Origin: Clostridia bacterium | GTDB lineage: Bacteria; CBDUZB01; JAGLHV01 | Reading direction: 5' to 3' | Assembly: GCA_030637025.1 (NCBI GenBank) | Contig: DAOVVV010000008.1 | Span: 5,802 to 69,801 of the forward strand | DNA length: 64,000 nucleotides | Shown here: positions 1 to 64,000 of the stretch, piece by piece | Layout of the letters: each line of letters begins with the position of its first letter | Numbering within the stretch: the stretch's first letter is position 1 | Notes under the pieces: generated by a model | The model's database searches: none | Told to the model about the DNA's origin: nothing | What the model saw: the letters and a program-made list of their open reading frames with translations, nothing else | Position numbers and translations under genes: made by a program

Positions 1-135
1 ATTTTTAAGCATAGCTTTTAAAAAAGGAAAAAGGACTTAATTTTGCAGTGAAAGATAAGAAATCAATGTGAGATAGACGGGGAATGGAGATTAATAGATG
101 GTTCCTTTTACTAATTGCCTAAAATGCAGGCATAC

Positions 136-151
136 TGGCAACCAAATTGCG
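136..151 (+). promoter_or_regulatory. sigma-54-type -24/-12 promoter-like motif (TGGCAA-N6-TTGC) upstream of glnA
   Basis: ctGGcaaccaaatTGCg: GG at 137-138 and GC at 149-150, a 12-nt offset identical to the TGGCAC-N5-TTGCW consensus. glnA is a classical RpoN target in other bacteria. Confidence 0.3.
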
Positions 152-170
152 TAAATAGAAGTAGAGAGGA

Positions 171-209
171 AAACGGCTATTTTATGGAATTAAGATAAAA
201 TAGCCGTTT
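171..209. terminator. perfect 14-bp stem hairpin (aaacggctatttta / taaaatagccgttt), 11-nt loop, no U-tract
   Basis: Inverted repeat read directly from the sequence. Possible terminator of an upstream gene, or a protein or RNA structural site in the glnA leader. Confidence 0.35.
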
Positions 210-253
210 GATTGCTCAGAAACTATTGGTTAATAAAAACCAAAAAAAATTAA

Positions 254-396
254 GAGTTCTGCGAAATAACGCATTCTGTCATTCCGCACTTGATGCGGAA
301 TCTAAAATGTAATGGATTCCTGCTTTCGCAGGAATGACCCGCCTTACAGACTGGCGGGCAAACAAAAAGGGTAAAAAGGTTATTTTGCAGAAGTCT
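254..396 (+). mobile_element. MITE-like composite repeat copy with TIRs (5' AGAGTTCTGC ... 3' GCAGAAGTCT). Contains REP-like palindromes gtcattccgcacttgatgcggaatc and ggattcctgctttcgcaggaatgac
   Basis: Near-identical copies at 16784-16924, 26596-26735 and 53940-54091. Its 3' end lies 33 nt before the glnA ATG. Confidence 0.6.
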
Positions 397-429
397 AAAA
401 CCAAAAAAAATTAAAAGGAGGAAAAAGAA

Positions 430-1761
430 ATGGGAAGCAGAAGTAAAGAAGAAATTTTGAAATTAGTAAAAGAAAATGATGTTAAATTTATTAGATTGTG
501 GTTTACCGACATTTTAGGACAGGTTAAAAGTTTTGCCATTACTGATAATGAATTAGAAACTGCCTTAGAAAACGGTATGGGTTTTGATGGTTCTTCCATT
601 ACCGGTTATCAATCCATAGAAGAAAGTGATATGATTGCTTTTCCTGATACAAGTACCTTTGAGCTACTTCCCTGGCGGCCAAAAGAAAAAGCAGTGGCCC
701 GTATGATTTGCGATATTTTAACCCCTGATAGAAAACCCTATGAAGGGGATCCCCGTTATATATTAAAAAAAGCCTTAAAAAGAGCTAACGATATGGGATT
801 TGACCATTTTTACATAGGACCGGAATTAGAATTTTTCTATTTTAAGAATGATCAGGGTGCTGAGGTTTTAGATAAAGGAGGGTATTTTGATTTAACTACC
901 TTAGATGTTGCTTCTGATTTAAGACGGGATACGGTACTGGCTTTAGAATCAATGGGAATACAGATTGAGTATAGTCACCATGAAGTAGGACCCAGTCAGC
1001 ACGAAATAGATATGCGTTATGATGATGCCATAAAAATGGCTGATAATGTAATAACTTATCGTATTATTGTTAAGGAAATTGCTCAAAAATACGGGGTGTA
1101 TGCTACATTTATGCCTAAACCGGTTTTTGGAGAAAATGGCAGTGGTATGCATACTCATCAGTCTCTTTTTAAAGGAGATAAAAATTCCTTTTTTTCCAAA
1201 AAGGATAAAAATTACTTAAGCGATACAGCCAAAAAATTTATTGCCGGACAAATAGTACATGCTAAGGAAATGAGTGCAGTATTTGCCCAATGGGTAAATT
1301 CTTACAAAAGACTTGTTCCGGGATATGAAGCCCCGGTTTATATTGCCTGGTCGCGAAGAAACAGATCAGCTTTAATCAGGGTGCCGGAATATCATCCGGG
1401 AAAGGAACAGGCAACGAGAATGGAATTTAGGTCTCCGGATCCTGCTTGCAATCCTTATCTAACCTTTGCGGTGTTACTGAATGCCGGTTTAGACGGTATT
1501 GAGAAAAATTATGAATTACCTGAATCAATAGAGAAGAATTTGTACAATTTAAGTGCGGAAGAGAGAAAAGATTTAGGAGTGGCGTCTCTGCCGGATAGTT
1601 TGGGAGAAGCAGTTAATCTATTGGAGAAGAGCGATTTTATAAAAAAAGCTCTAGGTGAGCATGTATTTTCTCGTTTTGTAACTTTAAAAAGAAAAGAATG
1701 GGATGATTATCGAATTCAATTGACCAAATATGAATTAGATAAGTTACTTCCCATACTCTAA
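430..1761 (+). CDS. glnA: glutamine synthetase type I (443 aa, GSI-alpha-like)
   Basis: Full-length Gln-synt N and C domains. Starts with the MxxxSKEEILKLVKENDVKFIRLWFTDILG pattern typical of GlnA. AAAAGGAGG RBS. Confidence 0.9.
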   Translation: MGSRSKEEILKLVKENDVKFIRLWFTDILGQVKSFAITDNELETALENGMGFDGSSITGYQSIEESDMIAFPDTSTFELLPWRPKEKAVARMICDILTPDRKPYEGDPRYILKKALKRANDMGFDHFYIGPELEFFYFKNDQGAEVLDKGGYFDLTTLDVASDLRRDTVLALESMGIQIEYSHHEVGPSQHEIDMRYDDAIKMADNVITYRIIVKEIAQKYGVYATFMPKPVFGENGSGMHTHQSLFKGDKNSFFSKKDKNYLSDTAKKFIAGQIVHAKEMSAVFAQWVNSYKRLVPGYEAPVYIAWSRRNRSALIRVPEYHPGKEQATRMEFRSPDPACNPYLTFAVLLNAGLDGIEKNYELPESIEKNLYNLSAEERKDLGVASLPDSLGEAVNLLEKSDFIKKALGEHVFSRFVTLKRKEWDDYRIQLTKYELDKLLPIL

Positions 1762-1773
1762 AATAAGGGAGTA

Positions 1774-1824
1774 TATACACAACCTTGGTTTTCTATTTAA
1801 ATAGGGAACCAAGGTGATGTGTTA
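1774..1824. terminator. imperfect long hairpin after glnA (core ccttggtt / aaccaagg)
   Basis: Inverted repeat 13 nt after the glnA stop. No clear U-tract. Confidence 0.3.
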
Positions 1825-1841
1825 TATTAGATTAAACGGTT

Positions 1842-2549
1842 ATGGTTTTAATTATAAAACATGTTACAGTAGAAGGTCCGGGGTTAATTGGTGATTTTTT
1901 TCAAGCTAGCAAATGGCAGATAAAAACGGTTGAATTGGGGAATGGGGATAAATTACCCGAAGACCTTCAAGGAATCAAAGGGATTATTGTTTTAGGTGGA
2001 CCGATGAATGTGGATGAAGAGAAACAATATCCTTTTTTGAAAGAGGAAAATAAGTTCTTAAAAAAAGCAATGATATTTAATATTCCTCTTTTAGGCATAT
2101 GTTTAGGTTCGCAGCTTCTGGCTAAAGCAACAGGAGCGAAAGTGCGAAAAGGTGTGGCGAAGGAAATCGGATGGTACAAAATTAATTTAACCGAAGAAAG
2201 TAAAAAAGATTTACTTTTTGAAGGTTTAGGAAAAAATTTGGAAGTATTTCAATGGCACGAAGACCAATTTGACTTACCGCAAGGAGCTTTATTATTAGCA
2301 AGATCTAAAATTTGTCCGAATCAGGCATTTAAGATAGGAAAGAATGCTTATGGCTTGCAGTTTCATATAGAAATTACTCCCGGGATGATTGAATCTTGGG
2401 TAAAGAAATATTATGTAGAGAATGGTAAGCAGTCGATTAAAATAACAGATGTGCAAAAGATGCTTATAGATACATATAGAAAAAAAGGACAATTAACGAG
2501 ACAGACAAAAAAAATTCTTTCCAATTTTTCTCAAATAATAGCAGGGTAA
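1842..2549 (+). CDS. class I glutamine amidotransferase-like protein (GATase1 / peptidase C26-like)
   Basis: GICLGSQLL nucleophile-elbow Cys and a QFHIE His motif, ~235 aa. Sits immediately after glnA. Confidence 0.65.
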   Translation: MVLIIKHVTVEGPGLIGDFFQASKWQIKTVELGNGDKLPEDLQGIKGIIVLGGPMNVDEEKQYPFLKEENKFLKKAMIFNIPLLGICLGSQLLAKATGAKVRKGVAKEIGWYKINLTEESKKDLLFEGLGKNLEVFQWHEDQFDLPQGALLLARSKICPNQAFKIGKNAYGLQFHIEITPGMIESWVKKYYVENGKQSIKITDVQKMLIDTYRKKGQLTRQTKKILSNFSQIIAG

Positions 2550-2552
2550 AAG

Positions 2553-2702
2553 TGGCAGTCGCAACCTTTAGGTTGCGTTCTCAGAGGAGATTTTCCGCAG
2601 GCTTTAGCCTGCGACTACCAAAAAGGGAGTTATGACACACTCTGTTCGCAGGAATCCATTTTGTCGACGATATCCTGGATTCCCGCTTTCGCGGGAATAA
2701 CA
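2553..2702. repeat. ~70-bp palindromic element (tggcagtcgc-hairpin-hairpin-gcgactacca) followed by REP-like half sites
   Basis: Copies at 4973-5038, 16375-16525, 35596-35627 and 53376-53403. Contains gcaacctttaggttgc and gcaggctttagcctgc hairpins. Confidence 0.6.
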
Positions 2703-2810
2703 ACAATAGGACTTTGGCAATAAATTCATAGTCTTCCGAATATTAAAAAAGGAATATGCTGAAAAATGAAAGTCAGGATCTATCTTGACACTACTTTAGA
2801 AAAAGACAAT

Positions 2811-2839
2811 TTGACAGGTGTTTTTTTTTGATGTATAAT
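2811..2839 (+). promoter_or_regulatory. consensus sigma-70 promoter TTGACA-N17-TATAAT
   Basis: TTGACA at 2811-2816 and TATAAT at 2834-2839. About 22 nt upstream of the 2861 start codon. Confidence 0.6.
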
Positions 2840-2860
2840 GCTTAAAATTTAGGCAGAATA

Positions 2861-3232
2861 ATGATTAATATTTCCATAATCGATAAAGAAAGAAAAGTAT
2901 CCTTACTAATTATTAAAGCCCTTAATGATGCTGGGTATTGCATAAAAAAAATAGATACTGAACAGGAAAAACAAATAATAGAAATAGAAGAGAAAAAAGT
3001 TTCTTTTGAACGATCAGTTAAAGAGCTGGAGGATTTTTTTATCCGCAGTAAAGAAAAAGAGCTTTATAAATTTATTTTAACTGCAATAGAAAAACCTTTA
3101 ATTGAGGATGTTTTAGAAAAATGTAGCGGAAATAAAGTGCAAGCAGCACAAATTTTAGGTATAAATAGGAATACTTTACATACTAAAATTAAAAAGTTAG
3201 GGATTAAAATAGAAAAATGGAAAAAAGAATGA
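2861..3232 (+). CDS. small regulator with C-terminal Fis-type (NtrC C-terminal-like) HTH
   Basis: C-terminal ...NKVQAAQILGINRNTLHTKIKKLGI resembles the HTH_8/Fis motif. No AAA+ or receiver domain. Its stop overlaps the nadE start. Confidence 0.5.
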   Translation: MINISIIDKERKVSLLIIKALNDAGYCIKKIDTEQEKQIIEIEEKKVSFERSVKELEDFFIRSKEKELYKFILTAIEKPLIEDVLEKCSGNKVQAAQILGINRNTLHTKIKKLGIKIEKWKKE

Positions 3233-4905
3233 GAATAGCTCTGGCCCAGATTAATTCTGTAGTGGGGGATTTAGAGGGAAATGTAAATAAAATTGTTCAT
3301 TTTGTGAAAAAAGCGCAAAAATTCAAAGCGGATATAGTAACATTTCCGGAATTAGCTATATGTGGATATCCCCCTGAAGATTTATTATTAAAAGAACATT
3401 TTGTGAAAGATAATCTAAAAGCATTAAATTCATTAGTAAGGAAAATTAGCAATATTGCAGTAATTGTCGGATTTGTAGATAGGGATAAAAAGGGTTATTT
3501 ATATAATGCAGCAGCTGTAATTAGTAAGGGGAAAATAAAAGGAATTTATCACAAGGTCAAGTTACCTAATTACGGAGTTTTTGATGAGAAAAGATATTTT
3601 CAACCAGGCAAAGAATTTCCTTTGTTTGAATTAAATCAGGTTGTTTTCGGAATTAATATTTGTGAAGATATCTGGGAACTAAAAGGAGTAGCGAAATTAC
3701 AGGCGGATGAAGGAGCACAAGTAATTATAAATATTTCCGCTTCTCCGTATTATGCCGGAAAAGAAAATTTAAAAAAGAAAATATTAACTAAGCAGGCAAA
3801 AGAAACAAGAACTTATCTTTGTTATAATAATTTAGTAGGAGGACAGGACGAACTTGTTTTTGACGGAGGCAGTGTTGTTTTTGATTTTGCGGGGAAAGAA
3901 ATAATAAGGGGTAAACAGTTTGAGGAAGATTTAATTATTGCTGATTTGCCAATAAAAAAAATAACAAATAAAATTAGAGGTAAAAAGTGTATTAAAATAA
4001 GTATCCCGGAAAATATTAAAAAACCTGTTTTACCAGAAAGTAAAGTAAAAAAATCAAAACAAATAAATAAAATTTATTCTGCTTTAGTTTTAGGAACGCA
4101 GGACTATATAAGAAAAAATGGTTTCCAGAAAGTAGTTGTTGGATTAAGTGGGGGAATAGATTCTGCTTTAACTGCGGTAATTGCCAGAGATGCAATAGGT
4201 AAAGAAAATGTTATTGGTATTTCAATGCCTTCCCGTTATTCATTAATGGAGACACAAAAAGATGCCCGTATTTTAGCTAAAAATTTAGGGATTAGATTTA
4301 TTACCATATCAATAGAAGATATTTTTAAAGTTTATTTAAGGGTACTGGAAAAGGAGTTTTTAGGGTTAAAAAATGATGTTACCGAAGAGAACTTACAGGC
4401 CAGAATAAGAGGAAATATCTTAATGGCTTTTTCTAATAAGTTTAATTGGCTGGTACTTACTACCGGAAATAAAAGTGAGACATCTGTTGGGTATTGCACC
4501 TTGTATGGTGATATGGCCGGCGGATTTGCCGTAATAAAAGATGTTCCGAAAATAATGGTTTACCGGTTAGCTGAATTTGTAAATGAAAAAGAAAATGAAA
4601 GTTTAATACCGGAAAGTATTCTGGTTCGGGAGCCATCGGCGGAATTGCGGGAAAATCAAAAAGACCGGGATAGTTTGCCTCCTTATACGATTTTAGATAA
4701 AATCATAAAGGGTTATGTGGAAGAAGACAAAAGTTCCAAAAAAATAACTACTAATAAAATCAGTATTGGTACGGTAAGAAAAATTATCCGGATGGTTGAT
4801 AAAAATGAATATAAACGCAGACAATCTTCTCCGGGGATAAAAATTACTTCCAAAGCATTTGGTAAGGACAGAAGATTTCCTATTACTAATAAATATAAAG
4901 AGTAG
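3229..4905 (+). CDS. nadE: glutamine-dependent NAD+ synthetase (nitrilase-like glutaminase domain + NAD synthase domain)
   Basis: MRIALAQIN start typical of the CN-hydrolase domain. The C-terminal half carries the PP-loop SGGIDS. An alternative in-frame ATG lies at 3217. Confidence 0.85.
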   Translation: MRIALAQINSVVGDLEGNVNKIVHFVKKAQKFKADIVTFPELAICGYPPEDLLLKEHFVKDNLKALNSLVRKISNIAVIVGFVDRDKKGYLYNAAAVISKGKIKGIYHKVKLPNYGVFDEKRYFQPGKEFPLFELNQVVFGINICEDIWELKGVAKLQADEGAQVIINISASPYYAGKENLKKKILTKQAKETRTYLCYNNLVGGQDELVFDGGSVVFDFAGKEIIRGKQFEEDLIIADLPIKKITNKIRGKKCIKISIPENIKKPVLPESKVKKSKQINKIYSALVLGTQDYIRKNGFQKVVVGLSGGIDSALTAVIARDAIGKENVIGISMPSRYSLMETQKDARILAKNLGIRFITISIEDIFKVYLRVLEKEFLGLKNDVTEENLQARIRGNILMAFSNKFNWLVLTTGNKSETSVGYCTLYGDMAGGFAVIKDVPKIMVYRLAEFVNEKENESLIPESILVREPSAELRENQKDRDSLPPYTILDKIIKGYVEEDKSSKKITTNKISIGTVRKIIRMVDKNEYKRRQSSPGIKITSKAFGKDRRFPITNKYKE

Positions 4906-4972
4906 TGAAAGTGTCAAAAAAGGAATGGCAAGAAAAACAGAAAGAAGTTTGTAGATAAAGAGAAAATCGGGG

Positions 4973-5038
4973 GGTAGCCGCAGGCTTTAGCCTGCGTTAT
5001 CGTTGGAGATTTTACGCAGGCTAAAGCCTGCGACTACA
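4973..5038. repeat. palindromic element copy (ggtagccgcaggctttagcctgcg...cgcaggctaaagcctgcgactaca)
   Basis: Same architecture as 2553-2620. Two internal 16-bp hairpins flanked by inverted ends. Confidence 0.6.
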
Positions 5039-5109
5039 AAAACAGAAATCAGAACAGAAATATGCAGATATTTTTGACAATACTAAAGGAATATTGAAAG
5101 AGATAAAAA

Positions 5110-8100
5110 ATGAAAAATACATTTTTTCCTAAAAAACAAGGATTATATGATCCACAATTTGAAAAGGATTCCTGTGGTGTAGGATTTGTGTGTGATATAA
5201 AAGGCAGGCAATCTAACGAAATGTTGCATTTGGGGATACAATCTCTTAATCGCCTCCTACATCGTGGTGCTACCGGCGCAGATCCTGAAACCGGAGATGG
5301 TGCGGGTATTCTTATTCAAATCCCCGATGAATTTTTCCAAAAAGAAACTCAAAAAATAGGAATTGATTTACCCCCATTAGGTGAATACGGTACAGGTTTA
5401 ATATTTTTACCTCCGGATAAAAAAGAGCGGCAGTTTTGTAAAGATATTTTTACAAAAATAATCAAACAGGAGCAGCAAAAACTTTTAGGATGGCGCAGGG
5501 TTCCGGTGGATGATTCCAGTATCGGTAAAACTGCCCGCCAGACTCAACCGGTGATTGAACAAATTTTTATTGCTAAAGACCCGAAGGTCAAAAAACAGAT
5601 ATATTTTGAAAGGCGCCTTTATGTAATTAGAAAACAGATAGAAAATATTATTCGTGCTTCTAATTTAAAACAAAAATCATATTTTTATGTTAATAATATT
5701 TCCTCTCGTACTTTTGCTTATAAAGGGCTATTAATTTCTAATCAATTGGAAAACTTTTTTCTGGATCTTAAAGATAAAAGCTTAAAAACCGCTCTTTGTT
5801 TAGTACATGCGCGCTATAGCACCAATACTTTTCCTACATGGGATTTGGCTCAGCCATTTAGGTTCTTAGCTCATAACGGAGAGATTAATACCTTACAGGG
5901 TAATATTAATTGGATGCGGGCCAGAGAAGGTTTACTACAAAGTGAAGTGTTTAGCGATCAAGATATTGAAAAAATAAAATCCATAATTGTTCCGGGTGGA
6001 AGTGATTCTGCAACTATTGATAATGTATTTGAATTACTTGCTTTAACCGATAAGTCCCTTCCACATGCGATGATGATGCTTATTCCCGGTGCCTGGCAGG
6101 AAAATAAATTAATGGATAAAAAATTAAAAGATTTTTATAAGTATCATGCCTGCTTTATGGAACCGTGGGATGGACCGGCTGCTATTGCTTTTACGGATGG
6201 GGTTAAAATCGGTGCTGTATTAGACAGGAATGGTTTGCGCCCGGCACGTTATATTGTAACTAAGAAAAATTTTGTGGTTATGGCGTCAGAAGTAGGGGTT
6301 TTAGATATAGCTCCGGAAGATATTCTTTTATCAGGAAGGTTAGAGCCGGGTAAAATATTTTTTATCGATACGGAAAAGGGGGAAATTGTCGAGGATAATG
6401 AAATAAAATTGGAAATGGCAGAAAGGCATCCCTATGGTCATTGGATGAAAGAACAGATGGTTGATCTTGATAAAATGCCGGCAGTTAAAAATACCCAAAA
6501 AATTATGCAGGATAGAGTAACATTTTTAAAAGCCTTTGGTTATACCCGCGAAGACTTAAAGTTTATTATCAAATTTATGGCTGAAAACGGAGAGGAACCT
6601 ACAGGTTCAATGGGGGATGATACCCCTCCTGCAATTTTATCTAAAGAACCGGAGCTTCTTTATAATTATTTTAAACAACTTTTTGCCCAGGTAACTAATC
6701 CGGCCATTGATCCTATAAGAGAAAACTTAGTAATGAGCCTGGAAAGTTATATCGGTTCTGAAAAGAATATTTTAGCAGAGACATCTTTACATTGTCATAA
6801 ATTAAGAGTAAAGAAACCTGTTTTGAGTAACGAAGATTTAGAAAAAATACGCAACATAAAAAAGAATGATCTTAAAACAAAGACTATTTCCGTTTTGTTT
6901 TCCACTAAGAACAAAGATAATAAGGAATTTATAAAAGCCCTGGATAAAATATGTGCAGAGGCAGTTATGGCAATCAAAGAAGGGTATACTTTTATTATTT
7001 TAAGTGACCGGGGTGTTAATAAAGAATATGCGGCAATACCGATTCTTTTAGCTCTGGGGGCCGTACATCATTTTTTAGTAAAAAAGGCTTTGCGTTCTCA
7101 AATTGGAATTATAATAGAAAGTGCGGAACCACGCGAAGTTCATCACTTTGCTCTTCTTTTTGGATACGGTGCTGATTGTATTAATTCTTATTTGGCCTAT
7201 GATGCAATTAAATATTTAATAGATGAGAACCGGATAGAATTAGATTATGATATTGCTTTGAGTAATTATAGAAAAGCTGTTGATAAAGGAATATTTAAAA
7301 TCCTTTCGAAGATGGGGATATCAACCTTACAAAGTTACAAAGGTGCTCAGATATTTGAAGCCCTGGGTTTAAAGGAAGAGATAATTAACAGGTGTTTTTT
7401 AGGAACGGTTTCCCGTATTGGCGGAGCAGGGTTTGATGTTATTATTAAAGAAACTCTTTTGCGCCACGAAAAAGCCTATTCCCAAAAAGAAACAACAACT
7501 TCTTCTTATCTGGATGCCGGTGGTGTGTACCAATGGAAAAGAAACGAAAAGTTTCATTTATGGAATCCCCAGACTATTTCTGCTTTACAGAATGCAGTCA
7601 GACAAAATAGTTATTCCGGGTATAAAGAATTTGCCCGTACGATAAATGACCAATCAGAAAATCCTGCTACTCTACGCAGTTTATTTAAATTTAAAAAAAC
7701 CGGAGCGATACCAATAAACAAAGTAGAACCGGCAGAAAAAATCCTAAAACGTTTTGTTACCGGGGCAATGAGCTTTGGTTCTATTTCCAAAGGAGCGCAC
7801 GAAAGTATTGCTATTGCGATGAATCGATTAGGTGCCCGTTCCAATACAGGGGAAGGGGGTGAAGATCCTGCACGGTTTAAGCCGTCGACTAATGGTAATT
7901 TTAAGCGTAGTGCAATAAAACAGGTTGCTTCAGGAAGATTTGGAGTAACTACGAATTATTTGGTAAATGCTGATGAGTTACAAATAAAAATAGCACAAGG
8001 GGCAAAACCCGGGGAAGGGGGGCAGCTTCCCGGGCATAAAGTAAGCCCGGCTATTGCCCAAATTCGTTATACTACCCCGGGAGTAATTTTAATTTCTCCT

Positions 8101-9651
8101 CCACCCCATCACGATATTTATTCTATTGAAGATTTAGCTCAATTAATCTTTGACTTAAAAAATACTAATCCCGGTGCCCGGATAAGCGTTAAACTTGTTT
8201 CTGAAATGGGGGTAGGAACAGTTGCGGCCGGAGTAGCTAAGGGACATGCCGATATGATTTTAATTTCCGGAGGAGATGGGGGAACCGGTGCTTCTCCCCG
8301 GAGTTCTATAAGGTATGCCGGTCTTCCCTGGGAATTAGGTATTTCAGAAACACATCAGACCCTGGTTTTGAATGATTTGCGTTCAAGGGTACGTTTACAA
8401 ACCGACGGACAAATGCGTACGGGGCGGGATATAGCCATTGCAGCCCTTTTGGGAGCAGATGAATTTGGTTTCGGTTCAGTTGTTTTGGTTGTTTTGGGAT
8501 GTATGATGCTCAGGCATTGCCATCTTAATAATTGTTCGTTAGGTGTTGCTACTCAAGACGAAGTTTTACAGGAAAGATTTAAAGGTAAACCTGAACACAT
8601 TGAGAATTATTTTCGTTTTGTAGCTGAGGAGATACGAGAAATTATGGCTGAGTTAGGATTTAGTAAAATGGATGAAATGGTCGGACGAACAGATTTATTA
8701 GAAATAAACCAAAATATTATTCCATGGAAAGCTAAAAATATTGATTATTCCGGTATTCTTTATCAGCCGCAAGGAGCTCATAAATTTTCAGGTTCGATTG
8801 AGCAGGATCACGGAATTGAGTACGTTTTGGATAAGAAACTTATTGAATATGCCCGGCCGGCTTTAGAGCAAGCACAAAAAGTTAGCATGGAGTTGAAAAT
8901 CAAAAATGTAAATAGAACCACCGGGGCAATGTTGAGTGGAAAGGTATGTAAAAAATATGGGGAAAAAGCCCTTGCAGAGGATACTATTTGTTTTAAGTTT
9001 AAAGGTGTCGCCGGTCAGAGCTTTGGTGCCTGGTTGGCTAAAGGGATAACCTTTGAATTGGAGGGTTTGGCTAATGATTATATCGGGAAAGGTATATCCG
9101 GAGGAAAAATAATTGTTTATCCGGATAAGAAATCGGATTATAAACCGGAGGAAAATATTATTATTGGGAATACGACTTTTTATGGTGCAATAGCAGGAGA
9201 GGCTTATATTTGCGGGGTTGCCGGGGAGAGATTTTGTATAAGAAATTCCGGTTTATACGCAGTGGTAGAAGGAGTGGGAGATCACGGTTGTGAATATATG
9301 ACCGGGGGAAGAGTGGTTATTTTAGGTAAAACAGGAAGGAATTTTGCTGCCGGAATGTCAGGTGGGATTGCCTATGTTTACGATGAAAAAAATAATTTTA
9401 AAGATAAATGCAATTTGAATATGGTAGAGTTGGAAAAAATAGATAAAGAAGATGAAAAAACCGTTTATGATTTACTGAATAGTCACTATATTTATACGCA
9501 AAGTTCCCGGGCAAAAACGATTTTAGATAATTTTAAAAATAAAATTAAAAAGTTTATTAAAGTAATGCCTGTAGAATACAAGCGTGTTTTAGAAGAAAAG
9601 AGAAAAAAAGAGACATTAGATTTGGAGGGGGTTTCAAATGGGAGATCCTAA
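5110..9651 (+). CDS. gltB: glutamate synthase large subunit (1513 aa)
   Basis: N-terminal Ntn amidotransferase domain (Cys in DSCGVGF), central domain, FMN domain and C-terminal GXGXG domain. Confidence 0.92.
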   Translation: MKNTFFPKKQGLYDPQFEKDSCGVGFVCDIKGRQSNEMLHLGIQSLNRLLHRGATGADPETGDGAGILIQIPDEFFQKETQKIGIDLPPLGEYGTGLIFLPPDKKERQFCKDIFTKIIKQEQQKLLGWRRVPVDDSSIGKTARQTQPVIEQIFIAKDPKVKKQIYFERRLYVIRKQIENIIRASNLKQKSYFYVNNISSRTFAYKGLLISNQLENFFLDLKDKSLKTALCLVHARYSTNTFPTWDLAQPFRFLAHNGEINTLQGNINWMRAREGLLQSEVFSDQDIEKIKSIIVPGGSDSATIDNVFELLALTDKSLPHAMMMLIPGAWQENKLMDKKLKDFYKYHACFMEPWDGPAAIAFTDGVKIGAVLDRNGLRPARYIVTKKNFVVMASEVGVLDIAPEDILLSGRLEPGKIFFIDTEKGEIVEDNEIKLEMAERHPYGHWMKEQMVDLDKMPAVKNTQKIMQDRVTFLKAFGYTREDLKFIIKFMAENGEEPTGSMGDDTPPAILSKEPELLYNYFKQLFAQVTNPAIDPIRENLVMSLESYIGSEKNILAETSLHCHKLRVKKPVLSNEDLEKIRNIKKNDLKTKTISVLFSTKNKDNKEFIKALDKICAEAVMAIKEGYTFIILSDRGVNKEYAAIPILLALGAVHHFLVKKALRSQIGIIIESAEPREVHHFALLFGYGADCINSYLAYDAIKYLIDENRIELDYDIALSNYRKAVDKGIFKILSKMGISTLQSYKGAQIFEALGLKEEIINRCFLGTVSRIGGAGFDVIIKETLLRHEKAYSQKETTTSSYLDAGGVYQWKRNEKFHLWNPQTISALQNAVRQNSYSGYKEFARTINDQSENPATLRSLFKFKKTGAIPINKVEPAEKILKRFVTGAMSFGSISKGAHESIAIAMNRLGARSNTGEGGEDPARFKPSTNGNFKRSAIKQVASGRFGVTTNYLVNADELQIKIAQGAKPGEGGQLPGHKVSPAIAQIRYTTPGVILISPPPHHDIYSIEDLAQLIFDLKNTNPGARISVKLVSEMGVGTVAAGVAKGHADMILISGGDGGTGASPRSSIRYAGLPWELGISETHQTLVLNDLRSRVRLQTDGQMRTGRDIAIAALLGADEFGFGSVVLVVLGCMMLRHCHLNNCSLGVATQDEVLQERFKGKPEHIENYFRFVAEEIREIMAELGFSKMDEMVGRTDLLEINQNIIPWKAKNIDYSGILYQPQGAHKFSGSIEQDHGIEYVLDKKLIEYARPALEQAQKVSMELKIKNVNRTTGAMLSGKVCKKYGEKALAEDTICFKFKGVAGQSFGAWLAKGITFELEGLANDYIGKGISGGKIIVYPDKKSDYKPEENIIIGNTTFYGAIAGEAYICGVAGERFCIRNSGLYAVVEGVGDHGCEYMTGGRVVILGKTGRNFAAGMSGGIAYVYDEKNNFKDKCNLNMVELEKIDKEDEKTVYDLLNSHYIYTQSSRAKTILDNFKNKIKKFIKVMPVEYKRVLEEKRKKETLDLEGVSNGRS

Positions 9652-11083
9652 AGGTTTTTTAAAAATTAAAAAACAAAATAGTCAATACAGGCCAGTCAAA
9701 GAACGAATTGAAGATTTTTGTGAAGTAACAATTTTACCTGATGTTTCCCATTCTCAGGAACAGGCAGCACGTTGTATGGATTGTAGCACTTCCTTTTGTC
9801 ATTGGGGATGTCCGTTGGGAAATTATATTCCGGAATGGAATGACTATGTTTTTAACGGTCATTGGAAAAAGGCATTTGAATTGCTTACGGCTACTAATAA
9901 TTTACCTGAAATTACCGGGAGACTATGTCCTGCTCTTTGTGAATATGCATGTGTTTTGGGATTTAATGACGATGCGGTAACTATAAGAGAGAATGAATTA
10001 GCTGTAGTTGAATATGCTTTTAACACAGGATTAATAAAACCTTCGCTTCCTTTAATGCGAACAGAAAAAAGGGTTGCTGTTGTTGGCTCAGGCCCGGCAG
10101 GATTATCCTGTGCTGTCCAATTAAATCAAGCCGGCCATAAAGTAGTTGTTTTTGAAAAAAACAATAAAATCGGAGGAATTTTACGTTACGGTATTCCTGA
10201 TTTTAAACTGGAAAAAGAAATAATAGACCGGCGACTGGCAATTTATGAAAAAGAGGGAATTGAATTTATCACCGGGGTAAATGTAGGGAATGACTTATCC
10301 GCAGAAAAACTTTTAGCAGAATATGATGCAATATGCCTTGCCGGCGGAAGTTCTGTTCCCCGTGATTTAAAAATCGAAGGCAGGAAAATGGAAGGTATTC
10401 ATTTTGCTATGGATTATTTAGTGCAAGCCAATAAGAAGGTTTCCGGAGAAAAAATTGTTGACGAAAAATTAATTAATGCTAAGGGGAAAAAGGTAGTAGT
10501 TATCGGAGGTGGTGATACCGGTGCTGATTGTGTCGGAACAGCTCATCGGCAGGGTGCAAGGAAGATAGTACAAATTGAGCTTTTACCTAAACCTCCCGAA
10601 TCGCGTAGTCAGGATTTTCCGTGGCCGGTATATCCGGTAATTTTAAAAACTTCTACTTCACATCAGGAAGGTGGAAAACGCTGCTGGTCGGTTTTAACTA
10701 AAAAATTTATAGGAGAAAAAGGGGAAGTAAAAAAAATTATCTGTGTAAAAGTAGAGTTTATTAAAAAAGATGAACATTCTTCTCCGATAATGAAAGAGAT
10801 TCCAGGCAGTGAATTTGAAATAGAAGCGGACTTGATAATTTTAGCAATAGGTTTTATTGGTCCTCAGCAACAGGGATTATTAAAAAAACTCAGCATTGAA
10901 CCGGATAATCGGGGGAATGTAAAAAGCGATGAAAAACAAATGACCTCAAGAAAAGGAATATTTGCTGCCGGTGATATAAGGAGGGGACAATCACTTATTG
11001 TCTGGGCTATATTAGAGGGTAGACGGACCGCTTATTTTATTGATGAGTATCTTATGGGTAAAAGTTGTTTGCCATTTATTTAG
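9638..11083 (+). CDS. gltD: glutamate synthase small subunit, NADPH-dependent
   Basis: Overlaps the gltB end by 14 nt. Two Cys clusters at the N-terminus and two Rossmann GxGxxG motifs (VAVVGSGPAG, VVVIGGGDTG). Confidence 0.9.
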   Translation: MGDPKGFLKIKKQNSQYRPVKERIEDFCEVTILPDVSHSQEQAARCMDCSTSFCHWGCPLGNYIPEWNDYVFNGHWKKAFELLTATNNLPEITGRLCPALCEYACVLGFNDDAVTIRENELAVVEYAFNTGLIKPSLPLMRTEKRVAVVGSGPAGLSCAVQLNQAGHKVVVFEKNNKIGGILRYGIPDFKLEKEIIDRRLAIYEKEGIEFITGVNVGNDLSAEKLLAEYDAICLAGGSSVPRDLKIEGRKMEGIHFAMDYLVQANKKVSGEKIVDEKLINAKGKKVVVIGGGDTGADCVGTAHRQGARKIVQIELLPKPPESRSQDFPWPVYPVILKTSTSHQEGGKRCWSVLTKKFIGEKGEVKKIICVKVEFIKKDEHSSPIMKEIPGSEFEIEADLIILAIGFIGPQQQGLLKKLSIEPDNRGNVKSDEKQMTSRKGIFAAGDIRRGQSLIVWAILEGRRTAYFIDEYLMGKSCLPFI

Positions 11084-11102
11084 TTGTGCTTAAATTGGAT
11101 AT

Positions 11103-11132
11103 TTGACATAAAGATGGAAAATGAAGTATAAT
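11103..11132 (+). promoter_or_regulatory. sigma-70 promoter TTGACA-N18-TATAAT
   Basis: TTGACA at 11103-11108 and TATAAT at 11127-11132. Follows the gltD stop and points into the GIY-YIG unit. Confidence 0.5.
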
Positions 11133-11206
11133 ACAGCGCTGAAAGATAGAAGACACCTAAATCTCTATGGTTACATAGTGCAATTATGGGAAAAAATGGA
11201 TAATTT

Positions 11207-11230
11207 GTCATTCCTGCGAAAGCAGGAATC
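11207..11230. repeat. 24-bp REP-like perfect palindrome gtcattcctgcgaaagcaggaatc (left flank of GIY-YIG ORF)
   Basis: Same palindrome at 317-340, 11542-11565, 16868-16891 and 54038-54061, with variants elsewhere. Confidence 0.7.
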
Positions 11231-11248
11231 TAAAAAAAAAGAATAAAC

Positions 11249-11536
11249 ATGAGAGATTATTATATTTATATATTAGCCAGTAAAAAGAATGGGACATTGT
11301 ATCTTGGAGTTACGAATAATCTTGTAAAAAGAGTATATGAACACAAACAAAACTTTGTAGAAGGATTTACTAAGAAATATAACATTCATAGTTTGGTATA
11401 TTATGAACAGACCAATGATAGCTACAGTGCTATTCAACGCGAAAAAAGGATGAAAAGATGGAAGAGGGAGTGGAAGATAGAATTAATTGAAAGATTTAAT
11501 CCTGGATGGAAAGATTTACATTATGATTTGATATAA
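11249..11536 (+). CDS. small GIY-YIG nuclease family protein (95 aa)
   Basis: YIYILAS...GTLYLGVTNNLVKRVYEH is a GIY-YIG core (YhbQ/UPF0213-like). Flanked within 18 nt and 5 nt by inverted copies of the REP-like palindrome. Confidence 0.7.
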   Translation: MRDYYIYILASKKNGTLYLGVTNNLVKRVYEHKQNFVEGFTKKYNIHSLVYYEQTNDSYSAIQREKRMKRWKREWKIELIERFNPGWKDLHYDLI

Positions 11537-11541
11537 TTATG

Positions 11542-11685
11542 GATTCCTGCTTTCGCAGGAATGACAGAATGGAAAAAGGAATGACAGAATAAGAACAGGA
11601 ATGACCCTCCTTATTCTCCGCCTCAGGCGGATGAGGCGGAACGGAGAGGCACGTAGAATAAGAATAGAATCAGTGCGGAATGATT
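11542..11685. repeat. cluster of repeat modules (REP-like palindrome, ggaatgac repeats, ccgcctcaggcgg palindrome, cagtgcggaatga)
   Basis: Right flank of the GIY-YIG ORF. Its modules are shared with the other repeat loci. Confidence 0.6.
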
Positions 11686-11725
11686 TGCATTTTTGACATT
11701 ACTAATATTTAGAGAAAGGATTGTA

Positions 11726-12802
11726 ATGAAAGCAATAATTGCTCTGGAAGATGGAACTATATTTGAAGGTAGTTCCTTTGGTGCATCCGGTGAAAGGACA
11801 GGAGAAATAGTTTTTAATACCAGTATGATGGGATACCAGGAAATTTTAACCGATCCTTCCTATAAAGGACAAATAGTTGCTATGACTTATCCTTTAATCG
11901 GAAATTACGGAGTAAATAAAGAGGATTATGAATCAATAAGGCCTTTTATGGAGGGATTTGTAGTTAAAGAATGCAGTCAGGTTACCAGTAATTGGCGGGC
12001 ACAAGACAGTTTAATTAATTTCCTTAAAAAGCACAATGTTATGGGAATAGAAGGGATTGATACCCGCGCACTGACTAAACATATACGTGATAAAGGAGCA
12101 ATGAAAGCAGTCATATCTACCGAATGCCTGGATAAGAGTTTTTTAGTGGAAAAAGCAAAAAAATCCCTCTCTTTAATTGGGAGGGATTTAGTAAAAGAAG
12201 TTGCTGCCCAAAAACCTTATGAATGGGAGAAAAAAGGGAAATATAAAGTAGTAGTTATTGATTGTGGAGTGAAATATAATATATTACGGGAATTGGCATT
12301 ACATGACTGTGCGGTAAAAGTTGTTCCGGCTAAAACAAAAGCTGCTGATATATTAAAATTAAAGCCGGATGGATTATTGATTTCTAATGGTCCGGGTGAT
12401 CCGCAGGGGGTTCCCTATGTAATAGAGACAGCAAGGCACTTACTGGATAAATTACCTATTTTTGGAATTTGCCTGGGACACCAAATCTTAAGTTTAGCTA
12501 TGGGTGGAAAAACTTATAAACTTAAATTCGGCCATCGGGGGGGAAATCATCCGGTGAAGGATTTAAAAACTAACAAAATAATTATAACCGTCCAAAATCA
12601 TGGTTTTTGTGTAGATATAGAATCATTGAACAAGGAAGTGGAAATGACCCATATAAATCTTAATGACCGGACTTTAGCCGGAATACGACATAAAAAACTT
12701 CCTGTATTTTCTGTTCAGTTTCATCCGGAAGCTTCTCCCGGTCCGCAGGATGCGCAGTATTTATTTAAGGAATTTATTGATTTAATTTCTTTTTCGGTCT
12801 AA
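11726..12802 (+). CDS. carA: carbamoyl-phosphate synthase small (glutaminase) subunit
   Basis: [11 protein letters not shown] start, a GICLGHQ catalytic Cys and an HPE motif. The ORF-track start at 11693 is probably too far upstream. Confidence 0.9.
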
Positions 12803-12886
12803 TTCCCCGCGGCTTGTGGTAGTGTCAAAAATTAGATGAAAGAATGTGAAAGGCTTACGATAAGTAATTAGAAAATAGGAGTATTT

Positions 12887-12965
12887 GTCATTTCCGTGTA
12901 AACGGGAATCCTTGAGTAAATATTAGCAAAAGAATAGATTCCTTCTTTCGCAGGAATGACAGAAT
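12887..12965. repeat. two REP-like palindromes (variant gtcatttccgtgtaaacgggaatc and gattccttctttcgcaggaatgac)
   Basis: Lies between carA and carB. Palindrome family as above. Confidence 0.55.
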
Positions 12966-13122
12966 AAAAAAAGAAAAAGCACTTATTTTAACATAAATGA
13001 AAAATCATAAACTAAATGTCAAAAATATTTGACATTACTTAGCTTGCGGTAGGAAGCTACGAATAAATAAAATAGTTGGGAATGGAATACAAATATAAAC
13101 CTTTACATTAAGGACGATAAAA

Positions 13123-16100
13123 ATGCCTAAAAGAACAGATATAAAAAAGATATTAATTATTGGGTCGGGACCGATTATAATTGGTCAGGCCTGTGAGTTT
13201 GATTATTCCGGAACACAGGCATGCAAAGCATTAAAAGCGGAAGGATACGAAGTTGTTTTAGTCAACAGTAATCCGGCAACGATTATGACCGACCCTGAAA
13301 TGGCTGATCATACTTATGTTGAAGCAATAGTTCCTGAAATGATAGAAAAAATTATTGCCCAAGAAAAACCGGATGCCGTACTGCCTACATTGGGGGGACA
13401 AACAGCACTTAATGTGGCAATAAAATTAGAAGAAAAAGGTGTTTTTAAAAAATATAACGTAGAAATGATTGGAGCAAATTGTGAGGTAATTAAAAAGGCG
13501 GAAGACAGAAAATTATTTAAAAAAGCAATGGAAAAAATTGGTATGGATTTACCGAAAAGCGGACCGGCGTATAGTTTAAACGAAGCTGAAGAAGTAGCGG
13601 TAAAGATAGGTTTTCCGGTGATTATTCGTCCCAGTTTTACCATGGGGGGAACCGGTGGAGGGGTGGCATATAATATTGAAGAATTCAAAGAAATGGCAAT
13701 TAAAGCTTTAGATAGTAGTTTAATTAATGAGATATTGATAGAAGAGTCAGTAATTGGTTGGAAAGAATTTGAATTAGAAGTAATGAGGGATAGAAAAGAT
13801 AATGTAATTATTGTTTGTTCTATAGAAAATTTAGACCCTATGGGAGTTCATACCGGGGACAGTATTACTGTTGCCCCTATCCAAACTCTCACCGATAAAG
13901 AATATCAACAGATGCGTAATGCGGCGATAAAAATAATCAGGGAAATCGGGGTGGAGACAGGGGGGTCTAATGTACAGTTTGCGGTTAATCCGGAAGACGG
14001 AAAAATGGTAGTGATTGAAATGAACCCGCGTGTATCACGTAGTTCCGCTCTAGCTTCTAAAGCAACCGGTTTTCCCATAGCTAAAATAGCAGCTAAATTA
14101 GCCGTAGGATATACTCTGGATGAAATACCTAACGACATTACCCAAAAAACGCCTGCTTGTTTTGAACCGACTATCGATTACTGTGTAGTTAAAATTCCCC
14201 GTTTCAATTTTGAAAAATTTCCTTCCGCGAGTAAAATATTAACTACTTCTATGAAAGCAGTAGGCGAGGTTATGGCTATCGGAAGGACATTTAAAGAAGC
14301 ATTGCAAAAGGCTTTGCGTTCTATGGAAACAGGAAGTTATGGATTAGATAAAAAGTTCAACTCTTTAACCAGGGAAAAAATATCGGAGAAATTGGGAATT
14401 CCTTCCACGGATAGAATTTTTTATATAAAAAGTGCGTTGGATGAAGGTTTTAGTATAGAAGAAATTTACGATTTGTCGAAAATAGATAAATGGTTTTTAT
14501 ATAATATTAAACAAATTGCCGATTTGGAAGAAGAAATTATTAATTATTCCAATCAGGATAAGTTCCCTCTTGATTTATTAATAAAAGCAAAAAAATATGG
14601 TTTTTCCGATAGACAATTAGCCTTTCTTTTAAAAAAAGATGAAAGTTATATCCGCAACTTACGCAAAGAAAAAAATATTTTTCCTACATTCAGACAGGTG
14701 GATACCTGTGGGGCGGAATTTGAAGCGTATACACCATATTATTATTCTACTTACAATGCAAAAGCTGAGGATAAAGTTTCGGTTTCCTTAAATAAAAAAG
14801 TGATGATTTTAGGTGGTGGTCCGAATAGAATCGGGCAGGGTATAGAATTTGATTACACCTGTGTGCATGCGGCTTTTGCTCTGGGTGATGAAAAATATGA
14901 GTCAATTATGGTCAATTGTAACCCTGAAACAGTATCCACTGATTATGACACTTCCGATAGACTTTATTTTGAGCCGCTGACCGTTGAAGATGTTCTGGCA
15001 ATTTATGAGAAAGAAAAGCCGGAAGGGGTGATTGTTCAGTTTGGCGGGCAGACTCCCTTGAATATTGCTAAGGAATTAGAAAATAACGGAGTGAAAATTT
15101 TGGGCACATCACCGGAGAGCATTCATTTAGCCGAAGATAGAGAACATTTTTGTAAAAAAATGATTGTTCTTGGTGTTCCCCAACCGGAAAGCGGCATAGC
15201 CCGTTCATTGGAAGAAGCTGTTACTATTGCCGGAAAAATAGACTATCCCCTAATGGTAAGGCCTTCTTTTGTATTAGGCGGTCGAGGTATGGAGATTATT
15301 TATGATGAAACTATGCTGCTAAAGTATGCCCGGGAAGCGATTAAGGTTAGCCCGGAATATCCGATGCTTATTGACCGATTTCTTGAACAGGCCATTGAAA
15401 TAGAAGTTGATGCTCTTTCCGATGGAGAGAATACATTTGTTGCTGCCATTATGGAGCACATAGAGTTGGCCGGTGTTCATTCAGGAGATTCTGCCTGTGC
15501 TATTCCCACCAGAACGATTAAAGAAAAGTGTTTAAGGACAATAGAAAAATATACAGTTCAAATTGCAAAAGAATTGAAGGTTGTGGGTTTAATGAATATC
15601 CAATATGCTATCTGTGATGATAAGGTCTATATTCTTGAAGCAAATCCCAGAGCTTCGCGTACAGTTCCTTTTGTTTCCAAAGTTACGGGAATTCCTATAG
15701 CCCGTATAGCAACTCAGGTCATGTTAGGTAAAAAAATTAAAGATTTACCTGGGTTAAAAAAACATAAACTTCCTTATGTAGGAGTAAAAGAAGCGGTTTT
15801 TTCTTTTAATATGTTCCCCGAGGTGGATCCGCTGTTAGGGCCGGAAATGAGGGCTACCGGGGAGGTGATGGGAATTGCTGAAACCTTTGGACTTGCTTTC
15901 TATAAAGCACAAGAAGCTGCAGGCACTAAACTTCCCCTGGAAGGAAATGTTCTTTTAACCGTAGCCGATAAAGATAAAAAGGGTTTGGTTTCCATTGCCC
16001 GACAGCTTAAGAAAATGGGGTTTAATATTTATGCTACAGGAGGTACCAGCTGTTTCTTAAAAGAAAAAGGTATAGAGAATATAACGGTAAAGAAATTACA

Positions 16101-16344
16101 TGAAGGCAAACCCAATATCACCGATGCGATTAAAAACAAAAAAATCAATCTTATAATAAATACACCTATTGGCCGCAGCAGCAAATACGATGATAGTTTT
16201 ATTCGTATAAAAGCGATACAATATAAAATTCCTTATATTACTTCATTAATGGCTGCTCAAGCTAGTGTTGAAGGTGTTCAAGCTGTAACTAAAGCCAAAA
16301 ATTCACCTAAGTCCCTGCAAAATTATTACACGAAACTTATTTAA
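13123..16344 (+). CDS. carB: carbamoyl-phosphate synthase large subunit (1073 aa)
   Basis: Duplicated ATP-grasp halves, oligomerisation domain and MGS-like C-terminal domain. Confidence 0.95.
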
Positions 16345-16374
16345 AAAAAATCATAACTTACTCATATTTATATG

Positions 16375-16525
16375 TGGTAGCCGCAACCTTTAGGTTGCGT
16401 TATCGCCGGAGATTTTCCGCAGGCTACTTGTTCGCTCCGCCTCAGGCGGATTTGGAGGAAAGCCTGTGACTACCAAAAAGGGAGTTATGACACAGTCTGT
16501 TTGCAAGAATGACGCAGCAAGCTGC
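16375..16525. repeat. palindromic element copy carrying a nested insertion of the ccgcctcaggcgg module (16427-16460) inside its second hairpin, plus a 3' REP-like tail
   Basis: The consensus aggctaaagcct hairpin is split as aggcta[34-nt insert]agcct. The ends tggtagccgc / gtgactacca are retained. Confidence 0.6.
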
Positions 16526-16649
16526 AGATAATTAGACCCAAAGAGAAATTATTAAATTTCATTAAGTATAATTTAGCAGGCTTACAGTCTGCCATTATGT
16601 TTGGTGGAAAGATGAAAATATTGCAAGAGAAATTTGGGTGATTAAAAGC

Positions 16650-16678
16650 TTGACAATGTTACATTTAATATTTATACT
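16650..16678 (+). promoter_or_regulatory. sigma-70 promoter TTGACA-N17-TATACT
   Basis: TTGACA at 16650-16655 and TATACT at 16673-16678. About 280 nt upstream of the 16956 gene. Confidence 0.45.
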
Positions 16679-16744
16679 AAGACATATTTTGAAGAATAAA
16701 ATGGCACAATGATGTGCATTATAAGGACAAAGGGGTCCGATATT

Positions 16745-16767
16745 AAAGGGGCACCTTTTATTTTTTT
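16745..16767 (+). terminator. short hairpin (aaagg-ggca-ccttt) plus U-tract, a possible attenuator in the leader
   Basis: 5-bp stem, 4-nt loop, then tattttttt. Preceded by a 22-codon mini-ORF (ATGATGTGC...). Confidence 0.25.
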
Positions 16768-16783
16768 AAAGGTGTGAAGTTAA

Positions 16784-16924
16784 AGAGTTCTGCAAAATAC
16801 AATATTCTGTCATTTCGCTCTGCCTGAGGCAGATGATGCGGAATCTATAATGTTTTTAAATATCAATAGATTCCTGTTTTCGCAGGAATGACAAAAAAGA
16901 TAAAAAGCTATTTTGCAGAAGTCT
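16784..16924 (+). mobile_element. MITE-like composite repeat copy (TIRs agagttctgc / gcagaagtct)
   Basis: Same modules as 254-396. Its 3' end lies 31 nt before the 16956 ATG. Confidence 0.6.
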
Positions 16925-16955
16925 ATGTGAAGTTATTAAAAGGAGGAAAGGAAAA

Positions 16956-18545
16956 ATGAATTTACAACAACCAAATGCAAATGAAGCAATACAGACCTCA
17001 AACCGGTCAAGAAATGTTTCTCCGGTATCGGGACTTTGTACCCGTTGTATTGACGGATGTCGTGGTAACTGCGATGTTTTTAAAGCAACATTTAGAGGAC
17101 GGGAAGTAATTTATCCGGGACCTTTCGGAGATATTACTGCAGGAGGAGATAAAGAGTATCCTATAGATTATTCACATCTTAATATTTTAGGATATGCAAT
17201 GGGTGCGAAGGGACTTCCCGAAGGAGTCGAAGCCGGACCGGATACGGCAACTTTTCCGGCTGTAAAAACTGAAACCGAATATGGTTGGGACAAGAAAGTA
17301 AAACTGAAAGTACCTATTTTTACCGGGGCATTAGGTTCTACGGAAATTGCCCGCAAAAATTGGGAACATTTTGCCATTGGGGCCGCAATTTCCGGGGTAA
17401 CCCTGGTTTGCGGAGAAAATGTCTGTGGAATTGATCCAAAACTCGAGTTAGATGCTAAAGGTAAAGTTAAAAATGCTCCTGATATGGATCGTAGAATCGA
17501 AACTTACAGAAGATTTCACGGCGGCTATGGTGAAATATTAGTTCAAATGAATGTAGAAGATACCCGTCTGGGTGTTGCCGAATATGTGTTAAATAAACAT
17601 AAATTGGAGACGATTGAGCTGAAATGGGGACAAGGGGCAAAATGTATCGGTGGAGAAATTAAAGTAAAAAGTATTGAAAGGGCATTGGAACTCAAAAAAC
17701 GCGGGTATATTGTTACGCCGGATCCAACAGTTCATTCAGTGAAAGAAGCATATAAAGTTGGAGAAATTAAGGAATTTGAACGGCATTCCCGTCTTGGATT
17801 TGTTTCCGAAGAAGGTTTTTTGGCTGAGGTAGAACGTTTAAGAAAAATTGGTTTTAAACGTGTTACTTTAAAAACAGGTGCTTATCCAATGAGAGAACTG
17901 GCCATGGCGATTAAATACTGTTCAATTGCTAATATTGACCTCTTAACCATTGATGGTGCTCCGGGTGGAACAGGAATGAGCCCCTGGAGAATGATGCAGG
18001 AATGGGGTATTCCCACATTCTATTTACAGTCGATGACCCAGGAGATTTGTGAGAAGTTAACTAAAAAAGGAATGCGTGTTCCTGATATTGCTATCGCCGG
18101 TGGTTTTTCTACTGAAGATCATGTATTTAAGGTGCTTGCTATGGGTGCGCCTTATACAAAAGCTGTTTGTATGGGTAGAGCACTAATGATTCCCGGAATG
18201 GTAGGTAAAAATATTGGCCAATGGATGAAAGAAAACAACTTACCCAAAACAGTTTCTCAATATGGAAAGACAGCAGAAGAAATCTTTGTTTGTTATGAAG
18301 AGCTGGTTGATGAATATGGGAAAGACATGAAAGATATTCCATTAGGTGCTATTGGTATTTATTGCTTTTCACAGAAAATAAAAGTAGGGCTACAGCAATT
18401 AATGGCTGGTACCCGAAATTTTAAACTTTCAACTATTACCAGAAAAGATGTTACCGCTCTTACTCAGGAAGCAGCTAAAGTATCGGGAATACCTTATGTG
18501 ATGGACGCTTATCGTCAGGAAGCAGAGGCTATTCTGGAAGGTTAA
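16956..18545 (+). CDS. glutamate synthase FMN-binding domain-2-like protein (archaeal-type standalone GltB subunit) with N-terminal 4Fe-4S Cys cluster
   Basis: N-terminal Cys-rich CTRCIDGCRGNC motif, GltS FMN-domain signature and a glycine-rich FMN/phosphate loop. Confidence 0.7.
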   Translation: MNLQQPNANEAIQTSNRSRNVSPVSGLCTRCIDGCRGNCDVFKATFRGREVIYPGPFGDITAGGDKEYPIDYSHLNILGYAMGAKGLPEGVEAGPDTATFPAVKTETEYGWDKKVKLKVPIFTGALGSTEIARKNWEHFAIGAAISGVTLVCGENVCGIDPKLELDAKGKVKNAPDMDRRIETYRRFHGGYGEILVQMNVEDTRLGVAEYVLNKHKLETIELKWGQGAKCIGGEIKVKSIERALELKKRGYIVTPDPTVHSVKEAYKVGEIKEFERHSRLGFVSEEGFLAEVERLRKIGFKRVTLKTGAYPMRELAMAIKYCSIANIDLLTIDGAPGGTGMSPWRMMQEWGIPTFYLQSMTQEICEKLTKKGMRVPDIAIAGGFSTEDHVFKVLAMGAPYTKAVCMGRALMIPGMVGKNIGQWMKENNLPKTVSQYGKTAEEIFVCYEELVDEYGKDMKDIPLGAIGIYCFSQKIKVGLQQLMAGTRNFKLSTITRKDVTALTQEAAKVSGIPYVMDAYRQEAEAILEG

Positions 18546-18585
18546 TTTTTGGAGAAAAAACCTGAAATTGAAACTTTAATTTAAT

Positions 18586-18616
18586 CGGGGTAACTGGATA
18601 GTATTCGGTTACCCCG
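18586..18616. terminator. 9-bp stem hairpin cggggtaac / gttaccccg after the 16956-18545 gene
   Basis: Inverted repeat 40 nt after the stop codon. No U-tract. Confidence 0.25.
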
Positions 18617-18746
18617 GTAATATGTATATTAAGATAGTAGACATTGATTTGTTTCCTCTGGTTGCCATTGTTTGTTTCTGACCGTTATTTATTAAATATT
18701 TTCACCTAAAATATAATCAATTCTTAGCAAGCAAAGGAGAAAACTT

Positions 18747-19460
18747 ATGAATTTGTTATTGTTTTTAGTTACTCTTATTGTATCTTTTATTGTGATAAAA
18801 ATAGGTGCTATTGCTTTTCAATTGACCGGGTTAGAATGGTCTTTAGCTCAATTTCAAGCTTTATCCTGCTTTACCGGAACCGGTTTTACTACCAAGGAAT
18901 CAGAACTAATTACCGGTAATCTTCAAAGAAGACGCATTGCTTCTGTTCTTATTATTTTGGGTTATGCCGGATTAGTTACCATAATTGTCACTTTTGCTAA
19001 TTCTTTAAGGCCGTCTCCTACCTTTGATGTTCCTTTTTTATCCTCATTTTTTTCGCCGGGGGTGTTACCATGGATAAATTTCGTTATCATCATTATCTCT
19101 GTATATATTATTTATAAAATCGCTACTTACGCTAAATTTACTAAACGATTAACCGATATTTTAAGAGCGCGTATGGTAAAAAAAGAAATTATTAAAGCGG
19201 TATCCTTTGAAGAATTAATGGTTGCTACAGGTGGTTACGGAGTATCCAGCATAGAAATTTGTAAGGGCAGTCCTATATTAAATAAAACTATGATTGAAGC
19301 GGCCTTAAGAAAACAGGATATTACAATTTTGGCCATAGAGAGAGCAGGGGAAATAATTCCTAATCCTTCTGCAAAAATTAAATTTCTTTTAGGTGATAAA
19401 CTGGTGTGTTTCGGAAAGTTAGAAAATATTAGAACTAAGCTGTGTTTAATCCCTGAATAA
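18747..19460 (+). CDS. 2-TM pore-loop cation-channel-like protein with C-terminal TrkA-C (RCK_C) domain and an atypical TGTGF filter
   Basis: TM1, then a pore-helix-like WSLAQFQALSCFTGTGFTT, then TM2, then a RCK_C-like domain (GSPILNKTMIEAALRKQDITILAIERAG). Confidence 0.45.
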   Translation: MNLLLFLVTLIVSFIVIKIGAIAFQLTGLEWSLAQFQALSCFTGTGFTTKESELITGNLQRRRIASVLIILGYAGLVTIIVTFANSLRPSPTFDVPFLSSFFSPGVLPWINFVIIIISVYIIYKIATYAKFTKRLTDILRARMVKKEIIKAVSFEELMVATGGYGVSSIEICKGSPILNKTMIEAALRKQDITILAIERAGEIIPNPSAKIKFLLGDKLVCFGKLENIRTKLCLIPE

Positions 19461-19511
19461 ATTTCAAAAAACAATTAACCTCCCCACAAAAAGCTATGGG
19501 GTATCAATCAA

Positions 19512-19590
19512 TGTCACTCCTGCGAAAACAGGAGTCTATCCCTGTAGATTCCCTCCTTCGCGGGAATGACGCAGCAAGCTGTGGGAAATT
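19512..19590. repeat. REP-like palindrome variants (gtcactcctgcgaaaacaggagtc; gattccctccttcgcgggaatgacgcagcaagctgtgg)
   Basis: The shared tail gaatgacgcagcaagctg also occurs at 16505-16522. Confidence 0.55.
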
Positions 19591-19610
19591 AGCCACAAAA
19601 AGAAATTAAA

Positions 19611-20627
19611 ATGAATGACAAAAATATTAATGATTGGGAAAATTTAAAAGATGAGGAATTACTGGATTTTCGACTTTGTGATTTTCATTTAAATATTAAG
19701 GGAACAGAGCTGGAAATTTATGTACAACAACTTTATCGGGAACTTACCCAAAAAAATATCATTTTTCATCCTGCCTGTTATTTAGCAGATGAATGGCTCT
19801 GTCCTGACCTGGAGCCGGTAATTGGAATTCCTTTCTATCTGGCTCATCCCCGTTTAAAAAAAATAGAACATAAAATAATGCTGGATGTAGAGGGGGAAAC
19901 AAAATCTTCCTGTATGCGCCTTTTAAGGCACGAAGCCGGACATACTATCAACTATGCTTATCGTTTATACCGAAGAAAACGATGGAAAGAATTATTTGGT
20001 TTGTTTTCTAAAGACTATCCGGAAAAATACCGCTTTCGGCCTTATAGCAAAGGTTATGTGCGACATTTAGAAGACTGGTATGCTCAGTATCATCCTGATG
20101 AGGATTTTGCTGAAACCTTTGCTGTATGGCTGACTCCTAAAAGTAAATGGAGAGAGGAATATCTCGGATGGAAAGCCCTGGAAAAACTGGAATATGTTGA
20201 TCATTTAATGAAAGAAATCAGCAATAAACAGCCCTTAATAAAAACAGGTAAAAAATTATGGCAGGTTTCCCGGCTGACATTAAAATTAAAAACTTATTAT
20301 CGACGAAAAAGGAAACTTTACGAAGAAGAATACCCGGATTTTCATGATTCCAATCTTAAAGAAATATTTTGTCCTACCGTAACTGCCGGAAAAGCATCAT
20401 CATTTTTAAAACATCATCAAAAACAAATCTTAGATAATGTTTCTATGTGGACCGGAGAAAAAAAATATATAATCAATCGTATTATAAAAGATTTAATTAA
20501 ACGTTGTAATGAATTAAATTTATATACCGGAAATAACGAATGTAATACAGTTTCTAAAGTAACGGCTTACATAACAACATTAATTATGAATTATCTTTAT
20601 ACCGGAGGATTTAAAAAAAGACGATGA
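19611..20627 (+). CDS. putative zinc metallopeptidase-like protein (HEAGH ... E zincin motif), function unknown
   Basis: HEAGHTINYAY with a downstream DEDFAETFAVW. Forms an operon with the following ATP-grasp gene (4-nt overlap). Confidence 0.5.
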   Translation: MNDKNINDWENLKDEELLDFRLCDFHLNIKGTELEIYVQQLYRELTQKNIIFHPACYLADEWLCPDLEPVIGIPFYLAHPRLKKIEHKIMLDVEGETKSSCMRLLRHEAGHTINYAYRLYRRKRWKELFGLFSKDYPEKYRFRPYSKGYVRHLEDWYAQYHPDEDFAETFAVWLTPKSKWREEYLGWKALEKLEYVDHLMKEISNKQPLIKTGKKLWQVSRLTLKLKTYYRRKRKLYEEEYPDFHDSNLKEIFCPTVTAGKASSFLKHHQKQILDNVSMWTGEKKYIINRIIKDLIKRCNELNLYTGNNECNTVSKVTAYITTLIMNYLYTGGFKKRR

Positions 20628-21640
20628 GAAAAAAATTAAAAATTTTAGTTTTATTTGATAGTGCCGGTTCTCCGCCACCGGACCAGAATTTCAAGGAAGC
20701 GTTAAAAACGGAAGGATGGGAAACAGAAGCAGAAGTTATTAATACTCTAAAAAAATTAAGCTATGAAGTAAGGATATTAGGAATTTATGATGATGTAAGT
20801 TTAATTATCAAAGAAGTTGAAGAGCATAAACCAGATGTAGTTTTTAATCTGGCTGAAGTTTTTTTAGGTAAAGCTCGTTTTGACAAAAATGTCCCTTCTA
20901 TTCTGGAAATGTTACCAATACCTTATACCGGTTCAGGCCCGGTAGGTATGATGTTATGTAACAACAAAGCAATTAGTAAAAAAATACTAACTTTTCACCG
21001 GATTAAAGTACCCGGTTTTTATGTGTTTCAGAGAGGAAAACGCATATGGCAACCTAAAAAATTACGCTTTCCTCTTATCGTTAAACCTTTACGAGAAGAA
21101 GCTTCTACAGGCATTGTTCAGGCTTCTTTTGTAGAAAATGAAAAGGAACTTTGTGATAGAGTCGGATTTACTCACGAACAACTTAAAATGGATGCTATTG
21201 CCGAAGAATATATTGAAGGCCGTGAATTGTATGTAAGTATTCTGGGCAGTAAAAAATTAATGGTTTTTCCTTTGCGTGAGATAAAATTTACTCAAGTAAA
21301 TGATAATGAACATAAAATAGCTACTTATAAAGCAAAATGGGATGAAGAATATCGAAAAAAATGGGGCATTAAAAATGAATTTGCCGGGCGTCTTCCTGCG
21401 GATATCCCGGAAAAAATAGAGGAAATTTGTAAAAAAGCCTACCGGGTTTTACAACTCCAGGGATATGCCAGATTTGATATAAAACTGACTCCGGAAAATG
21501 AAATTTTTATTCTGGAAGCAAATGCCAATCCTTCACTGGCCCCGGATGATGAATTTGCCTTATCTGCGGAAAAGGCAGGTATTTCTTATACGCAGTTAAT
21601 CCGGAAAATATTGTATTTTGCTTTCAAACGGAACAGATAA
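20624..21640 (+). CDS. ATP-grasp family ligase (D-alanine--D-alanine ligase-like)
   Basis: Ddl-like N-domain. The ATP-grasp motifs EEYIEGRELYVSILG and FDIKLTPENEIFILEANANP are present. Confidence 0.7.
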   Translation: MRKKLKILVLFDSAGSPPPDQNFKEALKTEGWETEAEVINTLKKLSYEVRILGIYDDVSLIIKEVEEHKPDVVFNLAEVFLGKARFDKNVPSILEMLPIPYTGSGPVGMMLCNNKAISKKILTFHRIKVPGFYVFQRGKRIWQPKKLRFPLIVKPLREEASTGIVQASFVENEKELCDRVGFTHEQLKMDAIAEEYIEGRELYVSILGSKKLMVFPLREIKFTQVNDNEHKIATYKAKWDEEYRKKWGIKNEFAGRLPADIPEKIEEICKKAYRVLQLQGYARFDIKLTPENEIFILEANANPSLAPDDEFALSAEKAGISYTQLIRKILYFAFKRNR

Positions 21641-21760
21641 AAGATAAAGACGGTGCATTGGTTATATTGGTTTCTATTGGTTAGATTGGTTGAAAGATAA
21701 AAGAGAAAAGACAGGCATCCGCCTTAAAGATTGGCGGACTTCCGTTTTGCTTCAGCAGTC

Positions 21761-22135
21761 GATAGTCCATAGACAACAAACAACAGAAAGTTATAAGTTA
21801 ATAGTTATGAGTTATAAGTTAAAAGAAAATTGAAAGACAAGAATAAAAAACAGGCACAAAGGCATCAAGGCACAGAGGCACAAAGTAAAAGACAAGACAA
21901 CAGATAGTCCATAGACAACAAACAACAGAAAGTTATAAGTTACTAGTTATGAGTTATAAGTTAAAAAAAAATTGAAAGACAAGAATAAAAGACAGGCACA
22001 AAGGCATCAAGGCACAGAGGCACAAAGTAAAAGACAAGACAACAGATAAAAGATAAAAGAAAGTTATTAGTTAATAGTTATGAGTTATAAGTTAAAGAAA
22101 TAAAAAACAAAGACAAAGACAAAAGAAAAAAGACG
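21761..22135. repeat. tandem array: two full 142-bp units (21761-21902, 21903-22044), a degenerate third, and a degenerate unit upstream
   Basis: Units are more than 95% identical. Each contains an 8-bp-periodic AGGCACAA x4 sub-repeat and a gttataagtta sub-repeat. The + strand is strongly T-depleted. Confidence 0.8.
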
Positions 22136-22145
22136 GGAGAATATA

Positions 22146-22481
22146 ATGTTTTGTCCAGAGTGTCGAGCTGAATTCATAGAGGGAATAACCGTTTGCAGTG
22201 ATTGTGGAATTACCTTAGTCGAAGAATTATCTCCCCAGCCAAAACCGGAATATCATAAATTAGTGAAAGTTTTTTCCACCGGAAAAAGTATCGAAGCGGG
22301 ATTTGTTAAATCATTGTTAGAGGCAAATGAGATTAATTGTTTCATTAAAAATATGCATTATCCTTCGCTTATACCTGTAGGAATTGCAGCTGTTCCGATA
22401 AAAATAATGGTAGAAGAAAAAGACAAAGTTAATGCGGAAGAAATTATTAATCAATATTATAAAGATTTGAAAAACGAGTAA
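22146..22481 (+). CDS. zinc-ribbon (CPEC...CSDC) protein with C-terminal DUF2007-like domain
   Basis: N-terminal CxxC-x11-CxxC. The C-terminal LVKVFSTGKSIEAGFVKSLLEANEINCFIKN resembles the DUF2007 pattern. Confidence 0.5.
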   Translation: MFCPECRAEFIEGITVCSDCGITLVEELSPQPKPEYHKLVKVFSTGKSIEAGFVKSLLEANEINCFIKNMHYPSLIPVGIAAVPIKIMVEEKDKVNAEEIINQYYKDLKNE

Positions 22482-22583
22482 GAATATTTTTGGGAAATAA
22501 TAATTTTTATAATTTTATTGGTTTTTATAAATAGGGTATATAATTTAATAATATAAGACTTGTATAGATATAGTGGGAATAAA

Positions 22584-23945
22584 ATGAACAATAATAATTT
22601 GCGTGATAAAAATAATAATTTCCATTTAATTAATGGAAATATTCATAAAAGCGTACTTTCCATAGCTTTGCCTTTGATAGTTGTGAATACCTTTAATATT
22701 GCCCTGGAACTTATTGATGCCTTTTTTGTGGGGCGTTTAGGTGCGGAAGCACTGGCGGCTATTGCCCTGGCCAGTGTGATAATGTTTTTTTTAGCCACTT
22801 TTGGAATAGGTTTAGGAATAGGGACAATAGCTTTGGTATCTGCTGCCTTTGGAGAAGGAGACTTTGAAAAGGGAGATAAGATTGCCCTGCAATCTTTATA
22901 TTTAGGGATAGTCGTTTCGCTTGTTTTAGGAGCACTTGGTTTCTTCTTTTCGCCATGGTTGCTAAATTTTCTGGGAGCAAAGGGGAATGTTCTCATAATC
23001 GGGAGCAAATATCTTAAAATTTTATTTACGGGAATATTGGCAATGTTTTTTATGTTTTTGGGTAACGCTGTTTTTCAGGGAGCAGGGGATACTAAAATCC
23101 CGATGAAAATCGGAGCGATAACAGTCATAATAAATATTATACTTGATCCGTTAATGATATTTGGGTTGTTAGGTTTTCCGCGACTGGGAATTTCCGGAGC
23201 AGCATGGGCTACAGTTATAGCACGTACTATAGGTGGTATAATAATGCTAAGTATTTTTTTTAGAGGGAAACATTTGGTACAAATAAAATTAGATGATTTA
23301 GGTTTGAATTTTAAAATAATTAAGAAAATATTATTGATTGGTTTTCCCGGTTCTATTCAAATGTTACTGAGAAGCTTTTCAGCCGTGGTACTAATTAAAA
23401 TAGTTGCTGTGTTTGGCACTACCGTAATAGCTGCTTACGGAATAGGGGGGAGAATATTTCATTTTTTTCTTTTGCCCGGGTTTTGTTTTGGCGGGGCAGC
23501 AGCGACTTTAGTGGGACAAAATTTAGGGGCAAAAAATCCTCACCGAGCTTACAAAAGTGCTTTGTTATCTTCTTATTATTACCTTGTATTTTTATTAATA
23601 AGCGGCACAATTGTTTTTATTTTCTCTTCTCCCATCGCTGCTCTTTTTAATCCGGATAAAGAATTTGTAAAGGTTTGTTCCTTATTTCTTAAATATCTGT
23701 CGGTTGGCTCTGTTTTTCTTAGTTCCGGGGTAGTATTTTCCCGGGCATTACAAGGAGCAGGAGATACAATTTCTCCGATGTTAATGACCGGACTTTCTTT
23801 GTATATATTTCAAATACCCCTTGCTTATTTTTTGTCTACGCATTTAAGATTTAACGAAAGAGGCATCTGGATGGCCGGTCTGATAGGAAGTCTTATCCAT
23901 GGATTATTAATGGCCGTTATTTTTTTAAATGGTAAATGGAAATAG
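22584..23945 (+). CDS. MATE family efflux transporter
   Basis: 12 predicted TM segments in duplicated halves. The ORF-track start at 22560 is a TTG; ATG 22584 is more likely. Confidence 0.8.
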   Translation: MNNNNLRDKNNNFHLINGNIHKSVLSIALPLIVVNTFNIALELIDAFFVGRLGAEALAAIALASVIMFFLATFGIGLGIGTIALVSAAFGEGDFEKGDKIALQSLYLGIVVSLVLGALGFFFSPWLLNFLGAKGNVLIIGSKYLKILFTGILAMFFMFLGNAVFQGAGDTKIPMKIGAITVIINIILDPLMIFGLLGFPRLGISGAAWATVIARTIGGIIMLSIFFRGKHLVQIKLDDLGLNFKIIKKILLIGFPGSIQMLLRSFSAVVLIKIVAVFGTTVIAAYGIGGRIFHFFLLPGFCFGGAAATLVGQNLGAKNPHRAYKSALLSSYYYLVFLLISGTIVFIFSSPIAALFNPDKEFVKVCSLFLKYLSVGSVFLSSGVVFSRALQGAGDTISPMLMTGLSLYIFQIPLAYFLSTHLRFNERGIWMAGLIGSLIHGLLMAVIFLNGKWK

Positions 23946-24007
23946 CGAAAGGTTGGAGTGAAAATAAATTAAATTATAATATAATTTAATTTTAAAAAAA
24001 ACATAAA

Positions 24008-25279
24008 ATGTTTAAAAAATTCTACGATGTAATTGTAATTGGCGGCGGTGCTTCAGGAATGTTTGCTGCCGGATGTGCAGCAGCTAAGGGTGCTGATACT
24101 CTCTTGTTAGAAAAAACTAATCAATTAGGTAAAAAATTAAGCATTACCGGAAAAGGCAGATGTAATCTTACTAATATTGGCGAGGTAAATGATTTTATTG
24201 AAAGTTATGGAAAAAACGGCAAATTTTTATACCGGTCTTTTAAAAACTTTTTCAACCAGTCTTTAATTGCCTTTTTTAATAGTTATGGTATTGAAACGAA
24301 AGTAGAAAGAGGAGGAAGGATTTTTCCGGTTAGTGATAATTCTGAAAGCATTGTAAATGCTTTAAGAAATTATCTTAAAGAAAACAAAGTGACTTTAGGT
24401 TTAAATCTACAAGTTAAAGAAATTGTACTTGGCGACAATAAAACAGATAGAAATAATAAAGTCATAGGAATAAAACTAAGTGAAAGAAAAGAAATTATAA
24501 AAACAGATAAAGTTATTCTGGCTACCGGCGGACTTTCTTATCCTAAGACAGGGGCTACCGGAGATGGGTACCGAATGGCAAAGAAATTAGGGCACAGTAT
24601 TGTTTCTCTTACGCCGGCACTGGTGCCTTTAGAAACTAAAGAAGATTTTGTTAAAGACTTACAGGGATTAGCCTTAAAAAATGTCAGTGTTACTGTTTTT
24701 ACTAACGGCAGGAAGATTGGTGAAGACTTTGGTGAAATGTTATTTACTCATTTTGGTCTTTCAGGTCCGATTATATTAAAAATGAGTAGTTTAGTCATTG
24801 AACATTTAAACAAAAACCAAGAAGTAAGTATTGTAATTAATTTTAAACCCGCATTAGATGAAAAGAAGCTTGCAGACCGATTATTACGTGAAACTAAAAA
24901 TTTTGGTCTTAAATCAGTCAATAATGTAATGAAAAATTTCCTTCCCCGAAAACTTGTTCCTGTCTTCCTGAAATTAGCTAATATAAATACTGATAAAAAA
25001 TTCAAACAAATCACTCATCAGGAAAAAGAAAAAATAATCAATCTTTTAACTAATTTTAGTTTAAAAATAACTAAATCCAGACCAATTGATGAAGCTATTA
25101 TTACCAAAGGAGGGATTTCTTTAAAAGAAATCAATCCTTACACTATGGAATCGAAAAAAATTAAAGGGCTATATTTTTGTGGAGAAATAATTGACCTTGA
25201 CGGTAAAACCGGAGGATATAATCTGCAGTTAGCCTTTTCTACCGCACACCTTGCCGCACAATCAGCATTCAACCCTTGA
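24008..25279 (+). CDS. HI0933/YhiN-family FAD-dependent oxidoreductase
   Basis: N-terminal DVIVIGGGASGMFAA Rossmann motif. Its length and C-terminal GGYNLQLAFSTA are typical of the family. Confidence 0.8.
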   Translation: MFKKFYDVIVIGGGASGMFAAGCAAAKGADTLLLEKTNQLGKKLSITGKGRCNLTNIGEVNDFIESYGKNGKFLYRSFKNFFNQSLIAFFNSYGIETKVERGGRIFPVSDNSESIVNALRNYLKENKVTLGLNLQVKEIVLGDNKTDRNNKVIGIKLSERKEIIKTDKVILATGGLSYPKTGATGDGYRMAKKLGHSIVSLTPALVPLETKEDFVKDLQGLALKNVSVTVFTNGRKIGEDFGEMLFTHFGLSGPIILKMSSLVIEHLNKNQEVSIVINFKPALDEKKLADRLLRETKNFGLKSVNNVMKNFLPRKLVPVFLKLANINTDKKFKQITHQEKEKIINLLTNFSLKITKSRPIDEAIITKGGISLKEINPYTMESKKIKGLYFCGEIIDLDGKTGGYNLQLAFSTAHLAAQSAFNP

Positions 25280-25454
25280 CATAAGATAAAGTAGAAATAT
25301 ATAATATTACACAGAATAAAAATATTATCTAAAAAAAAGAAGATATTTTCTCGATTTAAAAAAAAACACGACTAAACTCCTTTCCTTTATAAGTATCGGG
25401 AAGTAATAAAAATAGATAAGGATTTTAAAAGATTCGACTTTGAGGGTTTTAAAA

Positions 25455-26591
25455 ATGGCCTGGATTCAAAAAACTTTAGATATAAACGAAAAACTTTCAG
25501 TTTTATCACATGATTCACAATACGATCTGGCATGTTCCTGCAGTATAAATGATGATGATCGCCGGCATCGCTCAAAAGAGGACAAGTGGATATATCCGGT
25601 TACTTTTCCTAATGGCGGCCGGTCTTTTTTGTTTAAGACTTTAATTTCTAATGTATGTGTTAATGATTGTAAATATTGTCCTTTGCGTGAAGGACAGAAT
25701 ACCAGAAGATGTACACTGCAGGCATATGAACTGGTAAAAGCCTTTCTTCAGTATTATCAAAAAGGTAAAGTGATGGGGCTTTTTTTAAGTAGTGGCGTAA
25801 TGGGTAATCCCGATAAAACAATGGAGCAAATAAATAAAATTGCTCTTATTTTAAGAAAAAAACATTTTAAAGGATACATTCATCTAAAAGTTATTCCCGG
25901 TGCTTCTAATGCAGCGATAGAGGAAACTGTTTCTTTAGCCAGTGCAGTTTCAATAAATATCGAAACTGCCGGCGAAAAGAATTTTAACCAACTTTCTAAC
26001 AGCAAAAACTATTTACAGGATATTATTAGGCCGCTTAAATTAATCAGCCGGCTTACCGGAAAAGGTTCTCGTTATAGTAGAGTAAAAAAAACGACGCAAT
26101 TTGTGGTTGGTGCATCTGAAGAAACTGACCAGGAAATTATTAAATATTCCTGGAACTTATACCGGCGATTGGGTTTAAACCGTATTTATTTTAGTGCTTA
26201 TCAACGGGGTTTAGGCGAACCTGATTTACCCGGGGAGATTTCCGGTCAAAGCAATAATGATATTTTAACTCGAGAGCATCGTTTATATCAGGCGGATTGG
26301 TTAATCAGAAAATATGGTTTTACGGAAAAAGAAATTCTTTTTCAAGCTGATGGTAATTTATCATTGACTCTGGACCCCAAGGAAACTTGGGCTAAGAATC
26401 ATCCGGAATTTTTTCCGGTTGATATTAATAAAGCAGATAAGTTAAAATTACTACGGGTCCCGGGTTTAGGATTGGTTACCGTTAATTATATACTTAAATA
26501 CAGGGAAAAGGGTGGATATATTCGTTATCTGGAAAACTTAGGAAAATTAGGAAAAAGACTGATCAAGGCAAAACAGTATTTAAAAATTTAG
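25455..26591 (+). CDS. radical SAM protein with C-terminal helix-hairpin-helix (putative DNA modification/repair radical SAM family)
   Basis: CVNDCKYC (CxxxCxxC) and a C-terminal LLRVPGLGLVTVNYIL HhH. No partner gene lies adjacent. Confidence 0.65.
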   Translation: MAWIQKTLDINEKLSVLSHDSQYDLACSCSINDDDRRHRSKEDKWIYPVTFPNGGRSFLFKTLISNVCVNDCKYCPLREGQNTRRCTLQAYELVKAFLQYYQKGKVMGLFLSSGVMGNPDKTMEQINKIALILRKKHFKGYIHLKVIPGASNAAIEETVSLASAVSINIETAGEKNFNQLSNSKNYLQDIIRPLKLISRLTGKGSRYSRVKKTTQFVVGASEETDQEIIKYSWNLYRRLGLNRIYFSAYQRGLGEPDLPGEISGQSNNDILTREHRLYQADWLIRKYGFTEKEILFQADGNLSLTLDPKETWAKNHPEFFPVDINKADKLKLLRVPGLGLVTVNYILKYREKGGYIRYLENLGKLGKRLIKAKQYLKI

Positions 26592-26595
26592 ATAG

Positions 26596-26735
26596 ACTTC
26601 TGCGGAATGACACATTCTGTCATTCCGCTCCGCCTCAGGCGGATGATGCGGAATCTATAATATTCTTAAATATCAATAAATTCCTGCTTCCGCAGGAATG
26701 ACAATAAAAGGAAAAAGGTTGTTTTGCAGAACTCT
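26596..26735 (+). mobile_element. MITE-like composite repeat copy (5' TIR agacttctgc, 3' gcagaactct)
   Basis: The 5' TIR is an exact reverse complement of the canonical 3' end. Its 3' end lies 30 nt before the 26766 ATG. Confidence 0.6.
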
Positions 26736-26765
26736 TAAAAATTCAGAAATAAAGGAGGGGGAATT

Positions 26766-27488
26766 ATGCGTACAGGCAATCCGGCTTTAAAATCTAATGT
26801 TTTTACTTCTGCTGCTTCTTTTGGTTCAGCAGAGGTGATGAGTATTCAGGGAACAGTAAACAAAACAATGTTTTTACTTTTACTTACCCTGGTTAGTGCT
26901 TCGTGGGTATGGAGCAATGCCGCCCAGTGGATGCCGTTTATGTTTCCGTTGGTTATTGGTGGGTTCATTGTAGCCTTAATAACAATTTTTAAAAAAGAAT
27001 GGGCAATGATAACTGCACCTGTTTATGCAGTAGTAGAGGGACTGTTTTTAGGGGTCATTTCAGCTTTTATGGAAAGGGCATATCCCGGTATTGTTATTCA
27101 GGCAGTAGCTTTAACTTTTGGTACATTATTTTGTTTGCTTATTGCTTATAAATCAAAGTTGATTAAAGTTACTGATAATTTTAGGCTTGGCGTGGTTTCG
27201 GCAACAGGAGCTATAGCGTTAATATATTTTGTTACGATTATTTTGGGTTTTTTTGGTATTCGAATGCCTTTTATCCATGAAAGCGGACTTATTGGCATAG
27301 GATTCAGTTTGTTTGTAGTGGTGATTGCTTCCCTTAATCTGGTGCTTGATTTTGACTTCATTGAAAAGGGAGCAGAATCAAATGCACCCAAATATATGGA
27401 ATGGTATGCAGCATTTGGATTAATGGTTACTCTTATCTGGCTTTATCTTGAAATGTTGAGGTTGTTAAGTAAAATGAGAAGGAGATAA
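26766..27488 (+). CDS. BI-1/YccA-like multi-pass membrane protein
   Basis: About seven hydrophobic segments. The size and N-terminal pattern fit the Bax-inhibitor/YccA family. Assignment tentative. Confidence 0.45.
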   Translation: MRTGNPALKSNVFTSAASFGSAEVMSIQGTVNKTMFLLLLTLVSASWVWSNAAQWMPFMFPLVIGGFIVALITIFKKEWAMITAPVYAVVEGLFLGVISAFMERAYPGIVIQAVALTFGTLFCLLIAYKSKLIKVTDNFRLGVVSATGAIALIYFVTIILGFFGIRMPFIHESGLIGIGFSLFVVVIASLNLVLDFDFIEKGAESNAPKYMEWYAAFGLMVTLIWLYLEMLRLLSKMRRR

Positions 27489-27533
27489 TCCTATTTAAGA
27501 TAATATTAAATCTAAAGAAAAGGGGTAATAACA

Positions 27534-27698
27534 GTGAAAACAAAAGTGTTGTTTATTCTTACAATTTTTTTTGCAATGGCAATTATCAGTGCTTGCAGCA
27601 GAAGTGATAAAACAACCGAAGAGATGCAAAAAAAAATGGAAGTAAGATGTGGTATCCGAAATGCACCGGATTTTATTCCTGCACCAGGTACGGAATAA
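27534..27698 (+). CDS. small predicted lipoprotein (54 aa, GTG start, lipobox IISAC)
   Basis: RBS aagggg, then a signal peptide with an LSAC-like lipobox. Not in the ORF track because it is under 60 aa. Confidence 0.3.
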   Translation: MKTKVLFILTIFFAMAIISACSRSDKTTEEMQKKMEVRCGIRNAPDFIPAPGTE

Positions 27699-27756
27699 TA
27701 TGATATAATATTAAATCAGTTTTTAATCTTATAAAAAGGAGAATTAAAATAACATA

Positions 27757-28836
27757 ATGGATTACCGGATTTTACACGTAAATACAGCAAATACCTGGAG
27801 GGGTGGAGAACAACAGGTAGTTTATCTGGTTGAAGGGTTACAATCAAGAGGACACAATAATTTTGTTGTCTGCCAACCAAAAAGTGTTCTGAGGGAAAAA
27901 TTATTTTCTTCGAAAACACCTGTTTTCCCCTTAGCAATGCACGGAGAGTGGGACTTAATTGCGGCTATTAAATTAGCCATGATTATAAAAAAAAATAATA
28001 TCCAAATTCTTCATCTGCATACTGCACATGCTCATACATTAGGATTGTTAGCGGCAAAATTTAATCCCGCTTGTAAGGTAATTGTATCCCGCCGGGTTGA
28101 TTTTCATATTCATTCCCGGTTCAAATATAAAAGGGGAATTAATAAAATAATTACCGTTAGTGAAAGAATCAGGCAGGTACTGATAGAAGATAAAATAGAC
28201 GCAGAAAAAATTGTTGCTGTACATAGCGGGGTTGATTTAGAAAGATTTAATGGAATAAAAAGCAACGGTTATATTTATAAAGAATTCAAACTTGATGGTA
28301 AAACCCCTATAGTAGGAATTGTGGCTGCTTTAGCTCCTCATAAAGATCATCAGAACTTTTTATATGCAGCCGGAAAGTTAAAAGAAAAATATCCTAGGGT
28401 AAAGTTTTTAATCGTAGGAGAAGGAGAATTAAAACAAGATTTAAAAATTTTAACCCGGCAGCTGGGACTGGAAAAAGAAGTAATTTTTACCGGCTTTAGA
28501 AAGGATTCTTTAGAAATTATATCAACCTTTGATGTTTTTGTTTTAAGTTCTTGTCTGGAAGGAATGGGTAGTGTTTTACTGGAAGCAATGGCTTTGGCTA
28601 AACCTATTGTTGCAACCAGAACCGGTGGCATTCCGGAAGTTGTTTTAAACGGAGTAACCGGTATTCTTGTTTCTCCGGGAGATTCCGGAGAATTAGCAAA
28701 TGGGATTATGCAATTGCTTGGAGATAATGCTTTAGCTAAAGAGATGGGTCTAAAGGGAAAGGAAAGAGTAAAAGAATTTAGTAAAGATAAAATGGTAGAA
28801 AAAACCGAAGGGATATATAAAAAAATAATGAGTTAA
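27757..28836 (+). CDS. GT4-family glycosyltransferase (GT-B, retaining)
   Basis: N-terminal HVNTANTWRGGEQQV and a C-terminal EGMGSVLLEAMALAKPIVATRTGGIPEVV EX7E-type motif. Confidence 0.8.
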   Translation: MDYRILHVNTANTWRGGEQQVVYLVEGLQSRGHNNFVVCQPKSVLREKLFSSKTPVFPLAMHGEWDLIAAIKLAMIIKKNNIQILHLHTAHAHTLGLLAAKFNPACKVIVSRRVDFHIHSRFKYKRGINKIITVSERIRQVLIEDKIDAEKIVAVHSGVDLERFNGIKSNGYIYKEFKLDGKTPIVGIVAALAPHKDHQNFLYAAGKLKEKYPRVKFLIVGEGELKQDLKILTRQLGLEKEVIFTGFRKDSLEIISTFDVFVLSSCLEGMGSVLLEAMALAKPIVATRTGGIPEVVLNGVTGILVSPGDSGELANGIMQLLGDNALAKEMGLKGKERVKEFSKDKMVEKTEGIYKKIMS

Positions 28837-28992
28837 GACAAAAACTTAATCTTTCTTCAATTGTCAAGAAAAAAAATGGCAATCTAAAAAAAACAAAGGG
28901 ATTATGACTTGTTTTATCCATTAAAAAATAGTAAAATAAATTGTATTAATTTAAAAATAAAAGCTTTTGATAAATTCTGGAAAGGGGAGATT

Positions 28993-30606
28993 ATGCAGAA
29001 ATATTCTTTTGATGCTGTTATTTTTGACTTGGATGGTGTTGTTACTAAAACAGCCCTTCTACATTCTGAAGCATGGAAAGAAACTTTTGATCAATATTTA
29101 CAACAAAGAAAAAACAAGAACAATAAACCTTTTCGCGAGTTTACCCATGAGGATGATTATCTTCCTTTTGTTGATGGTAAACCTAAATACGAGGGGGTTA
29201 AGAGTTTTTTTCAATCACGCGGAATTAATATTCCCTTTGGTGACCCCTCCGATACTGCCGATAAAAATACTATTTGTGGTGTTGGCAATAAAAAAAATAT
29301 TCTTTTTAGACAATTACTTAAAAAAAGGGGAGCAGAGACTTATCCTAGTACCATTCAATTTATAAAAAATCTGAAGGAATCAGGCATCAGAGTAGGGGTT
29401 GCTTCGTCTTCGAGAAATTGTGAAACCATTCTGGAATCCGTAGGTTTAGAAAAATTGTTCGAGACAAGAGTTGACGGGGTAGTTTCTGCACAACTTAAGC
29501 TTAAAGGTAAACCGGAAGGAGATATTTTTGTTAAAGCGTCACGTAATTTAAATGCCGTCCCATCCAAAACTGTTATAGTGGAAGATGCTATTTCAGGAAT
29601 TCAGGCAGGAAGAAACGGAGGATTTGGATTGGTTCTTGGTGTAGCAAGGAACAATAATGAATCTGAGCTTATTGAAAACGGGGCAGATATTGTAGTTAGC
29701 GATTTAGCAAAAATAAGCATGGAATATATTGAAAAGTGGTTTCACCGCAAGCCGTTATCTTTACCTTCTTTTTTAGAAAGCAACAAAGAAACAATAAATA
29801 ATTTATCCGAAAACAGAACGAATGGAAAAGATGTAATTATTAATTCCCACTATAATCACAATAATATATCCACCCTTTTTAACAAAAAAAAAGTTGTATT
29901 TCTGGATTATGACGGCACTTTGACTCCCATTGTAGAACGGCCGGAACTGGCTGTTTTGTCATCGGAAATGAGAGCGGCGATAAAACATCTTGCTGAAAAA
30001 TATACTGTTGCTATTGTTAGCGGAAGAATGAGAGAAGATGTAGAAAAACTTGTTGGAATTAAGGGGATTTTTTATGCAGGAAGTCATGGTTTTGATATTA
30101 TGGGCCCCGGTTTTTCTATGATGCATCCTAAAGTTAAAGAAATTATGCCGGTTATTTCGCAAATAATCAAACAGCTTTCTGAAAAATTGAGTGATATACA
30201 GGGGATATTAATTGAAGAAAAAAAATTTAGTGTAGCTGTTCACTATCGTCTTGTTGAGCAACAATATTTGCCTCGGATTAAAGAAATTATCGATGAGATT
30301 ATTAAAGACCAAAATAAAATTTGTTTAATGAGCGGGAAAAAAGTTTTTGAAATTTTACCTGATATTGATTGGGATAAAGGCAAGGCAGTACGATGGATTA
30401 TAGACGCTTTAAAAGTTTCCTGGCAAGATGTCTGTGTGGTCTACATCGGAGATGATGTTACCGATGAATATGCCTTTAGAACGCTCCGTACAAGAGGGTT
30501 TGGAATTTTAGTTTCTAACGAATCTAAAGAATCGGCTGCGGATTTTAGACTATCTTCAACAGAAGAAGTAAAAAAATTGTTTGAGAAGGTTGTTGCTCAT
30601 GCCTGA
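28993..30606 (+). CDS. fusion: beta-phosphoglucomutase-like HAD hydrolase (N) + trehalose-6-phosphate phosphatase (C)
   Basis: Two HAD DxD motifs: AVIFDLDGVVT (beta-PGM-like, with cap) and VVFLDYDGTLTP (OtsB-like). Start chosen at the ATG after aaaggggag. Confidence 0.7.
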   Translation: MQKYSFDAVIFDLDGVVTKTALLHSEAWKETFDQYLQQRKNKNNKPFREFTHEDDYLPFVDGKPKYEGVKSFFQSRGINIPFGDPSDTADKNTICGVGNKKNILFRQLLKKRGAETYPSTIQFIKNLKESGIRVGVASSSRNCETILESVGLEKLFETRVDGVVSAQLKLKGKPEGDIFVKASRNLNAVPSKTVIVEDAISGIQAGRNGGFGLVLGVARNNNESELIENGADIVVSDLAKISMEYIEKWFHRKPLSLPSFLESNKETINNLSENRTNGKDVIINSHYNHNNISTLFNKKKVVFLDYDGTLTPIVERPELAVLSSEMRAAIKHLAEKYTVAIVSGRMREDVEKLVGIKGIFYAGSHGFDIMGPGFSMMHPKVKEIMPVISQIIKQLSEKLSDIQGILIEEKKFSVAVHYRLVEQQYLPRIKEIIDEIIKDQNKICLMSGKKVFEILPDIDWDKGKAVRWIIDALKVSWQDVCVVYIGDDVTDEYAFRTLRTRGFGILVSNESKESAADFRLSSTEEVKKLFEKVVAHA

Positions 30607-33451
30607 AAAAGCGAATGAGGATATTAATAAAACTTCTAATTGGAAATTATCTTATAACCAATTTCAACCGGTGCAGGAGGGACTAAGAGAATCGCTTTGT
30701 ACTCTGGGGAATGGTTATTTAGGAACCAGGGGAGCTATTTATGAATCTCCTGCTTCCAGGGTACATTATCCGGGTACTTACATTGCCGGAGTTTATAACG
30801 AATTGCCTACAATTATTGCCGGGAGAAAAACATTAAACGAAGATTTTGTTAATTGTCCTAATTGGTTGTTTTTAACTTTTAAAAATGAAAAAGGAAATTG
30901 GGTTTCTCTTTCCACCAGTAAAATTCTTTTTTATCATCAAGAACTTGATTTTCGCCGGGGAGTTCTTATAAGAAAGGTCCGGCTTCAGAATGATAATGGA
31001 CAAATAACCACTATTGAAACAGAAAGGATTGTCCATTTAGTATATCCGCATTGTGTTGCAATTAAATATACCGTTATTCCTGAAAATTATGAAGGTTTCA
31101 TAACAATAAAATCAGCACTTGATGGAACAGTACAAAATACCGGTGTTCCTAGATATAGACAATTAAACTCTAAACATCTGATGCCTTCTTCCCTGGGAAG
31201 CTTTGATAATAACGGGGTTTATCTGGCAATGAAAACGACCCAATCCAATATTAAAATTTGCCAGGCAGCAAAAGTGCTGATATCTATTAACGGCAAAAAA
31301 ATTAAATCAGTAAATAAAGTTTCGACTAAAAAGAAAGAAAAAATTGAGCAGGAATTTAAAGTATTTGTGCGTCAACAACAACGCTGTGAGATTGAAAAAA
31401 TCGTTACTATTTATACCTCTAAAGATAAAGATATTAGTAATCCGCTTTCTTCCGCTATTAATTCAGTAAAAAAACATCCCGGATTTGATGTGCTTTTTAA
31501 AACTCATCAATCTGCGTGGAAAGATTTATGGAAAAAATTTGATATTCAAATTAACGGTGATGCTTTTTCCCAAAAAGTACTAAGACTGCATATTTTCCAT
31601 TTATTGCAAACAGCCTCTATTCATAATACTAAGATTGATGCCGGACTTCCAGCCAGAGGATTACATGGAGAAGCTTATCGCGGGCATATTTTTTGGGATG
31701 AACTTTTTGTTATGTCTTTTTTTGATTTCCATAGTCCGGAAATATCAAAAGCATTGCTTTTATATAGATACCAGCGTCTTATACCTGCCAGAAAATCTGC
31801 GAAAAAAAGCGGATATAAGGGAGCAATGTTTCCCTGGCAGAGCGGTTCTGACGGCAAGGAAAAAACTCAGTTTATTCATTTGAATCCAATGTCAGGTAAA
31901 TGGGGGCCCGATCATACTTATGTGCAAAGGCATGTTTCCTTTGCTATTGCTTATAATGTATGGCAATATTGGAAAAAATCTAACGACCTGGATTTTCTTG
32001 TAAATTACGGGGCTGAAATAATACTGTCAATTGCTCAATTCGGAGCCAGTCTTGCCCAATATGACGTTGAAGATAGTAGATATCATACCCATGACCTTAT
32101 GGGCCCCGATGAATTTCACGAAAAAGTTTCTAATTCACAAAAGCCCGGATTTAAAGATAATGCTTATACTAATTTGTTAATTGTGTGGACATTACTTAAA
32201 GCAAAAGAAGTTATTGCTATTTTACCTCCACAGCATCGAACCAAGATAATTAAGAAATTAAAACTTGATCAAACTGAATTACTGCGATGGAAAGATATTA
32301 CCCGTAAGATGAAGATATCTATCAATAATGAAGGCATTATTGGCCAGTTTGACGGATATTTTAAATTAAAAGAATTAAATTGGGATGCTTACAGAAGAAA
32401 ATATGATAAAATCGAACGTATGGATAGAATTTTAAAAGCGGAAGGAAAATCACCGAACGATTATAAAGCAGCCAAGCAAGCAGATGTTTTGATGCTCTTT
32501 TACTTATTTCCTTTATTTGAAATAAAAGATTTGTTTCATCGGTTAGGATATAGGTTTGATCGGTACGTTTTGAAAAGAAATTATGAATATTATATAAAAA
32601 GAACTTCACATGGCTCAAGTTTGAGTAAAGTTGTTCACTGTTACATTTCTTATTTATTAGGAAAGTCAAAAGAAGGATGGCAGTGGTTTTCCAGTGTTCT
32701 CAAATCAGATATTTATGATGTTCAGGGAGGAACAACTGTTGAGGGTATTCATACCGGCATAATGGGTGGTTCCATTGATATGGTGGTAAGAGGATTCGCC
32801 GGAGTATATATGGGGGAGCAGATAATTAATATTACTCCTAATCTTCCTCCTCATTGGCAAAGTCTCAGGCTTAAATTTTGTTATAGGAGAAATTGGTTTT
32901 CTTTATTTATAACTAAAGAACAAATTACTATTTCTATAGCCGGATCCAAATCCAAAGAATTTGCTGTTCCCGTTAAAATCCATGGAAAATTATATCATTT
33001 CTTTTTTGGAAAAAAATATAGTATTTCTCTTGAAAAAAATATTAAGGGGAAAGGGAATTCGAAAATGATACAAAAAAGGATATTAATTGTTGACGGAAAT
33101 ATTACTCAAACGGAAATACTAAAAACAAGATTACAAGCTATGGGTTATTTAATAGATTGTGCCCACACGGGTAAAGAAGCTTTGGATGTTTTAGAAACCA
33201 AATGGGTAGATTTAATTATATCTGCTATTATTTTTCAAGGAGGAATGAACGGTTTTCAATTTTTTAAAGAAGTAAAAAAGAGGAAACGGCTTTCAAAAAT
33301 ACCTATTGCTATGCAAAGCAGTAAAGCTGCAATGAAAAAAATATTTGAGATAATGGGAGTAGATATCTTTTTTGTTAAACCGTATTCTGTAGATTTATTT
33401 TTGAACGAAGTAAAAAATATTTTAAATAAAGAAGATATTTGTTCTCAGTAG
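30599..33451 (+). CDS. GH65 glycoside phosphorylase (trehalose/kojibiose/maltose phosphorylase family) fused to a C-terminal degenerate receiver (pseudo-REC) domain
   Basis: GH65 N-terminal, catalytic (alpha/alpha)6 and C-terminal domains. An in-frame CheY-like domain at the last ~125 aa has DD->DG and phospho-Asp->Ala changes. The ATG at 30599 overlaps the upstream stop (ATGCCTGA). Confidence 0.7.
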   Translation: MPEKANEDINKTSNWKLSYNQFQPVQEGLRESLCTLGNGYLGTRGAIYESPASRVHYPGTYIAGVYNELPTIIAGRKTLNEDFVNCPNWLFLTFKNEKGNWVSLSTSKILFYHQELDFRRGVLIRKVRLQNDNGQITTIETERIVHLVYPHCVAIKYTVIPENYEGFITIKSALDGTVQNTGVPRYRQLNSKHLMPSSLGSFDNNGVYLAMKTTQSNIKICQAAKVLISINGKKIKSVNKVSTKKKEKIEQEFKVFVRQQQRCEIEKIVTIYTSKDKDISNPLSSAINSVKKHPGFDVLFKTHQSAWKDLWKKFDIQINGDAFSQKVLRLHIFHLLQTASIHNTKIDAGLPARGLHGEAYRGHIFWDELFVMSFFDFHSPEISKALLLYRYQRLIPARKSAKKSGYKGAMFPWQSGSDGKEKTQFIHLNPMSGKWGPDHTYVQRHVSFAIAYNVWQYWKKSNDLDFLVNYGAEIILSIAQFGASLAQYDVEDSRYHTHDLMGPDEFHEKVSNSQKPGFKDNAYTNLLIVWTLLKAKEVIAILPPQHRTKIIKKLKLDQTELLRWKDITRKMKISINNEGIIGQFDGYFKLKELNWDAYRRKYDKIERMDRILKAEGKSPNDYKAAKQADVLMLFYLFPLFEIKDLFHRLGYRFDRYVLKRNYEYYIKRTSHGSSLSKVVHCYISYLLGKSKEGWQWFSSVLKSDIYDVQGGTTVEGIHTGIMGGSIDMVVRGFAGVYMGEQIINITPNLPPHWQSLRLKFCYRRNWFSLFITKEQITISIAGSKSKEFAVPVKIHGKLYHFFFGKKYSISLEKNIKGKGNSKMIQKRILIVDGNITQTEILKTRLQAMGYLIDCAHTGKEALDVLETKWVDLIISAIIFQGGMNGFQFFKEVKKRKRLSKIPIAMQSSKAAMKKIFEIMGVDIFFVKPYSVDLFLNEVKNILNKEDICSQ

Positions 33452-33502
33452 AATAAAAATATCTTAAAACAGAATAATTTTTTTCTAAAGGAGGTTTTTA
33501 AA

Positions 33503-33979
33503 ATGATAAAAAGCACAAAATTCAGATTAAAAGATTTAACCAAGAAATTAAAAGCAATTAAAGCAGAAGATATTATGACTAAAAAAGTTATTACCACGAC
33601 GGAAAGCACAACTTTAGCCGATATTGCTGAAATAATGATTAAAGAAAAAATAAACGGGATACCGGTAATAGGAAAAAAAGGTAAAATAATCGGGTTAATT
33701 ACTAATACTGATCTTTTTCTGGTGATGGATATGATAAAGTCAGGAGAGGTTATAAAAAACGGAATGGAACCGATTTCTAATCCAACGGTAAAATTTGCTA
33801 TGTCCACCGAAGTTATTAAGATAAAAAAAGACACAACCCTGGATGAAATTCTTACCTTAATGAAATACAAAAATGCACATACTTTTCCTGTTTTTGAAGG
33901 AAGTAAAATGGTTGGAGTAATTGGAAGACGCGATGTTTTTAAAAACTTTTACGCTATAGAAAAAGATTTGTATCTATAA
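33503..33979 (+). CDS. CBS-pair domain protein
   Basis: Two CBS motifs (DIMTKKVITT...; VKFAMSTEVIKI...). Confidence 0.7.
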   Translation: MIKSTKFRLKDLTKKLKAIKAEDIMTKKVITTTESTTLADIAEIMIKEKINGIPVIGKKGKIIGLITNTDLFLVMDMIKSGEVIKNGMEPISNPTVKFAMSTEVIKIKKDTTLDEILTLMKYKNAHTFPVFEGSKMVGVIGRRDVFKNFYAIEKDLYL

Positions 33980-34027
33980 AAAAACATGGTAAATCAATTC
34001 AATAAATTTAAGTTTACGGGGAAAAAA

Positions 34028-35494
34028 ATGAAAATTTCAGTAAAAATAATATTGTCAATGATTTTATGCTGCCTGGCTACTGTTAATGTACAGGCCAAAA
34101 CTAATATAAAAGAAGCTATCGTAAAAATATATACTGTTTGCAACCGATATAATTATTATGAACCATGGCAAATGCGCGGTCAAAGAAGAGGAACGGGTTC
34201 AGGGTGCATAATTAATGGCAACAGAATATTAACTAATGCTCATGTAATTGCGGACCAAACCTTTATCCAGGTAAAACGGGCCGGACAATCAAAGAAATAT
34301 ACAGCAGAAGTAGAAATTGTAGCTCACGAATGTGACCTTGCTATTTTGAAGGTTAAAGACGATTCATTTTTTACAGGGGTTAAACCGTTGCAGATTGGGA
34401 AATTAGCAGAAGTGAGAGATAAAGTTGCTGTTTATGGTTTTCCGGTAGGTGGTGATGAATTGTGTATTACCGAAGGGGTAGTTTCTCGCATAGAACATCA
34501 GGCATATACTCATAGTAAGGCCCATTTATTAACCTGTCAAATTGATGCTACCATTAATCCCGGGAATAGCGGGGGACCTGTAGTCAAAAATAATAAAATA
34601 GTTGGAATAGCCTTTCAAGCAGGTGCAGGTGAAAATATTGGATATATGGTTTCTGTGCCGGTTATTAATCATTTTTTACAGGACATAAAAAATAATAAGT
34701 ACGATGGAATCCCTGATATTGGTATTTCCTGTCAAAAAATGGAAAATTATGCCCTCAGAAAAAAATATAATATGAACTCTAAACAAACAGGATTGTTGAT
34801 AAATAAAATTTATCCCGGCTCTTCTGCCGAGGGAAGATTAAAATCCGAAGATATAATCCTTGCTGTAGACAATAAAAATGTCGAAAATGACGGAACAATA
34901 GAATTCCGAGAAAATGAAAGAACATTTTTTATATATGTAATTCAAAATAAATATATCAATGATACTGTTAATTTTAATATTCTAAGAGAGAGTAAAATTA
35001 TTAATGTAAAAATAAAATTGACCACCCCGGTAAATTTTTGGCGGTTAGTTCCGCATCAACAGTATGATATTGCTCCGACTTATTATATTTTAGGCGGATT
35101 GGTGTTTGAACCTTTAACTCTGGATTTTTTAAATGAATGGGGTGGAGATTGGAATAATGATGCCCTTAAGAATTTAATCAACTATTATTATTCCGGAGAA
35201 ATATTATCCGAGCGAAAAGAAATAGTCATACTGGTGCAGGTTTTAGCCGATGAAATTAATACAGGCTATCATGATTGGAAATATAATGTAATTTCTTATG
35301 TTAATGGCCAAAAGGTAAGCATCATAAGTGATTTGGTGACCGCGATTGAAAAACATAAAGGAAAATATCATACAATAGTAGATGAACGCGGATATAAAAT
35401 AGTTTTAGATAAAAATGAAGTTGATAAGAACAATCAAAGAATTTTAAAAAAATATAAAATTAATTTTGACCGTTCGGAAGATTTAAAAAAATGA
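34028..35494 (+). CDS. secreted trypsin-like (S1/HtrA-like) serine protease
   Basis: Signal peptide, catalytic His (LTNAHV), Asp (CDLAIL) and Ser (GNSGGPV), then a ~250-aa C-terminal extension. Confidence 0.7.
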   Translation: MKISVKIILSMILCCLATVNVQAKTNIKEAIVKIYTVCNRYNYYEPWQMRGQRRGTGSGCIINGNRILTNAHVIADQTFIQVKRAGQSKKYTAEVEIVAHECDLAILKVKDDSFFTGVKPLQIGKLAEVRDKVAVYGFPVGGDELCITEGVVSRIEHQAYTHSKAHLLTCQIDATINPGNSGGPVVKNNKIVGIAFQAGAGENIGYMVSVPVINHFLQDIKNNKYDGIPDIGISCQKMENYALRKKYNMNSKQTGLLINKIYPGSSAEGRLKSEDIILAVDNKNVENDGTIEFRENERTFFIYVIQNKYINDTVNFNILRESKIINVKIKLTTPVNFWRLVPHQQYDIAPTYYILGGLVFEPLTLDFLNEWGGDWNNDALKNLINYYYSGEILSERKEIVILVQVLADEINTGYHDWKYNVISYVNGQKVSIISDLVTAIEKHKGKYHTIVDERGYKIVLDKNEVDKNNQRILKKYKINFDRSEDLKK

Positions 35495-35496
35495 AT

Positions 35497-35730
35497 AGAG
35501 TTCTGCAAAATAACGCATTCTGTCATGCGGAATCTGTAATGTGTTTAAAATATCAATAGATTTCTGCTTTCCAGACTGTGTCGCAATCCCTTTTTTGGTA
35601 GTAGCAGGCTTTAGCCTGCGGCTACCACATGAAAATATGAGTTATGACACAGTCTGTTCGCAGGAATGACTTGCCTTATCCGCCAGTCTTTAAGGCGGAG
35701 CGGGCAGGCAAACTACTTCGCAGAAAGATT
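35497..35730 (+). mobile_element. MITE-like composite repeat (5' TIR agagttctgc) with the short palindromic element (35596-35627) and ccgccagtctttaaggcgg module nested inside
   Basis: Largest copy (~235 bp). Its 3' end lies 30 nt before the 35761 ATG. Confidence 0.55.
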
Positions 35731-35760
35731 AAAAAATAAACTAAAAGGAGGAAATTAGTA

Positions 35761-35937
35761 TGACAAAACCTGTAAGTGATTTGATTAAAGCAGTATTTAG
35801 AGTTCTGGCTTTTTTGGGCCTATATTTTTTAATAGCCGGTACATTGCTAAATACACTGGCTCTAATTTTAATCGGAGGAGTATTAATGACTGCAGGAGCA
35901 GTCCTCGGTTGGATGAATGAAAAAATAGAAAAATAGG
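35761..35937 (+). CDS. small membrane protein (58 aa)
   Basis: AAAAGGAGG RBS and one or two hydrophobic helices. Confidence 0.35.
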
Positions 35938-36173
35938 AACTAATTTCCTGGAATGATTAAATTTATTTATATAAGTCGGAATATAAAAAATTGGGATGTA
36001 AATGCCAGGAAATAATTGTGTATTGTCAACACTGCCCGGAGTGTGACCGATAGTAGATCATTGGCAAAATTGGGTTTTAAAAGGGTTAAAACCTGGTGGT
36101 AAAATTATTACCTGGAAAAAAGTAGGTCTTTAAGTCATATCCGGAGGAAAGCAAGATTAGAGAAGAACAAATT

Positions 36174-36818
36174 ATGCTTGAGAAAACGGCAACAATTCGA
36201 TTCGTTTTTTACAGATATGACTTAAACACAAATTATGATAAAAATTTGTTTTGTCCTTTTGAAATATTTATCGATGATAAACTGGTTCTTGATAAAACCC
36301 TGGGTTGTACGATAAAACCCGGTTCTGATCCGATAATAAATGTAACTACAGGAACAGAACACACTTTAACTGTAAAGTTAAAAGAAACGGATGTTGTTAA
36401 AAAAATTAAAAGGGTGTTCAATAAGAACGCTACCTTAGTAATATTCTACGATTTAAATGCTAAGGATTTAGTAATCAAGATTATCCCAGATAAAGTAAAA
36501 ATTAAAATTGATTTTTCAAATGAAATATGTTTTCAATTCGAAGATTCTATTAAAATATTTCTTGATAATGAATTAGTTTTTGACAAAATTTCATTAAATA
36601 AAAATCAAAATAATAAAATACAGGAGCACAGTTCTCAGCCGGTATTGATATTAGAATTAAAACAAGGGGAGCACTGTATAGCTGTAAAATCAAAAAAAAA
36701 TAAAATCACTAAAAAAATAAAAAGAATTTTTCATAGAAACGGAACTCTATATATTTCTTATGCGGAAAAAGATACTAAAAGCGGCAAAAAACAATTGATA
36801 GTTGATTTTAATTATTAA
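36174..36818 (+). CDS. hypothetical protein with two internally repeated ~50-aa modules (KIKRVFNKNATLVIFYD... / KIKRIFHRNGTLYISYA...)
   Basis: Internal duplication seen in the translation. No recognisable family. Confidence 0.4.
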   Translation: MLEKTATIRFVFYRYDLNTNYDKNLFCPFEIFIDDKLVLDKTLGCTIKPGSDPIINVTTGTEHTLTVKLKETDVVKKIKRVFNKNATLVIFYDLNAKDLVIKIIPDKVKIKIDFSNEICFQFEDSIKIFLDNELVFDKISLNKNQNNKIQEHSSQPVLILELKQGEHCIAVKSKKNKITKKIKRIFHRNGTLYISYAEKDTKSGKKQLIVDFNY

Positions 36819-36833
36819 AAGGAAAACATAAAA

Positions 36834-37250
36834 ATGCAGGTAAAAAAAGGCAGATTGTTTATGGGAAGATTTAAATCAAAAGTAGATCTTTTAGCTTCTT
36901 TAACTGAATTTTGTAAAGAAAAAAATATAAAATTAGGCACATTTTCCGTTATCGGAGCTTTAACTCAAGTAAAATTAGGATATTATGATCAGGACAATAA
37001 AAAATATACCGGGTGTGTAAGTTTAAATAAAAAATTGGAAATAACCACCTGTGTAGGCAACATATCCTTAAAAGATTCGGAAATTTTTGTTCATGCCCAC
37101 ATAACCTTAGCTGACCATCAGGGACAATGTTACGGAGGACATCTTATGCCTGAATCGGTTGTGTTTGCTGCTGAATATTATATTCAGGAACTTATCGGCG
37201 GCAAATTAGAAAGAAAAAATGACTCGGAAACAGGGCTGAGTTTATGGTAA
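36834..37250 (+). CDS. PPC (DUF296) domain protein
   Basis: FSVIGALTQVKLGYYD...EITTCVGNISLKD...FVHAHITLADHQGQCYGGHL matches the PPC/DUF296 pattern. Confidence 0.55.
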   Translation: MQVKKGRLFMGRFKSKVDLLASLTEFCKEKNIKLGTFSVIGALTQVKLGYYDQDNKKYTGCVSLNKKLEITTCVGNISLKDSEIFVHAHITLADHQGQCYGGHLMPESVVFAAEYYIQELIGGKLERKNDSETGLSLW

Positions 37251-37272
37251 ACTATAAAAAGCAGAGGGTGAA

Positions 37273-38013
37273 GTGAATAGAAAAAGTATTTTAATTATGA
37301 TGATAATACTTTGTTTTTTAAGTGGTTGCAAAGGAGAAACAAATAAAATGCAAGAATTTAATAGGAGTGAAGAAACGATTTTTGCTCAAGCCAGAAAAGA
37401 AATGATAGAAACCCAGATAAAGAGAAGAGGAATTAAAGACCAACGCGTGCTGGAAGCAATGTTTAAGGTCAAAAGGCATAAATTTGTTCCTCAAAGTGAA
37501 CAAAAACTTGCTTATGAAGATTATCCTTTACCCATTGGGAAAGAACAAACCATTTCTCAGCCGTATATAGTTGCCTTAATGACTGAATTATTACAGCTGG
37601 AGGGCAAAGAGAAGGTTTTGGAAATTGGAACAGGTTCCGGGTATCAGGCGGCTATATTAGCGGAATTAGCTAATGAAGTTTATACTATTGAAATATTAGA
37701 ACCCTTAGCCATAAATGCGGAAAAAGTACTCCGGGAACTGGATTACAGTAATGTTACTGTAAAATGTGGTGACGGCTATTTGGGCTGGGAAGAATATGCT
37801 CCTTTTGATAGTATTATTGTCACCTGCGCTCCACCCTATATTCCCCAACCTTTAATTGACCAATTAGCTGAGGGCGGAAAAATGGTTATTCCGGTGGGAA
37901 TACACTATCAGGAATTAAAATTGTTAAAAAAAATAAAGGGAAAAATAAAAACCACTAATATCATCCCGGTCAGGTTCGTACCAATGACCAGGGAAAGTGA
38001 TGAAGATAATTAA
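37273..38013 (+). CDS. pcm: protein-L-isoaspartate O-methyltransferase with N-terminal lipoprotein signal peptide (GTG start)
   Basis: VLEIGTGSGYQAAILA motif I plus the PIMT pre- and post-motifs. N-terminal MNRKSILIMMIILCFLSGC lipobox. Confidence 0.8.
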   Translation: MNRKSILIMMIILCFLSGCKGETNKMQEFNRSEETIFAQARKEMIETQIKRRGIKDQRVLEAMFKVKRHKFVPQSEQKLAYEDYPLPIGKEQTISQPYIVALMTELLQLEGKEKVLEIGTGSGYQAAILAELANEVYTIEILEPLAINAEKVLRELDYSNVTVKCGDGYLGWEEYAPFDSIIVTCAPPYIPQPLIDQLAEGGKMVIPVGIHYQELKLLKKIKGKIKTTNIIPVRFVPMTRESDEDN

Positions 38014-38038
38014 TCAATACAGAAGAAAGTTAATTTAA

Positions 38039-38728
38039 ATGTCTAAAGAAAAAATCTTAGTTATTGAGGACGATAAACATCTTTCCAAACTTATCAAGTA
38101 TAACATGGAAAAGGCTGGTTTTGACTGTGTAGCAACTCCAACCGGAGAAATAGCATTAAAAACCTTAGACAGACAACCAGTTGATTTGATTATATTGGAT
38201 ATAATGCTTCCTAAAATGGACGGACTTCAGGTTTGTAAACAAATAAAACAAGATAAAAAATTAGCTGCCATTCCCATCATTATGTTAACCGCCAAAGGTG
38301 AAGAAATAGATAGGATTGTCGGATTTGAGCTGGGTGCGGATGATTATATAGTTAAACCGTTTAGTGTGCGGGAATTAATTTTGAGAATAAAAGCAATCCT
38401 GAAACGAAATAAAAAAGAAAAAACTCTGCAAAACATATTAACTGCAGGCAAACTAACCATTGATATTCCCCGGCATAAAGTAATGGTAAATAAAAAAGAA
38501 ATAGAATTAACCCTGATTGAATTTAAGCTTTTAGTTACTCTTATAGAAAGAAAAGGCAGGGTTCAATCACGGGATCGATTATTAGATGATGTATGGGATA
38601 TATCCTCTGAGGTTACTACCCGAACTGTAGATACGCATGTTAAAAGGCTAAGACAAAAATTAGGCCCGGCGGGAAACTTAATTGAAACTGTGAGGGGAAT
38701 CGGATACAGGTTTGCTGACGGGGGATAA
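38039..38728 (+). CDS. phoB: OmpR-family response regulator, phosphate regulon
   Basis: REC domain with an intact DD...D...K set, plus a winged-helix C-terminus. Adjacent to phoR and pst. Confidence 0.85.
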   Translation: MSKEKILVIEDDKHLSKLIKYNMEKAGFDCVATPTGEIALKTLDRQPVDLIILDIMLPKMDGLQVCKQIKQDKKLAAIPIIMLTAKGEEIDRIVGFELGADDYIVKPFSVRELILRIKAILKRNKKEKTLQNILTAGKLTIDIPRHKVMVNKKEIELTLIEFKLLVTLIERKGRVQSRDRLLDDVWDISSEVTTRTVDTHVKRLRQKLGPAGNLIETVRGIGYRFADGG

Positions 38729-38733
38729 TTATT

Positions 38734-40506
38734 TTGAAAATTAATATTCATTATAAAATTACAATTATTTTTACTATAATTCTGGCGATTATTCTTTTTG
38801 GTATTTACTTATCTCTTAATGATAATTTAAAGACTAATACTTACCAACGGATTAAAACAAATCTGTTTAAAGAAACTGCTTTATGCAAATCCTTTATAGA
38901 ACAACACTATATTCAAAACCTTCAATCTCAGGAATTAGATAATTTTTTACATGAAATAGCTGATGATTTAAATTTAAGGGTCACTATTATCAACCTGGAA
39001 GGAACTGTTTTGGCTGATTCGGAAGTAAACCGGGATATTCTGGGTAAAGTGGAAAATCATCTCTATCGGCCTGAGATTCAACAGGCTCTGCATTCCGGCA
39101 TTGGAGAAAGCAGGCGTTTCAGCACCACGGTAAAAAAAGATATGCTTTATGTTGCCAGTACTATTGGCCGAAATAAGCCGGAGGGAATAATCAGATTATC
39201 TATGCCTCTAGCTGAAATTGAATTAATATCCAATCATTTAAAGAAATTGTTGATTGTTTCTCTTTTATTTGCTTTTTTTCTGGCAATTATAATTAGTTTT
39301 GCTGCTTCTATGTTTATTTCTCAACCAATAAAAAAGATGTCTTTGTTTGCCCAAGATATAGCCAAAGGTGATTTTTCTAAAAGAATTTTAAATTTAACCA
39401 ACGACGAATTCGGTGACATGGCTAAAGCTTTTAATTATATGTCTGAGCAAATTAAATTAAAAATTAACGAAGTCAACTTGAGCAAATCAAGATTTGAAGC
39501 AATTCTTTTGAGTATGTTTGAAGGGGTAATGGTTGTTGATACAAAGGGAACTATTTTATTGATGAACCGGGCACTAAAAGATTTATTGAAAGTTAAAGAC
39601 GAATTTGTAAATAAAAAACCATTGGAAATACTTCGTAACATCGAAATTCAGGAAATAGTTGATAATACATTAAAATTAAAACAGGGGGTTGAATCCCGCG
39701 AAATATCTGTTTTATTCCCGGAAGAAAAGATTTTGTTAATTCATGCAACACCGGTGGTTCGGGAAAATGAGACAGAAGGGGCTGTTTTAGTATTTCATGA
39801 TATAACAAGTTTGCGAGAGCTGGAAAAAATCCGTAAGGATTTTGTAGCTAATGTTTCCCACGAATTAAGGACCCCTGTAGCCAGCATTAAAGGTTATGCA
39901 GAGACATTATTGGATGGAGCACTGGAAGATAAAAATAATGCTAAAGATTTTTTAAAAATAATTTATACTGATATCGACCGCCTGGCAAGATTGATTGACG
40001 ATTTGCTTAATTTATCCAGGATAGAATCAGGTAAATTCAAAATGAATTTACAACTCTGTGCTATTGCTCCCATAATTAAAGGCGTTGTTTCCAGATTGAA
40101 TAAACAAGCCCGGGATAAATCCATTACTATTAAAACAAATATTCCTGAAAAGCTGGATTCTCTTTTAATTGACGAAACAAGAATTGCCCAGGTTTTATTC
40201 AATCTTATTGATAATGCCATCAAATATATACCTGAGAAGGGGAATATTATTATTTCAGTTAATGAAAAAGATGGTTTTATTCAAATAAATATTGCTGATA
40301 CCGGATCCGGCATTGCTCAGGAACATATTCCCCGGCTTTTTGAACGATTTTACCGGGTAGATAAATCCCGTTCCCAGGAATTAGGGGGAACAGGATTGGG
40401 ATTGGCTATCGTTAAACACATTATTCAAGCTCATCAGGGAGAAGTTTTTGTACAAAGCATTTTAGGACAGGGTTCTGTTTTTAGTTTTACTCTGCCTAAG
40501 GCTTAG
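38734..40506 (+). CDS. phoR: phosphate regulon sensor histidine kinase (TM-HAMP-PAS-HisKA-HATPase)
   Basis: H-box VSHELRTPV, plus N, G1 and G2 boxes. TTG start follows the phoB stop. Confidence 0.85.
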   Translation: MKINIHYKITIIFTIILAIILFGIYLSLNDNLKTNTYQRIKTNLFKETALCKSFIEQHYIQNLQSQELDNFLHEIADDLNLRVTIINLEGTVLADSEVNRDILGKVENHLYRPEIQQALHSGIGESRRFSTTVKKDMLYVASTIGRNKPEGIIRLSMPLAEIELISNHLKKLLIVSLLFAFFLAIIISFAASMFISQPIKKMSLFAQDIAKGDFSKRILNLTNDEFGDMAKAFNYMSEQIKLKINEVNLSKSRFEAILLSMFEGVMVVDTKGTILLMNRALKDLLKVKDEFVNKKPLEILRNIEIQEIVDNTLKLKQGVESREISVLFPEEKILLIHATPVVRENETEGAVLVFHDITSLRELEKIRKDFVANVSHELRTPVASIKGYAETLLDGALEDKNNAKDFLKIIYTDIDRLARLIDDLLNLSRIESGKFKMNLQLCAIAPIIKGVVSRLNKQARDKSITIKTNIPEKLDSLLIDETRIAQVLFNLIDNAIKYIPEKGNIIISVNEKDGFIQINIADTGSGIAQEHIPRLFERFYRVDKSRSQELGGTGLGLAIVKHIIQAHQGEVFVQSILGQGSVFSFTLPKA

Positions 40507-40715
40507 TAAAAAAGGAGATATTTTATTAATTGTAATAGGAACAAAAATAATAAGTCCTTTATGCCGTAAAATATATATATTTCTAACTGCGTAATTTTTT
40601 TGGAGTGCATTAACCCTGTTAATGTATGCATCGTTAGGAACAATGTATTGCACACATACAGATATTTTTTTCACCTCGACAAATCTTTTCTGTAAACCAA
40701 ATCACAAAAAAACAT

Positions 40716-40732
40716 TTCACAAAAAATTCACA
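40716..40732 (+). promoter_or_regulatory. direct repeat TTCACA-N5-TTCACA (11-bp period), a PhoB/PhoP-box-like element
   Basis: Sits in the phoR-porin intergenic region, with an additional ATCACA 15 bp upstream. Separated from the porin gene by a repeat insertion. Confidence 0.3.
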
Positions 40733-40810
40733 CAAATGCTCTTTTTTTGCCACACCGATAATATATACTTTTCTTGAAAATAAAAAAAATTAAAGTATAA
40801 ATATTTTTTA

Positions 40811-40964
40811 AATTCCTGTTTTCCAGACTATGGCACAACTCTGATTTTTAAAGCAATTGTAGGGGCAACATTTATGACGCCCGTCGGAAAAAGTATTCAT
40901 CAGCCCAATCCTCCAAATCCGCCTGAGGCGGAGCGGGCAGGCAATAAAGGTAGAAAGGCTATTT
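40811..40964 (+). mobile_element. 5'-truncated MITE-like composite repeat (retains 3' end ggctattttacaaaagatt)
   Basis: Contains ccgcctgaggcgg and gagcgggcaggc modules. Followed by AAAGGAGG and an ATG-TAA mini-ORF (41005-41010). Confidence 0.5.
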
Positions 40965-41066
40965 TACAAAAGATTTAAAGTTAAAAATAAAGGAGGACAA
41001 GAAAATGTAAAACATAAGCGGTATAAAGAAGTAGAAAACAAAAACGATAAAAAGGAGAATTGAAAA

Positions 41067-42299
41067 ATGAAAACAAAATTTTTAATTTTAATGGCAGGAA
41101 TATTATTAACGGTTACATTTGGTTCCATCCACTCTTTTGCCGGTGAAGTTGAGATTTTAGTAAATAAACTGGTAGAGAAAGAAATACTTAATCCGGTAGA
41201 AGCACAAATTATTATGGATGAAACTAAACAAGCGATAGCTAATGAATTAAGTCAGGGTAAATCAGTTAGTACTCCCGGATGGGTTCAGAAAATGACCTTT
41301 AAAGGGGATTTGCGTCTGCGTTACCAATGGAACAAAAAAGAAGCAAAGGTTGAACGTCATCGGGGAAGATACAGATTTAGACTTGGTGCAAAAGCAAATG
41401 TAGTGGATAAAGTCAAAGTAGGATTTGGATTTTGCTCCGGGGGAACGGATCCCCGTTCTACTAACCAGACCATGACTAACACCTTTGAAACTCCGGATTT
41501 GCGATTGGATTATGCCTATATGCAATGGTCACCTAAGACATGGCTTGATTTTTATGGTGGTAAATCTAAGAGAAAAGCAATAATTCGACAAAATTCCGAC
41601 CTTTTGTGGGATTCCGATATTAATATTGAGGGGGGTGCTTTTGTTATCAATAAATCCTGCGGAATGAAAACAGATTTATTGATAAGTTTTGGAAGTCTTG
41701 TTTTGGATGAATCAAGTAGTGATATATCCGATCCTGTAATGTATTTTAGTCAGGCAGGAATAAATTGGAAAACAGGAAATTCTTTTTCTTTAAAGCCCAC
41801 AATTACTTATTATGATGCATATAACGTAAAAGACGATTCGCTTGACCATTCTGAAGGAACTAACAGTTTGGACAGCAATGATTGTTTTATCTATGATTAT
41901 AATGTCGTTAATCCGGAATTGGAATTAGCTGTTAAAACATCTTGTAGTAAAGTGCCTTATTTTTCCTTATTCGGTGGATATGCTTCTAACCTTGATCCGG
42001 ATGAAGATAATGAGGGGTATCTTTTCGGATTGAAATTCGGAGATAAAAAAGTAAAAAAGAAAGGGCAATGGCAATTCAAATACACCTGTCGCCAACTGGA
42101 AAAAGATGCCTGGCTGGATACATTTCCTGATTCTGATTTTCATGGCGGAAAAACAGGTGTAAAAGGTTCAGAAGTAATATTACAGTATGCACTAGCGAAA
42201 AATGTAATTTTAGGGTTTGATTATTATTGCAGTGAAAAAATAAACGCTCCGGTAGTAACCGAAGAGATACTGCAGGTTGATTTATTGTTGAAATTTTAA
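41067..42299 (+). CDS. phosphate-selective porin O/P family outer-membrane protein
   Basis: Signal peptide, N-terminal coiled segment, a KGDLRLRYQW motif and a C-terminal Phe. Confidence 0.65.
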   Translation: MKTKFLILMAGILLTVTFGSIHSFAGEVEILVNKLVEKEILNPVEAQIIMDETKQAIANELSQGKSVSTPGWVQKMTFKGDLRLRYQWNKKEAKVERHRGRYRFRLGAKANVVDKVKVGFGFCSGGTDPRSTNQTMTNTFETPDLRLDYAYMQWSPKTWLDFYGGKSKRKAIIRQNSDLLWDSDINIEGGAFVINKSCGMKTDLLISFGSLVLDESSSDISDPVMYFSQAGINWKTGNSFSLKPTITYYDAYNVKDDSLDHSEGTNSLDSNDCFIYDYNVVNPELELAVKTSCSKVPYFSLFGGYASNLDPDEDNEGYLFGLKFGDKKVKKKGQWQFKYTCRQLEKDAWLDTFPDSDFHGGKTGVKGSEVILQYALAKNVILGFDYYCSEKINAPVVTEEILQVDLLLKF

Positions 42300-42341
42300 A
42301 CAATATAATGCTTAACTAAAATTTACATAGAGTTTGCTAAG

Positions 42342-42358
42342 TTGTCACAAAATTGTCA
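42342..42358 (+). promoter_or_regulatory. Pho box: TTGTCA-N5-TTGTCA direct repeat (matches the E. coli CTGTCAT 11-bp-period consensus)
   Basis: tTGTCAcaaaatTGTCATat, ~45 nt upstream of the pstS start. Confidence 0.55.
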
Positions 42359-42401
42359 TATTTGAATGTTATTGTTTATTAAACAAAGGGAGGAATTTAA
42401 A

Positions 42402-43280
42402 ATGAAAAAGCGTTTACAGGTTTTAACAGGAATTGGATTGGGATTGATTTTAACTACAAGCCTTTATGCCCAGGAAATGGTGCAAATAAAAGGTTCGGAT
42501 ACGTTGATTAATCTTGTACAACGATTATCTGAAGTATATATGGAAAAAAATCCGGGCAAATTTATTGCCATAACCGGTGGAGGTTCGGGAACAGGAATTG
42601 CAGGATTGATTAACGGAAAGTGTGATATTGCCAATGCTTCCCGTTTGATGAAATCCAAAGAAATAAAGCAAGCCAACAGCAGAAAAATAACACCTAAAAG
42701 AATCGTAATTGCTATGGATGGTTTAAGTGTTATTGTTAATGACCGGAATCCGGTTGATAAATTAACCAAGGATGAACTCGGCAGAATATTTCGTGGAGAA
42801 GTTACTAATTGGAAGGAAATCGGCGGAAAAGATATGTCCATTACTCTTTACGGCAGGCAATCTAATTCGGGAACTTTTGTTTTCTTTAAAGAAGCAATAT
42901 TAAAAGCTGATTATTCACAGAAAATGAATCGTATGAATGGTAACGCACAAATAGTAGAAGCAGTAAAGCAGGATGTTAGCGGCATTGGTTATGTCGGAGT
43001 AGGGTATGTAAAAAAAGTAACCGGACTTACTGTTGTAAGGGTTGCTTCTGCTTCCGAAAAAAAATACATCAGCCCGCTTGATGCCGAAGATGTTAAAAGC
43101 GGAAAATATCCTATTACCCGTCCGCTTAATCAGTATCTAAATGGCATACCTAAAGGTGCGGTTAGTCATTTTATTGCTTTTGAATTGAGTAAAGAGGGAC
43201 AAAGAATCGTGGAGGAAGAAGGATTTTTCCCTATACCTTCCGAATATAGAGATTTTAACAATAAAAATTTGGGAATGTAG
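42402..43280 (+). CDS. pstS: phosphate ABC transporter substrate-binding protein
   Basis: Start moved to the ATG after aaagggagg. MKKRLQVLTGIGLGLILTTSLYA signal peptide. Confidence 0.85.
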   Translation: MKKRLQVLTGIGLGLILTTSLYAQEMVQIKGSDTLINLVQRLSEVYMEKNPGKFIAITGGGSGTGIAGLINGKCDIANASRLMKSKEIKQANSRKITPKRIVIAMDGLSVIVNDRNPVDKLTKDELGRIFRGEVTNWKEIGGKDMSITLYGRQSNSGTFVFFKEAILKADYSQKMNRMNGNAQIVEAVKQDVSGIGYVGVGYVKKVTGLTVVRVASASEKKYISPLDAEDVKSGKYPITRPLNQYLNGIPKGAVSHFIAFELSKEGQRIVEEEGFFPIPSEYRDFNNKNLGM

Positions 43281-43310
43281 ATAAAATAAAAACAAGAGGA
43301 GAAAGAGGTT

Positions 43311-44195
43311 ATGAATATGAATAAATTTAAAGAAAAAGTAATCCATAGCCTCTTTTTCTTTAATGGATTATTAGTGGTATTAGTACTCTTGGGAATATTT
43401 GCTCTTTTGGTTTTTACGGCTCTTCCCGGGTTTAAAGAAATAAAAGTAACCGAGTTTTTATTTAAATCACATTGGAATCCAACGTCTTACATTAAATCAT
43501 CTTATGGAATTGTTTCTATGCTGGTAAGCACCTTAATGGTTACTTTCGGAGCACTTTTAATTGCTATTCCTTTAGGTATCGGAACTGCCGCTTACTTAAC
43601 GGATTTAGCCAGTCCCAGGGTAAGAGAAATTGCTAAGCCCATTATTGAAATATTAGCGGGAATTCCATCGGTGGTTATCGGTTTTCTGGGCATTCTTCTG
43701 ATAGGACCTTTTATTGCCCGGCTTTTTGGTTTACATAATGGACTTAACGCAATAAATGGGTCCGTTCTTCTGTCAATAATGGCTTTACCCACTATTATCA
43801 GTTTGTCCGAAGATGCTTTAAAAAGCGTTCCTAAATCGTATACGCAAGCCTCTCTGGCACTGGGGGCAACTAAATGGCAAACCCTGGTAAAAATAAAAAT
43901 CCCGGCGGCCTGTTCAGGGATATTAGCGGCATGTATGTTAGGGATGGGCAGGGCAATAGGGGAAACAATGACGGTTCTTATGGCTACAGGGTGTGCACCT
44001 GCAATGCCTAAAAGTTTTTTGGGTTCAGTGCGGACAATGACTTCTACCATTGCCATTGAATTGGGAGAAGTACCTTATAATACCACTCATTATTATGCCC
44101 TTTTTGGTATTGGTCTGGTATTATTTGTGATAACTTTTATTGTCAATATGATTTCCGATATTATTTTGCATAGGCACGAAAGGAAAACAAGATGA
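43311..44195 (+). CDS. pstC: phosphate ABC transporter permease
   Basis: Six TM segments and an EAA-like loop. Confidence 0.9.
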   Translation: MNMNKFKEKVIHSLFFFNGLLVVLVLLGIFALLVFTALPGFKEIKVTEFLFKSHWNPTSYIKSSYGIVSMLVSTLMVTFGALLIAIPLGIGTAAYLTDLASPRVREIAKPIIEILAGIPSVVIGFLGILLIGPFIARLFGLHNGLNAINGSVLLSIMALPTIISLSEDALKSVPKSYTQASLALGATKWQTLVKIKIPAACSGILAACMLGMGRAIGETMTVLMATGCAPAMPKSFLGSVRTMTSTIAIELGEVPYNTTHYYALFGIGLVLFVITFIVNMISDIILHRHERKTR

Positions 44196-45046
44196 AAAAC
44201 AAAGAATTGCAGGAAATATTAGGCTTTAATCTGTTAAGAATATGTGTGGGGATTGTCGGCATAATCCTGGCAATTATTTTATATGATTTAACCAGCAAAG
44301 GGATAAGTAAAATAAGCTGGGAATTTTTTACTGCGATGCCCCGTAAGGGAATGACAGAGGGGGGTATCCTACCTGCCATTATCGGCACTTTTCTGGTAAC
44401 CGTTATTACAGCAGTTTTAGCTATACCGTTAGGTATGGGGTGTGCTATATACTTGAATGAATACGCTAAAAAAAATAAAATAACCCGGATTATTCGGATG
44501 TCGATCAGAAATCTATCCGGAGTTCCTTCCATAGTGTATGGATTATTCGGGGTGATATTATTTGTGCAGTTAATGCACCTTGGTACTTGTGTTTTATCAG
44601 CTGGTTTGACTTTAGGATTAATGACTCTTCCCTGGACTATTACTGCCAGCGAGGAATCTTTAAAGAATATACCAAATTCTTATCGGGAAGGTTCTTTGGC
44701 TTTGGGTGCCACCAAATGGCAAATGATTAAAACCAATGTGTTACCTTATGCTGCCGGAGGGATGCTTACCGGAACGATTCTTGGTTTGGCCCGTGCTGCC
44801 GGAGAAACAGCTCCCATTCTTTTTACCGGGGCTGCTTTTTACCTTCCTTTTATTCCGAAGTCACTATTCAGTCAGTTTATGGCATTACCTTACCATCTTT
44901 ATATAATGTCCACTCAACACCATGCAATAACTAAAGTGCGGCCGATCGCTTATGCAACGGCTCTGGTATTAATAATGTTAGTATTAACTATAAATCTATC
45001 AGCCGTAATTTTAAGATATCGTTTACGAAAACTTAAAAGGGAGTAA
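44192..45046 (+). CDS. pstA: phosphate ABC transporter permease
   Basis: ATGA overlap with pstC. Permease fold. Confidence 0.9.
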
Positions 45047-45050
45047 TCAT

Positions 45051-45809
45051 ATGAATGACACGAAAATCGATGTAATTAATTTCAATTTTTATTATAGCGG
45101 AGAGAAAGCCTTAAACAATGTAACAATTAGTATACAACAAAATATGGTTACCGGAATAATCGGTCCTTCAGGATGTGGAAAGTCTACTTTTTTACGCTGC
45201 CTTAATCGGATGAATGATGTTATTCCAGGAATAAAAGTAGAGGGGGAAGTTTTGCTGGATAACGAAGATATTTATGCTTCGAATGTTGATGTAGTGAAGA
45301 TAAGAAGACAAATAGGGATGGTTTTTCAAAAATCTAATCCTTTTCCTAAGTCAATCTTCGATAATGTTGCTTATGGTTTAACTATAAATGGAATAAGGGA
45401 TAAAAATTATATTGTTGAGAAGGTAGAGAAAAGTCTGAAAGATGCTGCTTTATGGGATGAAGTTAAAGACAGATTGAATAAAAGTGCTTTTGATTTATCA
45501 GGCGGGCAGCAACAAAGATTATGTATTGCCCGGGCTTTGGCGGTAGAACCGGAAGTATTGCTTATGGATGAACCGGCTTCAGCTTTGGACCCTAAAGCTA
45601 CTTTAAAAATAGAAGAACTTATTCAGGAATTAAAGAAAAAATATACCATAATTATTGTTACTCATAATATGCAGCAAGCGGCACGTATTTCGGATTTTAC
45701 TGCTTTTTTTATGATGGGAGAATTAATTGAATATGATACAACAAGCAAAATTTTTACTACACCCTCGATGAAAGTTACTGAGGATTATATTACAGGTAGG
45801 TTTGGATAG
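45051..45809 (+). CDS. pstB: phosphate ABC transporter ATP-binding protein
   Basis: Walker [10 protein letters not shown], signature LSGGQQQR, Walker B LLMDEP. Confidence 0.95.
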
Positions 45810-45847
45810 ATTTTAAATTTGAATTAAATTGAAGGGGGAGGAAAAAA

Positions 45848-46522
45848 ATGGAACGGCATTTTGATGAGGAATTAAAAAATTTAAAAGAGTTATTATTGAA
45901 AATGAGTATTTTAGTAGAAAAAGCAATTAATTATTCAATAAAAGCTTTAGTTGAACGCAAAACGAAATTGGCTGAAAAAGTGATTAAGTCTGATAATGCC
46001 ATAAATATGATGGAAATAGAAATAGATGATTTTTGCCATATGCTTTTGGCTCTTCGCCAACCGGCAGCAATTGATTTGAGATTTATTACTGCGGCAATGA
46101 AAATTAATAATGATCTTGAACGCATAGGAGATCAAGCAGTTAACATTGCTGAACGTACCCGTGAAATAATCAAAGAACCCTTACTTAAACCTTTGATAGA
46201 TATCCCCCTCATGGCCACCCTGGCTAAAAAAATGATTAAGGATTCCATTGATGCTCTGGTAAATAAAGATGAATCGTTAGCCAGGGATATATGTAAAAGA
46301 GACGATAAAGTCGATGATTTAAACAATCAGATATTTAGAGAATTATTAACCTATATGATGCAGGATCCTAAAACAATTACCAGAGCTGTGGAACTTATTT
46401 TAGTCGGAAGGCATTTAGAACGAATAGCAGACCATGCTACTAATATCTCGGAAGAAGTTATTTATTTTCTGAGCGGAAAAACTATAATGCATCATATGGA
46501 AGATATTAAAAAACAGCAATAA
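45848..46522 (+). CDS. phoU: phosphate signalling complex protein PhoU
   Basis: Duplicated three-helix PhoU repeats, 224 aa. Confidence 0.9.
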   Translation: MERHFDEELKNLKELLLKMSILVEKAINYSIKALVERKTKLAEKVIKSDNAINMMEIEIDDFCHMLLALRQPAAIDLRFITAAMKINNDLERIGDQAVNIAERTREIIKEPLLKPLIDIPLMATLAKKMIKDSIDALVNKDESLARDICKRDDKVDDLNNQIFRELLTYMMQDPKTITRAVELILVGRHLERIADHATNISEEVIYFLSGKTIMHHMEDIKKQQ

Positions 46523-46667
46523 AATGGTAAATGTCTATCCTTGATAATTGGCCACATACGATATTCTTTATTTATCCGAACGAATAAAAATTTCTATTTT
46601 TTAATTGCATATTTAAAAATATTTTATTAAAATAAATATCAACAAAAATAAATAATATTTTTGTTAA

Positions 46668-46728
46668 AGAGTTATGACGAAATTTTGATTATATTTTTAG
46701 GAAATAGAATATTGTATTTTGCAGAATT
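46668..46728 (+). mobile_element. miniature copy of the MITE-like element: only the two TIR regions (aaagagttatgac ... tattttgcagaat)
   Basis: Both termini are recognisable about 35 bp apart. The 3' end lies 29 nt before the ATG at 46758. Confidence 0.4.
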
Positions 46729-46757
46729 ATTTTTTAGAAAACAAAAAGGAGGAAAAA

Positions 46758-46967
46758 ATGTTAGGATATTGGTCAGTAATAATTCTTTTGGGTATTCTTA
46801 TGTGTTATAATTTAATTAATGCTTACAAGGATTATACTTCAGATAATAAAACATTAAAATTTGCCGGTCATTTAATTCTTTTGTTGGTGCTTTTTATTAT
46901 CATCTTAAATTCTCTTTTTACTGTAATGGAATTCGGTCTCGAAACAACAACAATTTTCTCAAAATAA
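46758..46967 (+). CDS. small two-TM membrane protein (69 aa)
   Basis: AAAAAGGAGG RBS. The ORF-track start at 46719 is probably too far upstream. Confidence 0.35.
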   Translation: MLGYWSVIILLGILMCYNLINAYKDYTSDNKTLKFAGHLILLLVLFIIILNSLFTVMEFGLETTTIFSK

Positions 46968-47025
46968 AAGTTGAATAAATTTAACGCAAGTTTTTTTTAA
47001 CCGGGAATAAATAAACATAAGCAAA

Positions 47026-48135
47026 TTAGCTTTTATTGTTTGAAATTAAAATAATTTTTACGATTTCTGAACGGGAAAAGAGACGCATTGGAGGGCCCCA
47101 GGTTCCTGTACCACAGGTTGTATAAATATAAGAATCTTCAAATTGATATAATCCCCATGGGTATTTAAAGGCTAACCAGACTATCAAATCCAGTGGGGGA
47201 ATTTGTCCTGCGTGAGTATGTCCGGATAATTGTAAATCAACACCTTTTTTAACTGCCTGCCGGAAGTATTTTGGTTGGTGAGAAAGAAGAATAACCGGTT
47301 TGTTTAAATTGCAATTTTTCATTGCTTTTTTAAGATTCGGACCGGCAAGAGAAAACCTTTTCCCTGTTTCATCATCAATGCCGATTATTTCAACTGTATC
47401 GGCAATAGTTATTTTTTCATTTCTTAAAACAGTGATATTCGATTGTTCGGCAATTTCCAGAAAATGACTGACTCCGGCATAAAACTCATGATTTCCGGTA
47501 ATAGCCAGCACCCCGTGTTTTGATTTTAATTCTTTCAATATAGGATAGAATTTTTCAAAATTGTGAACACTCTGATCTATCAAGTCTCCGGTAATAACTA
47601 TTAAATCCGGATTTAATTTATTTGTTTTATCTACTATAGATTTTAACCATCGGGTCGAGGTTAAGGAATCTAAATGTAAATCGGATAATTGAACAATAGA
47701 AAATCCTGATTTTTCAAAGGGTAGTTTTTTTGTTGTTATTCGAATTTCTTTTATTTTTACTTCTCTGGCGGCATTATAAAGTGAAAATACACTGCTGAAT
47801 AAAACAAGAATAAGAGTAATCATAGTCCAAACTTTGTTGTGATGGATAAAAAATAATCCTGCAATATCTTTAAGAAAAAACAGAAAAAAAGCAATAGATA
47901 TTACCCCTAACCAGACAGAACTAAAATAAACCAGCAAATAAACTAAAAAATATCTACTTAATAGTTTTCCCAACACAAACGATAATGCGGCAAACAAGAA
48001 AAAAAGTCTCAGATAATTACCAATTAAAGGAGAAAGGGCTAATCCTTTTATGATACGCATACAAATATAGTAATGCATTCCTAAGTAAAAAGAAGCAGCT
48101 ATTAAAATAAAAATAAAAAGATACAGGATATTCAT
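47026..48135 (-). CDS. membrane-anchored calcineurin-like metallophosphoesterase
   Basis: Four N-terminal TM helices and the phosphoesterase motifs (VQLSDLH, GDLID, GNHE, GHTH). RBS aaggtg precedes the internal MNILY start. The ORF extends to 48219. Confidence 0.75.
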   Translation of the reverse strand: MNILYLFIFILIAASFYLGMHYYICMRIIKGLALSPLIGNYLRLFFLFAALSFVLGKLLSRYFLVYLLVYFSSVWLGVISIAFFLFFLKDIAGLFFIHHNKVWTMITLILVLFSSVFSLYNAAREVKIKEIRITTKKLPFEKSGFSIVQLSDLHLDSLTSTRWLKSIVDKTNKLNPDLIVITGDLIDQSVHNFEKFYPILKELKSKHGVLAITGNHEFYAGVSHFLEIAEQSNITVLRNEKITIADTVEIIGIDDETGKRFSLAGPNLKKAMKNCNLNKPVILLSHQPKYFRQAVKKGVDLQLSGHTHAGQIPPLDLIVWLAFKYPWGLYQFEDSYIYTTCGTGTWGPPMRLFSRSEIVKIILISNNKS

Positions 48136-48234
48136 TTTTGTAACACCTTGATTTATTTGTTCAGTTATAGATAATAAAAATGTTTTTATGATTTTACAAA
48201 AAACGAGCATTTTTTGCAATTAAATAAAATTGTA

Positions 48235-48264
48235 TTGAAGTGAATAATAAAAAATTTGTATAAT
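48235..48264 (+). promoter_or_regulatory. candidate promoter TTGAAG-N18-TATAAT for mtnA
   Basis: TATAAT at 48259-48264, preceded by TG two nt upstream. Weak -35. Confidence 0.35.
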
Positions 48265-48304
48265 ATGTTATATTAAAAAAAATATTGTTTAATCTGGTAT
48301 AAAA

Positions 48305-49357
48305 ATGAAAGTTAACGGTAAACATTACAGAACTGTCTGGATGAAAGATTCATCCGTGTTTTTAATCGAACAAAATCTCCTGCCTTTTGATTTTAAAATT
48401 TATGAAGCAAAAAATTATCCGGATACTTGCCGGGCAATTAAAACAATGATGGTAAGGGGTTCTATGGCTATTGGTGCAGCAGCGGGATTTGCTATGGCAC
48501 AAGCTTTCTTAGAAGCCCCTGAAAAAAATTTCTCCCAATTTATTGAAAAGGCTAAAAGAGACATCGAGTTAACACGGCCCACTGCTCAGAATTTATTTCA
48601 TGCAGTGAATCATGTTTATAATGCTGCAAAAAAATCAAAAAAACCAAGAGAAACCGCAATGTTTACCGCACAAAAATTTGCTGATGATGATGCTGCCGCT
48701 TGCAGGAAAATAGGTGAACATGGAAACACTTTAATCAAAGATAATTATAATATTGAAACCCATTGTAATGCCGGCTGGCTTGCCTGCGTTGATTATGGTA
48801 GTGCTTTATCTCCCATATATATTGCTCATCAAAACGGAAAAAAAGTTTTTGTCTATGTTGATGAAACAAGACCCCGAAATCAAGGGGCAAAGCTTACTGC
48901 CTGGGAACTTAAAAACGAAGAAATACCACATCTTATTTTGCCTGATAATGCCGGAGCTTATTTAATGTCACAGGGAAAAGTAGATATGATGATTGTCGGG
49001 GCAGACAGGATTGCCCAAAACGGTGATGTAGCAAATAAAATCGGTACACTGGAAAAAGCCATTGTGGCCAAAGAATTTGATGTACCATTTTATGTTACTG
49101 CCACAATTCCGACGTTTGACCTAAATTGTAATTCTGGCAGGGACATTCCCATTGAAGAGAGAAGTGAAGAGGAAGTTTTGTATCAAACCGGTCGCTCGAT
49201 AAAAGGAAAGTTAGAAAAAATTTTGGTGTGCTCACCCGGGTCAAAGGCTATAAACCCGGCTTTTGATATAACCCCGGCAAAATATATTACCGGATTTATT
49301 ACTGAAAAAGGAATAATTAAACCGGATGCATCTGCCATAAAAAAATTATTTGCTTAA
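48305..49357 (+). CDS. mtnA: S-methyl-5-thioribose-1-phosphate isomerase (eIF2B-like family)
   Basis: eIF-2B-related fold: conserved MMVRGSMAIGAAAGFAMA and C-terminal GADRIAQNGDVANKIGT. Confidence 0.85.
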   Translation: MKVNGKHYRTVWMKDSSVFLIEQNLLPFDFKIYEAKNYPDTCRAIKTMMVRGSMAIGAAAGFAMAQAFLEAPEKNFSQFIEKAKRDIELTRPTAQNLFHAVNHVYNAAKKSKKPRETAMFTAQKFADDDAAACRKIGEHGNTLIKDNYNIETHCNAGWLACVDYGSALSPIYIAHQNGKKVFVYVDETRPRNQGAKLTAWELKNEEIPHLILPDNAGAYLMSQGKVDMMIVGADRIAQNGDVANKIGTLEKAIVAKEFDVPFYVTATIPTFDLNCNSGRDIPIEERSEEEVLYQTGRSIKGKLEKILVCSPGSKAINPAFDITPAKYITGFITEKGIIKPDASAIKKLFA

Positions 49358-49375
49358 CTAAAGGTTAAAGGTTAT

Positions 49376-49960
49376 ATGATTTACCAAGGTATAAAGTTTA
49401 AAACTAAAATTATCAATAAAGAAATTCCAAAACATCCCGGACTGGAAGAGTTAAAATACTGGTGTAGGGAATTTCACAAGTTTCATCTGGCACCACCATA
49501 TAGTGGTGGTTCTTATGGTAATTTAAGTTTTCGGGTAAAAAAGGGGGAGGATTCTTTTATAATTACCGGGTCCAAAATCGGTTTAAAAGAAAAATTATCC
49601 GATGATTGTTTTGTAAAAGTTCTCTCATCTAATTTAAAAGCAAAAACTATTTTTATCTCAGGCATAAAAGAACCTTCTTCTGAAAGCAAGCTTCATTTAG
49701 CTATTTACCGGCAAAGAAAAGATATAAATGCCATATTTCACGGACATTGCAAAAAAATTTTATCTAATGCAGACAGATTAAAAATACCCCAAACCCAAAA
49801 AGAAGAACTCTATGGAACAATGGAATTAGTTCAGAGGGTTTTGGAGATATTAGATGATAAATCTTTCCTGATAATGAAAAATCATGGATTTATTTCTTTA
49901 GGTAAAACAATGGAGAAAGCAGGAAAATTAGCTTTGGAAATTCATAAAAAATGTTTATAA
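49376..49960 (+). CDS. class II aldolase/adducin-family protein (MtnB dehydratase or Ald2-type methylthioribulose-1-P aldolase)
   Basis: Class II aldolase fold with metal-binding His residues (HGHC, KNHG). Adjacent to mtnA. Confidence 0.6.
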   Translation: MIYQGIKFKTKIINKEIPKHPGLEELKYWCREFHKFHLAPPYSGGSYGNLSFRVKKGEDSFIITGSKIGLKEKLSDDCFVKVLSSNLKAKTIFISGIKEPSSESKLHLAIYRQRKDINAIFHGHCKKILSNADRLKIPQTQKEELYGTMELVQRVLEILDDKSFLIMKNHGFISLGKTMEKAGKLALEIHKKCL

Positions 49961-49976
49961 AAAAGGAGGAATAATT

Positions 49977-50378
49977 ATGCGAGTAGCAATATCTACAGAT
50001 GCAGACTCTGTATCTGCTCATTTTGGTCGATGTCCGTCTTTTACTATTGTGGACATTGAAGAGGGGAAGATTATAAAAAAAGAAGTTATTGATAATCCGG
50101 GGCATCATCCCGGGTTTATCCCGCAGTTTTTAAACGAAAAAGGGGTTAAATGTATTGTTGCCGGGGGTATGGGAATGAGAGCAACCGGACTTTTTAATGA
50201 ATTCGGTATTCAGACTATTATCGGTATAAGTGGAAAAATTGATGAAGTTATCGATAAACTACAAAAAGGGACCCTGCAAAGCGGTGAAAGTCTATGCCGG
50301 CCTGGTGCAGGAAAGGGTTATGGTTTGGATAAAACTGAATGTAACCACCCTGCCGAAGATGATTGTGACCACAAATAA
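49977..50378 (+). CDS. NifX/NifB-C-terminal-like dinitrogenase FeMo-cofactor-binding-fold protein with Cys/His-rich tail
   Basis: MRVAISTD...HFGRCPSFTIVDIEEGK pattern of PF02579. The tail CRPGAGKGYGLDKTECNHPAEDDCDHK is Cys/His-rich. Confidence 0.6.
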   Translation: MRVAISTDADSVSAHFGRCPSFTIVDIEEGKIIKKEVIDNPGHHPGFIPQFLNEKGVKCIVAGGMGMRATGLFNEFGIQTIIGISGKIDEVIDKLQKGTLQSGESLCRPGAGKGYGLDKTECNHPAEDDCDHK

Positions 50379-50441
50379 AAGAAAAATTCAAGATAAAAAA
50401 ATCCGGATATAAAAATAAGCAACAGAATAATAGGGGGAATT

Positions 50442-51044
50442 TTGGAAAAAGAGGTAATAGAAAACCATCAACGGTATTTAGAGAGAATAAATGTTTATAA
50501 AAAATTTGGCTATGATAATGAAAAAGAAAGGGATTTTATTATCCAAAAAGCACAACCTATAGGTGGTCGTATATTAGAGGTTGGCACAGGGAAGGGACAT
50601 CTAAGCATTGCTTTAGCCAAGAAGGGCTATAGCTTTGTTAGTGTTGATATTTCAAAAGAAGAGCAAGAGTTTGCCCAACTGAGCATTCAATATTTAGAGT
50701 TGAATAAACAAGTAGATTTTAAAATAGAAAGTGCCAAACATTTAAATTTTGACAACGGAAGCTTTGATACAATTATTTCCGTTAATTTAGTTCATCACCT
50801 TACAAATTTGTTTGAAGTTGTAGATGAATGGCTCCGAATTGTTTCTTCGGACGGTAAGATTATTTTAAGTGATTTTACCCGGGAGGGGCTGGAAGTAATC
50901 GATAAAGTTCATTTAAATGAAGGAAGAAAACACCCTGTTGGTGAAATTAATTTAACAGATATAGATAATTACTTAATAGCAAAAAAAATCAGGGTAGAAA
51001 AGTATAGAAGCAAATTTCAGGAAATATCGATAATAAAAATTTAG
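50442..51044 (+). CDS. class I SAM-dependent methyltransferase (TTG start)
   Basis: Motif I ILEVGTGKGHLSIALAKKG and post-I DIS. RBS tagggggaa. Confidence 0.65.
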   Translation: MEKEVIENHQRYLERINVYKKFGYDNEKERDFIIQKAQPIGGRILEVGTGKGHLSIALAKKGYSFVSVDISKEEQEFAQLSIQYLELNKQVDFKIESAKHLNFDNGSFDTIISVNLVHHLTNLFEVVDEWLRIVSSDGKIILSDFTREGLEVIDKVHLNEGRKHPVGEINLTDIDNYLIAKKIRVEKYRSKFQEISIIKI

Positions 51045-51052
51045 GGTTAAGA

Positions 51053-51631
51053 ATGAATATACTGGCAATTAACGGTAGTCCGAAAAAAAATGGGAAGATA
51101 AGTAGAATAGTTAAGGAAATCATAAAAGGAGCATCAGAAGAAAACAATAAATGTGAAATTTTATATTTATCAGATATTAAAAACATAAATGATTGTAAGG
51201 GTTGTATGCAATGCCAGGAACAAGGAAAATGCATAATAAGAGATGATATTCTGATTGTTGAAGAGGCGATAAAAAGAAATGAAGTAATAATATTTGCTAC
51301 GCCAACACACTGGGGAAATGTTTCCGGAATAATGCTGCGAATGATAGAACGATTATTCGGTTTTTTAATCGAAGAAAAACCATTAGGATTTCCTGTTGCT
51401 AAGGCAGGAAAGGGAAAGAAGGCTATATTGGTTACTGCCTGCAGTACATCCTGGCCGTTTAATTGGATATTTAATCAATCACGAGCTTGTTTTGGCCGGT
51501 TAAAGGAAGTTTGTAAATACAGCGGCATAAAGATAATAAAAACTTTTACTTTGCCTGGAACAACAAAGATGGATAAAATACCGCAAAAATATTTAATTAA
51601 AGCTTTTATGCTCGGAAGAAAGATTAAATAA
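51053..51631 (+). CDS. iron-sulfur flavoprotein (Isf) of the NADPH-dependent FMN reductase family
   Basis: Flavodoxin-like fold with the compact CxxCxxCx5C motif (CKGCMQCQEQGKC) characteristic of Isf. Confidence 0.6.
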   Translation: MNILAINGSPKKNGKISRIVKEIIKGASEENNKCEILYLSDIKNINDCKGCMQCQEQGKCIIRDDILIVEEAIKRNEVIIFATPTHWGNVSGIMLRMIERLFGFLIEEKPLGFPVAKAGKGKKAILVTACSTSWPFNWIFNQSRACFGRLKEVCKYSGIKIIKTFTLPGTTKMDKIPQKYLIKAFMLGRKIK

Positions 51632-51697
51632 AAATATGTTTTATTTTTTTATTGACAAATGATATTAATTTAGTATCATAAAGTAAAGGAGACAAAC

Positions 51698-52099
51698 ATG
51701 ATGCTGATTAACAGGGATACAGACTATGCCGTTAGGGCCCTTTGTTTTATTGCGCAGAGTAAAAAAAACAAAGTGTCAGTTGGTGAATTAGTGAAAGAGT
51801 TAAAAATACCCAGGCCCTTTTTAAGAAAGATACTTCAAATTTTAAACAAGAAAAAAATGCTCAAATCATCCAAAGGACCACACGGTGGCTTTATCCTGGC
51901 TAAACCCGGCAATAAAATCCTTTTAACTGATTTAATGAAAATCTTCCAGGGGGTGCTAAAACTAAATAAATGTATTTTTAAAAAACAAGTTTGTCCGAAC
52001 ATGAAAACTTGTAAACTCAAAAAGAAAATTGACAAAATAGAAAAACATGTTATTTCCGAATTAAAAGGCATTACATTAGAACAGTTATCAGAAAAATAA
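51698..52099 (+). CDS. Rrf2-family transcriptional regulator with Cx6Cx5C putative Fe-S ligands
   Basis: N-terminal wHTH (DYAVRALCFIAQ...VSVGELVKELKIP) and a C-terminal CIFKKQVCPNMKTC cluster. Confidence 0.8.
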   Translation: MMLINRDTDYAVRALCFIAQSKKNKVSVGELVKELKIPRPFLRKILQILNKKKMLKSSKGPHGGFILAKPGNKILLTDLMKIFQGVLKLNKCIFKKQVCPNMKTCKLKKKIDKIEKHVISELKGITLEQLSEK

Positions 52100-52117
52100 A
52101 GATATAAAGGGATAAAA

Positions 52118-53167
52118 ATGGATACACTAAAAATTGCTTTTTTTGATACAAAACCATATGACCAAAAATTTTTTGATCTGGTAAATAGCGATTATAATTT
52201 TGAACTAAAATATTTCAAAAATCACTTAAGCAAAGAAACTGTTGAACAGGTGCAAGGATTTAACGTCGTATGTGCATTCGTTAACGATACTGTTGACAAA
52301 GATGTTATAAGGATACTAAAACAAGAAGGTGTTAAATTAATTGCTTTGCGTTGTGCCGGATATAACAACGTTGATTTAAGAGCGGCATTTAAAAATATTC
52401 ATATTATGCGCGTACCGGAATATTCTCCTTATGCAGTTGCTGAACATGCGGTAGCCTTGATGTTGGGATTAAACAGAAAAATCTATCGGGCTTATTATCG
52501 TACCCGGGATAATAATTTTAGTATCAACGGATTACTCGGTTTTGATATGCACGGCAAAACAGCAGGCATTATCGGAACAGGAAAAATCGGAAAATGTCTG
52601 ATTTCTATTCTTAAAGGCTTTGGGATGAATATTATTTGTTTTGATCTTCATCCGGATGAGTCATATGCAAAGGCTGTGGGGATTAATTATGTTCCTCTTG
52701 CTCAGCTTTATAGTCAATCGAATATTATTTCTTTACATTGTCCCTTAACCCCTCAAACCCAGTATATGATTAATCATGAAAGTATTGCCCAAATGAAAGA
52801 GGGAATAATGATTATAAATACGGGTAGGGGAAAATTGATTAAGACACAGGCATTGATAGAGGGTCTTAAAAGCGGAAAAATCGGGGGAGCGGGGCTTGAT
52901 GTATATGAGGAAGAAAGTAATTACTTTTTCGAGGACTTTTCTGCTTCAATGATCAGTGACGATGTATTAGCACGGCTACTGACTTTTTCCAATGTGCTGA
53001 TAACTTCCCATCAGGGTTTTTTTACCAAAGAAGCATTGACTAATATAGCTCAGACAACTTTTGATAATATTGTTGAATTTTTTAACGGCGGATATTTAAA
53101 AAATGAGATTTGTTATCATTGCGGAGAAACATGTATAAAAAAAGATAAAAAACGTTGTTTTGATTAA
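52118..53167 (+). CDS. ldhA: D-lactate dehydrogenase (D-2-hydroxyacid dehydrogenase, LdhA-like)
   Basis: Collinear similarity to E. coli LdhA (ALRCAGYNNVDL; RAYYRTRDNNFSINGLLGFDMHGKTAGIIGTGKIG). Extra C-terminal Cys-rich tail. Confidence 0.85.
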   Translation: MDTLKIAFFDTKPYDQKFFDLVNSDYNFELKYFKNHLSKETVEQVQGFNVVCAFVNDTVDKDVIRILKQEGVKLIALRCAGYNNVDLRAAFKNIHIMRVPEYSPYAVAEHAVALMLGLNRKIYRAYYRTRDNNFSINGLLGFDMHGKTAGIIGTGKIGKCLISILKGFGMNIICFDLHPDESYAKAVGINYVPLAQLYSQSNIISLHCPLTPQTQYMINHESIAQMKEGIMIINTGRGKLIKTQALIEGLKSGKIGGAGLDVYEEESNYFFEDFSASMISDDVLARLLTFSNVLITSHQGFFTKEALTNIAQTTFDNIVEFFNGGYLKNEICYHCGETCIKKDKKRCFD

Positions 53168-53375
53168 AATTGTAATAAAGGGTAATGTCAAAAATAAAAT
53201 GATAAATACTCAGAGAAGGGTTATAAATAAAAAAGAATTTTTTCATAATGTAGGACGGAAAGCGTATAATCTATACTTTGGATACTTCCATAAGAAAAGG
53301 TTTAATTGATAATTGGAAAGAGTATGTGTTTAAATGTTCGTTGGATTTTGATTTAGAAGGAATTATTAAATAAAA

Positions 53376-53403
53376 ACGCAGGCTAAAGCCTGCGACTACC
53401 AAA
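53376..53403. repeat. half-copy of the palindromic element (cgcaggctaaagcctgcgactacca) abutting the RBS of the 53419 gene
   Basis: The 16-bp hairpin gcaggctaaagcctgc lies 10 nt upstream of AAAGGAGG. Confidence 0.5.
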
Positions 53404-53418
53404 GAAAGGAGGAAAAGT

Positions 53419-53928
53419 ATGCAAGTGTATCGTTGTCGTGTATGTGGAGAAGTGTATATCGGAGATGAAAAACCCACAAGTTGTCCTTTTTGCGGTGCTC
53501 ATGAGGGGTATTTTGTTTTAGCTAAAGAATGGAAATTAATACATAGTGAGGTCTTATCCGATACAAGTAAAGAAAATTTAAAAAAAGCATTGGATTTGGA
53601 AATAAATAATACTAATTTTTACAAAGCCGCTTCGGAAAAAAGCAAAGATGTACATTTTTCCAGTATGTTTAAAGGTTTGTCCAAGGTGGAAAGAGAGCAT
53701 GCTTCAACTATATGTAAACATCTTAGAATAGCCAAACCGGAATCGAGTGTAGGAGCGGATAAGGCAGTTGATTCCGACCGGGCAAATATAGAAGAAGCTA
53801 ATCGCAGGGAAAAAAGTGCGGTTAAATTTTATGGGGAAGCAATTAATCAGGCACCGGAAGAAGCCATTAAAGAGTTTTTTAAAGCATTAATGCAGATAGA
53901 ATCAGACCATATAGCTTTAACCGACTAA
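53419..53928 (+). CDS. reverse rubrerythrin-like protein (N-terminal rubredoxin-like CxxC...CxxC + C-terminal ferritin-like diiron domain)
   Basis: N-terminal CRVCGEVY...CPFCGA and C-terminal E...ExxH ferritin-like helices. Confidence 0.65.
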   Translation: MQVYRCRVCGEVYIGDEKPTSCPFCGAHEGYFVLAKEWKLIHSEVLSDTSKENLKKALDLEINNTNFYKAASEKSKDVHFSSMFKGLSKVEREHASTICKHLRIAKPESSVGADKAVDSDRANIEEANRREKSAVKFYGEAINQAPEEAIKEFFKALMQIESDHIALTD

Positions 53929-53939
53929 AAATATTTAAG

Positions 53940-54091
53940 AGTTATGCAAAATACAATATTCTGCCTGCCCGCCAGTCTTTAAGGAGGGTCATTCCGCACT
54001 TGATGCGGAATCTATAATGTTTTTAAATATCAATAGATTCCTGCTTTCGCAGGAATGACAAAAAAGATAAAAAGCTATTTTGCAGAAGTTT
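53940..54091 (+). mobile_element. MITE-like composite repeat copy (TIRs agagttatgc / gcagaagttt)
   Basis: Near-identical to 254-396 and 16784-16924. Its 3' end lies 29 nt before the dfx ATG. Confidence 0.6.
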
Positions 54092-54120
54092 AAAAAATCT
54101 TTAATAAAGGAGGGAAGAAG

Positions 54121-54501
54121 ATGACTAAATTAAGAGAGCTTTACCGTTGTAATATTTGTGGAAATGTTGTGGAAATAACCCATGAAGGGGCACCGGCACT
54201 GGTATGTTGTAATCAGCCAATGGTAAAACTGGAGGCCAAAACCGAGGATACCGGAAGCGAAAAACATGTTCCGGTAATAGAAGAAATCGATGGTGGAACC
54301 ACCATAAAAGTAGGAAGTATTGCCCATCCTATGGAGGAAAAACACTATATCAAATTTATCGAAGTCCTGACCAAGGATAAAGTTTTACGGATAGAATTAA
54401 AACCCGGACAAAATCCCGAGGTTCAATCTTGTGTATCAAAAGAGGATATATTAGAAGTACGGGAATTTTGTACTGTACATGGCCTATGGAAGAATAAATA
54501 A
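54121..54501 (+). CDS. dfx: desulfoferrodoxin (2Fe superoxide reductase)
   Basis: Domain I CxxC-x15-CC (CNICGN...VCCNQPM). Domain II carries the SOR His/Cys ligands. Confidence 0.85.
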   Translation: MTKLRELYRCNICGNVVEITHEGAPALVCCNQPMVKLEAKTEDTGSEKHVPVIEEIDGGTTIKVGSIAHPMEEKHYIKFIEVLTKDKVLRIELKPGQNPEVQSCVSKEDILEVREFCTVHGLWKNK

Positions 54502-54546
54502 AAAGGCTAAAATCTTTTAACTATTAATCTAAAGGAGGAATTTAAA

Positions 54547-55122
54547 ATGGGAAGTATAAAAGGAACAAAAACAGAAAAAAATCTTTTGGCATCTTTTGCC
54601 GGAGAATCACAAGCAAGAAATCGTTATACTTATTTTTCTTCTGTCGCCAGAAAAGAAGGATATGAACAAATAGCAGCGATATTCTTAGAAACTGCGGACA
54701 ATGAAAAGGAACATGCTAAAAGATTCTTTAAATTCCTGGAAGGCGGGGAAATAGAAATTGCAGCAAGCTATCCTGCCGGAGTTATTAATGATACCGCAGC
54801 TAATCTGGAAGCTGCCGCAGCAGGGGAAAATATGGAATGGACCAAACTTTATAAAGAAGCGGAAAAAACGGCCGGAGAGGAAGGATTTGAAGAAATAGCT
54901 GATTTATTTAAAGAAATAGCTGAAGTAGAAGAAGAGCATGAAAAACGCTACCGAAAATTACTTAAAAATATAAAAGAATGCAAGGTTTTTCAAAAAGATA
55001 CCGTGGTTAAATGGAAATGCCGCAATTGTGGATATGTTCACGAAGGAAAAGAGGCCCCTCAACTATGCCCGGCTTGTGCCCATCCGCAAAGTTATTACGA
55101 ATTGCTCTGTGAAAATTATTAA
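54547..55122 (+). CDS. rbr: rubrerythrin
   Basis: N-terminal diiron four-helix bundle (ExxH x2) and a C-terminal rubredoxin domain (CRNCGY...CPAC). Confidence 0.9.
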
Positions 55123-55145
55123 AAATCTTCTCAAAGGAGAACAAA

Positions 55146-55376
55146 ATGGAGATAAAGATTTATTCTACACCAACCTGTCCTTATTGCAAAATGGCTAAAG
55201 AATATCTTTCTTCTAAAGGGATTGCTTACCAGGATTTAGATATTTCTGCTAATAATGTTGATAAGGAAGAAATGCTAAAAGTATCAGGACAAATGGGGGT
55301 TCCTGTTATCGTGATTAACAGTGAAGTAATTGTTGGATTTGACCGAGCCCGTATAGATTCTCTTATCGGTAAATAA
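55146..55376 (+). CDS. glutaredoxin-like / NrdH-like small redoxin
   Basis: CPYC active site in a 76-aa thioredoxin fold. Confidence 0.7.
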   Translation: MEIKIYSTPTCPYCKMAKEYLSSKGIAYQDLDISANNVDKEEMLKVSGQMGVPVIVINSEVIVGFDRARIDSLIGK

Positions 55377-55391
55377 AAAGAGGATATTTTT

Positions 55392-56306
55392 ATGAGTAAA
55401 ATTTATGATTTAATAATTTTAGGAGCAGGTCCTGCCGGAATAACTGCTGCGGTGTATGCAGCAAGAAAGAAATTAGATTTTTTGTTAATTACTTTGGATA
55501 TCGGCGGTCAGGCTGCGTTAAGCGGATATATTAAAAATTATACCGGTTATCAGTTTATTAGCGGACCGGAACTTGCTTTAAAATTTCAGGAACATATGAA
55601 TTCTTTTGCAATAGAAATAAAAATGCCGGAAAGAGTAAAGGAAATAAAACAGGAAAATAATTTAATAAAAACAATCACCGAAAAGGAAACGTATGGGTCA
55701 AAAACTCTCATTGTGGCTACCGGAAAACGGTCAAGGGAATTAAATGTAGAAGGAGAAAAGGAGTTTAAAAACAAAGGAGTTACTTATTGTGCTACTTGCG
55801 ACGGACCTATATTTAAAGAAAAAAATGTAGCGATAATCGGGGGGGGAAACTCCGGGCTGGATGCCGCCCTGCAAATGATGAAAATTTCTCCCAAAGTATA
55901 TTTAATTAATGCCACAGCCCAACTTACCGGTGATGAGGTAATGATAGAAAAAGTAAAAGAAGCCGATAATGTGGAAATATGGAATAATTCTCAAGTAAAG
56001 AAAATTTACGGGAATGTTTTTGTAAGAGGAATAGAAATAGATAAAGAAGGTAAATTATACAATTTTAATGTAGAAGGCATTTTTGTAGAAATTGGTTTGA
56101 TTCCCAGCTCGGAATTTGCTAATTGTCTAAAACAAAATCAGTGGAAAGAAATACTTATTGATTGTTATAATAAAACAAGTATAGAGGGTATTTTCGCTGC
56201 AGGAGATGTGACTAATGTACCGGAAAAACAAATTATTATTGCTTGCGGCGAAGGTTCTAAATCTTGTTTGTCAGCCTTTAAATATTTATCAACCCGTAAA
56301 TTCTAG
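55392..56306 (+). CDS. thioredoxin reductase-like FAD/NAD(P) disulfide oxidoreductase
   Basis: GAGPAG FAD motif, CATC redox-active disulfide, GGGNSG NADPH motif. Confidence 0.75.
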   Translation: MSKIYDLIILGAGPAGITAAVYAARKKLDFLLITLDIGGQAALSGYIKNYTGYQFISGPELALKFQEHMNSFAIEIKMPERVKEIKQENNLIKTITEKETYGSKTLIVATGKRSRELNVEGEKEFKNKGVTYCATCDGPIFKEKNVAIIGGGNSGLDAALQMMKISPKVYLINATAQLTGDEVMIEKVKEADNVEIWNNSQVKKIYGNVFVRGIEIDKEGKLYNFNVEGIFVEIGLIPSSEFANCLKQNQWKEILIDCYNKTSIEGIFAAGDVTNVPEKQIIIACGEGSKSCLSAFKYLSTRKF

Positions 56307-56314
56307 AGGATAAT

Positions 56315-57358
56315 ATGCAAATTATCTTAAATATTATTAAAGAAGCATATTTTTTATTAAACCAAATGTCAGTATATCTGGTTTTTGGTTTTTTATTTGC
56401 CGGGATTTTACATATTTTTATACGAGAAGAAATAATTGCTAAACATCTGGGTAAAAATAATTTTCTGTCGGTAATAAAAGCATCTCTATTTGGTATTCCT
56501 TTACCTCTTTGCTCCTGTGGGGTAATTCCTGCAGCGTTGTCTTTACGCAAAAGCGGAGCAAGCAGGGGGGCGGTACTTTCTTTTTTGATTTCCACTCCCA
56601 CCACCGGAATTGATTCTATTTTTGCTACCTACGCTTTGCTGGGTGGAGTTTTTACTGTTTATCGGGTATTGGCTTCTTTTGTCATTGCCGTATTTGCCGG
56701 GATATTGGCCAATTTATTTTTAAAAAAAGAAGAGCCCCCTTTTAATTCCAGCGATAATAAATATAAGTGCAAACTTTGTCATAATAATGAGCATTCTCCG
56801 TTAAAACATAGTATTTCAAAGAGAATTAAAGGTGTTTTTACTTACGCCTTTGGCGATCTTTTAGGGGATGTTAGTAAATGGCTGCTAATCGGTATTTTAA
56901 TTGGCGGAATAATATCATATCTTATTCCGGAAACATTGGTTATGCGTTATCTTGGCTCCGGATGGCAATCGATATTTATTATGCTTTTGGTGGGAATACC
57001 AATGTATGTATGTTCTTCCGGTTCCCTGCCTATAGCAGCAGCATTAATCTTAAAAGGAATGAACCCCGGAGCAGCCTTTGTCTTTCTTTTAGCCGGTCCG
57101 GCTACAAATTCAGTAGCTCTCACCGTTATTGCTAATCAGTTTGGAAAAAAAACTGTTTTTATTTTTTTAATTTCAATTATCGGATGCGGGCTGGGATTGG
57201 GTTTTTTGTTAAATTATGTATGGGGTTTTTTAAATATTGATATCACCCAACACATAGCACAGCATACTGCTATGATTCCTTTCTGGATGAGCACCATAGC
57301 CAGTATTTTTTTATTATCAGGTATGTTATTTAATATCATCAAACAAAAAAAACAATAA
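56315..57358 (+). CDS. permease of the DUF318/YraQ (ArsP-like) family with CSCG motif
   Basis: Eight or more TM segments. PLCSCGVIPAALSL is characteristic of the family. Confidence 0.55.
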   Translation: MQIILNIIKEAYFLLNQMSVYLVFGFLFAGILHIFIREEIIAKHLGKNNFLSVIKASLFGIPLPLCSCGVIPAALSLRKSGASRGAVLSFLISTPTTGIDSIFATYALLGGVFTVYRVLASFVIAVFAGILANLFLKKEEPPFNSSDNKYKCKLCHNNEHSPLKHSISKRIKGVFTYAFGDLLGDVSKWLLIGILIGGIISYLIPETLVMRYLGSGWQSIFIMLLVGIPMYVCSSGSLPIAAALILKGMNPGAAFVFLLAGPATNSVALTVIANQFGKKTVFIFLISIIGCGLGLGFLLNYVWGFLNIDITQHIAQHTAMIPFWMSTIASIFLLSGMLFNIIKQKKQ

Positions 57359-57434
57359 TTTTATTAATTGTATTGCAAACAATAACAAAAGCTTGTATAA
57401 TGCACTACATGTAAAAAAAAAGGAAAATCTAATT

Positions 57435-57506
57435 ATGATGGTAATTATTGTATTAATATTAATTATTATTGGGATCATTTTGTTTTTACAACAAAAGAAG
57501 GATTAG
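57435..57506 (+). CDS. candidate 23-aa hydrophobic micropeptide (MMVIIVLILIIIGIILFLQQKKD)
   Basis: AAGGAAAA RBS 9 nt upstream and a single TM helix. Upstream of nox. Confidence 0.2.
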   Translation: MMVIIVLILIIIGIILFLQQKKD

Positions 57507-57575
57507 CTTTTTCCCTGGCATTCTCATATTTATTTTTAAATTTTAAATAAAATAATAGGAAGGAGTAAATTGTAG

Positions 57576-58922
57576 ATGCGTAAAGAAACAGATGTTTTAG
57601 TCTTAGGAGGAGGTCCTGCCGGAATAATAAGCGCGGTTACTGCCCGAAAATATTATCCCAACAAGAAAATTGTAGTAATCAAAAGTATAGAAAAAGGCGT
57701 TGTCCCCTGTGGTATTCCCTATATGTTTTCTACCTTAAAAAATCCGGAAGAAAATAAACTGGGTAATGCCGCACTGGAAAAAAACAATGTTGAAGTATTC
57801 GTAGATGAAGCGGTTAAAATAGAACGCAAAGATAGAGTTGTTACTACTAAAAAGAAAGATACCTATCATTATGAAAAATTAATTTTAGCAGTTGGTTCAG
57901 ACCCGATTGTACCACCTATTCCCGGTATTGATAAAAAGGGTATTTATCCTGTGTATAAAGAAATGGATTATCTTAAAAATGCTGTGGAAACTTTTAAAAA
58001 AGCAAAAAATATTTTAGTCCTGGGTGGGGGATTTATCGGCATAGAATTTGCTGATGAATTGGCTAAATTAGATGGAGTTAATGTTTGCTTAGCAGAAATG
58101 TTACCCGATTTATTAAATAATTCTTTTGATAGCGAATTTTCTGAATTAGTAGAGGAGAAGTTAAAAGCAAACGGGGTAAAAGTATTGACTAATGTAAAGG
58201 TGGAAGGTTTTTTAGGCAATGACGCAGTAGAAAAGGTTAAATTATCTAATGGGAGCGAAATAGCCGTTGATTGTGTTGTTTTAGGCATTGGGGCCTTTCC
58301 CAATACAAAAATAGCTAACGAAGCAAACTTAAGATTGGGTATGGGTAAAGGAATATGGGTAGATGAATATATGAGAACGGTAGATTCAAATATTTTTGCA
58401 GTAGGGGATTGTGCCGGAAAAAGAGATTTTTTTACGCGCAAAGATGCTCCGGTAATGCTTGCTTCAACCGCAACTGCAGAAGCCAGGATCGCAGGCTCGA
58501 ATCTCTATCAATTAAAAGTTGTTCGTGAAATTAAAGGAACAATTGCTATATATTCAACGTATATCAATGATTTAGCCTTAGCTTCAGCCGGCCTTACCGA
58601 AAATAATGCCAGAAAAGAAGGTTTTGAAATTGTAGTGGGTATGGCTAATAGCGTTGATAAACACCCGGCTACTATGCCTGATGCAAGTAAACTGAAAGTC
58701 AAATTGATTTTTTCCAGACAATCGGGAATTATAATGGGTGGACAGGTTGCCGGAGGAATATCCTGTGGTGAAATAATTAATATTATTGGAATAGCAATAC
58801 AAAAAAGGATTTCTTTAACCGAATTGGAAACATTACAAATGGCTACTCATCCTTGTTTAACCAGTGCCCCGACGATGTATCCGCTGGTATTAGCTGCCCA
58901 GGATGCAACAAGCAAAATTTAA
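57576..58922 (+). CDS. NADH oxidase / CoA-disulfide reductase family flavoprotein
   Basis: Active-site Cys in VVPCGIPY. FAD and NAD Rossmann motifs. C-terminal dimerisation domain. Confidence 0.8.
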   Translation: MRKETDVLVLGGGPAGIISAVTARKYYPNKKIVVIKSIEKGVVPCGIPYMFSTLKNPEENKLGNAALEKNNVEVFVDEAVKIERKDRVVTTKKKDTYHYEKLILAVGSDPIVPPIPGIDKKGIYPVYKEMDYLKNAVETFKKAKNILVLGGGFIGIEFADELAKLDGVNVCLAEMLPDLLNNSFDSEFSELVEEKLKANGVKVLTNVKVEGFLGNDAVEKVKLSNGSEIAVDCVVLGIGAFPNTKIANEANLRLGMGKGIWVDEYMRTVDSNIFAVGDCAGKRDFFTRKDAPVMLASTATAEARIAGSNLYQLKVVREIKGTIAIYSTYINDLALASAGLTENNARKEGFEIVVGMANSVDKHPATMPDASKLKVKLIFSRQSGIIMGGQVAGGISCGEIINIIGIAIQKRISLTELETLQMATHPCLTSAPTMYPLVLAAQDATSKI

Positions 58923-59061
58923 ATTGTTCATTAAAAAATTTAAAAATAAAATTATTTTTGAAAAAGGCATATAATGTGCAACGCATATAAAAAGAGGGAT
59001 TTAGTATGAACAAAGAATATATTCAAGTAATTACTACTACAGAAAAAAGTAAGGGGAGAAA

Positions 59062-59589
59062 GTGAAGATTTTTAAATTTATATTCGGCACAGTGATTTTA
59101 TTGTTAATCTTTAGTATGGTTATTTTACCCCAAAGCCGGCAAATTATCGCAAAAGAAACAATAACCGATATCATTAATCCTTCGGAAAAAATCAATGAAG
59201 TATTAGATTGGTTCAGGGATGTTTATCTTAAACAACAGGATAAATTAGAAGAGGCTATTACTAAACTGAAAAATCGCACAATAGGTAAAACAGATAAAGC
59301 AAAAAGAAAAGAAATAAAAACGATTGTTAGTAAAAAAGAATTAGTAAATTTAAACAAGTTAACATGGGAATATACAAATGTTGGTATTCCTAACGCTTTA
59401 ATCAAGATAGAAACTGTTTTTTTAAAGCAGGAAGAAAAAATCGCAAAACTGGAATATTTATTAATAAAAGAAAAATCCGGAAAATCTAAAAAAAATATGA
59501 GCAAAGAAATAAAAGAAAAAAAGAAAGCATATAAAGAAGCAAAGAAAAAATATAGGGAATTTTTAAAAAAAGCAAGACAGATTGATTAA
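59062..59589 (+). CDS. hypothetical N-terminally anchored, Lys-rich coiled-coil protein (GTG start)
   Basis: AAGGGGAG RBS, an N-terminal TM/signal segment and a highly charged C-terminal half. Confidence 0.4.
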   Translation: MKIFKFIFGTVILLLIFSMVILPQSRQIIAKETITDIINPSEKINEVLDWFRDVYLKQQDKLEEAITKLKNRTIGKTDKAKRKEIKTIVSKKELVNLNKLTWEYTNVGIPNALIKIETVFLKQEEKIAKLEYLLIKEKSGKSKKNMSKEIKEKKKAYKEAKKKYREFLKKARQID

Positions 59590-59740
59590 AATAATAATAA
59601 AAATCTTTACTGAAACGTTTTTATATAGTACAATCAAAAAGAGGTTTTTGTATTTGGGATTTACTTATAATTATATTTAAAAATCTATTTAGATTTATTC
59701 CGGTAATTACGGAAAACCAAAAAAAGAAGGGGGTGTAAAA

Positions 59741-59875
59741 ATGCATAATCAAGCTTATATGATGGGCGGATTTATGATCATTGTATGGTGGGCAGTTTTT
59801 ACTTGGTTGGTCATATTTACTATAATGGTTGTTAAGAAATTAGATAAAATTGTTAAGTTACTTGAAAAAAAATAA
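59741..59875 (+). CDS. small membrane protein (44 aa)
   Basis: RBS aagaagggggtg and a single TM helix. Followed by a large hairpin. Confidence 0.3.
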   Translation: MHNQAYMMGGFMIIVWWAVFTWLVIFTIMVVKKLDKIVKLLEKK

Positions 59876-59888
59876 TTTTTAGTAAAAT

Positions 59889-59980
59889 AAAAAGGGGCGT
59901 TCACAAAAGTATAAATTTATAGAGTTATTAATTAATCCTATTTTTTTTATTATTTATACTTTTATTAACGCCCCTTTTAT
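59889..59980. terminator. long inverted repeat (~27-bp arms aaaaggggcgttcacaaaagtataaat / atttatacttttattaacgcccctttt, ~35-nt AT loop). Possible bidirectional terminator
   Basis: Read directly from the sequence. A- and T-tracts flank both sides. Confidence 0.45.
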
Positions 59981-60081
59981 AGCCTTCGTGAATTCTTTCT
60001 TAAAGTTATACAGGTATAGGAAATAAAATTGATTTGGTTCATATAGTAAAAAATATTTACTTTTAAAAAACCTTTTAATAA

Positions 60082-60498
60082 ATGAAAAATAAAGAATGTA
60101 CTAATTGTGCGGAATATAAACGCTGTAAAGATAATCATACTTCCTGGATATTTTTTATAATAGGGATAGTTGCTACAATATCTTTACGGGTTGTTACGGT
60201 TTTAATTTATATTAATCCTCTTTATGGAAAAATTGCATGGTATGTCGGTGTCGGAGGATTCTTTATTTTTTTCGTTTATAAATTCAAGGTGACGCAAACA
60301 AGGGCTAAACTGATTAACCAACAGAATATAGTCAATAAAATTAGACAAGAAGAACAGTTAACAAAAGAAGACTACTCTCTGATAGGGAATATTTTATGCA
60401 GCATAAGTTCTAATAAAGATAGAATAAATTATTTTTTTATATTTGTTTTATCGGCACTGGCTTTAATAATAGCTCTCTATTTCGATTTTGTAAAATAA
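60082..60498 (+). CDS. hypothetical membrane protein with N-terminal Cys-rich motif (CTNCAEYKRC)
   Basis: CxxC-x5-C then three TM helices. Confidence 0.4.
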   Translation: MKNKECTNCAEYKRCKDNHTSWIFFIIGIVATISLRVVTVLIYINPLYGKIAWYVGVGGFFIFFVYKFKVTQTRAKLINQQNIVNKIRQEEQLTKEDYSLIGNILCSISSNKDRINYFFIFVLSALALIIALYFDFVK

Positions 60499-60541
60499 GT
60501 CAATTCCAATGCAGGTTTGAAAGAGGATTTTAGGAAAGTAA

Positions 60542-61285
60542 ATGAAACGCATTTTTAACCGGCAAATTATTTTAGGTTTGGTTTTAGTGATATTATCTGC
60601 AGTAGTTTATCTTGTTCATTATTTAGTTTTCAGGGATGCTCATCATATTTTTATCTATCTAGTGGGGGATGTTGCTTTTGTTTTCCTGGAAGTTTTACTG
60701 GTTTCTCTGATTATTCACAGTATACTTGTTTATAGAGAAAAGCAGGTAATGTTAAAAAAGCTCAACATGGTAATCGGTGTTTTTTTTAGTGAAATAGGGA
60801 CCATCTTACTTAAAAAACTTTCCGATTTTGATTTGGAAGCTTTTAAAATTACCAAAGAACTGATTATTACTAATGATTGGTCTAATCAAGAATTTTTAAG
60901 AGCGCATAAATATCTCAAGGAACATACAATTAATATCGATACTAAAAAAGGAGAATTAGAAGAAATAAAAAAAAATTTGTTAGGAAAAAGGAATTTTTTA
61001 CTTAATCTATTGGAAAATCCCAATTTATTAGAACATGATTCTTTTACCGACCTTCTTTTTGGAGTATTCCATTTAACGGACGAACTGGATAAAAGAAAAG
61101 ATTTAAAACACCTGCCTCAAACGGATTACAAACATCTCGCCGGGGATATTAAAAGGGCATATCATTTGTTGATTTTTGAATGGTTAAATTATATGAAACA
61201 TTTAAAATACGATTATCCCTATCTTTTCTCTTTGGCTATAAGAACAAATCCTTTTGATGCTAAAGCTACGATAGAAGTAAAATAA
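60542..61285 (+). CDS. hypothetical membrane protein (2 TM + ~170-aa cytoplasmic helical domain)
   Basis: Topology read from the translation. No recognisable family. Confidence 0.4.
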   Translation: MKRIFNRQIILGLVLVILSAVVYLVHYLVFRDAHHIFIYLVGDVAFVFLEVLLVSLIIHSILVYREKQVMLKKLNMVIGVFFSEIGTILLKKLSDFDLEAFKITKELIITNDWSNQEFLRAHKYLKEHTINIDTKKGELEEIKKNLLGKRNFLLNLLENPNLLEHDSFTDLLFGVFHLTDELDKRKDLKHLPQTDYKHLAGDIKRAYHLLIFEWLNYMKHLKYDYPYLFSLAIRTNPFDAKATIEVK

Positions 61286-61870
61286 AGATTATTAACACGA
61301 TTAATAAGGAATAATCTTAAGACCGTCCTTCAAATTCCCATTTATAGAGGTTATCACTTCAAATAACTAAGTTATCATTAGAATGTCAAATTTTCTTTAT
61401 TCATTGTAACTTTCCTGTTTTTCATCGGAGAGTGTTCCGGAAGATATTATGGATTTTACATTTTCTACACCTTTAAAAAAGTCCCCCGAGTAGACAAATA
61501 GTTTAAAATTTTATTTTTTTTACTTGACTGTTTTGTATTAAAATGTTAAAAACAGATTTCATTTAATATCAGATTTAGAAAGCAAGTTATACCGAAGAAG
61601 GGAAGAAGTAACTAAAAACAAATAAAAAGTAATACAAATAATAATTAGTTAATAAGGACACAATGTTCCCTGTGTTCTATTCAGTAAAAGTCCGATTAGT
61701 GAATTTTTGAGATAAAAAACTAATGTAAAAAGAAAATTAAAAACGTTTGAAAATAAATTAGGATTAACAGATTAACAGGGGGAAGAGAAGTTTTTTAGAG
61801 AAAATTGTTTTAACTTAAGAATATTGTTAAAAGATTTTAACATTATCACCAAATATTAAAGGAGATAGGT

Positions 61871-62968
61871 ATGACACGCGTTTACAATTTTAGTGCAGGT
61901 CCGGCGGTTTTACCGGAAGAGGTTTTGCTAAAAGCGGCTCAGGAGATGTTGGATTATAAAGGATCAGGAACGTCTGTGATGGAAATGTCTCATCGGGGCA
62001 AAGAATTTAAACAAATTATTGAAACTGCGGAGGCGAATTTAAAAGACTTGATGAATATTCCTAAAAATTATAAGGTGTTGTTTCTTCAGGGTGGTGCGTC
62101 TTTACAGTTTGCTATGGTACCATTAAATTTAATGAAAAAAAATAAAAAAGCTGATTTCGTTCATACCGGACAGTGGACAAAAAAGGCAATAGCGGAAGCT
62201 AAAAAATTTGGTGAGGTAAACATTGTCGCGAGTTCCGAGGAGGATAATTTCACCTGCATTCCGAAACTGGATCCGGCAACCTTTTCAAAGGATGCGGATT
62301 ATTTTCATATTGCGACCAATAATACTATATACGGAACGGCATATAAAGATATGCCTCAAACAGGGGATGTTCCTCTTGTTGCAGATATGTCTTCCAATAT
62401 TTTGTCGGAGCCGATTGATGTATCTAAATTCGGGATAATATTTGCGGGTGCTCAGAAAAATATCGGGCCGGCAGGGGTGACTATAGTGATTATCCGTGAA
62501 GATCTTGTTGGCGGAGCAGCCAAGGATATTCCAACTCTTTTGAATTATCAAACTCAGGTTGACAATGGTTCTCTATACAATACGCCGCCGTGTTATTCGA
62601 TTTATATAGCCGGATTAGTTTTTGAATGGATCAAGCAAAACGGTGGTCTGATTGGTATGCAAAAGAGCAATAAAGAAAAAGCTCAAATTTTGTATGATTA
62701 TTTGGAGCATTCAACCCTTTTCAGCAGTCCCGTCCAAAAGATGAGTCGCTCAATGATGAATATTCCTTTTGTAACCGGAAACAAAGAGGTTGATGCGGAA
62801 TTTATTGAACAGAGTGCTCAACACGGATTGAAGACTCTAAAAGGGCACCGGACAATAGGGGGGATGCGGGCAAGTATTTACAATGCAATGCCGATAGCAG
62901 GGGTTAAGGCTCTTGTTTCGTTTATGAAAGAATTTGAAACTAATAAAGGAGGAGGGAATAATGTATAA
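61871..62968 (+). CDS. serC: phosphoserine aminotransferase
   Basis: MTRVYNFSAGPAVLPEEVL start. PLP Lys in a GAQKNIGPAG-type motif. 365 aa. Confidence 0.9.
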   Translation: MTRVYNFSAGPAVLPEEVLLKAAQEMLDYKGSGTSVMEMSHRGKEFKQIIETAEANLKDLMNIPKNYKVLFLQGGASLQFAMVPLNLMKKNKKADFVHTGQWTKKAIAEAKKFGEVNIVASSEEDNFTCIPKLDPATFSKDADYFHIATNNTIYGTAYKDMPQTGDVPLVADMSSNILSEPIDVSKFGIIFAGAQKNIGPAGVTIVIIREDLVGGAAKDIPTLLNYQTQVDNGSLYNTPPCYSIYIAGLVFEWIKQNGGLIGMQKSNKEKAQILYDYLEHSTLFSSPVQKMSRSMMNIPFVTGNKEVDAEFIEQSAQHGLKTLKGHRTIGGMRASIYNAMPIAGVKALVSFMKEFETNKGGGNNV

Positions 62969-64000
62969 AATTTTAAAACTCAATAAGATTTCAGCAGACG
63001 GGCTGGCTGTTTTTCCTTTGGATAGATATGAAATCGGGACAGAAATTATAAATCCGGATGTAATAGTGATACGAAGCTCTAATATGTGCGATATGGATTT
63101 ACCAGAAGCATTACTATCCGTAGGACGGGCTGGTGCGGGAGTGAATAATATCCCTGTTTCACGATGCTCAGAGAAAGGGATTGTCGTTTTTAATACTCCG
63201 GGGGCAAATGCCAACGCAGTTAAGGAAATGGCGATAGCCGGTTTATTTTTGGCGTCTCGAGATATTGCAGAAGGAATCAGTTTCTCACAATCTCTAAAAG
63301 GAAAAGGAGCTGAAGTTCCCGCTCTCGTTGAAGGGAACAAAAAAAAGTTTGCAGGGCAGGAGATCAAGGGAAAAACTCTTGGCGTGATTGGGCTTGGAAA
63401 GATTGGTGTAATGGTTGCCAACAGTGCTATTGATTTAGGGATGCGTGTAATCGGATATGACCCGTTTCTTTCAGTAGAATCCGCATGGGGATTGTCCAGG
63501 GAAGTTCAGCGTGCGGACGGAATGGATGCGTTGATAAGTGATGCCGACTATATTTCGGTACATACTCCTTTAACGGATAAAACCCGCGGGATGATTGATG
63601 CTAAAAAATTTGCTCTCATGAAAAAAGGGGTGCGTCTTTTAAATTTTTCGCGAGGGGGAATTATTAACAATGACGACTTGCGGGCGGCTATTAATAATGG
63701 GACGGTTTGGCGTTATGTAACGGATTTTCCTGATGACAAACTTCTTAATATGGAAAATGTTATCGCGATTCCGCATTTAGGTGCGTCAACCCAAGAGGCT
63801 GAAAGGAATTGTGCCGTTATGGTTGCTGAACAGATTAAGGATTTTATCGAGAATGGAAATATCAGAAATTCGGTAAATTATCCTGACAGCAAGTTGGCAA
63901 TAAATTCCGATTTTCGTTTAATGATCATGAACAAAAATATTCCCAACATGGTCGGGCAGATTTCCACAATTCTTGCGACAGCCAATATTAATATTGTTGA
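62962..64000 (+). CDS. serA: D-3-phosphoglycerate dehydrogenase, 5' partial (runs off window end)
   Basis: ATG at 62962 overlaps the serC stop. GVIGLGKIGVMVA NAD motif, the catalytic RGG...H region and the start of a C-terminal ACT domain. No stop codon before 64000. Confidence 0.85.

Follow-up and report, generated by a model that had tools for sequence, protein, structure and literature searches.

The glnA gene of an Omnitrophota-like bacterium is probably transcribed from a working σ54 promoter, judged by the -24/-12-type element TGGCAACCAAATTGCG that occupies positions 136..151 on the plus strand of the 64-kb stretch of DNA analysed here (referred to below as the window) and that is conserved in relatives. 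The element is intergenic and oriented toward glnA, and the weight of the σ54 reading comes from this position and from the comparison with relatives.

The glnA gene itself (430..1761, plus strand) encodes a type I glutamine synthetase of 443 aa (Pfam Gln-synt_C, E 8e-133) and has the Shine-Dalgarno sequence AAGGAGG at 415..421 on the same strand, 8 nt before its ATG. The window further carries the genes for a class-I amidotransferase and a 123-aa HTH_8 protein, nadE, gltB, gltD, carA, carB and the gene for a glutamate-synthase-domain protein, and just upstream of it lie a P-II gene, a porin-like gene, amtB and a second P-II gene. Together with these upstream P-II and amtB genes, the window genes form a large nitrogen-assimilation cluster. 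Identical DNA is carried by L001, a 91.7-kb ENA metagenome contig in which window position 1 corresponds to position 9572, and the same locus is assembled in several more samples of that series (L001-L006). A sister strain (GlnA 99%) is represented by the MAG JAGLYT01 (L007), and the next relatives, with GlnA at 74-83%, are mostly labelled Candidatus Omnitrophota.

The probable promoter element upstream of glnA

A preliminary description of this DNA had proposed an exactly spaced -24/-12 element upstream of glnA, and the geometry is as it had stated, with the GG dinucleotide at 137-138 and the GC dinucleotide at 149-150 in a register of 12 nt, i.e., with 10 bp between the dinucleotides. The sequence TGGCAACCAAATTGC occupies 136-150, and positions 135-151 of the window read cTGGCAACCAAATTGCg. 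The consensus TGGCAC-N5-TTGC is matched at nine of its ten specified bases, the exception being position -21, which is A where the consensus has C. With respect to the extended consensus TGGCAC-N5-TTGCW, the base that follows TTGC in the window motif is G and not W. Transcription from this promoter would start near position 162.

A search for TGGCA-N6-TTGC on both strands of the 64-kb window returns two matches vs 0.37 expected. The second of these, at 42556-42570 on the minus strand, runs antisense within a phosphate-binding-protein gene and looks like a chance occurrence. When 2 mismatches are allowed, the pattern shows no enrichment in the window (12 found vs 19.6 expected), so that the single match upstream of glnA is, taken alone, suggestive only. 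The clearly non-functional second match and the lack of enrichment of the loose pattern are what would be expected had the motif arisen fortuitously in AT-rich intergenic DNA, but such an origin is extremely improbable, as, of the eight exact matches that the window, L001, L008 and L178 yield together, seven immediately precede nitrogen-assimilation operons and face them.

Conservation in a second operon and in relatives

The same contig carries a second exact motif, TGGCAATATAATTGC, 104 nt before the P-II gene that heads the P-II/porin/amtB/P-II operon, and this site and the glnA site are the only exact motifs in the 21-kb L001 locus. Upstream of glnA, the motif is kept in L007, L008, L178, L020 and L180. 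In L008 (GlnA 81%), glnA is preceded by TGGCAATGAAATTGCG at a distance of 287 nt and amtB by TGGCAATGTAATTGCG at 75 nt; the counterparts in L178 (GlnA 82%) are TGGCAATCAAATTGC before glnA and TGGCAATGTAATTGC before amtB, the latter at 80 nt. The form TGGCAAT-N3-AATTGC precedes both amtB and glnA in these two relatives, and the form TGGCAT-N5-TTGC is found 58 nt upstream of glnA in L020 (GlnA 74%) and 208 nt upstream of it in L180 (GlnA 81%). Altogether, nine sites in six genomes precede glnA or amtB/P-II operons, every one of them facing the downstream gene, and in alignments the motif stands out as an island of identity amid otherwise diverged intergenic DNA. The preliminary description had suggested looking for the motif upstream of other nitrogen genes; its presence before the amtB/P-II operons of L001, L008 and L178 answers this suggestion, and the second motif of the contig and the nitrogen operons of the relatives lend comparative support to the σ54 reading of the glnA element.

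In most sites the core of the element forms a palindrome, which a dimeric regulator could recognise as well, and the element might instead be the operator of a dimeric nitrogen regulator (GCAAT-N3-ATTGC), with the promoter located elsewhere. The inverted repeat is perfect in five of the nine sites (4/5 in the window), and the cluster includes a gene for an HTH protein of the Fis/NtrC type. An operator is nevertheless considered very unlikely, as the invariant G that precedes GCA has no counterpart on the other side of the palindrome, after TGC, as all sites share one orientation relative to the downstream gene and as the sites of L020 and L180 keep GG-N10-GC and show no symmetry other than the GCA/TGC that the σ54 consensus itself contains. 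The flanks of the motif are likewise asymmetric, with TGG/TTG on the 5′ side vs GTA on the 3′ side, and fit a directional promoter better than a palindromic operator. Moreover, σ54 activators are encoded beside the sites in L178 and L020, and the HTH_8 gene is present also in relatives without the motif.

Most Omnitrophota relatives (GlnA 73-83%) do not have the motif and carry instead a leader with a GGTTACCAAAA...TTTTTACTT box. The leaders of these motif-less relatives contain terminator hairpins and are accompanied by GAF-ANTAR and small sigma-like genes. This different leader and the lack of the motif in most relatives indicate that the σ54 arrangement is confined to a sub-lineage.

Candidate upstream activator sites

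A candidate upstream activator site, ATTTTTAAGCAT, is located at the very start of the window (1..12, minus strand), 134 nt upstream of the -24 element, and is the reverse complement of the 12-mer ATGCTTAAAAAT. The same 12-mer occurs 127 nt upstream of the motif of L178 amtB, 137 nt upstream of that of L178 glnA and 139 nt upstream of that of L008 glnA, so that, with the reversed copy of the window included, four promoters in three genomes have it at a distance of 127-139 nt. In L008 and L178, the 12-mer forms the right arm of a palindrome, TTAATTTTCAGGC-N5-GCTTAAAAATTAA. A perfect palindrome, TTTTTAAGC-N5-GCTTAAAAA, is also present just outside the window, at L001 9532-9554, 40 nt further upstream. 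The 10-mer TGCTTAAAAA occurs three times in L001, each time no more than 300 nt upstream of one of the two motifs, and its only copy in the window lies at 2-11.

These observations suggest that ATGCTTAAAAAT is a candidate binding site for an activator. The two candidate sites upstream of glnA, located at about -150 and -190 relative to the predicted start of transcription, are ~4 helical turns from each other, a spacing that is, by analogy, the layout of an NtrC-type enhancer.

Activators, rpoN and probable continued use of the system

Activators of the σ54 type are encoded beside the nitrogen genes of several relatives. Immediately upstream of amtB-PII-glnA, L178 carries genes for a GAF-HisKA-HATPase kinase and a REC-Sigma54_activat-HTH_8 regulator, which constitute an NtrB/NtrC-type pair. 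The σ54 contact motif of this activator is GAFTDA, which is among the variants expected to keep activity or to be tolerated (PMC4641369). In L020, the gene immediately before glnA and its motif encodes an activator of the NifA type, with a score above the NCBIfam cut-off. L012 has a NifA-type activator gene that is divergent from, and adjoins, porin-amtB-PII-glnA; the canonical motif was not found in the intergenic region beside it. L180 encodes another activator and has a further motif upstream of small heat-shock genes. The sub-lineage clearly uses σ54.

For the window organism, the components of the system are presumably encoded at a distance from the cluster. No σ54 gene and no AAA+ enhancer-binding protein were detected in the window by Pfam or by six-frame searches for GAFTGA and the RpoN box, and neither rpoN nor a σ54 activator is present on the ~94 kb of contig formed by the window and its readable flanks, in line with the earlier observation that no enhancer-binding protein is encoded nearby. 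In a six-frame search, the RpoN box was absent from every other locus examined as well. A search seeded with the L012 activator gave no obvious orthologue of the window organism among the best 120 matches, and the families of the L020 and L012 NifA-type activators are large and level off at 60-70% identity. One match, P0159, agreed with the window's proteins in its sources and contig count; it was considered as the activator of the window organism and rejected, as it came from other samples and another organism. We infer that rpoN and the activator are encoded elsewhere in the genome.

The alternative is that the motif is a relic of a time when NtrBC and σ54 controlled this cluster in the lineage, as they still do in L178, the activator having since been lost or relocated, or σ54 lost, with glnA transcribed from the σ70-like sequence at 210-239 or by read-through from the amtB-P-II operon. 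The genes ntrB and ntrC adjoin the cluster in L178 and are absent beside that of the window, neither an activator nor rpoN is seen in the ~94 kb of contig, no terminator is found between the P-II stop codon and the motif, and a σ70-like match does follow the hairpin described below. This last match, TTGATT-N18-AATAAA (210..239, plus strand), is a weak candidate for a possible secondary promoter. In L007 it reads AATAAT and this counterpart is flagged at 9/12, and the window version is not flagged. The match is weak and without the T at position 6 in the window strain, and σ70-like matches occur at chance frequency in the AT-rich DNA of the window. Furthermore, the glnA motif, the P-II motif and the three upstream 10-mers are intact where the neighbouring DNA can no longer be aligned with that of L008 and L178, which argues for continuing selection and for a σ54 system that is still in use. 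A relic is therefore held to be quite unlikely.

Another σ70-like sequence, TTGAGA-17-TATAAT, is located downstream of the motif in L008 and was rejected as a conserved second promoter, since it is a decayed remnant of an open reading frame that is intact in L178.

An HTH_8 protein encoded within the cluster

The 123-aa protein encoded at 2861..3232 on the plus strand is of the Fis/NtrC type and has an HTH_8 domain (Pfam E 3e-15) and no AAA+ domain. Its gene is preceded by a consensus σ70 promoter, TTGACA-17-TATAAT, at 2811-2839, and orthologues lie between glnA and nadE/gltB in many relatives, with or without the σ54 motif. The resemblance of its HTH to the C-terminus of NtrC, pointed out previously, is borne out and is strongest for the lineage's own NtrC-type protein, with 49% identity over 78 aa (E 1e-14) to the C-terminus of the L178 activator and the recognition-helix sequence INRNTL common to both. 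Among solved structures, Fis is the best match (E 1e-9) and enteric NtrC is matched weakly (E 7e-3). The protein thus shares the HTH_8 match with Fis and with the C-terminal domain of NtrC, and it differs from NtrC in having neither an AAA+ domain nor a complete receiver domain and is for this reason unable to activate σ54 itself. By eye, and in one BLAST match (E 0.03), its N-terminus is similar to the beginning of a receiver domain; this likeness stays a lead only, as Pfam detects no receiver domain in the protein even at E up to 10.

On sequence grounds, the protein might be a cut-down NtrC paralogue, made up of a receiver-like stub and the DNA-binding end, that binds the ATGCTTAAAAAT sites as a competitor or architectural partner of the activator, a speculative role that we consider improbable.

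A stem-loop at the 5′ end of the predicted transcript

A perfect hairpin with a stem of 15 bp and a loop of 9 nt is located at 171..209 on the plus strand, corresponding to ~+10 to +48 of the predicted transcript, and starts about 9-10 nt after the presumed start site. The preliminary description had placed a perfect hairpin at these positions; its perfection and location hold, and the number of base pairs is corrected here from 14 to 15. The arms occupy 171-185 and 195-209, and folding gives -21.9 kcal/mol with z = -6.1. Simple promoters and their leaders do not usually have a very stable hairpin so near the start, and transcripts could be terminated or stalled by it.

The number of G-C pairs in the stem is four of 15 in the window and five in L007, in which one A-T to G-C change affects both arms and the loop is 3 nt shorter (6 nt). 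The hairpin is absent from L008 and L178, where its position is taken by the start of a small open reading frame, which is intact (63 aa) in L178 and has decayed in L008. The hairpin was also considered as a dispersed repeat and rejected as such, its sequence occurring at the glnA locus only.

A stem-loop in this position could act as a leader terminator downstream of a genuine σ54 promoter, giving rise to attenuation or to a tiny nitrogen-regulated RNA of ~55 nt, and expression of glnA would then need read-through or a second promoter. The 15-bp stem between an A-tract and TTTGATTG has the look of a bidirectional intrinsic terminator, and the same genes in relatives have terminator-containing leaders together with GAF-ANTAR proteins. 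Against this, the U-tract is poor, and terminator prediction does not flag the hairpin as an intrinsic terminator on the plus strand in either the window strain or L007, owing to the tail GATTGCTC that follows the stem. The features of a Rho-independent terminator (a G+C-rich stem, a loop of 3-8 nt and a U-rich tail) are not found at 171-209. The T-to-C change in L007 weakens the U-tract further, pairing being kept by the change in the other arm; only ~9 nt precede the stem, leaving no room for an antiterminator; and the contig has no ANTAR gene. Termination in the leader of this kind is accordingly rated as unlikely.

The nasF leader of Klebsiella combines a σ54 promoter with an antiterminated leader terminator, and the window resembles it and the ANTAR-type leaders in having a stable hairpin directly 3′ of a σ54-type promoter of a nitrogen gene. 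The relatives, too, pair GAF-ANTAR proteins with terminator leaders before glnA and amtB. The window differs from these systems in the poor U-tract of its hairpin, in the lack of room for antitermination and in the lack of an ANTAR gene on the contig, and the ANTAR-type leaders of the relatives go with a different promoter box and not with the σ54 motif. The combination of an ANTAR gene with a tandem-hairpin or terminator leader is absent in the window, L007, L008 and L178. A search of Rfam with window positions 1-3000 at E up to 1 gave weak matches to unrelated families (E about 0.1 or higher) and no glutamine riboswitch, and at the gathering score the loci of 11 relatives showed no leader family, the only match being a group I intron in L014.

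For the function of the hairpin, a 5′ structural or stabilising stem-loop is a tentative assignment that falls somewhat short of even chances, and an attenuator or terminator of any kind is rather doubtful. The account leans toward a stabilising or structural stem-loop over an efficient terminator, and this is its weakest part.

A mobile repeat in the glnA leader

Downstream of the hairpin, a MITE-like mosaic repeat of 143 bp at 254..396 (plus strand) lies within the leader, its size and position being those given in the preliminary description. It has terminal inverted repeats, (A)GAGTTCTGCGAAATAAC and GTTATTTTGCAGAAGTCT, which are imperfect and largely complementary, and three internal hairpins, and it is flanked by an 18-bp target-site duplication, AAAACCAAAAAAAATTAA, whose left copy is at 236..253 and whose right copy, in direct repeat, is at 397..414. 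The suggestion that the element inserted into the glnA leader is fully supported by the sister strain. In L007, the target site is present as a single copy, the element is absent and the sequence ...GACCAAAAAAACTTAAAAAGGAGG runs straight into the ribosome-binding site, as expected of an empty site, so that the motif is 131 nt from the ATG vs 294 nt in the window. The empty site indicates that the element entered the leader recently, after the split of the two strains.

The element belongs to a family with at least nine copies of ~130-300 bp in ~94 kb, all of them intergenic and all on the plus strand. The ends of the family consensus, AGAGTTCTGCAAAATA and TATTTTGCAGAAGTCT, match at 14/16 positions (manual count), and the family is a mosaic in which the ends are conserved and the internal hairpin modules variable. 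In almost all copies, the end lies 10-35 nt from the Shine-Dalgarno sequence that follows and the direction is that of the gene, and copies other than that in the glnA leader are flanked by imperfect direct repeats of ~7-10 bp. A specific association with nitrogen genes was considered and rejected, as copies are spread over the whole contig, and no transposase was seen on the contig.

The further proposal that the element supplies an alternative promoter is not upheld, since no consistent -35/-10 pair is found at the 3′ end across copies. In RNA folding (z = -8.95), the two ends of the element pair with each other and the last ~34 nt, which include the Shine-Dalgarno sequence, remain unpaired. 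Given this self-contained fold and the unpaired Shine-Dalgarno sequence, the element is probably a tolerated passenger of the 5′ UTR rather than a regulatory element.

The Correia/NEMIS repeats of Neisseria and the ERIC/REP-type repeats are MITE-like elements that are co-transcribed in untranslated regions. The window family is like them in being short and non-coding, in its terminal inverted repeats and target-site duplications, in its many intergenic copies with internal hairpins and mosaic build and in the insertion of an element between promoter and start codon, where it would be transcribed with the gene. It differs in being an unrelated sequence family, in the long and variable target-site duplications (~7-18 bp) and in the gene-oriented copies that end near the Shine-Dalgarno sequence, and any promoter, IHF site or RNase III site in it would be hypothetical.

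Discussion

The proposed mechanism is that the element at 136-151 drives glnA via σ54 in this Omnitrophota-like bacterium, with remote activation by an enhancer-binding protein of the NtrC type. The activator would bind the ATGCTTAAAAAT-containing sites ~130-175 nt upstream, at window positions 1-12 and just outside the window. The transcript, beginning near 162, would have the 15-bp stem-loop at its 5′ end, followed by the 143-bp MITE, which sits between the leader and the ribosome-binding site and would leave the Shine-Dalgarno sequence free. In this scheme, both the gene order and the general logic would be those of the enteric glnAp2.

The enterobacterial glnAp2 is an NtrC-activated σ54 promoter of glnA with upstream NtrC sites. 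Common to it and to the system described here are a GG-N10-GC promoter upstream of glnA, repeated sites (here candidate ones) further upstream at the distance of an enhancer, amtB and P-II genes under the same type of promoter and, in the relative L178, a nitrogen cluster to which a two-component kinase and a REC-AAA+-HTH_8 activator are linked. The differences are found in the lineage, which is Omnitrophota-like, in the candidate upstream sites, which are AT-rich (ATGCTTAAAAAT) vs TGCACC-N5-GGTGCA, and in the L178 proteins, in which the sensor of the kinase is a GAF domain and the activator has GAFTDA. In the window genome, in addition, the presumed activator genes are unlinked to the cluster, the leader is split by the MITE and no equivalent of the upstream σ70 promoter glnAp1 is evident.

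The mechanism itself is an ordinary, textbook one, proposed here for a little-studied lineage. Regulation in Omnitrophota has hardly been studied, and a full-text search of the literature gave no paper on the subject, with nothing relevant found on Omnitrophota or Omnitrophica in connection with σ54 or rpoN. If the HTH_8 protein does act on the ATGCTTAAAAAT sites, the σ54 enhancer of glnA and amtB would be tuned by a decoy that consists of a DNA-binding domain only and is expressed from a consensus σ70 promoter, and such a decoy together with the promoter-proximal stem-loop would amount to a layered control of a σ54 promoter that has not been described so far.

The window strain and L007, which naturally differ in the presence of a MITE in the glnA leader, form a pair suited to asking how the insertion affects expression. 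The promoter and its candidate enhancer, TGGCAAT-N3-AATTGC and ATGCTTAAAAAT, offer a testable form of nitrogen control in one sub-lineage. Across the relatives, the set-ups comprise NtrBC with σ54, a NifA-type activator with σ54, and a small sigma-like protein with GAF-ANTAR attenuators, so that at least three regulatory arrangements serve the same amtB-PII-glnA-gltBD cluster among close relatives.

Intergenic repeats and other features of the window

For the MITE family of mosaic intergenic repeats with a copy inserted in the glnA leader, five copies lie in the window (254-396, 16783-16925, 26594-26739, 35497-35760 and 53951-54095) and four more in L001, an ENA metagenome contig carrying identical DNA (564-718, 1935-2088, 6620-6781 and 9020-9147). 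All nine copies are oriented with the downstream gene, and eight of them end 10-35 nt short of a Shine-Dalgarno sequence and start codon, a bias in position and orientation that might stem from a target preference, from selection or from a function in 5′ UTRs. Their interiors are built from modules, with hairpin units variably present or absent between copies, and the direct repeats that border them measure about 7-18 bp. Intergenic modules of a second repeat family (GGYAGYCGCAACCTTTAGGTTGCG... and ...GACTACCAAAAAGGGAGTTATGACACA...), often fused to pieces of the first, occur at 2554-2655, 4973-5042, 16376-16510 and 35618-35667. The intergenic region ahead of a DUF2007 gene (21761-22100) holds two 98% identical tandem copies of a 142-bp repeat and a partial third.

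Across the window (1-64000), the plus strand carries nearly all of the genes, and GC skew stays positive, at 0.12-0.28. The gene at 30581-33451, preceded by a trehalose-phosphatase fusion gene, encodes a glycoside hydrolase family 65 protein of 956 aa and of the maltose or trehalose phosphorylase type; with a response-regulator receiver domain at its C-terminus, this protein is an unusual enzyme-receiver fusion.

Candidate regulators near glnA

The gene for the 123-aa HTH_8 protein (window 2861-3232), which overlaps nadE, is preceded at a distance of 21 nt by a perfect sigma-70 consensus, TTGACA-17 nt-TATAAT (2811-2839); judging from this element, canonical sigma-70 promoters are evidently in use in the organism. 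Orthologues are found in the relatives' loci L178 (11402-11791), L015 (12060-12434) and L023 (4072-4443). The first ~30 residues of these proteins (MIxILxVDDERKVYxLLxKALxxxGY) resemble the strand-helix-strand with which a receiver domain begins, suggesting a cut-down NtrC; because Pfam detects no receiver domain in the HTH_8 proteins, this reading serves only as a lead. The NtrC-type activator of L178 (6134-7567) adjoins sigma-54 promoters and has GAFTDA in place of GAFTGA, a variant listed as compatible with activity (PMC4641369).

Immediately 5′ of glnA, several relatives (L178 9729-9920, L009, L015 and L097) carry a small ORF (60-95 aa) that has no Pfam match and whose start, ...K(A/K)WLK(R/K)..EC, is conserved. 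The ORF is decayed in the relative L008 (about 5225-5300), and in the window and the sister strain L007 its place is occupied by a 15-bp hairpin (window 171-209).

Leaders of nitrogen genes in relatives

In many Omnitrophota relatives, the gene for a ~240-aa GAF-ANTAR protein lies beside glnA or amtB (L009 6437-7150, L015 4127-4879, L019 4475-5188, L090 1226-1960, L093 3358-4113, L095 272-979 and L176 817-1524). The glnA, amtB and porin leaders of these relatives share a box, GGTTACCAAAA-N7-9-TTTTTACTT, a CACAAnGTTTGTG hairpin and ACAAAGRCGTTC...GAACGYCTTTTTTT terminators, and their loci match no Rfam family at the gathering score. On the contig of one relative, L014, positions 2047-2255 match a group I intron (79 bits, E 3e-18). 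Directly upstream of the conserved GGTTACCAAAA box, the same relatives have a gene for a ~170-aa protein with a sigma-70 region 2/4 or GerE-type domain (upstream of amtB in L091, L094 and L096; L177 4173-4676; L179 9314-9832), which may be a dedicated sigma factor of the nitrogen cluster. Taken together, the GAF-ANTAR proteins and the leader features seem to make up an ANTAR-type system, so far undescribed, that controls nitrogen assimilation by attenuation; the window lacks this system.

Follow-up and report, generated by a model that had tools for sequence, protein, structure and literature searches.

The window analysed here is the whole 64,000-nt stretch of contig DAOVVV010000008.1 from a Clostridia bacterium (assembly GCA_030637025.1). 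Its genes include glnA, a Glu_synthase-domain (gltB-like) gene, a BaxI_1 gene, dfx and a small GIY-YIG nuclease gene. The first-pass annotation placed one repeated element at seven loci in the window, and all seven carry it as copies or remnants (Table 1). In length the element ranges over 63-236 nt within the window and 100-240 nt outside it, and its coding capacity amounts to chance ORFs of at most 42 aa. Its ends are inverted repeats, (T)AGA[G/C]TTCTGCAAAAT ... ATTTTGCAGAA[G/C]TCT(A), so that the inverted termini described earlier at ~10 bp are real and extend to 15-16 nt; the earlier coordinates likewise identified the right loci, with boundaries that are refined in Table 1. When up to three mismatches were allowed, the 16-mer TATTTTGCAGAAGTCT matched ten times in the window against 1.0 expected, a count that none of 100 shuffles reached, and the partner terminus AGAGTTCTGCAAAATA matched nine times against 1.3 expected.

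Table 1. Element copies, their flanking repeats and associated features in the window (TIR, terminal inverted repeat; TSD, target-site duplication; SD, Shine-Dalgarno)
Feature	Coordinates	Strand	Description
Sigma-54-type -24/-12 match	136-150	+	TGGCAACCAAATTGC; consensus match only; upstream of copy 1, not part of the element
Copy 1	253-396	+	Full length, 144 nt; glnA leader; TIRs 253-268 and 381-396; hairpin modules A and B plus inverted module C
Copy 1 flanking direct repeat	236-252 and 397-413		AAAACCAAAAAAAATTA, 17 bp; direct reading; single-copy in the empty site
Hairpin-bracketed gene	11204-11577	+	95-aa GIY-YIG nuclease gene at 11249-11536; modules as in the MITE interior
Bracketing hairpins	11209-11232 and 11541-11566		GTCATTCCTGCGAAAGCAGGAATC and GGATTCCTGCTTTCGCAGGAATGAC, respectively
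Sigma-70-type match	16650-16678	+	TTGACA-17-TATACT; consensus match only (11/12 positions); upstream of copy 2
Copy 2	16784-16924	+	Full length, 141 nt; upstream of Glu_synthase-domain gene at 16956
Copy 2 TSD	16773-16782 and 16926-16935		TGTGAAGTTA, 10 bp; then 6 nt and GGAGG at 16942
Copy 3	26594-26735	+	Full length, 142 nt; right after radical-SAM stop codon, ahead of BaxI_1 gene
Copy 3 TSD	26581-26592 and 26736-26747		TAAAAATT[T/C]AGA, 12 bp, 1 mismatch; then 6 nt and GGAGG at 26754
Copy 4	35497-35729	+	233 nt; left TIR intact, module A partly deleted, right TIR degenerate (CTTCGCAGAAAGAT)
Copy 4 TSD	35486-35495 and 35731-35740		AAAAAAT[G/A]AA, 10 bp, 1 mismatch; GGAG at 35747
Nested inverted-repeat element	35572-35656	+	CAGACTGTGTC...GACACAGTCTG, 85 nt; within copy 4, loop of hairpin module B
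Copy 5 (remnant)	~40802-40975	+	Left end lost, interior rearranged; right TIR TATTTTACAAAAGATT at 40960-40975
Copy 5 downstream			GGAG at 40992; ATG-TAA mini-ORF at 41005-41010
Copy 6	46668-46730	+	63 nt, internally deleted; both TIRs, no hairpin modules
Copy 6 downstream			GGAG at 46748; ATG of 69-aa membrane protein at 46758
Copy 7	53938-54091	+	Full length, 154 nt; between rubrerythrin and desulfoferrodoxin genes
Copy 7 TSD	53927-53936 and 54093-54102		AAAAAT[A/C]TTT, 10 bp, 1 mismatch; then 6 nt and GGAGG at 54109

The palindromic modules reported earlier for the interior are found in the copies, where the hairpins are nested and vary in position and orientation. We interpret the interior as filler, apparently built of lineage-specific palindromic hairpin pairs that are themselves small repeated units, and it is this construction that would give it a mosaic look. 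Copies 3, 4 and 7 occupy former gaps of ~20-30 nt separating co-directional genes; the left duplication of copy 4 covers the TGA that ends the preceding gene and that of copy 7 overlaps a TAA stop. Copy 3 has the G/C at TIR position 4 swapped relative to the other window copies. The nested element in copy 4 is unrelated to the family and has a TTC duplication at its flanks. REP sequences serve as targets for insertion sequences (PMC1525189), as in IS1397/ISKpn1-type insertion into REP loops, and the nested element resembles these in lying in a hairpin loop with a 3-bp duplication, the same junction recurring at other window sites. It is non-coding, however, and the likeness is limited to this nested element and does not extend to the family that carries it.

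Is the element mobile? Exact flanking repeats of 9-13 bp border 54 of 152 copies (57 when repeats of at least 8 bp are counted), whereas re-pairing the flanks gave a single exact repeat, of 7 bp, among 152 controls. A best 10-nt flank match with at most two mismatches is present at 66/83 copies versus 3/83 controls. Instead of the TA or TAA duplications for which the first-pass annotation proposed to look, the duplications measure 9-13 bp. They are typically 9-12 bp and usually ~10 bp, with a range of 8-13 bp plus one of 17 bp. Insertion duplicates 9-12 bp of the target, in either orientation. The length of the duplication, 9-13 bp and 17 bp at window copy 1, is less uniform than is typical, the 17-bp direct repeat of copy 1 being an outlier. 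The comparison of orthologous loci, also proposed earlier, did reveal empty sites in sister strains, at both dfx and glnA. The dfx site lacks the element in L004; dfx of L260 lacks it too, in a different gene context, directly after a 2-Hacid_dh gene. The glnA site is empty in L256 and L257, while L258 carries in the same leader a different variant with the opposite G/C at TIR position 4 and the duplication AAAAAAAATT; GlnA is 98% identical in all three. The insertion site is thus polymorphic among near-identical strains. Tandem arrays at five other loci consist of members of unequal length that share one common duplication, and one target is re-used by different family members. Together with the absence of coding capacity, the duplications, empty sites and strain polymorphism bear out the initial description of the element as MITE-like, with a mosaic interior between terminal inverted repeats.

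Far from being absent elsewhere in the genome and in relatives, the family is very widespread. A metagenome scan returned at least 120 loci, and pairs of termini occur in MAGs and SAGs labelled Calditrichota, Cloacimonadota, Kiritimatiellota, Verrucomicrobiota (including one single-cell genome), Planctomycetota, Nitrospira and Bacteroidota, the labels being the MAG depositors' own and binning errors possible. The same termini recur in MAGs of at least seven labelled phyla, at loci of 31% to 60% G+C, with unrelated interiors and in both orientations. All seven window copies have the same internal orientation, whereas the wider family differs: two interior subfamilies divide 13 versus 9 and 4 versus 4 between orientations, and insertion is orientation-neutral. 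Whether G or C stands at TIR position 4 of one end is independent of the base at the other end (41 C/G, 18 G/G, 17 C/C), which suggests that the ends are read by a protein rather than by pairing.

These observations bear on the idea that the repeats are non-mobile, a conserved cis-regulatory leader RNA or operator maintained by common descent or convergence. A fixed position in leaders, the presence of nitrogen genes (glnA and the gltB-like gene) among the hosts and strong predicted structure all fit it; the RNA of copy 2 is predicted to fold at -47 kcal/mol (z = -4.1) and to leave its SD unpaired, and a second predicted fold in which the SD is free has z = -6.1. The target duplications and the empty sites in sister strains contradict it, though, as do the unrelated host genes and interiors, the occurrence of both orientations and the lack of pairing covariation at the sole variable TIR position. 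Rfam, moreover, gave no match at gathering score across the whole window, and an E-value search of 16600-17000 returned as its sole match one that was irrelevant and sub-threshold. We regard this explanation as scarcely credible.

The most distinctive property of the element is where it inserts. From copy 1 to copy 7 the element end lies 33, 31, 30, 30, 29, 27 and 29 nt from the ATG, and GGAG starts +21, +18, +19, +18, +17, +18 and +18 nt from the gene-side end. The fixed geometry noted in the first pass therefore holds, over 27-33 nt rather than 29-33 nt, and the SD site it reported after each copy is present at all seven as GGAG at +17 to +21. The copy ahead of the presumed porin, which had seemed to end 40 nt before the ATG-TAA mini-ORF, has its right end at 40975 and not at 40964; the corrected distance is 29 nt, so this copy obeys the spacing rule as well. 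Across the family, GGAG or GAGG starts 12-24 nt from one end in 64/85 unique copies, nearly all at 17-21, and from both ends in only one. The histogram of outward GGAG/GAGG positions has a sharp peak at 17-20, an interval in which the motif falls in 1.8% of control flanks from random positions, and in which CTCC/CCTC occurs in 0/168 flanks. The 21 copies without the motif are mostly distal members of tandem arrays, copies with GGGG-type SDs, or copies at contig ends. The standard deviation is 1.5 for end to GGAG, 1.9 for GGAG to start and 2.5 for end to start, with a correlation of 0.02. Of 41 exact cases, 26 have 6 nt and 10 have 5 nt between the gene-side duplication and GGAG. This geometry runs through the whole family and is tied to the SD motif and not to the start codon: GGAG(G) follows 6 nt after the end of the gene-side duplication, and from the element end it is 17-19 nt to the SD and 27-33 nt to the start codon. 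We found no description of this element, or of an SD-anchored targeting rule, in the literature searched. We consider it likely, though well short of certain, that the seven loci hold copies of a non-autonomous, non-coding DNA transposon, a MITE family that has no defining feature beyond its termini (T)AGA[G/C]TTCTGCAAAAT and inserts at an SD-anchored position.

Two accounts of the fixed geometry had been offered, an outward promoter or 5'-UTR cassette and a conserved promoter-proximal target. Of the second, site targeting is the part that stands, with the SD motif as anchor in place of a promoter-proximal site. The first can be recast as selection: targeting would be loose, for instance to A/T-rich DNA, and only copies whose end serves at the exact SD distance would be kept, the benefit being a ribosome standby platform, a hairpin that stabilises the 5' end, or an outward promoter or transcription start. 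Read outward, both ends give nATTTTGCAGAAsTCT, which weakly resembles a -10 element, so that either orientation could serve; a new promoter could matter where copies 3, 4 and 7 split tight gene pairs; and all window copies share one orientation. Correia elements of Neisseria, which carry outward promoters, provide a precedent (review PMC10969869). The promoter evidence points elsewhere. Promoter scan and manual inspection found no sigma-70-type -35/-10 pair at the element ends, the scan listed no outward-reading sigma-70 site, with hexamers spaced by 16-18 nt, inside 253-396 or 16784-16924, and the -24 spacing of an outward sigma-54 site misfits the ends. ATGACA lies 8-15 nt from the -10-like hexamer TATTTT in most subfamilies, which leaves the latter with no -35 partner at a workable spacing. 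The sigma-54-type pattern matches twice in the window against 0.37 expected, and the candidate promoters of glnA and of the gene at 16956 lie at least 100 nt upstream of the element. Since these candidate promoters are upstream, transcription of the leader probably runs through the element, and the cassette proposal gains no support. Selection also leaves unexplained the 6-nt spacing with a standard deviation below 1 nt and the re-use of an identical 10-bp target by different members. About 8-9 copies adjoin GGAG motifs followed by ORFs of only 2-12 codons or by none, and neutral copies at other intergenic positions are scarce (~10%). Very stringent selection is only partly separable from targeting, yet site targeting is the better supported account of the geometry, and we judge the selection account unlikely.

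Correia elements (CREE/NEMIS) are close in appearance: they are MITEs of ~100-155 bp whose terminal inverted repeats are long and whose whole length folds as a palindrome, mostly immediately upstream of genes, co-transcribed and without a known cognate transposase (PMC10969869 and general background). They duplicate TA and are confined to Neisseria, whereas the present family duplicates ~10 bp in many phyla; they have defined outward promoters and an IHF site, whereas no outward promoter is recognisable here; and a fixed SD distance is unreported for them, whereas the present family is anchored 6 nt from GGAG. Assignment to Correia was rejected on the 9-13-bp duplications, on the hosts, which include Calditrichota, Cloacimonadota and Verrucomicrobiota, and on the termini, (T)AGAsTTCTGCAAAAT, which appear unlike the characteristic 26-bp Correia repeat.

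What might mobilise the element? A nuclease is one candidate. The bracketed gene in the window matches Pfam GIY-YIG (PF01541, 4e-13) and not Y1_Tnp in a scan of 20 window ORFs. An I-TevI-like activity could nick at a fixed distance from a motif, with the element copied in by repair, and such homing would agree with one joint being fixed and the other variable. The gene and its homologues in unrelated contigs, five with the same bracket, are flanked by GTCATTCC...GGAATGAC hairpins matching the local MITE interior, and the protein is highly conserved across phyla (~60-78% identity), as are the MITE termini. Those outer termini, however, are absent beside the GIY-YIG genes, apart from one degenerate terminus in L203, and the interiors of several MITE subfamilies lack the GTCAT hairpins. 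Homing through double-strand breaks normally gives no 10-bp target duplications, and the nuclease family, which has a Kangiella homologue among its matches, is apparently far wider than the MITE. We hold mobilisation by this nuclease to be improbable. The arrangement also recalls REP/BIME/REPIN-RAYT systems, in which REPs flank the RAYT genes (PMC3116915): here the same hairpins enclose a single protein gene, and the interior forms inverted doublets (GTCATTCC..GGAATC, spacer, GATTCC..GGAATGAC) that also occur alone in intergenic DNA. It differs in that the bracketed gene encodes a GIY-YIG nuclease and not a Y1/HUH RAYT, on which ground the REPIN-RAYT assignment was rejected, and in that the SD-anchored unit is defined by outer termini and target duplications, both of which REPINs lack.

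We propose instead that a trans-acting enzyme, most simply a DDE-type transposase, would recognise the conserved ends and mobilise the element. Its position would be set by something that reads GGAGG to one side of the staggered cut, much as Tn7 measures with a molecular ruler from its attachment site, which would fix the SD-proximal joint and let the distal joint vary by ~1 nt. Once inserted, the element would be transcribed as part of a leader or intercistronic RNA and form a self-contained fold closed by the TIR helix. It would be tolerated because this fold keeps the A-rich spacer, SD and AUG unpaired, and it may also supply a site for RNase III-type processing or for stability. The ~1.6 Mb of loci examined yielded neither an autonomous copy nor a transposase bounded by these termini. 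A simple DDE transposase would not usually pair an asymmetric target determinant with orientation-neutral insertion.

Tn7 recognises a sequence and inserts a set distance away on one side of it, leaving it intact, and the present family shares this habit; in both, sparing the recognised sequence allows a conserved functional motif to define the target. Tn7 uses one site per genome, in fixed orientation, with a 5-bp duplication and known targeting proteins, whereas any SD, and thus thousands of potential sites, would be open to the present family, in either orientation and with a 10-bp duplication. Our broader proposal is a cross-phylum transposition system that recognises the SD motif at the DNA level and inserts its passenger 6 bp ahead of it in either orientation ('RBS homing'), with machinery that is possibly new and perhaps linked to the GIY-YIG nuclease; we see it as evenly poised between right and wrong. 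Few transposons choose their targets by measuring from a functional motif, and those that do have been technologically valuable, as Tn7 and the CRISPR-associated transposases attest; a family measuring from the ribosome-binding site would, if real, follow a new targeting rule. Every gene's translation-initiation region would then be a safe-harbour attachment site, which would explain how a selfish element can build up a high copy number in a compact genome while sparing its genes. Hundreds of genes in little-studied anaerobic phyla would moreover acquire a 140-nt structured RNA in their leaders and intercistronic gaps, and operon coupling and mRNA processing would likely be affected. The 15-nt ends offer a simple search signature for the mobilising enzyme. 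Short-read contigs end at element copies, which break them, with consequences for assembly and annotation.

The element, a non-coding MITE of about 140 bp, is present at seven loci of the window, as the first-pass annotation had proposed and as direct reading and repeat detection confirm. Its termini, put there at about 10 bp, are longer: the real ends are defined by AGAGTTCTGCAAAATA and TATTTTGCAGAAGTCT, which have 9 and 10 window matches, respectively, at ≤3 mismatches against ~1 expected, and no shuffle gives as many. A profile built from four full copies recovers copies 1, 2, 3 and 7 (E values of 1e-31 to 1e-45) and also finds the left part of copy 4 and the right end of copy 5. Copy 6 consists of 63 nt with both termini and a nearly absent interior. 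Internal orientation is uniform across the window copies. The downstream genes are those originally named, encoding glutamine synthetase, a Glu_synthase-domain protein, BaxI_1, a porin, desulfoferrodoxin and two small membrane proteins. When the ends are set by the termini, the spacing to the ATG is 29-33 nt in six copies and 27 nt in copy 6. The porin-region copy, described as an exception at 40 nt, actually lies 29 nt before an ATG-TAA start-stop mini-ORF. This mini-ORF follows a strong Shine-Dalgarno (SD) motif (AAGGAGG) and is located 57 nt 5' of the SD and ATG that belong to the porin; it is the SD of the mini-ORF, not that of the porin, to which the MITE remnant is anchored.

Positions of the element copies and of other features in the window
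Feature	Positions	End to ATG (nt)	Flanking direct repeat	Repeat to GGAG (nt)
Copy 1	253-396	33	17 bp (236-252 and 397-413)	3
Copy 2	16784-16924	31	TGTGAAGTTA	6
Copy 3	26594-26735	30	TAAAAATT[T/C]AGA	6
Copy 4	35497-35729	30	AAAAAAT[G/A]AA	6
Copy 5	~40802-40975	29		5
Copy 6	46668-46730	27		
Copy 7	53938-54091	29	AAAAAT[A/C]TTT	6
Predicted sigma-54-type -24/-12 match (TGGCAACCAAATTGC)	136-150			
glnA leader with this match and hairpin	136-210			
Predicted TTGACA-17-TATACT match	16650-16678			
Leader region with hairpin and T-run	16650-16768			
SD and ATG-TAA mini-ORF	40990-41010			
85-nt element nested in copy 4	35572-35656			
Ends related to nested element	2606-2642, 16461-16497, 40824 onward			
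Stand-alone GTCATTCC...GGAATGAC-type hairpins	2651-2710, 11204-11232, 11523-11577, 12884-12975, 19512-19599			
GGTAGCCGCAGGCTTTAGCCTGCG...CGCAGGCTAAAGCCTGCGACTACC hairpin doublets	2554-2625, 4973-5042, 16376-16484, 53376-53403			
GIY-YIG nuclease ORF	11249-11536			
GIY-YIG ORF with bracketing hairpins	11204-11577			
Tandem 142-nt units	21761-22100			

The element is mobile DNA. Direct repeats flank copies 1-4 and 7, usually separated from the AGA...TCT termini by a single nucleotide, which is T at the left end and A at the right. Target-site duplications are present; they usually measure about 10 bp and are not the TA or TAA for which the first-pass annotation proposed a test. Among the family matches listed, 54 of 152 copies have exact repeats of 9-13 bp on their two sides and 57 of 152 have repeats of ≥8 bp, while re-paired flanks, used as a control, yield a 7-bp repeat in 1 of 152 and none longer; the best 10-nt flank match has ≤2 mismatches in 66/83 copies versus 3/83 controls. 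Empty sites in relatives, a check that the annotation had suggested, are seen at dfx and glnA. The Logan contig L004 derives from a related strain and encodes an identical desulfoferrodoxin; its rubrerythrin-dfx gap is only 26 nt and the target sequence is single-copy. The glnA leader is uninterrupted in two assemblies whose GlnA is 98% identical (L256 and L257, the latter GCA_030630345.1). A third with the same GlnA identity (L258; GCA_030595925.1) carries a different element variant in this leader; the variant is flanked by a duplication of 10 bp (AAAAAAAATT), has G and C swapped at TIR position 4 and differs in its interior. GlnA relatives beyond the species are ≤83% identical. At the remaining window loci, including the BaxI_1 and 58-aa genes, no further empty sites were found, the contigs being filled or ending inside the repeat. 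Logan short-read contigs (L003, L246, L247, L252-L255, L259) of this organism repeatedly start inside the element; assembly of these genomes is evidently broken up by the family.

The family extends well beyond the source genome; GCA_023143305.1, GCA_030595925.1 and GCA_030630345.1 are among the assemblies that contain it. A single-terminus scan of species-representative genomes gave 119 loci, most of them chance 15-mer matches, and the analysis kept just those whose termini are paired. Termini paired 100-240 nt apart occur in MAGs labelled by their depositors as Calditrichota/Caldithrix, Cloacimonadota, Kiritimatiellota, Verrucomicrobiota, Planctomycetota, Nitrospira and Bacteroidota; one Verrucomicrobiota source is a single-cell genome. 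A metagenome scan with TTCTGCAAAAT-N95-125-ATTTTGCAGAA, a pattern that admits only elements of 125-155 nt, returned at least 120 loci, and 96 copies (85 unique by their flanks) among the matches listed have AGA[G/C]TTCTGCAAAAT at both ends with ≤2 mismatches. The G+C content of host loci ranges from 31% to 60%. Interiors fall into unrelated subfamilies, each built of two hairpins, and the termini are the sole common part. At TIR position 4, G and C assort independently between the ends (41 C/G, 18 G/G, 17 C/C), so that terminal conservation does not serve base pairing; an RNA-structure constraint on the termini was rejected on this absence of covariation. The conserved termini are best read as a putative protein-binding site. 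Long-range TIR pairs in L092, L018, L119, L085, L105, L079 and L131 have only ordinary genes, or no gene at all, between them and reveal no autonomous parent, and no transposase was found at the solo termini examined.

A sister class (L130, L131, L135, L138, L144, L158, L165, L167, L197, L200, L205, L214, L224) has termini one T longer, GAG[T/C]TTCTGCAAAATA ... TATTTTGCAGAA[A/G]CTC, flanked by TA or 5-bp TAnTA-like repeats, and displays neither the 10-bp duplication nor SD anchoring. Since the inner terminus is common to both classes, the comparison suggests that the enzyme moving the sister class is related but follows another target rule. A 148-nt palindromic unit with CATTTTCTGCAAAATG...CATTTTGCAGAAAATG at its ends, retrieved from gut and other metagenomes (L142, L143, L171, L180, L195, L211, L213, L240), precedes a very large ORF by 53 nt in several samples; the unit is probably unrelated to the element, with which it has only an 11-nt core in common.

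To what is the fixed spacing anchored? When the flanks of all unique copies are read away from the element on both sides, the first bases of GGAG/GAGG motifs cluster at positions 17-20 and nowhere else; at random positions in the same loci, 1.8% of flanks have such a start at 17-20. Such a start lies 12-24 nt from one end in 64/85 unique copies, nearly all at 17-21, and from both ends in only one; CTCC/CCTC at 17-20 is found in 0/168 flanks. The 21 copies lacking the motif are mostly distal members of tandem arrays, copies beside GGGG-type SDs or copies at contig ends, and ~8-10 are truly elsewhere. In the 51 copies with a clear start codon, the standard deviation is 1.5 for end-to-GGAG, 1.9 for GGAG-to-start and 2.5 for end-to-start, the first two distances being uncorrelated (r = 0.02). 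These spreads and the missing correlation indicate that the element is placed relative to the SD and that the 29-33 nt to the ATG is a consequence. Where the duplication is exact (41 copies), its gap to GGAG is 6 nt in 26 and 5 nt in 10 (sd 0.94), while its length is 8-13 bp, with one of 17; the SD-proximal joint is thus fixed and the distal joint variable. The independent glnA insertion of L258 follows the 6-nt rule. Copy 1 is an outlier, with its 17-bp duplication and 3-nt gap versus ~10 bp and 6 nt family-wide, and copy 6 has GGAG at +18 and no clear duplication.

The main rival explanation is that stringent selection, not targeting, generates the SD spacing. In the wider family, gene-relative orientation bias is absent (13 vs 9 and 4 vs 4 in two subfamilies). 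At least three tandem arrays (L124, L133, L170) comprise two members that differ in length, and the 10-bp sequence found between these members also flanks the array, which implies that an identical target register was used twice; two more (L024, L226) are interrupted by contig ends. Additionally, ~8-9 copies adjoin a correctly spaced GGAG that precedes either an ORF of just 2-12 codons or none at all. The orientation mix, the tandem re-use and the ORF-less sites favour a mechanism that would measure from the motif.

The idea that the element delivers an outward promoter found no support: no sigma-70 -35/-10 pair reading out of the ends was found, nor a workable -35 there. For a sigma-54 promoter in the TIR, TTGCA suits the -12 but GG is 3 nt too close, and for a Bacteroidetes-type TAnnTTTG -7 box the terminus is one T short. 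Promoter matches are instead predicted upstream of copies 1 and 2. The sigma-54-type match 5' of glnA is followed by a hairpin with a 15-bp stem (AAACGGCTATTTTAT...ATAAAATAGCCGTTT), and both are kept in sister strains with or without the MITE; the TTGACA-17-TATACT match is 5' of the gene at 16956. Given these matches, we infer that both copies would be transcribed within leaders. A short hairpin and T-run (AAAGGGGCACCTTTTATTTTTTT) between the latter match and copy 2 may act as an attenuator or terminator in the Glu_synthase-domain gene's leader. Copies 3, 4 and 7 occupy former gaps of 20-30 nt that followed the stop codon of an upstream co-directional gene; in copies 4 and 7 the duplication keeps this stop codon, and in copy 3 it finishes just after it. 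When copies 1 and 2 are folded as RNA together with 36-39 nt of downstream sequence, each is predicted to be a self-contained structure closed by the TIR helix (-59 and -47 kcal/mol; z = -6.1 and -4.1), in which spacer, SD and AUG are unpaired; an insertion there would then be tolerable. Once inserted, the element would also provide a long helix of the type that RNase III cleaves in Correia elements. Searches of the window for known RNA families returned no Rfam family.

Structurally the element is a MITE in every respect except for a known parent IS. Correia elements are nearest in their working, but the element lacks their defining TA duplication and host range. Target choice resembles that of Tn7-type ruler site-specific transposons, except that the element uses a ubiquitous short motif and exerts no orientation control. 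A review of prokaryotic MITEs (PMC10969869) nowhere mentions ribosome-binding sites, no description of the element turned up in the literature searched, whether by sequence string or by concept, and the targeting machinery may well be new.

The interior is, as first described, a mosaic of palindromic modules, each a small repeat in its own right. The GTCATTCC...GGAATGAC hairpins, for instance, also stand alone, module C appears in both orientations and at varying places (copies 1, 4, 7), and a CCGCCTCAGGCGG hairpin occupies the module A loop of copies 2 and 3. In copy 4, the TTTC loop of hairpin module B contains an 85-nt element whose ends are inverted (CAGACTGTGTC...GACACAGTCTG) and which has a TTC duplication on its flanks. 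Its right junction (…CAGTCTG, then TTCGCAGGAAT) is repeated at two other window sites, which suggests that it may target hairpin loops. Doublets of the GGTAGCCGCAGGCTTTAGCCTGCG...CGCAGGCTAAAGCCTGCGACTACC family occur in the window 3' of genes, without outer termini, and a similar doublet is the interior of SD-anchored copies in other metagenomes (L136, L137, L155, L172-L174, L181, L229).

A stand-alone GIY-YIG nuclease ORF of 95 aa is bracketed by inverted module-B hairpins (GTCATTCC...GGAATC / GATTCC...GGAATGAC), modules that also make up the MITE interior. The nuclease belongs to a very large, conserved family, and its homologues in unrelated contigs (L267, L268, L270, L271) are bracketed in the same way by lineage-specific hairpins, some with loop insertions; in L203 (455-1000) the bracketing hairpins share homology with the MITE interiors of that lineage. 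The arrangement resembles, by analogy, a REPIN-RAYT-style partnership with a different enzyme and may account for the origin of MITE interiors; our literature search found no description of a hairpin-bracketed GIY-YIG partnership. A further repeat, 2.5 tandem copies of a 142-nt A-rich unit that are 98% identical, lies within the 505-nt intergenic region 5' of a DUF2007 gene.

Follow-up and report, generated by a model that had tools for sequence, protein, structure and literature searches.

The control of nitrogen assimilation in enterobacteria by glnALG and the NtrBC-sigma54 regulon is well described (PMC3870243), and the nitrogen locus analysed here resembles it in a sigma54-type glnA promoter, in 17-bp TGC-N11-GCA dyads apparently read by an HTH_8 domain, in sites overlapping sigma70 promoters and in having amtB and PII genes as neighbours. 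In contrast to NtrC, however, the candidate regulator carries neither a receiver nor an AAA+ domain, lies between the genes for glutamine synthetase (GS) and glutamate synthase (GOGAT) and is coupled to gltB or nadE, and the cluster itself includes GOGAT and further amidotransferases. Fis, a stand-alone four-helix dimer of the same Fis/NtrC DNA-binding type, was reportedly proposed by Morett and Bork in 1998 to have its origin in a nifR3(dusB)-ntrBC operon, as a descendant of the NtrC DNA-binding domain. Here there is no dusB context, the gene is embedded in nitrogen genes, an N-terminal beta-alpha-beta-beta mini-domain or nothing replaces the beta-hairpin arm of Fis, and a specific palindrome stands in place of degenerate Fis sites. 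In the Bacillus glnRA/TnrA system, the gene next to GS encodes a small DNA-binding protein that has no sensor, and GS and GOGAT-type genes are controlled via a 17-bp palindrome. Both the small sensor-less regulator gene next to GS and the palindrome length recur here, and this analogy suggests that the Fis-like protein may be controlled by protein-protein contact with GS, although the Bacillus proteins have a MerR rather than a Fis/HTH_8 fold and the regulator gene here follows GS and precedes GOGAT. Gene neighbourhoods above the level of the operon are said to have been described by Lathe, Snel and Bork in 2000 as uber-operons, in which, as here, a linked gene set is conserved while exact order and membership vary; the theme here, however, is one metabolite, the glutamine amide, across NAD, pyrimidine, purine, histidine, asparagine and arginine pathways, and the units have cis-elements in common.

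The gene row and its conservation

Within the window (the whole 64-kb stretch of DNA analysed), genes were called from open reading frame (ORF) coordinates with Pfam and NCBIfam profiles, and the nine genes reported by the first-pass annotation were recovered with identical ORF coordinates. On the plus strand these are glnA, encoding a type I GS (430-1761; TIGR00653, 550 bits against a cutoff of 429), a stand-alone TM1158-like class-I GATase with an intact Cys-His-Glu triad (1842-2549; Cys87, His175-x-Glu177), a 123-aa Fis-like protein with HTH_8 as its only Pfam domain (2861-3232), the glutamine-dependent NAD+ synthetase gene nadE (3229-4905; CN_hydrolase plus NAD_synthase, NF010588, 740 bits against 479), gltB and gltD for the large and small subunits of glutamate synthase (5110-9651, with all four domains present, and 9638-11083, overlapping by 14 nt), carA and carB for the glutaminase and large subunits of carbamoyl-phosphate synthase (11726-12802, alternative start 11693, and 13123-16344) and the gene for GS529, a 529-aa Glu_synthase-like protein with an N-terminal Cys4 motif (16956-18545). 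The nadE ATG at 3229 overlaps the stop codon of the HTH gene (ATGA), with 3217 as an alternative ATG, and the 320-nt gap between carA and carB holds REP-like repeats. PII-porin-amtB-PII genes precede glnA on the same contig, extending the row ~4.5 kb upstream of the window, and the row seen here is the downstream two-thirds of a ~23-kb nitrogen-assimilation supercluster in an uncultured bacterium, probably a member of the Omnitrophota.

The shared direction of the genes holds for the row but is no special trait of it, since co-directionality is window-wide, the only Pfam-supported gene on the minus strand being that at 47026-48219. The window is built of functional blocks, among them a pho/pst block and an oxidative-stress block. 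The earlier view that repeats alone interrupt the row does not hold, as the intergenic regions contain promoters and leader elements besides REP/MITE-like hairpins, and an insertion had been overlooked. The latter (11197-11707, plus strand), between gltD and carA, is lineage-specific, being absent in loci L001 and L004, and carries a 95-aa GIY-YIG ORF (11249-11536) framed by inverted REP-like copies at 11206-11235 and 11537-11566; it stands outside the metabolic row. A composite MITE-like insertion of repeat families D4/D7, with termini AGAGTTCTGCGAAATAAC ... GTTATTTTGCAGAAGTCT, occupies 242-400 in the glnA leader, a region that differs in the relative L006.

For comparison, ~60 independent loci were collected through their resemblance to the HTH protein, and the synteny counts are thus conditional on its presence. 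GS lies upstream of the HTH gene, directly or via the GATase, in 52-54 of 59 evaluable loci, and GOGAT downstream, directly or via nadE, in 51 of 53; the proposal that the co-localisation is not due to chance therefore withstood the comparison with relatives, in which the order is kept. The GS-HTH-GOGAT order is independent of the type of GS (GSI, 500-aa GSI or GSIII) and of GOGAT (gltBD or five-gene archaeal-type), and is retained across uncultured Omnitrophota and WOR-1/Margulisiibacteriota. The fixed core consists of GS, an optional class-I GATase (with counterparts at the equivalent slot in ~13 other loci), the Fis-like HTH_8 protein, an optional nadE and GOGAT, usually with amtB-PII pairs upstream. 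The positions of nadE and carAB vary, nadE being missing between HTH and gltB in L001, L002 and L006, and the added amidotransferases depend on lineage (nadE, pyrG, asnB, carAB, hisHF, guaA, purQL). Among 28 long loci, accreted amidotransferases comprise nadE (9), pyrG (9), GATase1 (5), carA (4), asnB (3) and hisH (1), with orders as different as GS529-nadE-amtB-PII-GS-GATase-HTH-gltBD-pyrG-carAB in L056 and GOGAT-ANTAR-HTH-GS529-carAB-guaA-purSQL in L096. Searched with tblastn, the remaining ~46 kb of the window yielded no extra copy of GATase1, nadE, GOGAT, asnB, pyrG, carA or hisH, and no GATase-type domain was present in the scanned ORFs of at least 100 aa, which were most of such ORFs. 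This result and the repetition of the core order in dozens of diverged loci place the row beyond chance.

Transcription units and a 17-bp palindrome

The row is a chain of co-directional units and not one operon, contrary to the idea of a single co-transcribed row. A sigma54-like promoter for glnA, TGGCAACCAAATTGCG (GG-N10-GC; 136-151, plus strand), is conserved upstream of GS in L005, L006, L071 and L083, and a similar one precedes PII on the same contig (L013, 3756), although such matches overall exceed shuffled sequence only ~2-fold (94 against 51). HTH-nadE has a consensus sigma70 promoter, TTGACA-17-TATAAT (2811-2839, plus strand; 12 of 12 positions), which is conserved in L001 and L006. 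The promoter scan placed another, TTGACA-18-TATAAT, after gltD and upstream of the GIY-YIG ORF and carA (11103-11132, plus strand), and a third, the near-consensus TTGACA-17-TATACT, serves the GS529 gene (16650-16678, plus strand), L001 having TTGACA-17-TATAAT at the equivalent spot; a terminator follows at ~16728-16770. The suggestion of a coordinated nitrogen-status regulon is supported by nitrogen-type signals at glnA, HTH-nadE and the gene at 16956; at carAB none of the scanned recurring nitrogen-linked motifs was found.

The start of the HTH gene is marked by a palindrome with the consensus TGCYTAA-N3-TTAGGCA and the outer geometry TGC-N11-GCA. In the window this candidate operator, TGCTTAAAATTTAGGCA (2839-2855, plus strand), covers the final base of the -10 box together with the expected transcription start, and 5 nt separate its end from the start codon; of 73 loci, 64 have a match upstream of the HTH gene. 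Among 66 dereplicated upstream regions of that gene, 37 contain TTAGGCA, whereas shuffles give at most 14, and a position weight matrix of the palindrome gave 172 strand-hits in 842 kb of loci compared with 3 in shuffled sequence. Beyond the training set there are ~22 intergenic sites, upstream of GS (12), GS529 (2), ANTAR-HTH-GS529 (4), gdhA (1), pyrG (1) and a dus-ntrB-ntrC operon (1) and between HTH and gltB (1). The copy upstream of glnA, TGCCTAAAATGCAGGCA (116-132, listed on the plus strand; 17.6 bits on the minus strand in the matrix scan), ends 3 nt before the -24 box of the sigma54-like promoter, and a further copy lies directly before the first base of the window (L013, 7135); the site at 116-132 is not significant in the window taken alone, but like sites lie upstream of GS in 12 other loci. 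From sequence, the Fis-like protein is the putative binder. Three observations weigh against the explanation favoured below: the half-sites are systematically unequal, the left favouring TGCTTAA or TGATTAA and the right TGCCTAA; operator and recognition helix do not vary in step; and gltB, carA, carB and GS529 have no palindrome upstream of them in the window, so that a palindrome regulon can cover only part of the row.

NtrC sites have TGC-N11-GCA geometry, and at E. coli glnAp1 and glnL NtrC represses at sites overlapping sigma70 promoters. The palindrome, which shares this geometry, might thus be the site of an NtrC-type sigma54 activator, a UAS at sigma54 promoters and a repressor site over sigma70 promoters, with the small HTH protein as a truncated paralogue of the NtrC DNA-binding domain that acts as a competing anti-activator or in another role. 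An NtrC-type protein could be the binder because the HTH AAQILGINRNTLRNKIEKYGI of an NtrB/NtrC-like pair encoded in the L005 cluster is almost identical to the one in the small protein and has the same recognition helix, and because a palindrome in L090 precedes the dus(nifR3)-ntrB-ntrC operon; in L005 and L006/L013, moreover, ~100-140 nt lie between a palindrome and the sigma54-like glnA promoter downstream of it, a spacing that is classical for an activator. Most sites, however, are found 4-60 nt away from a start codon or next to a promoter rather than at activator distance, NtrC-like genes occur in 3 of the 28 long loci whereas all 28 contain the small HTH gene with a palindrome at its own start, and the WOR-1 short-form loci L071 and L083 show an unchanged layout, which makes this explanation unlikely.

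Less probable still is an action of the palindrome as RNA, in the form of a 5'-terminal or RBS-sequestering hairpin that, without any protein operator, sets how stable the mRNAs of HTH, GS and GS529 are or how well they are translated. The commonest variant, TGCTTAA..TTAGGCA, gives the sense strand a U-G wobble, many loci have an SD-like AGG in the right half at 4-10 nt from the start codon, and in GS leaders the palindrome would lie at about +1 of the transcript. Yet the hairpin is no stabler than shuffled sequence (z -0.95 to +0.65) and falls outside the minimum-energy fold in L012 and L024, uncompensated A-G mismatches occur at pair 3-15 in 13 of 51 unique instances and at pair 4-14 in 6-7, and several loci have a separate SD, with 40-160 nt between palindrome and start codon.

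GS529 and its ANTAR-type leader

ANTAR proteins in nitrogen metabolism include NasT, AmiR, Geobacter GnfR and Clostridium NitR. Antitermination by the ANTAR protein EutV acts on dual-hexaloop targets (PMC8934654). The leader of GS529 (16704-16770, plus strand) resembles these in its two hexaloops with A1 and G4, P1 being GCAC[AATGAT]GTGC (16704-16717) and P2 GGAC[AAAGGG]GTCC (16725-16738), and in the embedding of P2 in the 5' arm of a terminator whose T-run ends at ~16770. It is the sole match in the window, with none in shuffled loci, folds with -18.8 kcal/mol (z = -3.2) and is conserved in L001, L010 and L056. No ANTAR gene lies within the window; GAF-ANTAR genes are present in 7 of the 28 long loci, and in relatives the dual-hexaloop motif also lies upstream of GS, HTH-GOGAT and amtB. 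Unlike in the described systems, the leaders are combined with the palindrome, and among their targets is a conditional terminator that lies between GS and GOGAT.

Archaeal-type (split) glutamate synthases are represented by those in L005, L015 and L016 and by Methanocaldococcus MJ1351. GS529 is likewise a stand-alone FMN TIM barrel of the Glu_synthase superfamily, retaining the K-x-G-Q-G-A-K and D-G-x-x-G-G-T-G motifs, but it has its own N-terminal Cys4 motif (C28-x2-C31-x3-C35-x3-C39, invariant), no ferredoxin domain and no adjacent GATase_2 or GXGXG partners. The first-pass annotation had placed a second, archaeal-type glutamate synthase in the row, an assignment rejected here: by sequence the kinship of GS529 to GOGAT FMN domains is no more than remote (33% over a local stretch of 75 aa; at profile level, hhalign 92% with 24% identity; 38% over 333 aa between gltB and a genuine archaeal-type subunit), it contains neither a Fer4 domain nor a 3Fe-4S Cys motif, and it occurs alongside complete archaeal-type GOGATs in L005, L015 and L016 and a partly captured one in L096. 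Identity among its 120 best-scoring homologues, many of them named Omnitrophota, is at least 79%.

A small Fis-like protein as candidate nitrogen regulator

The small Fis-HTH gene, to which the first-pass annotation gave too little weight, identifies the cluster better than any other element. Its 123-aa product has an N-terminal beta-alpha-beta-beta mini-domain (residues 2-44) followed by four Fis-type helices with HTH_8; the closest solved structure is Fis residues 30-97 (1e-9), and the predicted fold agrees with Fis and the NtrC4 DNA-binding domain. Conserved forms span 61-129 aa without receiver or AAA+ domain, those of 61-90 aa lacking the mini-domain; the recognition helix is nearly invariant and the stop codon adjoins or overlaps the next gene. 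This proximity to Fis, and an entire window that is co-directional and arranged in functional blocks, would also be expected if the protein were the lineage's general nucleoid-associated Fis and its neighbourhood the product of streamlining and inherited order, with no dedicated nitrogen regulon. Such an origin is very improbable, since the GS-GOGAT position survives replacement of both enzyme types in at least two phyla, a second HTH paralogue sits between ANTAR and GS529 in five loci (L018, L021, L022, L095, L096), and the palindrome is confined to nitrogen genes in 842 kb of loci; that accessory amidotransferases are unlike between lineages argues for repeated recruitment rather than inheritance.

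The row is a nitrogen-control neighbourhood that owes its arrangement to selection rather than to chance, as its core is kept across Omnitrophota and Margulisiibacteriota with common control signals. The explanation favoured as a whole, with a probability of roughly 60%, is that co-directional units with recurring nitrogen-linked signals are arranged around GS-HTH-GOGAT and that the Fis-like protein reads the palindrome. The signals of the chain are the sigma54-type promoter on glnA, the palindrome and ANTAR-type conditional terminators, represented in the window by the GS529 leader. A dimer of the Fis-like protein would bind the palindrome at its own sigma70 promoter, over the -10 box and transcription start, giving negative autoregulation of HTH-nadE that may extend to gltBD by read-through or coupling; at glnA, where the site abuts the sigma54 -24 box, binding would modulate transcription. 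Nitrogen status may reach the protein via its small, ACT-like N-terminal domain and, in the 61-90-aa forms without this domain, via a partner such as GS or PII. The small Fis-like protein is thus probably a new nitrogen regulator.

Composition and transcription units of the row

All nine open reading frames that the first-pass annotation had placed between 430 and 18545 were recovered with exactly the same boundaries, and Pfam and NCBIfam uphold their identities with the exception of the archaeal-type label given to the last gene, 16956-18545. The row opens with glnA (430-1761), a type I glutamine synthetase (GS) scoring above the TIGR00653 cutoff, and a stand-alone class-I GATase (1842-2549) with intact catalytic Cys87 and His175-x-Glu177, whose closest solved relative is the uncharacterised TM1158. 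These are followed by the gene for a 123-aa protein with HTH_8 as its sole Pfam domain (the HTH protein, 2861-3232) and by nadE (3229-4905, alternative start 3217), in which a CN_hydrolase glutaminase domain fused to an NAD_synthase domain identifies a glutamine-dependent NAD+ synthetase. The gltB product (5110-9651) carries all four domains of a glutamate synthase (GOGAT) large subunit, GATase_2, central, FMN, and GXGXG, and gltD (9638-11083) the small-subunit domains Fer4_20 and Pyr_redox_2, the combination by which NADPH-GOGAT was recognised; scores of 1817 bits for NF008730 (cutoff 1047) and 632 bits for TIGR01317 (cutoff 448) place the pair with the bacterial NADPH-dependent enzymes. Both carA (11726-12802) and carB (13123-16344) match their equivalog models above cutoff. 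Apart from the final gene, which encodes the 529-aa GS529, the enzymes of the row are ordinary.

On the parent contig (91,666 nt), genes for PII, a porin-like protein, AmtB, and a second PII lie 5' of glnA, and the cluster thus begins about 4.5 kb before the window. The row is co-directional, as had been noted, but so is nearly the entire 64-kb window, and shared orientation is therefore not a property of the row itself. The remainder of the window encodes trehalose, pho/pst, and oxidative-stress blocks, so that functional blocking seems a general habit of this genome. Searches with tblastn returned no additional copy of the tested amidotransferase types from the rest of the window, a GATase-type domain is absent from its scanned ORFs of at least 100 aa (most of them), and Rfam (gathering threshold) and tRNA scans gave zero matches in the window. 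Co-directional blocks comprise phoB/phoR-porin-pstSCAB-phoU (38039-46522) and a set of rubrerythrin, desulfoferrodoxin, and thioredoxin-reductase-like genes (53419-58922). An unusual pair of fusions at 28909-33451 consists of a HAD hydrolase joined to a trehalose-phosphatase (565 aa) and, second, a 956-aa GH65 phosphorylase that ends in a response-regulator receiver domain. The spacer 5' of a DUF2007 gene (21761-22100) contains a 142-bp tandem repeat (98% identical) with a third partial copy, its unit rich in GGCACAAAGGCA and GTTATAAGTTA motifs.

Repeat elements had been described as the only interruptions of the row. REP/MITE-like hairpins do occupy its spacers, but promoters, leader elements, and a 95-aa GIY-YIG ORF (11249-11536) are found there too. 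A REP-like hairpin (ATTCCTGCGAAAGCAGGAAT) stands in inverted copies on either side of this ORF, which lies between gltD and carA, and L001 and L004, both relatives, lack the whole piece (11197-11707); a GIY-YIG nuclease and the REP-like repeats may here be tied together in a small mobile unit. A composite MITE-like element with inverted termini (AGAGTTCTGCGAAATAAC / GTTATTTTGCAGAAGTCT) and REP hairpins nested inside is present at 242-400, 16773-16928, 26583-26739, and 53927-54095, with partial copies near 35486 and 40944, the full copies ending 26-30 nt 5' of the strong-SD start codons of glnA, GS529, a BaxI-like gene, and desulfoferrodoxin.

A single operon would have one promoter and no internal terminators. 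In the row, sigma70 promoters of consensus or near-consensus sequence instead occur at three internal positions, a terminator lies at about 16728-16770, and there are spacers of 200-610 nt between genes. HTH-nadE is preceded by a consensus sigma70 promoter, TTGACA-17-TATAAT, at 2811-2839. Upstream of glnA, the sigma54-like element TGGCAACCAAATTGCG (136-151) agrees with the consensus TGGCAC-N5-TTGCW, with GG-N10-GC, at 9 of 11 positions, against a high background of 94 matches versus 51 in shuffled sequence; an element of this kind is retained 5' of GS in L005, L006, L071, and L083.

A small Fis-like gene and its palindrome

Named relatives of both the HTH protein and GS529 belong to Candidatus Omnitrophota. 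Two metagenome-assembled genomes (MAGs) show 92-98% amino-acid identity to the window, and a gltB scan of genome contigs found only two near-identical MAGs and one Pelagibacter match. Relatives of the HTH_8 protein number about 300 detectable sequences, from which the neighbourhoods of nine were taken, together with 80 metagenome loci; all were annotated with a tblastn panel, and about 15 of the 80, being C-termini of NtrC-like activators, were left out. GS lies directly 5' of the HTH gene in 41 of 59 evaluable loci and is separated from it by a class-I GATase in a further 11, the contig ending inside a GATase in 2 others. On the 3' side, GOGAT follows directly in 49 of 53 evaluable loci and via nadE in 2, a GS529 homologue being next in the remaining 2. 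The HTH stop codon adjoins or overlaps the next start codon, as ATGA in the window. This order is kept despite exchange of the GS type (GSI of 443 aa, GSI of ~500 aa, or GSIII of 730 aa) and of the GOGAT type (gltBD, replaced in L005, L015, L016, and L051 by an archaeal-type enzyme of five genes), with HTH forms of 61-90 aa that are without the N-terminal domain, and in candidate division WOR-1/Margulisiibacteriota (L071, L083).

Since the core order GS-HTH-GOGAT recurs in relatives, chance juxtaposition, which the first-pass annotation would have accepted had the order been conserved nowhere, does not describe the core; the periphery, on the other hand, is variable, with nadE absent between HTH and gltB in L001, L002, and L006. 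A carB'-HTH junction in L001 was discarded as an assembly artefact, the fragment being 100% identical to the same contig's own carB. The row is a selected nitrogen-assimilation neighbourhood built of several transcription units, and its conserved hallmark is the small Fis-like gene between GS and GOGAT together with an associated palindrome.

The palindrome emerged from unbiased k-mer counting in 66 dereplicated regions 5' of the HTH gene, where TTAGGCA occurs in 37, a count that shuffles never brought above 14, and TGCTTAA in 21. These combine to the 17-bp TGCYTAA-N3-TTAGGCA, in which the outer TGC and GCA are invariant; 64 of 73 loci have a match, and the matches amount to 51 distinct sequences. 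Scanned as a position weight matrix, it gives 172 strand-hits in 842 kb versus 3 in shuffled sequence. About 22 intergenic palindromes fall outside the training set: 12 lie upstream of GS, and others upstream of GS529 (L010, L056), of GAF-ANTAR-HTH-GS529 units (L018, L022, L095, L096), of glutamate dehydrogenase (L062), and of pyrG (L019), or between HTH and gltB (L067); in L090 one precedes a dus(nifR3)-ntrB-ntrC operon that belongs to another organism. In the window, the palindrome at 2839-2855 overlaps the final base of the HTH-nadE -10 box, that at 116-132 ends 3 nt before the sigma54-like glnA element, and another copy is located just ahead of base 1. The window alone, with 6 matches versus 3.7 expected, is insignificant, and significance comes from the comparative set only. 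The coordinated nitrogen regulon originally proposed for the row is partly supported: the row is a selected neighbourhood with a conserved core, divided among several units. In the window the palindrome is absent upstream of gltB, carA, carB, and GS529. That the palindrome acts as an RNA hairpin is weakly supported, such a hairpin being without thermodynamic support. The GS leaders of L010, L025, L035, L047, L056, L059, and L072 share a strongly conserved promoter-like block, GGTTACC-N16-TTTTTACTTGTATATAT, about 100-250 nt 5' of GS and 5-8 nt ahead of the palindrome, which matches neither sigma70 spacing nor sigma54.

The nearest solved relative of the HTH protein is E. coli Fis (residues 30-97, 1e-9). 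Its AlphaFold model (pLDDT 80) consists of a beta-alpha-beta-beta unit (residues 2-44) and four helices that match Fis and the NtrC4 DNA-binding domain on superposition, and the recognition helix, INRNTLxxKIKKLGI, is almost invariant. ACT-like matches to the N-terminal unit are weak (E > 0.1), leaving an ACT reading only a lead. Fis itself is a protein of ~98 aa with an N-terminal beta-hairpin arm and four helices, encoded in a dusB-fis operon; the helical core of the HTH protein agrees with this, but its N-terminus is beta-alpha-beta-beta or absent and its context in the loci examined is GS/GOGAT, never dus. An NtrC-type enhancer-binding protein, which joins a receiver and an AAA+ sigma54-activation domain to HTH_8, is likewise rejected as an identity, HTH_8 alone being detected in the 123 aa.

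Dyads of 15-17 bp are what dimers of the Fis/NtrC type recognise, and the geometry TGC-N11-GCA is shared by the sites of NtrC. From this likeness and the dyad geometry, we infer that the HTH protein binds the palindrome and autoregulates. The main rival holds that an NtrC-type activator binds the palindrome instead: the L005 cluster encodes such an activator with the same recognition helix, two palindromes are spaced from sigma54-like promoters as activator sites would be, and the L090 site, ahead of ntrB-ntrC, resembles NtrC autoregulation. No NtrC-like gene was found in the window, and a search for covariation between recognition helix and operator found none.

ANTAR-type leaders and GS529

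The RNA target of ANTAR domains consists of two hairpins whose hexaloops begin with A and have G in fourth place (PMC8934654). Paired hairpins of this form were noticed in GS leaders, the second lying inside a terminator, and a scan for the dual-hexaloop pattern picked out 30 motifs from the related loci and none from shuffled sequence; 14 of the 30 precede GS, 13 separate GS from HTH-GOGAT, and 2 precede amtB. The window's single match, GCAC[AATGAT]GTGC with GGAC[AAAGGG]GTCC (hairpins P1 and P2, 16704-16738), sits between a promoter at 16650-16678 and GS529. When this leader is folded to minimum energy (z = -3.2), ACAAAGGGGUCC forms a stem with GGGCACCUUUU, a U-run comes next, and P2 lies within the 5' arm of the terminator, so that P2 and the intrinsic terminator exclude one another. 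The element is conserved in L001, L010, and L056. GAF-ANTAR genes are found in 7 of 28 long loci, and stand directly 5' of (HTH-)GS529 in L015, L016, L018, L021, L022, L095, and L096; no ANTAR-domain or GAF-ANTAR gene was found in the window.

GS529 (16956-18545) had been taken for the FMN subunit of an archaeal-type GOGAT with an Fe-S motif. Such a subunit strongly resembles the GltB FMN domain over its full length, begins with a 2x[4Fe-4S] ferredoxin domain, carries a C-x5-C-x4-C 3Fe-4S motif after the barrel, and is encoded beside genes for GATase_2, Fer4, Pyr_redox_2, and GXGXG subunits. On all these counts the label fails, and GS529 is no more than a distant relative of GOGAT FMN domains. 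GS529 gives a weak Pfam Glu_synthase match of only 68 bits and no NCBIfam match; BLASTP yields 33% identity over 75 aa, where the genuine L005 subunit yields 38% over 333 aa against gltB, and hhalign to the GOGAT FMN domain 92% probability at 24% identity. Neither a Pfam Fer4 match nor a 3Fe-4S motif was detected, the profile alignment stopping before the GOGAT Cys motif, where GS529 has a single Cys; it carries instead an invariant N-terminal C-x2-C-x3-C-x3-C (residues 28-39) and retains KxGQGAK and DGxxGGTG motifs. Its window neighbours are carB and a TrkA_C protein, it often adjoins carAB in relatives, and in L005, L015, L016, and L096 it is present in addition to a split GOGAT.

Among the best 120 of more than 8000 homologues, GS529 is at least 79% identical, most named ones being Omnitrophota. 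Sequence and profile searches against solved structures gave no match, and the AlphaFold model is poor (pLDDT 50), for which reason Foldseek returned generic FMN TIM barrels only, uninformative as to function. Our best guess, held with low confidence, is that GS529 catalyses a glutamate-synthase-like reduction without an amidotransferase domain, and it may use a GltD-type electron-input subunit. In L056 (1-3111) a second GltD-like gene lies directly 5' of GS529, and in L010 (14921-19048) gltBD and a 177-aa ORF without Pfam match precede it. The window genes 3' of GS529 (18747-21640) encode the TrkA_C protein, a Peptidase_Mx protein, putatively a zinc metallopeptidase, and an ATP-grasp protein resembling D-Ala-D-Ala ligase; L001, a locus that stops within the peptidase gene, likewise has the first two 3' of GS529.

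Amidotransferase gathering and nitrogen control

Across the 28 long loci, nadE and pyrG are each found in 9, carA in 4, asnB in 3, a stand-alone GATase in 5, and hisH in 1, with amtB in 14 and PII in 16. Two loci rival the window: L056 combines a GltD-like gene, GS529, nadE, amtB, PII, GS, GATase, HTH, gltB, gltD, pyrG, carA, and carB, and L096 GOGAT, GAF-ANTAR, HTH, GS529, carA, carB, guaA, purS, purQ, and purL. Up to nine glutamine amidotransferase families have been recruited beside GS-GOGAT in differing combinations, which argues for repeated selection over inheritance of a single ancestral order, and such recruitment suggests selection that couples glutamine supply and demand at the level of the chromosome neighbourhood. 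Nitrogen clusters of relatives also contain a conserved small ORF of 63-79 aa with the motif EWELDHNSQELR and without a Pfam match (L005 8328-8519; L096 4176-4415; L095 1967-2206), located between the leader and glnA or GAF-ANTAR.

One joint reading, to which we give a probability of roughly three in ten, is that Omnitrophota, Margulisiibacteriota, and perhaps Elusimicrobiota have as their master nitrogen regulator a stand-alone protein of the NtrC-DBD/Fis-like kind, 61-129 aa long. This regulator would read the palindrome at GS, GOGAT, glutamate dehydrogenase, GS529, and pyrG and, together with ANTAR-controlled terminators, would make a conditional 'glutamine super-operon' out of a co-directional chain of genes that produce or consume glutamine, in which the highly conserved GS529 (FMN and Cys4) would be an unrecognised amidotransferase-free glutamate-synthase-like enzyme, ammonia-dependent or partnered by a GltD-like protein.

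Good understanding of nitrogen control is confined to a few phyla and to the regulators NtrC, GlnR/TnrA, NtcA, NrpR, and actinobacterial GlnR. A literature search of incomplete coverage brought up no account of the cluster, the regulator, or the motif, and as far as it shows the regulator candidate, the palindrome, the conditional terminators, and the recurrent amidotransferase gathering are undescribed. The data flag GS529 as a candidate nitrogen-regulated enzyme, and the HTH protein, as a candidate regulator, would offer a present-day counterpart to the origin proposed for Fis, from the DNA-binding domain of NtrC. Widespread uncultured phyla thereby gain a concrete candidate for nitrogen control, namely a protein and a 17-bp site, and with them a predicted regulon.

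Follow-up and report, generated by a model that had tools for sequence, protein, structure and literature searches.

The window, by which we mean the whole 64-kb stretch of DNA that was analysed, comes from a MAG of an uncultured low-GC bacterium (34% GC). Judged by Pfam content, the gene row of interest encodes GltB, GltD, CarA and CarB, with Fer4_20 and Pyr_redox_2 domains in GltD and CPSase_sm_chain and GATase domains in CarA, which confirms the neighbours named in an earlier note made from the sequence alone, gltD and carA. From the end of gltD (stop at 11083) to the beginning of carA (11726) runs a 642-bp spacer. It holds a short gene, called ssn below, that stands between two copies of a hairpin repeat, termed SRM, in inverted orientation (inverted pair I1; 30 nt, 93%). 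The repeat cluster that the earlier note placed 3' of this gene is real, and consists of three GGAATGAC half-sites, reported by TRF as 2.5 copies with a period of 20, followed by decayed repeat modules. The unit had also been credited with a promoter of its own. The promoter-like site matches both consensus hexamers completely, but it lies upstream of the hairpin-framed unit and outside it. No Shine-Dalgarno sequence is evident before the ssn start codon (AAAGAATAAACATG).

Table 1. Features of the gltD-carA spacer and SRM copies elsewhere in the window
Feature	Position	Strand	Remarks
Sigma-70-like promoter match, TTGACA-N18-TATAAT	11103-11132	+	12/12 hexamer positions; consensus match only
Upstream SRM(+)	11207-11230	+	exact GTCATTCCTGCGAAAGCAGGAATC; ends 18 nt before ATG
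ssn gene	11249-11536	+	95-aa single-domain GIY-YIG ORF; Ssn family (PF01541 match and Neisseria homology)
Downstream SRM(-)	11542-11565	-	exact reverse complement of the upstream unit; 5 nt past stop
Half-site array	11557-11605	-	three GTCATTCCT 5' half-sites, 20-nt period, 5' of the complete SRM(-)
Decayed repeat modules	11606-11685		assigned by comparison with 26619-26655 (GTCATTCCGCTCCGCCTCAGGCGGATGATGCGGAATC)
CCGCCTCAGGCGG hairpin	11618-11630		nested likewise in the SRM-B copy at 26619-26655
TGCGGAATGAT half-site	11674-11684		within the decayed modules
Convergent SRM doublet without gene	278-338		SRM-B(+) 278-302, SRM-A(-) 315-338
Divergent SRM(-) copy GTTATTCCCGCGAAAGCGGGAATC	2678-2701	-	from the 24-mer mismatch search
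SRM doublet between carA and carB	12886-12960		(+) 12886-12913, (-) 12937-12960
SRM(-) copy	16869-16892	-	inside a composite unit that precedes the next gene
SRM doublet	19513-19570		(+) 19513-19536, (-) 19547-19570
SRM doublet	26619-26702		(+) 26619-26655 with a hairpin nested in the loop, (-) 26679-26702
SRM doublet	53988-54059		(+) 53988-54012, (-) 54036-54059; the (-) copy is an exact copy of the ssn-flanking unit

The ORF encodes a GIY-YIG protein, as the earlier note had recognised, with PF01541 (GIY-YIG, Pfam) covering residues 4-76 at an E value of 4e-13. An AF2 model (pLDDT 92.6) shows the bare GIY-YIG fold without any extra domain, and its best fold matches in the PDB are the UPF0213 protein 1zg2 (BH0048; Foldseek E 3.4e-4), Slx1 (4xlg and 7cq2) and UvrC-N. 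The small UPF0213/YhbQ proteins and Slx1 are thus the closest solved folds; Ssn (cd10448) has been treated as a family distinct from both (PMC11893778). A PDB sequence search with the window protein gave no significant match to any chain, no Ssn structure was found in the PDB, and NCBIfam holds no model specific to the family, TIGR01453 matching only below threshold. Seven residues (Y7, Y18, R28, E31, H32, E65 and N84) are invariant in an alignment of 38 homologues; in a broader alignment only Y7 and Y18 among these remain invariant, and R28, H32, E65 and N84 are at least 90% conserved. The gene is the only GIY-YIG gene in the window. Relatives of its protein number more than 2,500, many of them about 70% identical to it and drawn from very different phyla; proteins at this level of identity are present in Omnitrophota, Desulfobacterota, Patescibacteria, Bacteroidota, Proteobacteria and one Thermoplasmata MAG. 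A search of 50,697 phage records brought up no homologue.

The repeat on either side of the gene had been described as a 24-bp perfect palindrome present twice. Its positions and its distances from the ORF stand, but the 24-mer falls short of perfect palindromy. It consists of GTC, an 8-bp stem (ATTCCTGC/GCAGGAAT) with a GAAA loop, and a final C, and downstream of the gene it recurs as its reverse complement rather than as the same sequence again. Because the tails are asymmetric, with GTC at the 5' side and C at the 3' side, the 24-mer has an orientation. As DNA it is predicted to fold into a hairpin of -7.8 kcal/mol (z -4.45). Allowing up to three mismatches, the 24-mer occurs nine times in the window, compared with no occurrence in 100 shuffles, and a structural scan for GTC, a stem of at least 6 bp and C yields 13 matches against a shuffled mean of 2.9. 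One of these 13 (19637-19674) is likely due to chance, and the roughly 12 SRMs that we judge to be real are all intergenic. Besides the flanking pair, about 11 SRMs occupy about seven further intergenic clusters, including a variant, SRM-B, with the sequence GTCATTCCGCACTTGATGCGGAATC.

Most SRMs of the window are arranged as convergent (+)/(-) doublets that share the geometry of the ssn unit. Four composite units of about 150 nt (near 278, 16869, 26619 and 53988) carry SRMs and are each bounded by a 16-bp inverted repeat, which reads AGAGTTCTGCRAAATA and TATTTTGCAGAAGTCT around the doublet at 278-338. These four units end about 20-40 nt upstream of the ribosome-binding site of the next gene.

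A nuclease and repeat system of this description is already in the literature. Chenal et al. 2025 (Nat Commun 16:2388; PMC11893778) described the Ssn nucleases together with the Ssn-related motifs (SRM/NTS), and their N. meningitidis enzyme SsnA (NMV_0044) is a 94-aa single-domain GIY-YIG protein assigned to CDD cd10448. Its target, NTS, is CGTCATTCCCGCGMAVGCGGGAATCYRG, an extended dRS3 repeat, which SsnA binds only as single-stranded DNA and on one strand only, with cleavage a few nucleotides 5' of the motif (PMC11893778). Binding depends critically on the C that follows the palindrome, and cleavage on the three nucleotides in front of it; the substitutions Y6A, Y17A and E64A abolish cleavage (PMC11893778). 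Ssn homologues likewise bind their motif as ssDNA with nanomolar affinity and leave RNA unbound, and an SRM lies near 71% of the homologue genes, with 42% flanked on both sides (PMC11893778). In the meningococcus, SsnA lowers transformation by NTS-bearing DNA, which amounts to a restriction of transforming ssDNA (PMC11893778). The same authors likened NTS-ssnA-NTS to an insertion sequence and proposed a REP/RAYT/BIME analogy and domestication, while mobility was only hypothesised (PMC11893778).

Comparison with Neisseria places the window protein in this family. In a pairwise BLASTP alignment of 90 aa it is 52% identical (E 6e-38) to the SsnA orthologue of N. gonorrhoeae, which was used instead of the N. 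meningitidis protein itself and was taken from a gonococcal chromosome, one of two that are labelled as plasmids in PLSDB and that the window protein hits; tblastn with the window protein finds the same orthologue with an E value of 1e-18 in 7.3 Gb. The homology threshold of the published survey was E < 1e-10 to Neisseria SsnA (PMC11893778), and the value obtained here falls well below it. The gonococcal frame is 94 aa long and has Tyr6, Tyr17 and Glu64, as does the published SsnA, and Y7, Y18 and E65 of the window protein align with these residues. In both systems the hairpin has GTC at its 5' side and C at its 3' side, determinants mapped in PMC11893778 and kept in both SRMs beside the window gene, and both have a gene flanked by the repeat and many intergenic copies. 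They differ in that the window has a compensated T:A stem pair, the order (+)gene(-) where the gonococcal locus has (-) upstream and (+) downstream, and an uncultured low-GC host.

The published search pattern for SRMs, HGTCWYN(0-2)YYVSBRHN(0-5)WNVSBRGN(0-2)RNCYNB, is a hand-made search aid and not a functional definition. It finds the canonical NTS, misses both copies flanking ssn, and in the window matches only 12886-12913. The flanking copies escape it because they have the compensated T:A in place of C:G at stem position 6 and a 3' tail of CTAA. I read them as a variant SRM, comparable to the NTSvar of that paper, rather than as a sign that the locus falls outside the family. Given this stem and tail variation, the specificity of the enzyme may differ from that of SsnA, as was found for NTSvar and Wolbachia (PMC11893778). 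Since the stem variant escapes the pattern, published SRM counts probably underestimate how far the family has spread. On the strength of these comparisons, the locus is very probably an Ssn-SRM module, in which a single-domain GIY-YIG endonuclease of the Ssn family, active by prediction, is accompanied by its cognate hairpin repeats. Its occurrence here, in expanded form, extends to an uncultured anaerobe of low GC content a system that had been described from cultured reference genomes. The system is already published, so the idea of a nuclease paired with repeats is not new, nor is this a new kind of element. Only the hints of mobility and the half-site arrays considered below go beyond the literature.

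The association between gene and hairpin extends far beyond this lineage. We fetched 52 homologous loci from species-representative genomes of many phyla and read their flanks. At most of them a GTCAYYC-hairpin-GRRATC element lies directly before the start codon and an inverted copy directly after the stop, and the stems vary in sequence between loci yet remain complementary. With a strict scanner, 27 of 50 loci had an SRM(+) no more than 150 nt upstream of the gene, 20 of 52 had an SRM(-) no more than 150 nt downstream, and 15 of 50 had both, while the opposite orientation occurred eight times per side; the shuffle rate predicts about 0.003 matches per flank. A scan that presumes no motif, and asks only for a perfect hairpin of at least 7 bp, still has GTC directly before the hairpin in 19 of 37 loci and C directly after it in 22 of 37. 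At one locus (L012), whose protein is 71% identical to that of the window, both flanks carry GTCATTCCCGCGAAAGCGGGAATCCAG, the canonical NTS. The association is not due to chance and recurs across phyla, which tells against the suggestion that the nuclease gene is a mere hitchhiker among the repeats. The expectation in the earlier note that paralogues would also be flanked by hairpins is borne out by all close paralogues and by most of the distant homologues.

Tandem arrays of a spacer plus a 5' half-SRM, such as the one downstream of ssn, are unmentioned in PMC11893778. Read along the SRM-sense strand, every such array precedes a complete SRM, and the spacers are unrelated between lineages. 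A period of 20 nt is seen in the lineage of the window, in a Desulfatiglandales MAG and in a Patescibacteria MAG (L026). A second Patescibacteria MAG (L015) has a period of 18 nt and a Berkelbacteria MAG (L034) one of 17 nt, the arrays of N. gonorrhoeae repeat every 19-20 nt, and a Planktothrix plasmid has periods of both 24 and 31 nt. The duplicated segment contains the expected Ssn cut site, and the arrays may be a footprint of cleavage and repair. Their recurrence offers a testable link between the position of cleavage and the growth of the repeat.

Judged from its characterised homologues in Neisseria and Wolbachia, the window protein would act on DNA that is single-stranded, such as an incoming transforming strand or an intermediate of replication or repair, in which each SRM could fold into its 8-bp hairpin. 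Ssn would then bind the hairpin and the C that follows, read the GTC that precedes it, and cut a few nucleotides further 5' on the SRM-sense strand, presumably leaving duplex DNA, RNA and the complementary strand uncut. Because the flanking SRMs point outward, the predicted cuts would fall outside the gene, at around 11200-11204 in the top strand and around 11568-11572 in the bottom strand, with the offset taken from the 37-nt and 28-nt oligonucleotides described for the published enzyme. The comparisons above demonstrate that the protein belongs to the Ssn family, that the motif is conserved and oriented, and that gene and motif are associated across phyla; the activity of this enzyme, these positions and its role in the cell we infer. 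The other SRMs of the window, about 11 in number, would be further substrates. The likely cellular role is to restrict or modulate recombination with SRM-bearing ssDNA, an extrapolation from transformation in N. meningitidis.

The proposal that the nuclease acts at the repeats thus gains support from the biochemistry of its homologues (PMC11893778) and from the association across phyla. The nicking of duplex palindromes that the earlier note envisaged does not agree with that biochemistry, in which only ssDNA is cut, on one strand and 5' of the hairpin. Mobilisation or homing of the repeats by Ssn is a hypothesis, and the role demonstrated in N. meningitidis is ssDNA restriction. For biotechnology, each new pair of Ssn and SRM may also provide a restriction enzyme that acts only on ssDNA and has a specificity of its own.

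Could the ssn cassette be an active or recently active selfish mobile element, similar to RAYT/REPIN, in which ssDNA breaks made by Ssn at SRMs move both the gene and the gene-less doublets from one intergenic SRM cluster to another? Such a reading would extend the explanation as an Ssn-SRM module rather than exclude it, and we consider it possible, though not probable. What makes it attractive is the existence of ssn copies at least 91% identical in protein sequence in four contexts. In addition to the gltD/carA spacer of the window, the gene is found between hydF and hydG (L059, L060 and L087), between hydA and a TM1266-like gene (L064-66, L088 and L001) and upstream of a DUF4340 gene (L089), in each case with 91-93% protein identity. 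In L059 the hydA/TM1266 spacer is without ssn, its content being limited to an SRM doublet and a half-site array of five copies, whereas L064 and L088 carry ssn at this place between orthologous flanks. Nucleotide identity of ssn between genomes is 92-98%, compared with 81-94% for adjacent housekeeping genes (for L059 and L087, 98.3% in ssn against 87.7% in hydG), and this greater conservation of ssn than of its neighbours indicates recent exchange or gene conversion. The occurrence of proteins about 70% identical in distant phyla, including a Thermoplasmata MAG, and the equal geometry of the gene-less convergent doublets and the ssn unit point in the same direction. To the best of our knowledge, the four contexts, the empty site and the conservation of ssn are the first hints of the IS-like behaviour hypothesised in 2025.

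Set against these hints are several points that speak against such an element. The GIY-YIG superfamily consists of DNA hydrolases, and we know of no strand-transfer, ligation or rejoining activity among them; for Ssn, strand transfer and ligation are unreported, and we found no follow-up literature on Ssn mobility after Chenal et al. 2025. No target-site duplication is seen, the ends of the cassette are variable, and the cassette is bracketed by repeats that were there before it. In L088 the bracket is a direct repeat of about 50 nt, and therefore an ‘empty’ site can have arisen by loss of the gene, while ordinary homologous recombination from one repeat to another can account for relocation. 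The exact (+)...(-) framing that the earlier note took to be the unit is not common to the nearest paralogues, whose homology to the window begins at 11233, after the upstream hairpin, and continues to about 11569-11605, so that the upstream SRM is excluded from the common block. Furthermore, only one copy of ssn is present in 64 kb, and the phage records yielded no homologue. 

At the gltD-carA locus itself, all 11 of the contigs examined that encode an identical protein share the context of the window, and hence there is no polymorphism among them. A metagenome scan with GltD returned only distant closest relatives (at most 63% identity), none with carA downstream, a result that is neutral as to an insertion there.

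We put forward Ssn-dependent mobility in the lineage of the window only tentatively, as something rather unlikely. A more specific proposal, that the ssn cassette moves between SRM clusters and that doublets and arrays are made by Ssn-dependent breakage and repair, is in our judgement unlikely. If it were true, the arrays would be footprints of repeated cleavage at Ssn sites that arose independently in the lineage of the window, Desulfatiglandales, Patescibacteria, Planktothrix and Neisseria, and Ssn/SRM would constitute a second, GIY-YIG-based counterpart of RAYT/REPIN.

Another way to account for the repeats is to regard the hairpins mainly as elements of transcripts (mRNA stabilisers, attenuators or terminators, like some REPs), among which the nuclease gene would reside without acting on them. 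Several features of the window would suit such a function, in that all of its SRM clusters are intergenic and lie between genes on the same strand, the four composite units stop just short of a ribosome-binding site, and transcription from the promoter at 11103, if it is used, would place the upstream SRM in the 5' UTR of ssn. However, a function in RNA would account neither for the oriented association of gene and motif across phyla nor for the conservation of the unpaired GTC and C tails, and it sits poorly with the finding that homologues bind the motif as ssDNA with nanomolar affinity and do not bind RNA (PMC11893778). Moreover, no terminator-like site was found in 11000-11800, and Rfam gave no match, either for the locus at a permissive threshold or for the whole window at the gathering threshold. 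We regard this explanation as highly improbable in comparison with the Ssn-SRM module.

We reject as most improbable of all the suggestion that the ORF encodes an I-TevI-like homing endonuclease, or that it adjoins unrelated repeats by chance. Against TIGR01453, a model of group I intron endonucleases, it scores only 19.1 bits where the cut-off is 56.05, and this weak match is outweighed by its 95-aa single-domain form without a DNA-binding domain, its homology to Neisseria SsnA, the absence of an intron or intein context, the lack of homologues in the phage records and the recurrence of the association with the hairpins in dozens of unrelated genomes.

The Ssn-SRM module of the window has architectural parallels among other repeat systems. 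Like REP/RAYT (TnpA-REP) and REPINs, it combines a single-copy nuclease gene flanked by inverted short hairpins, dispersed between genes, with gene-less inverted doublets, and as in REP/RAYT the hairpin is recognised in ssDNA with an oriented tail, which is GTAG or CGTC there and GTC in the window. The enzymes differ, however, REP/RAYT having an HUH Y1 transposase where the window has a GIY-YIG hydrolase, for which mobilisation is hypothetical; to our knowledge, no covalent intermediate or rejoining chemistry is associated with a GIY-YIG hydrolase. The window protein has no Y1/HUH match, and the locus is not a member of the RAYT/REPIN class, the likeness being one of architecture only. We found nothing relevant in the literature linking GIY-YIG with REP/RAYT or COG2827.

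IS200/IS605 elements also have subterminal hairpins that are recognised in ssDNA, with cleavage a short distance away. In those elements both hairpins are on one strand and an HUH transposase excises an ssDNA circle, whereas the SRMs beside ssn lie on opposite strands and the enzyme is of another family. Finally, the mosaic intergenic clusters of the window resemble the Neisseria dRS3/NIMEs and the enterobacterial BIMEs, in which a 20-nt hairpin repeat (ATTCCC-N8-GGGAAT) is combined with variable modules. The clusters of the window differ from these in lineage, in the stem variant and in their modules, which comprise the outer 16-bp inverted repeat, CCGCC hairpins and the arrays of 20-nt half-sites.

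Tandem arrays whose unit consists of a spacer and the 5′ half of the Ssn-related motif (SRM) always have a complete SRM on their 3′ side, as read along the SRM-sense strand. Their period is approximately 20 nt in several unrelated phyla, within an overall span of 17–31 nt. The spacers are unrelated from lineage to lineage, meaning that the arrays arose independently. The Ssn paper (Chenal et al. 2025, PMC11893778) says nothing of such arrays; they may be traces left where the DNA was cut at the predicted Ssn site and then repaired.

Coordinates of repeats and Ssn homologues
Feature	Locus	Position	Details
Half-site array	window	11557-11605	
Half-site arrays	L059 (relative, ssn at hydF/hydG)	1641-1750, 4887-4955, 5415-5482	
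Half-site array	L088 (ssn at hydA/TM1266-like)	1326-1454	
Half-site array	L002	788-836	
Half-site array	L026 (Patescibacteria MAG)	3321-3411	
Half-site array	L015 (Patescibacteria MAG)	2818-2907	
Half-site array	L090 (N. gonorrhoeae)	1378-1424	
Half-site arrays	L091 (Planktothrix plasmid)	95-160, 735-800	
ssnA orthologue	L090 (NZ_CP119142.1)	1480-1775	
Ssn homologue	L091 (Planktothrix agardhii plasmid p1, NZ_LR882964.1)	within 18447-19513 of the plasmid	59% identical
Composite repeat	window	250-400, 16800-16930, 26590-26740, 53950-54100	~150 nt, 4 copies
MITE	L064, L065 (ssn at hydA/TM1266-like)	2730-2860 (L064), 3930-4060 (L065)	~120 bp, terminal inverted repeats AGACTGTGTCATAA
Tandem repeat	window	21761-22100	142 bp x 2.4 copies, 90-97% matches

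The gonococcal ssnA orthologue has NTS (the Neisseria form of SRM) in (-) orientation upstream and (+) downstream, whereas the orientation around the window ssn is the opposite. It has no ATG in frame, the one at 1494 being shifted by a single base; either the gene is frameshifted or this is a sequencing error. Its PLSDB entry is a 2.17-Mb N. gonorrhoeae chromosome labelled as a plasmid. The Planktothrix homologue has an SRM variant of its own (GTCATTCTGAGTGAAACGAAGAATC) and resides in a defence island, with an MmeI-type restriction-modification gene on one side and DISARM drmA on the other.

At L088, the ssn cassette lies between the two copies of a ~50-nt direct repeat (GGAATGAC-CCGCnTTACAAACTGGCGGGCAGGCAGAATAAAnAGAAAAAG; 1440-1500 and 1870-1930), and therefore ssn could be gained or lost there through homologous recombination between repeat modules. 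In the window, an imperfect 15-nt direct repeat (TTGGATATTTGACAT / TTGCATTTTTGACAT; 11095-11109 and 11685-11699) flanks nearly all of the gltD-carA spacer content. Motifs resembling TTTGACATTACT also occur upstream of carB (window ~13000) and of the TM1266-like gene in L064; this motif type may serve as a promoter or operator typical of the lineage, instead of being ssn's 'own' promoter, as the earlier note had described it.

The composite repeat carries a convergent SRM-B(+)/SRM-A(-) doublet inside an outer 16-bp inverted repeat (AGAGTTCTGCRAAATA / TATTTTGCAGAAGTCT), and between the end of each copy and the Shine-Dalgarno sequence of the gene downstream lie about 20–40 nt. The unit resembles a MITE or REPIN. 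The MITE of L064 and L065 is inserted in the loop of an SRM(-) hairpin, and the 69-aa ORF predicted at this place is probably not a real gene; a related terminus is found at window ~2625-2650. The 142-bp tandem repeat contains micro-repeats of 7–8 nt (AAGTTAT, AGGCACAA).
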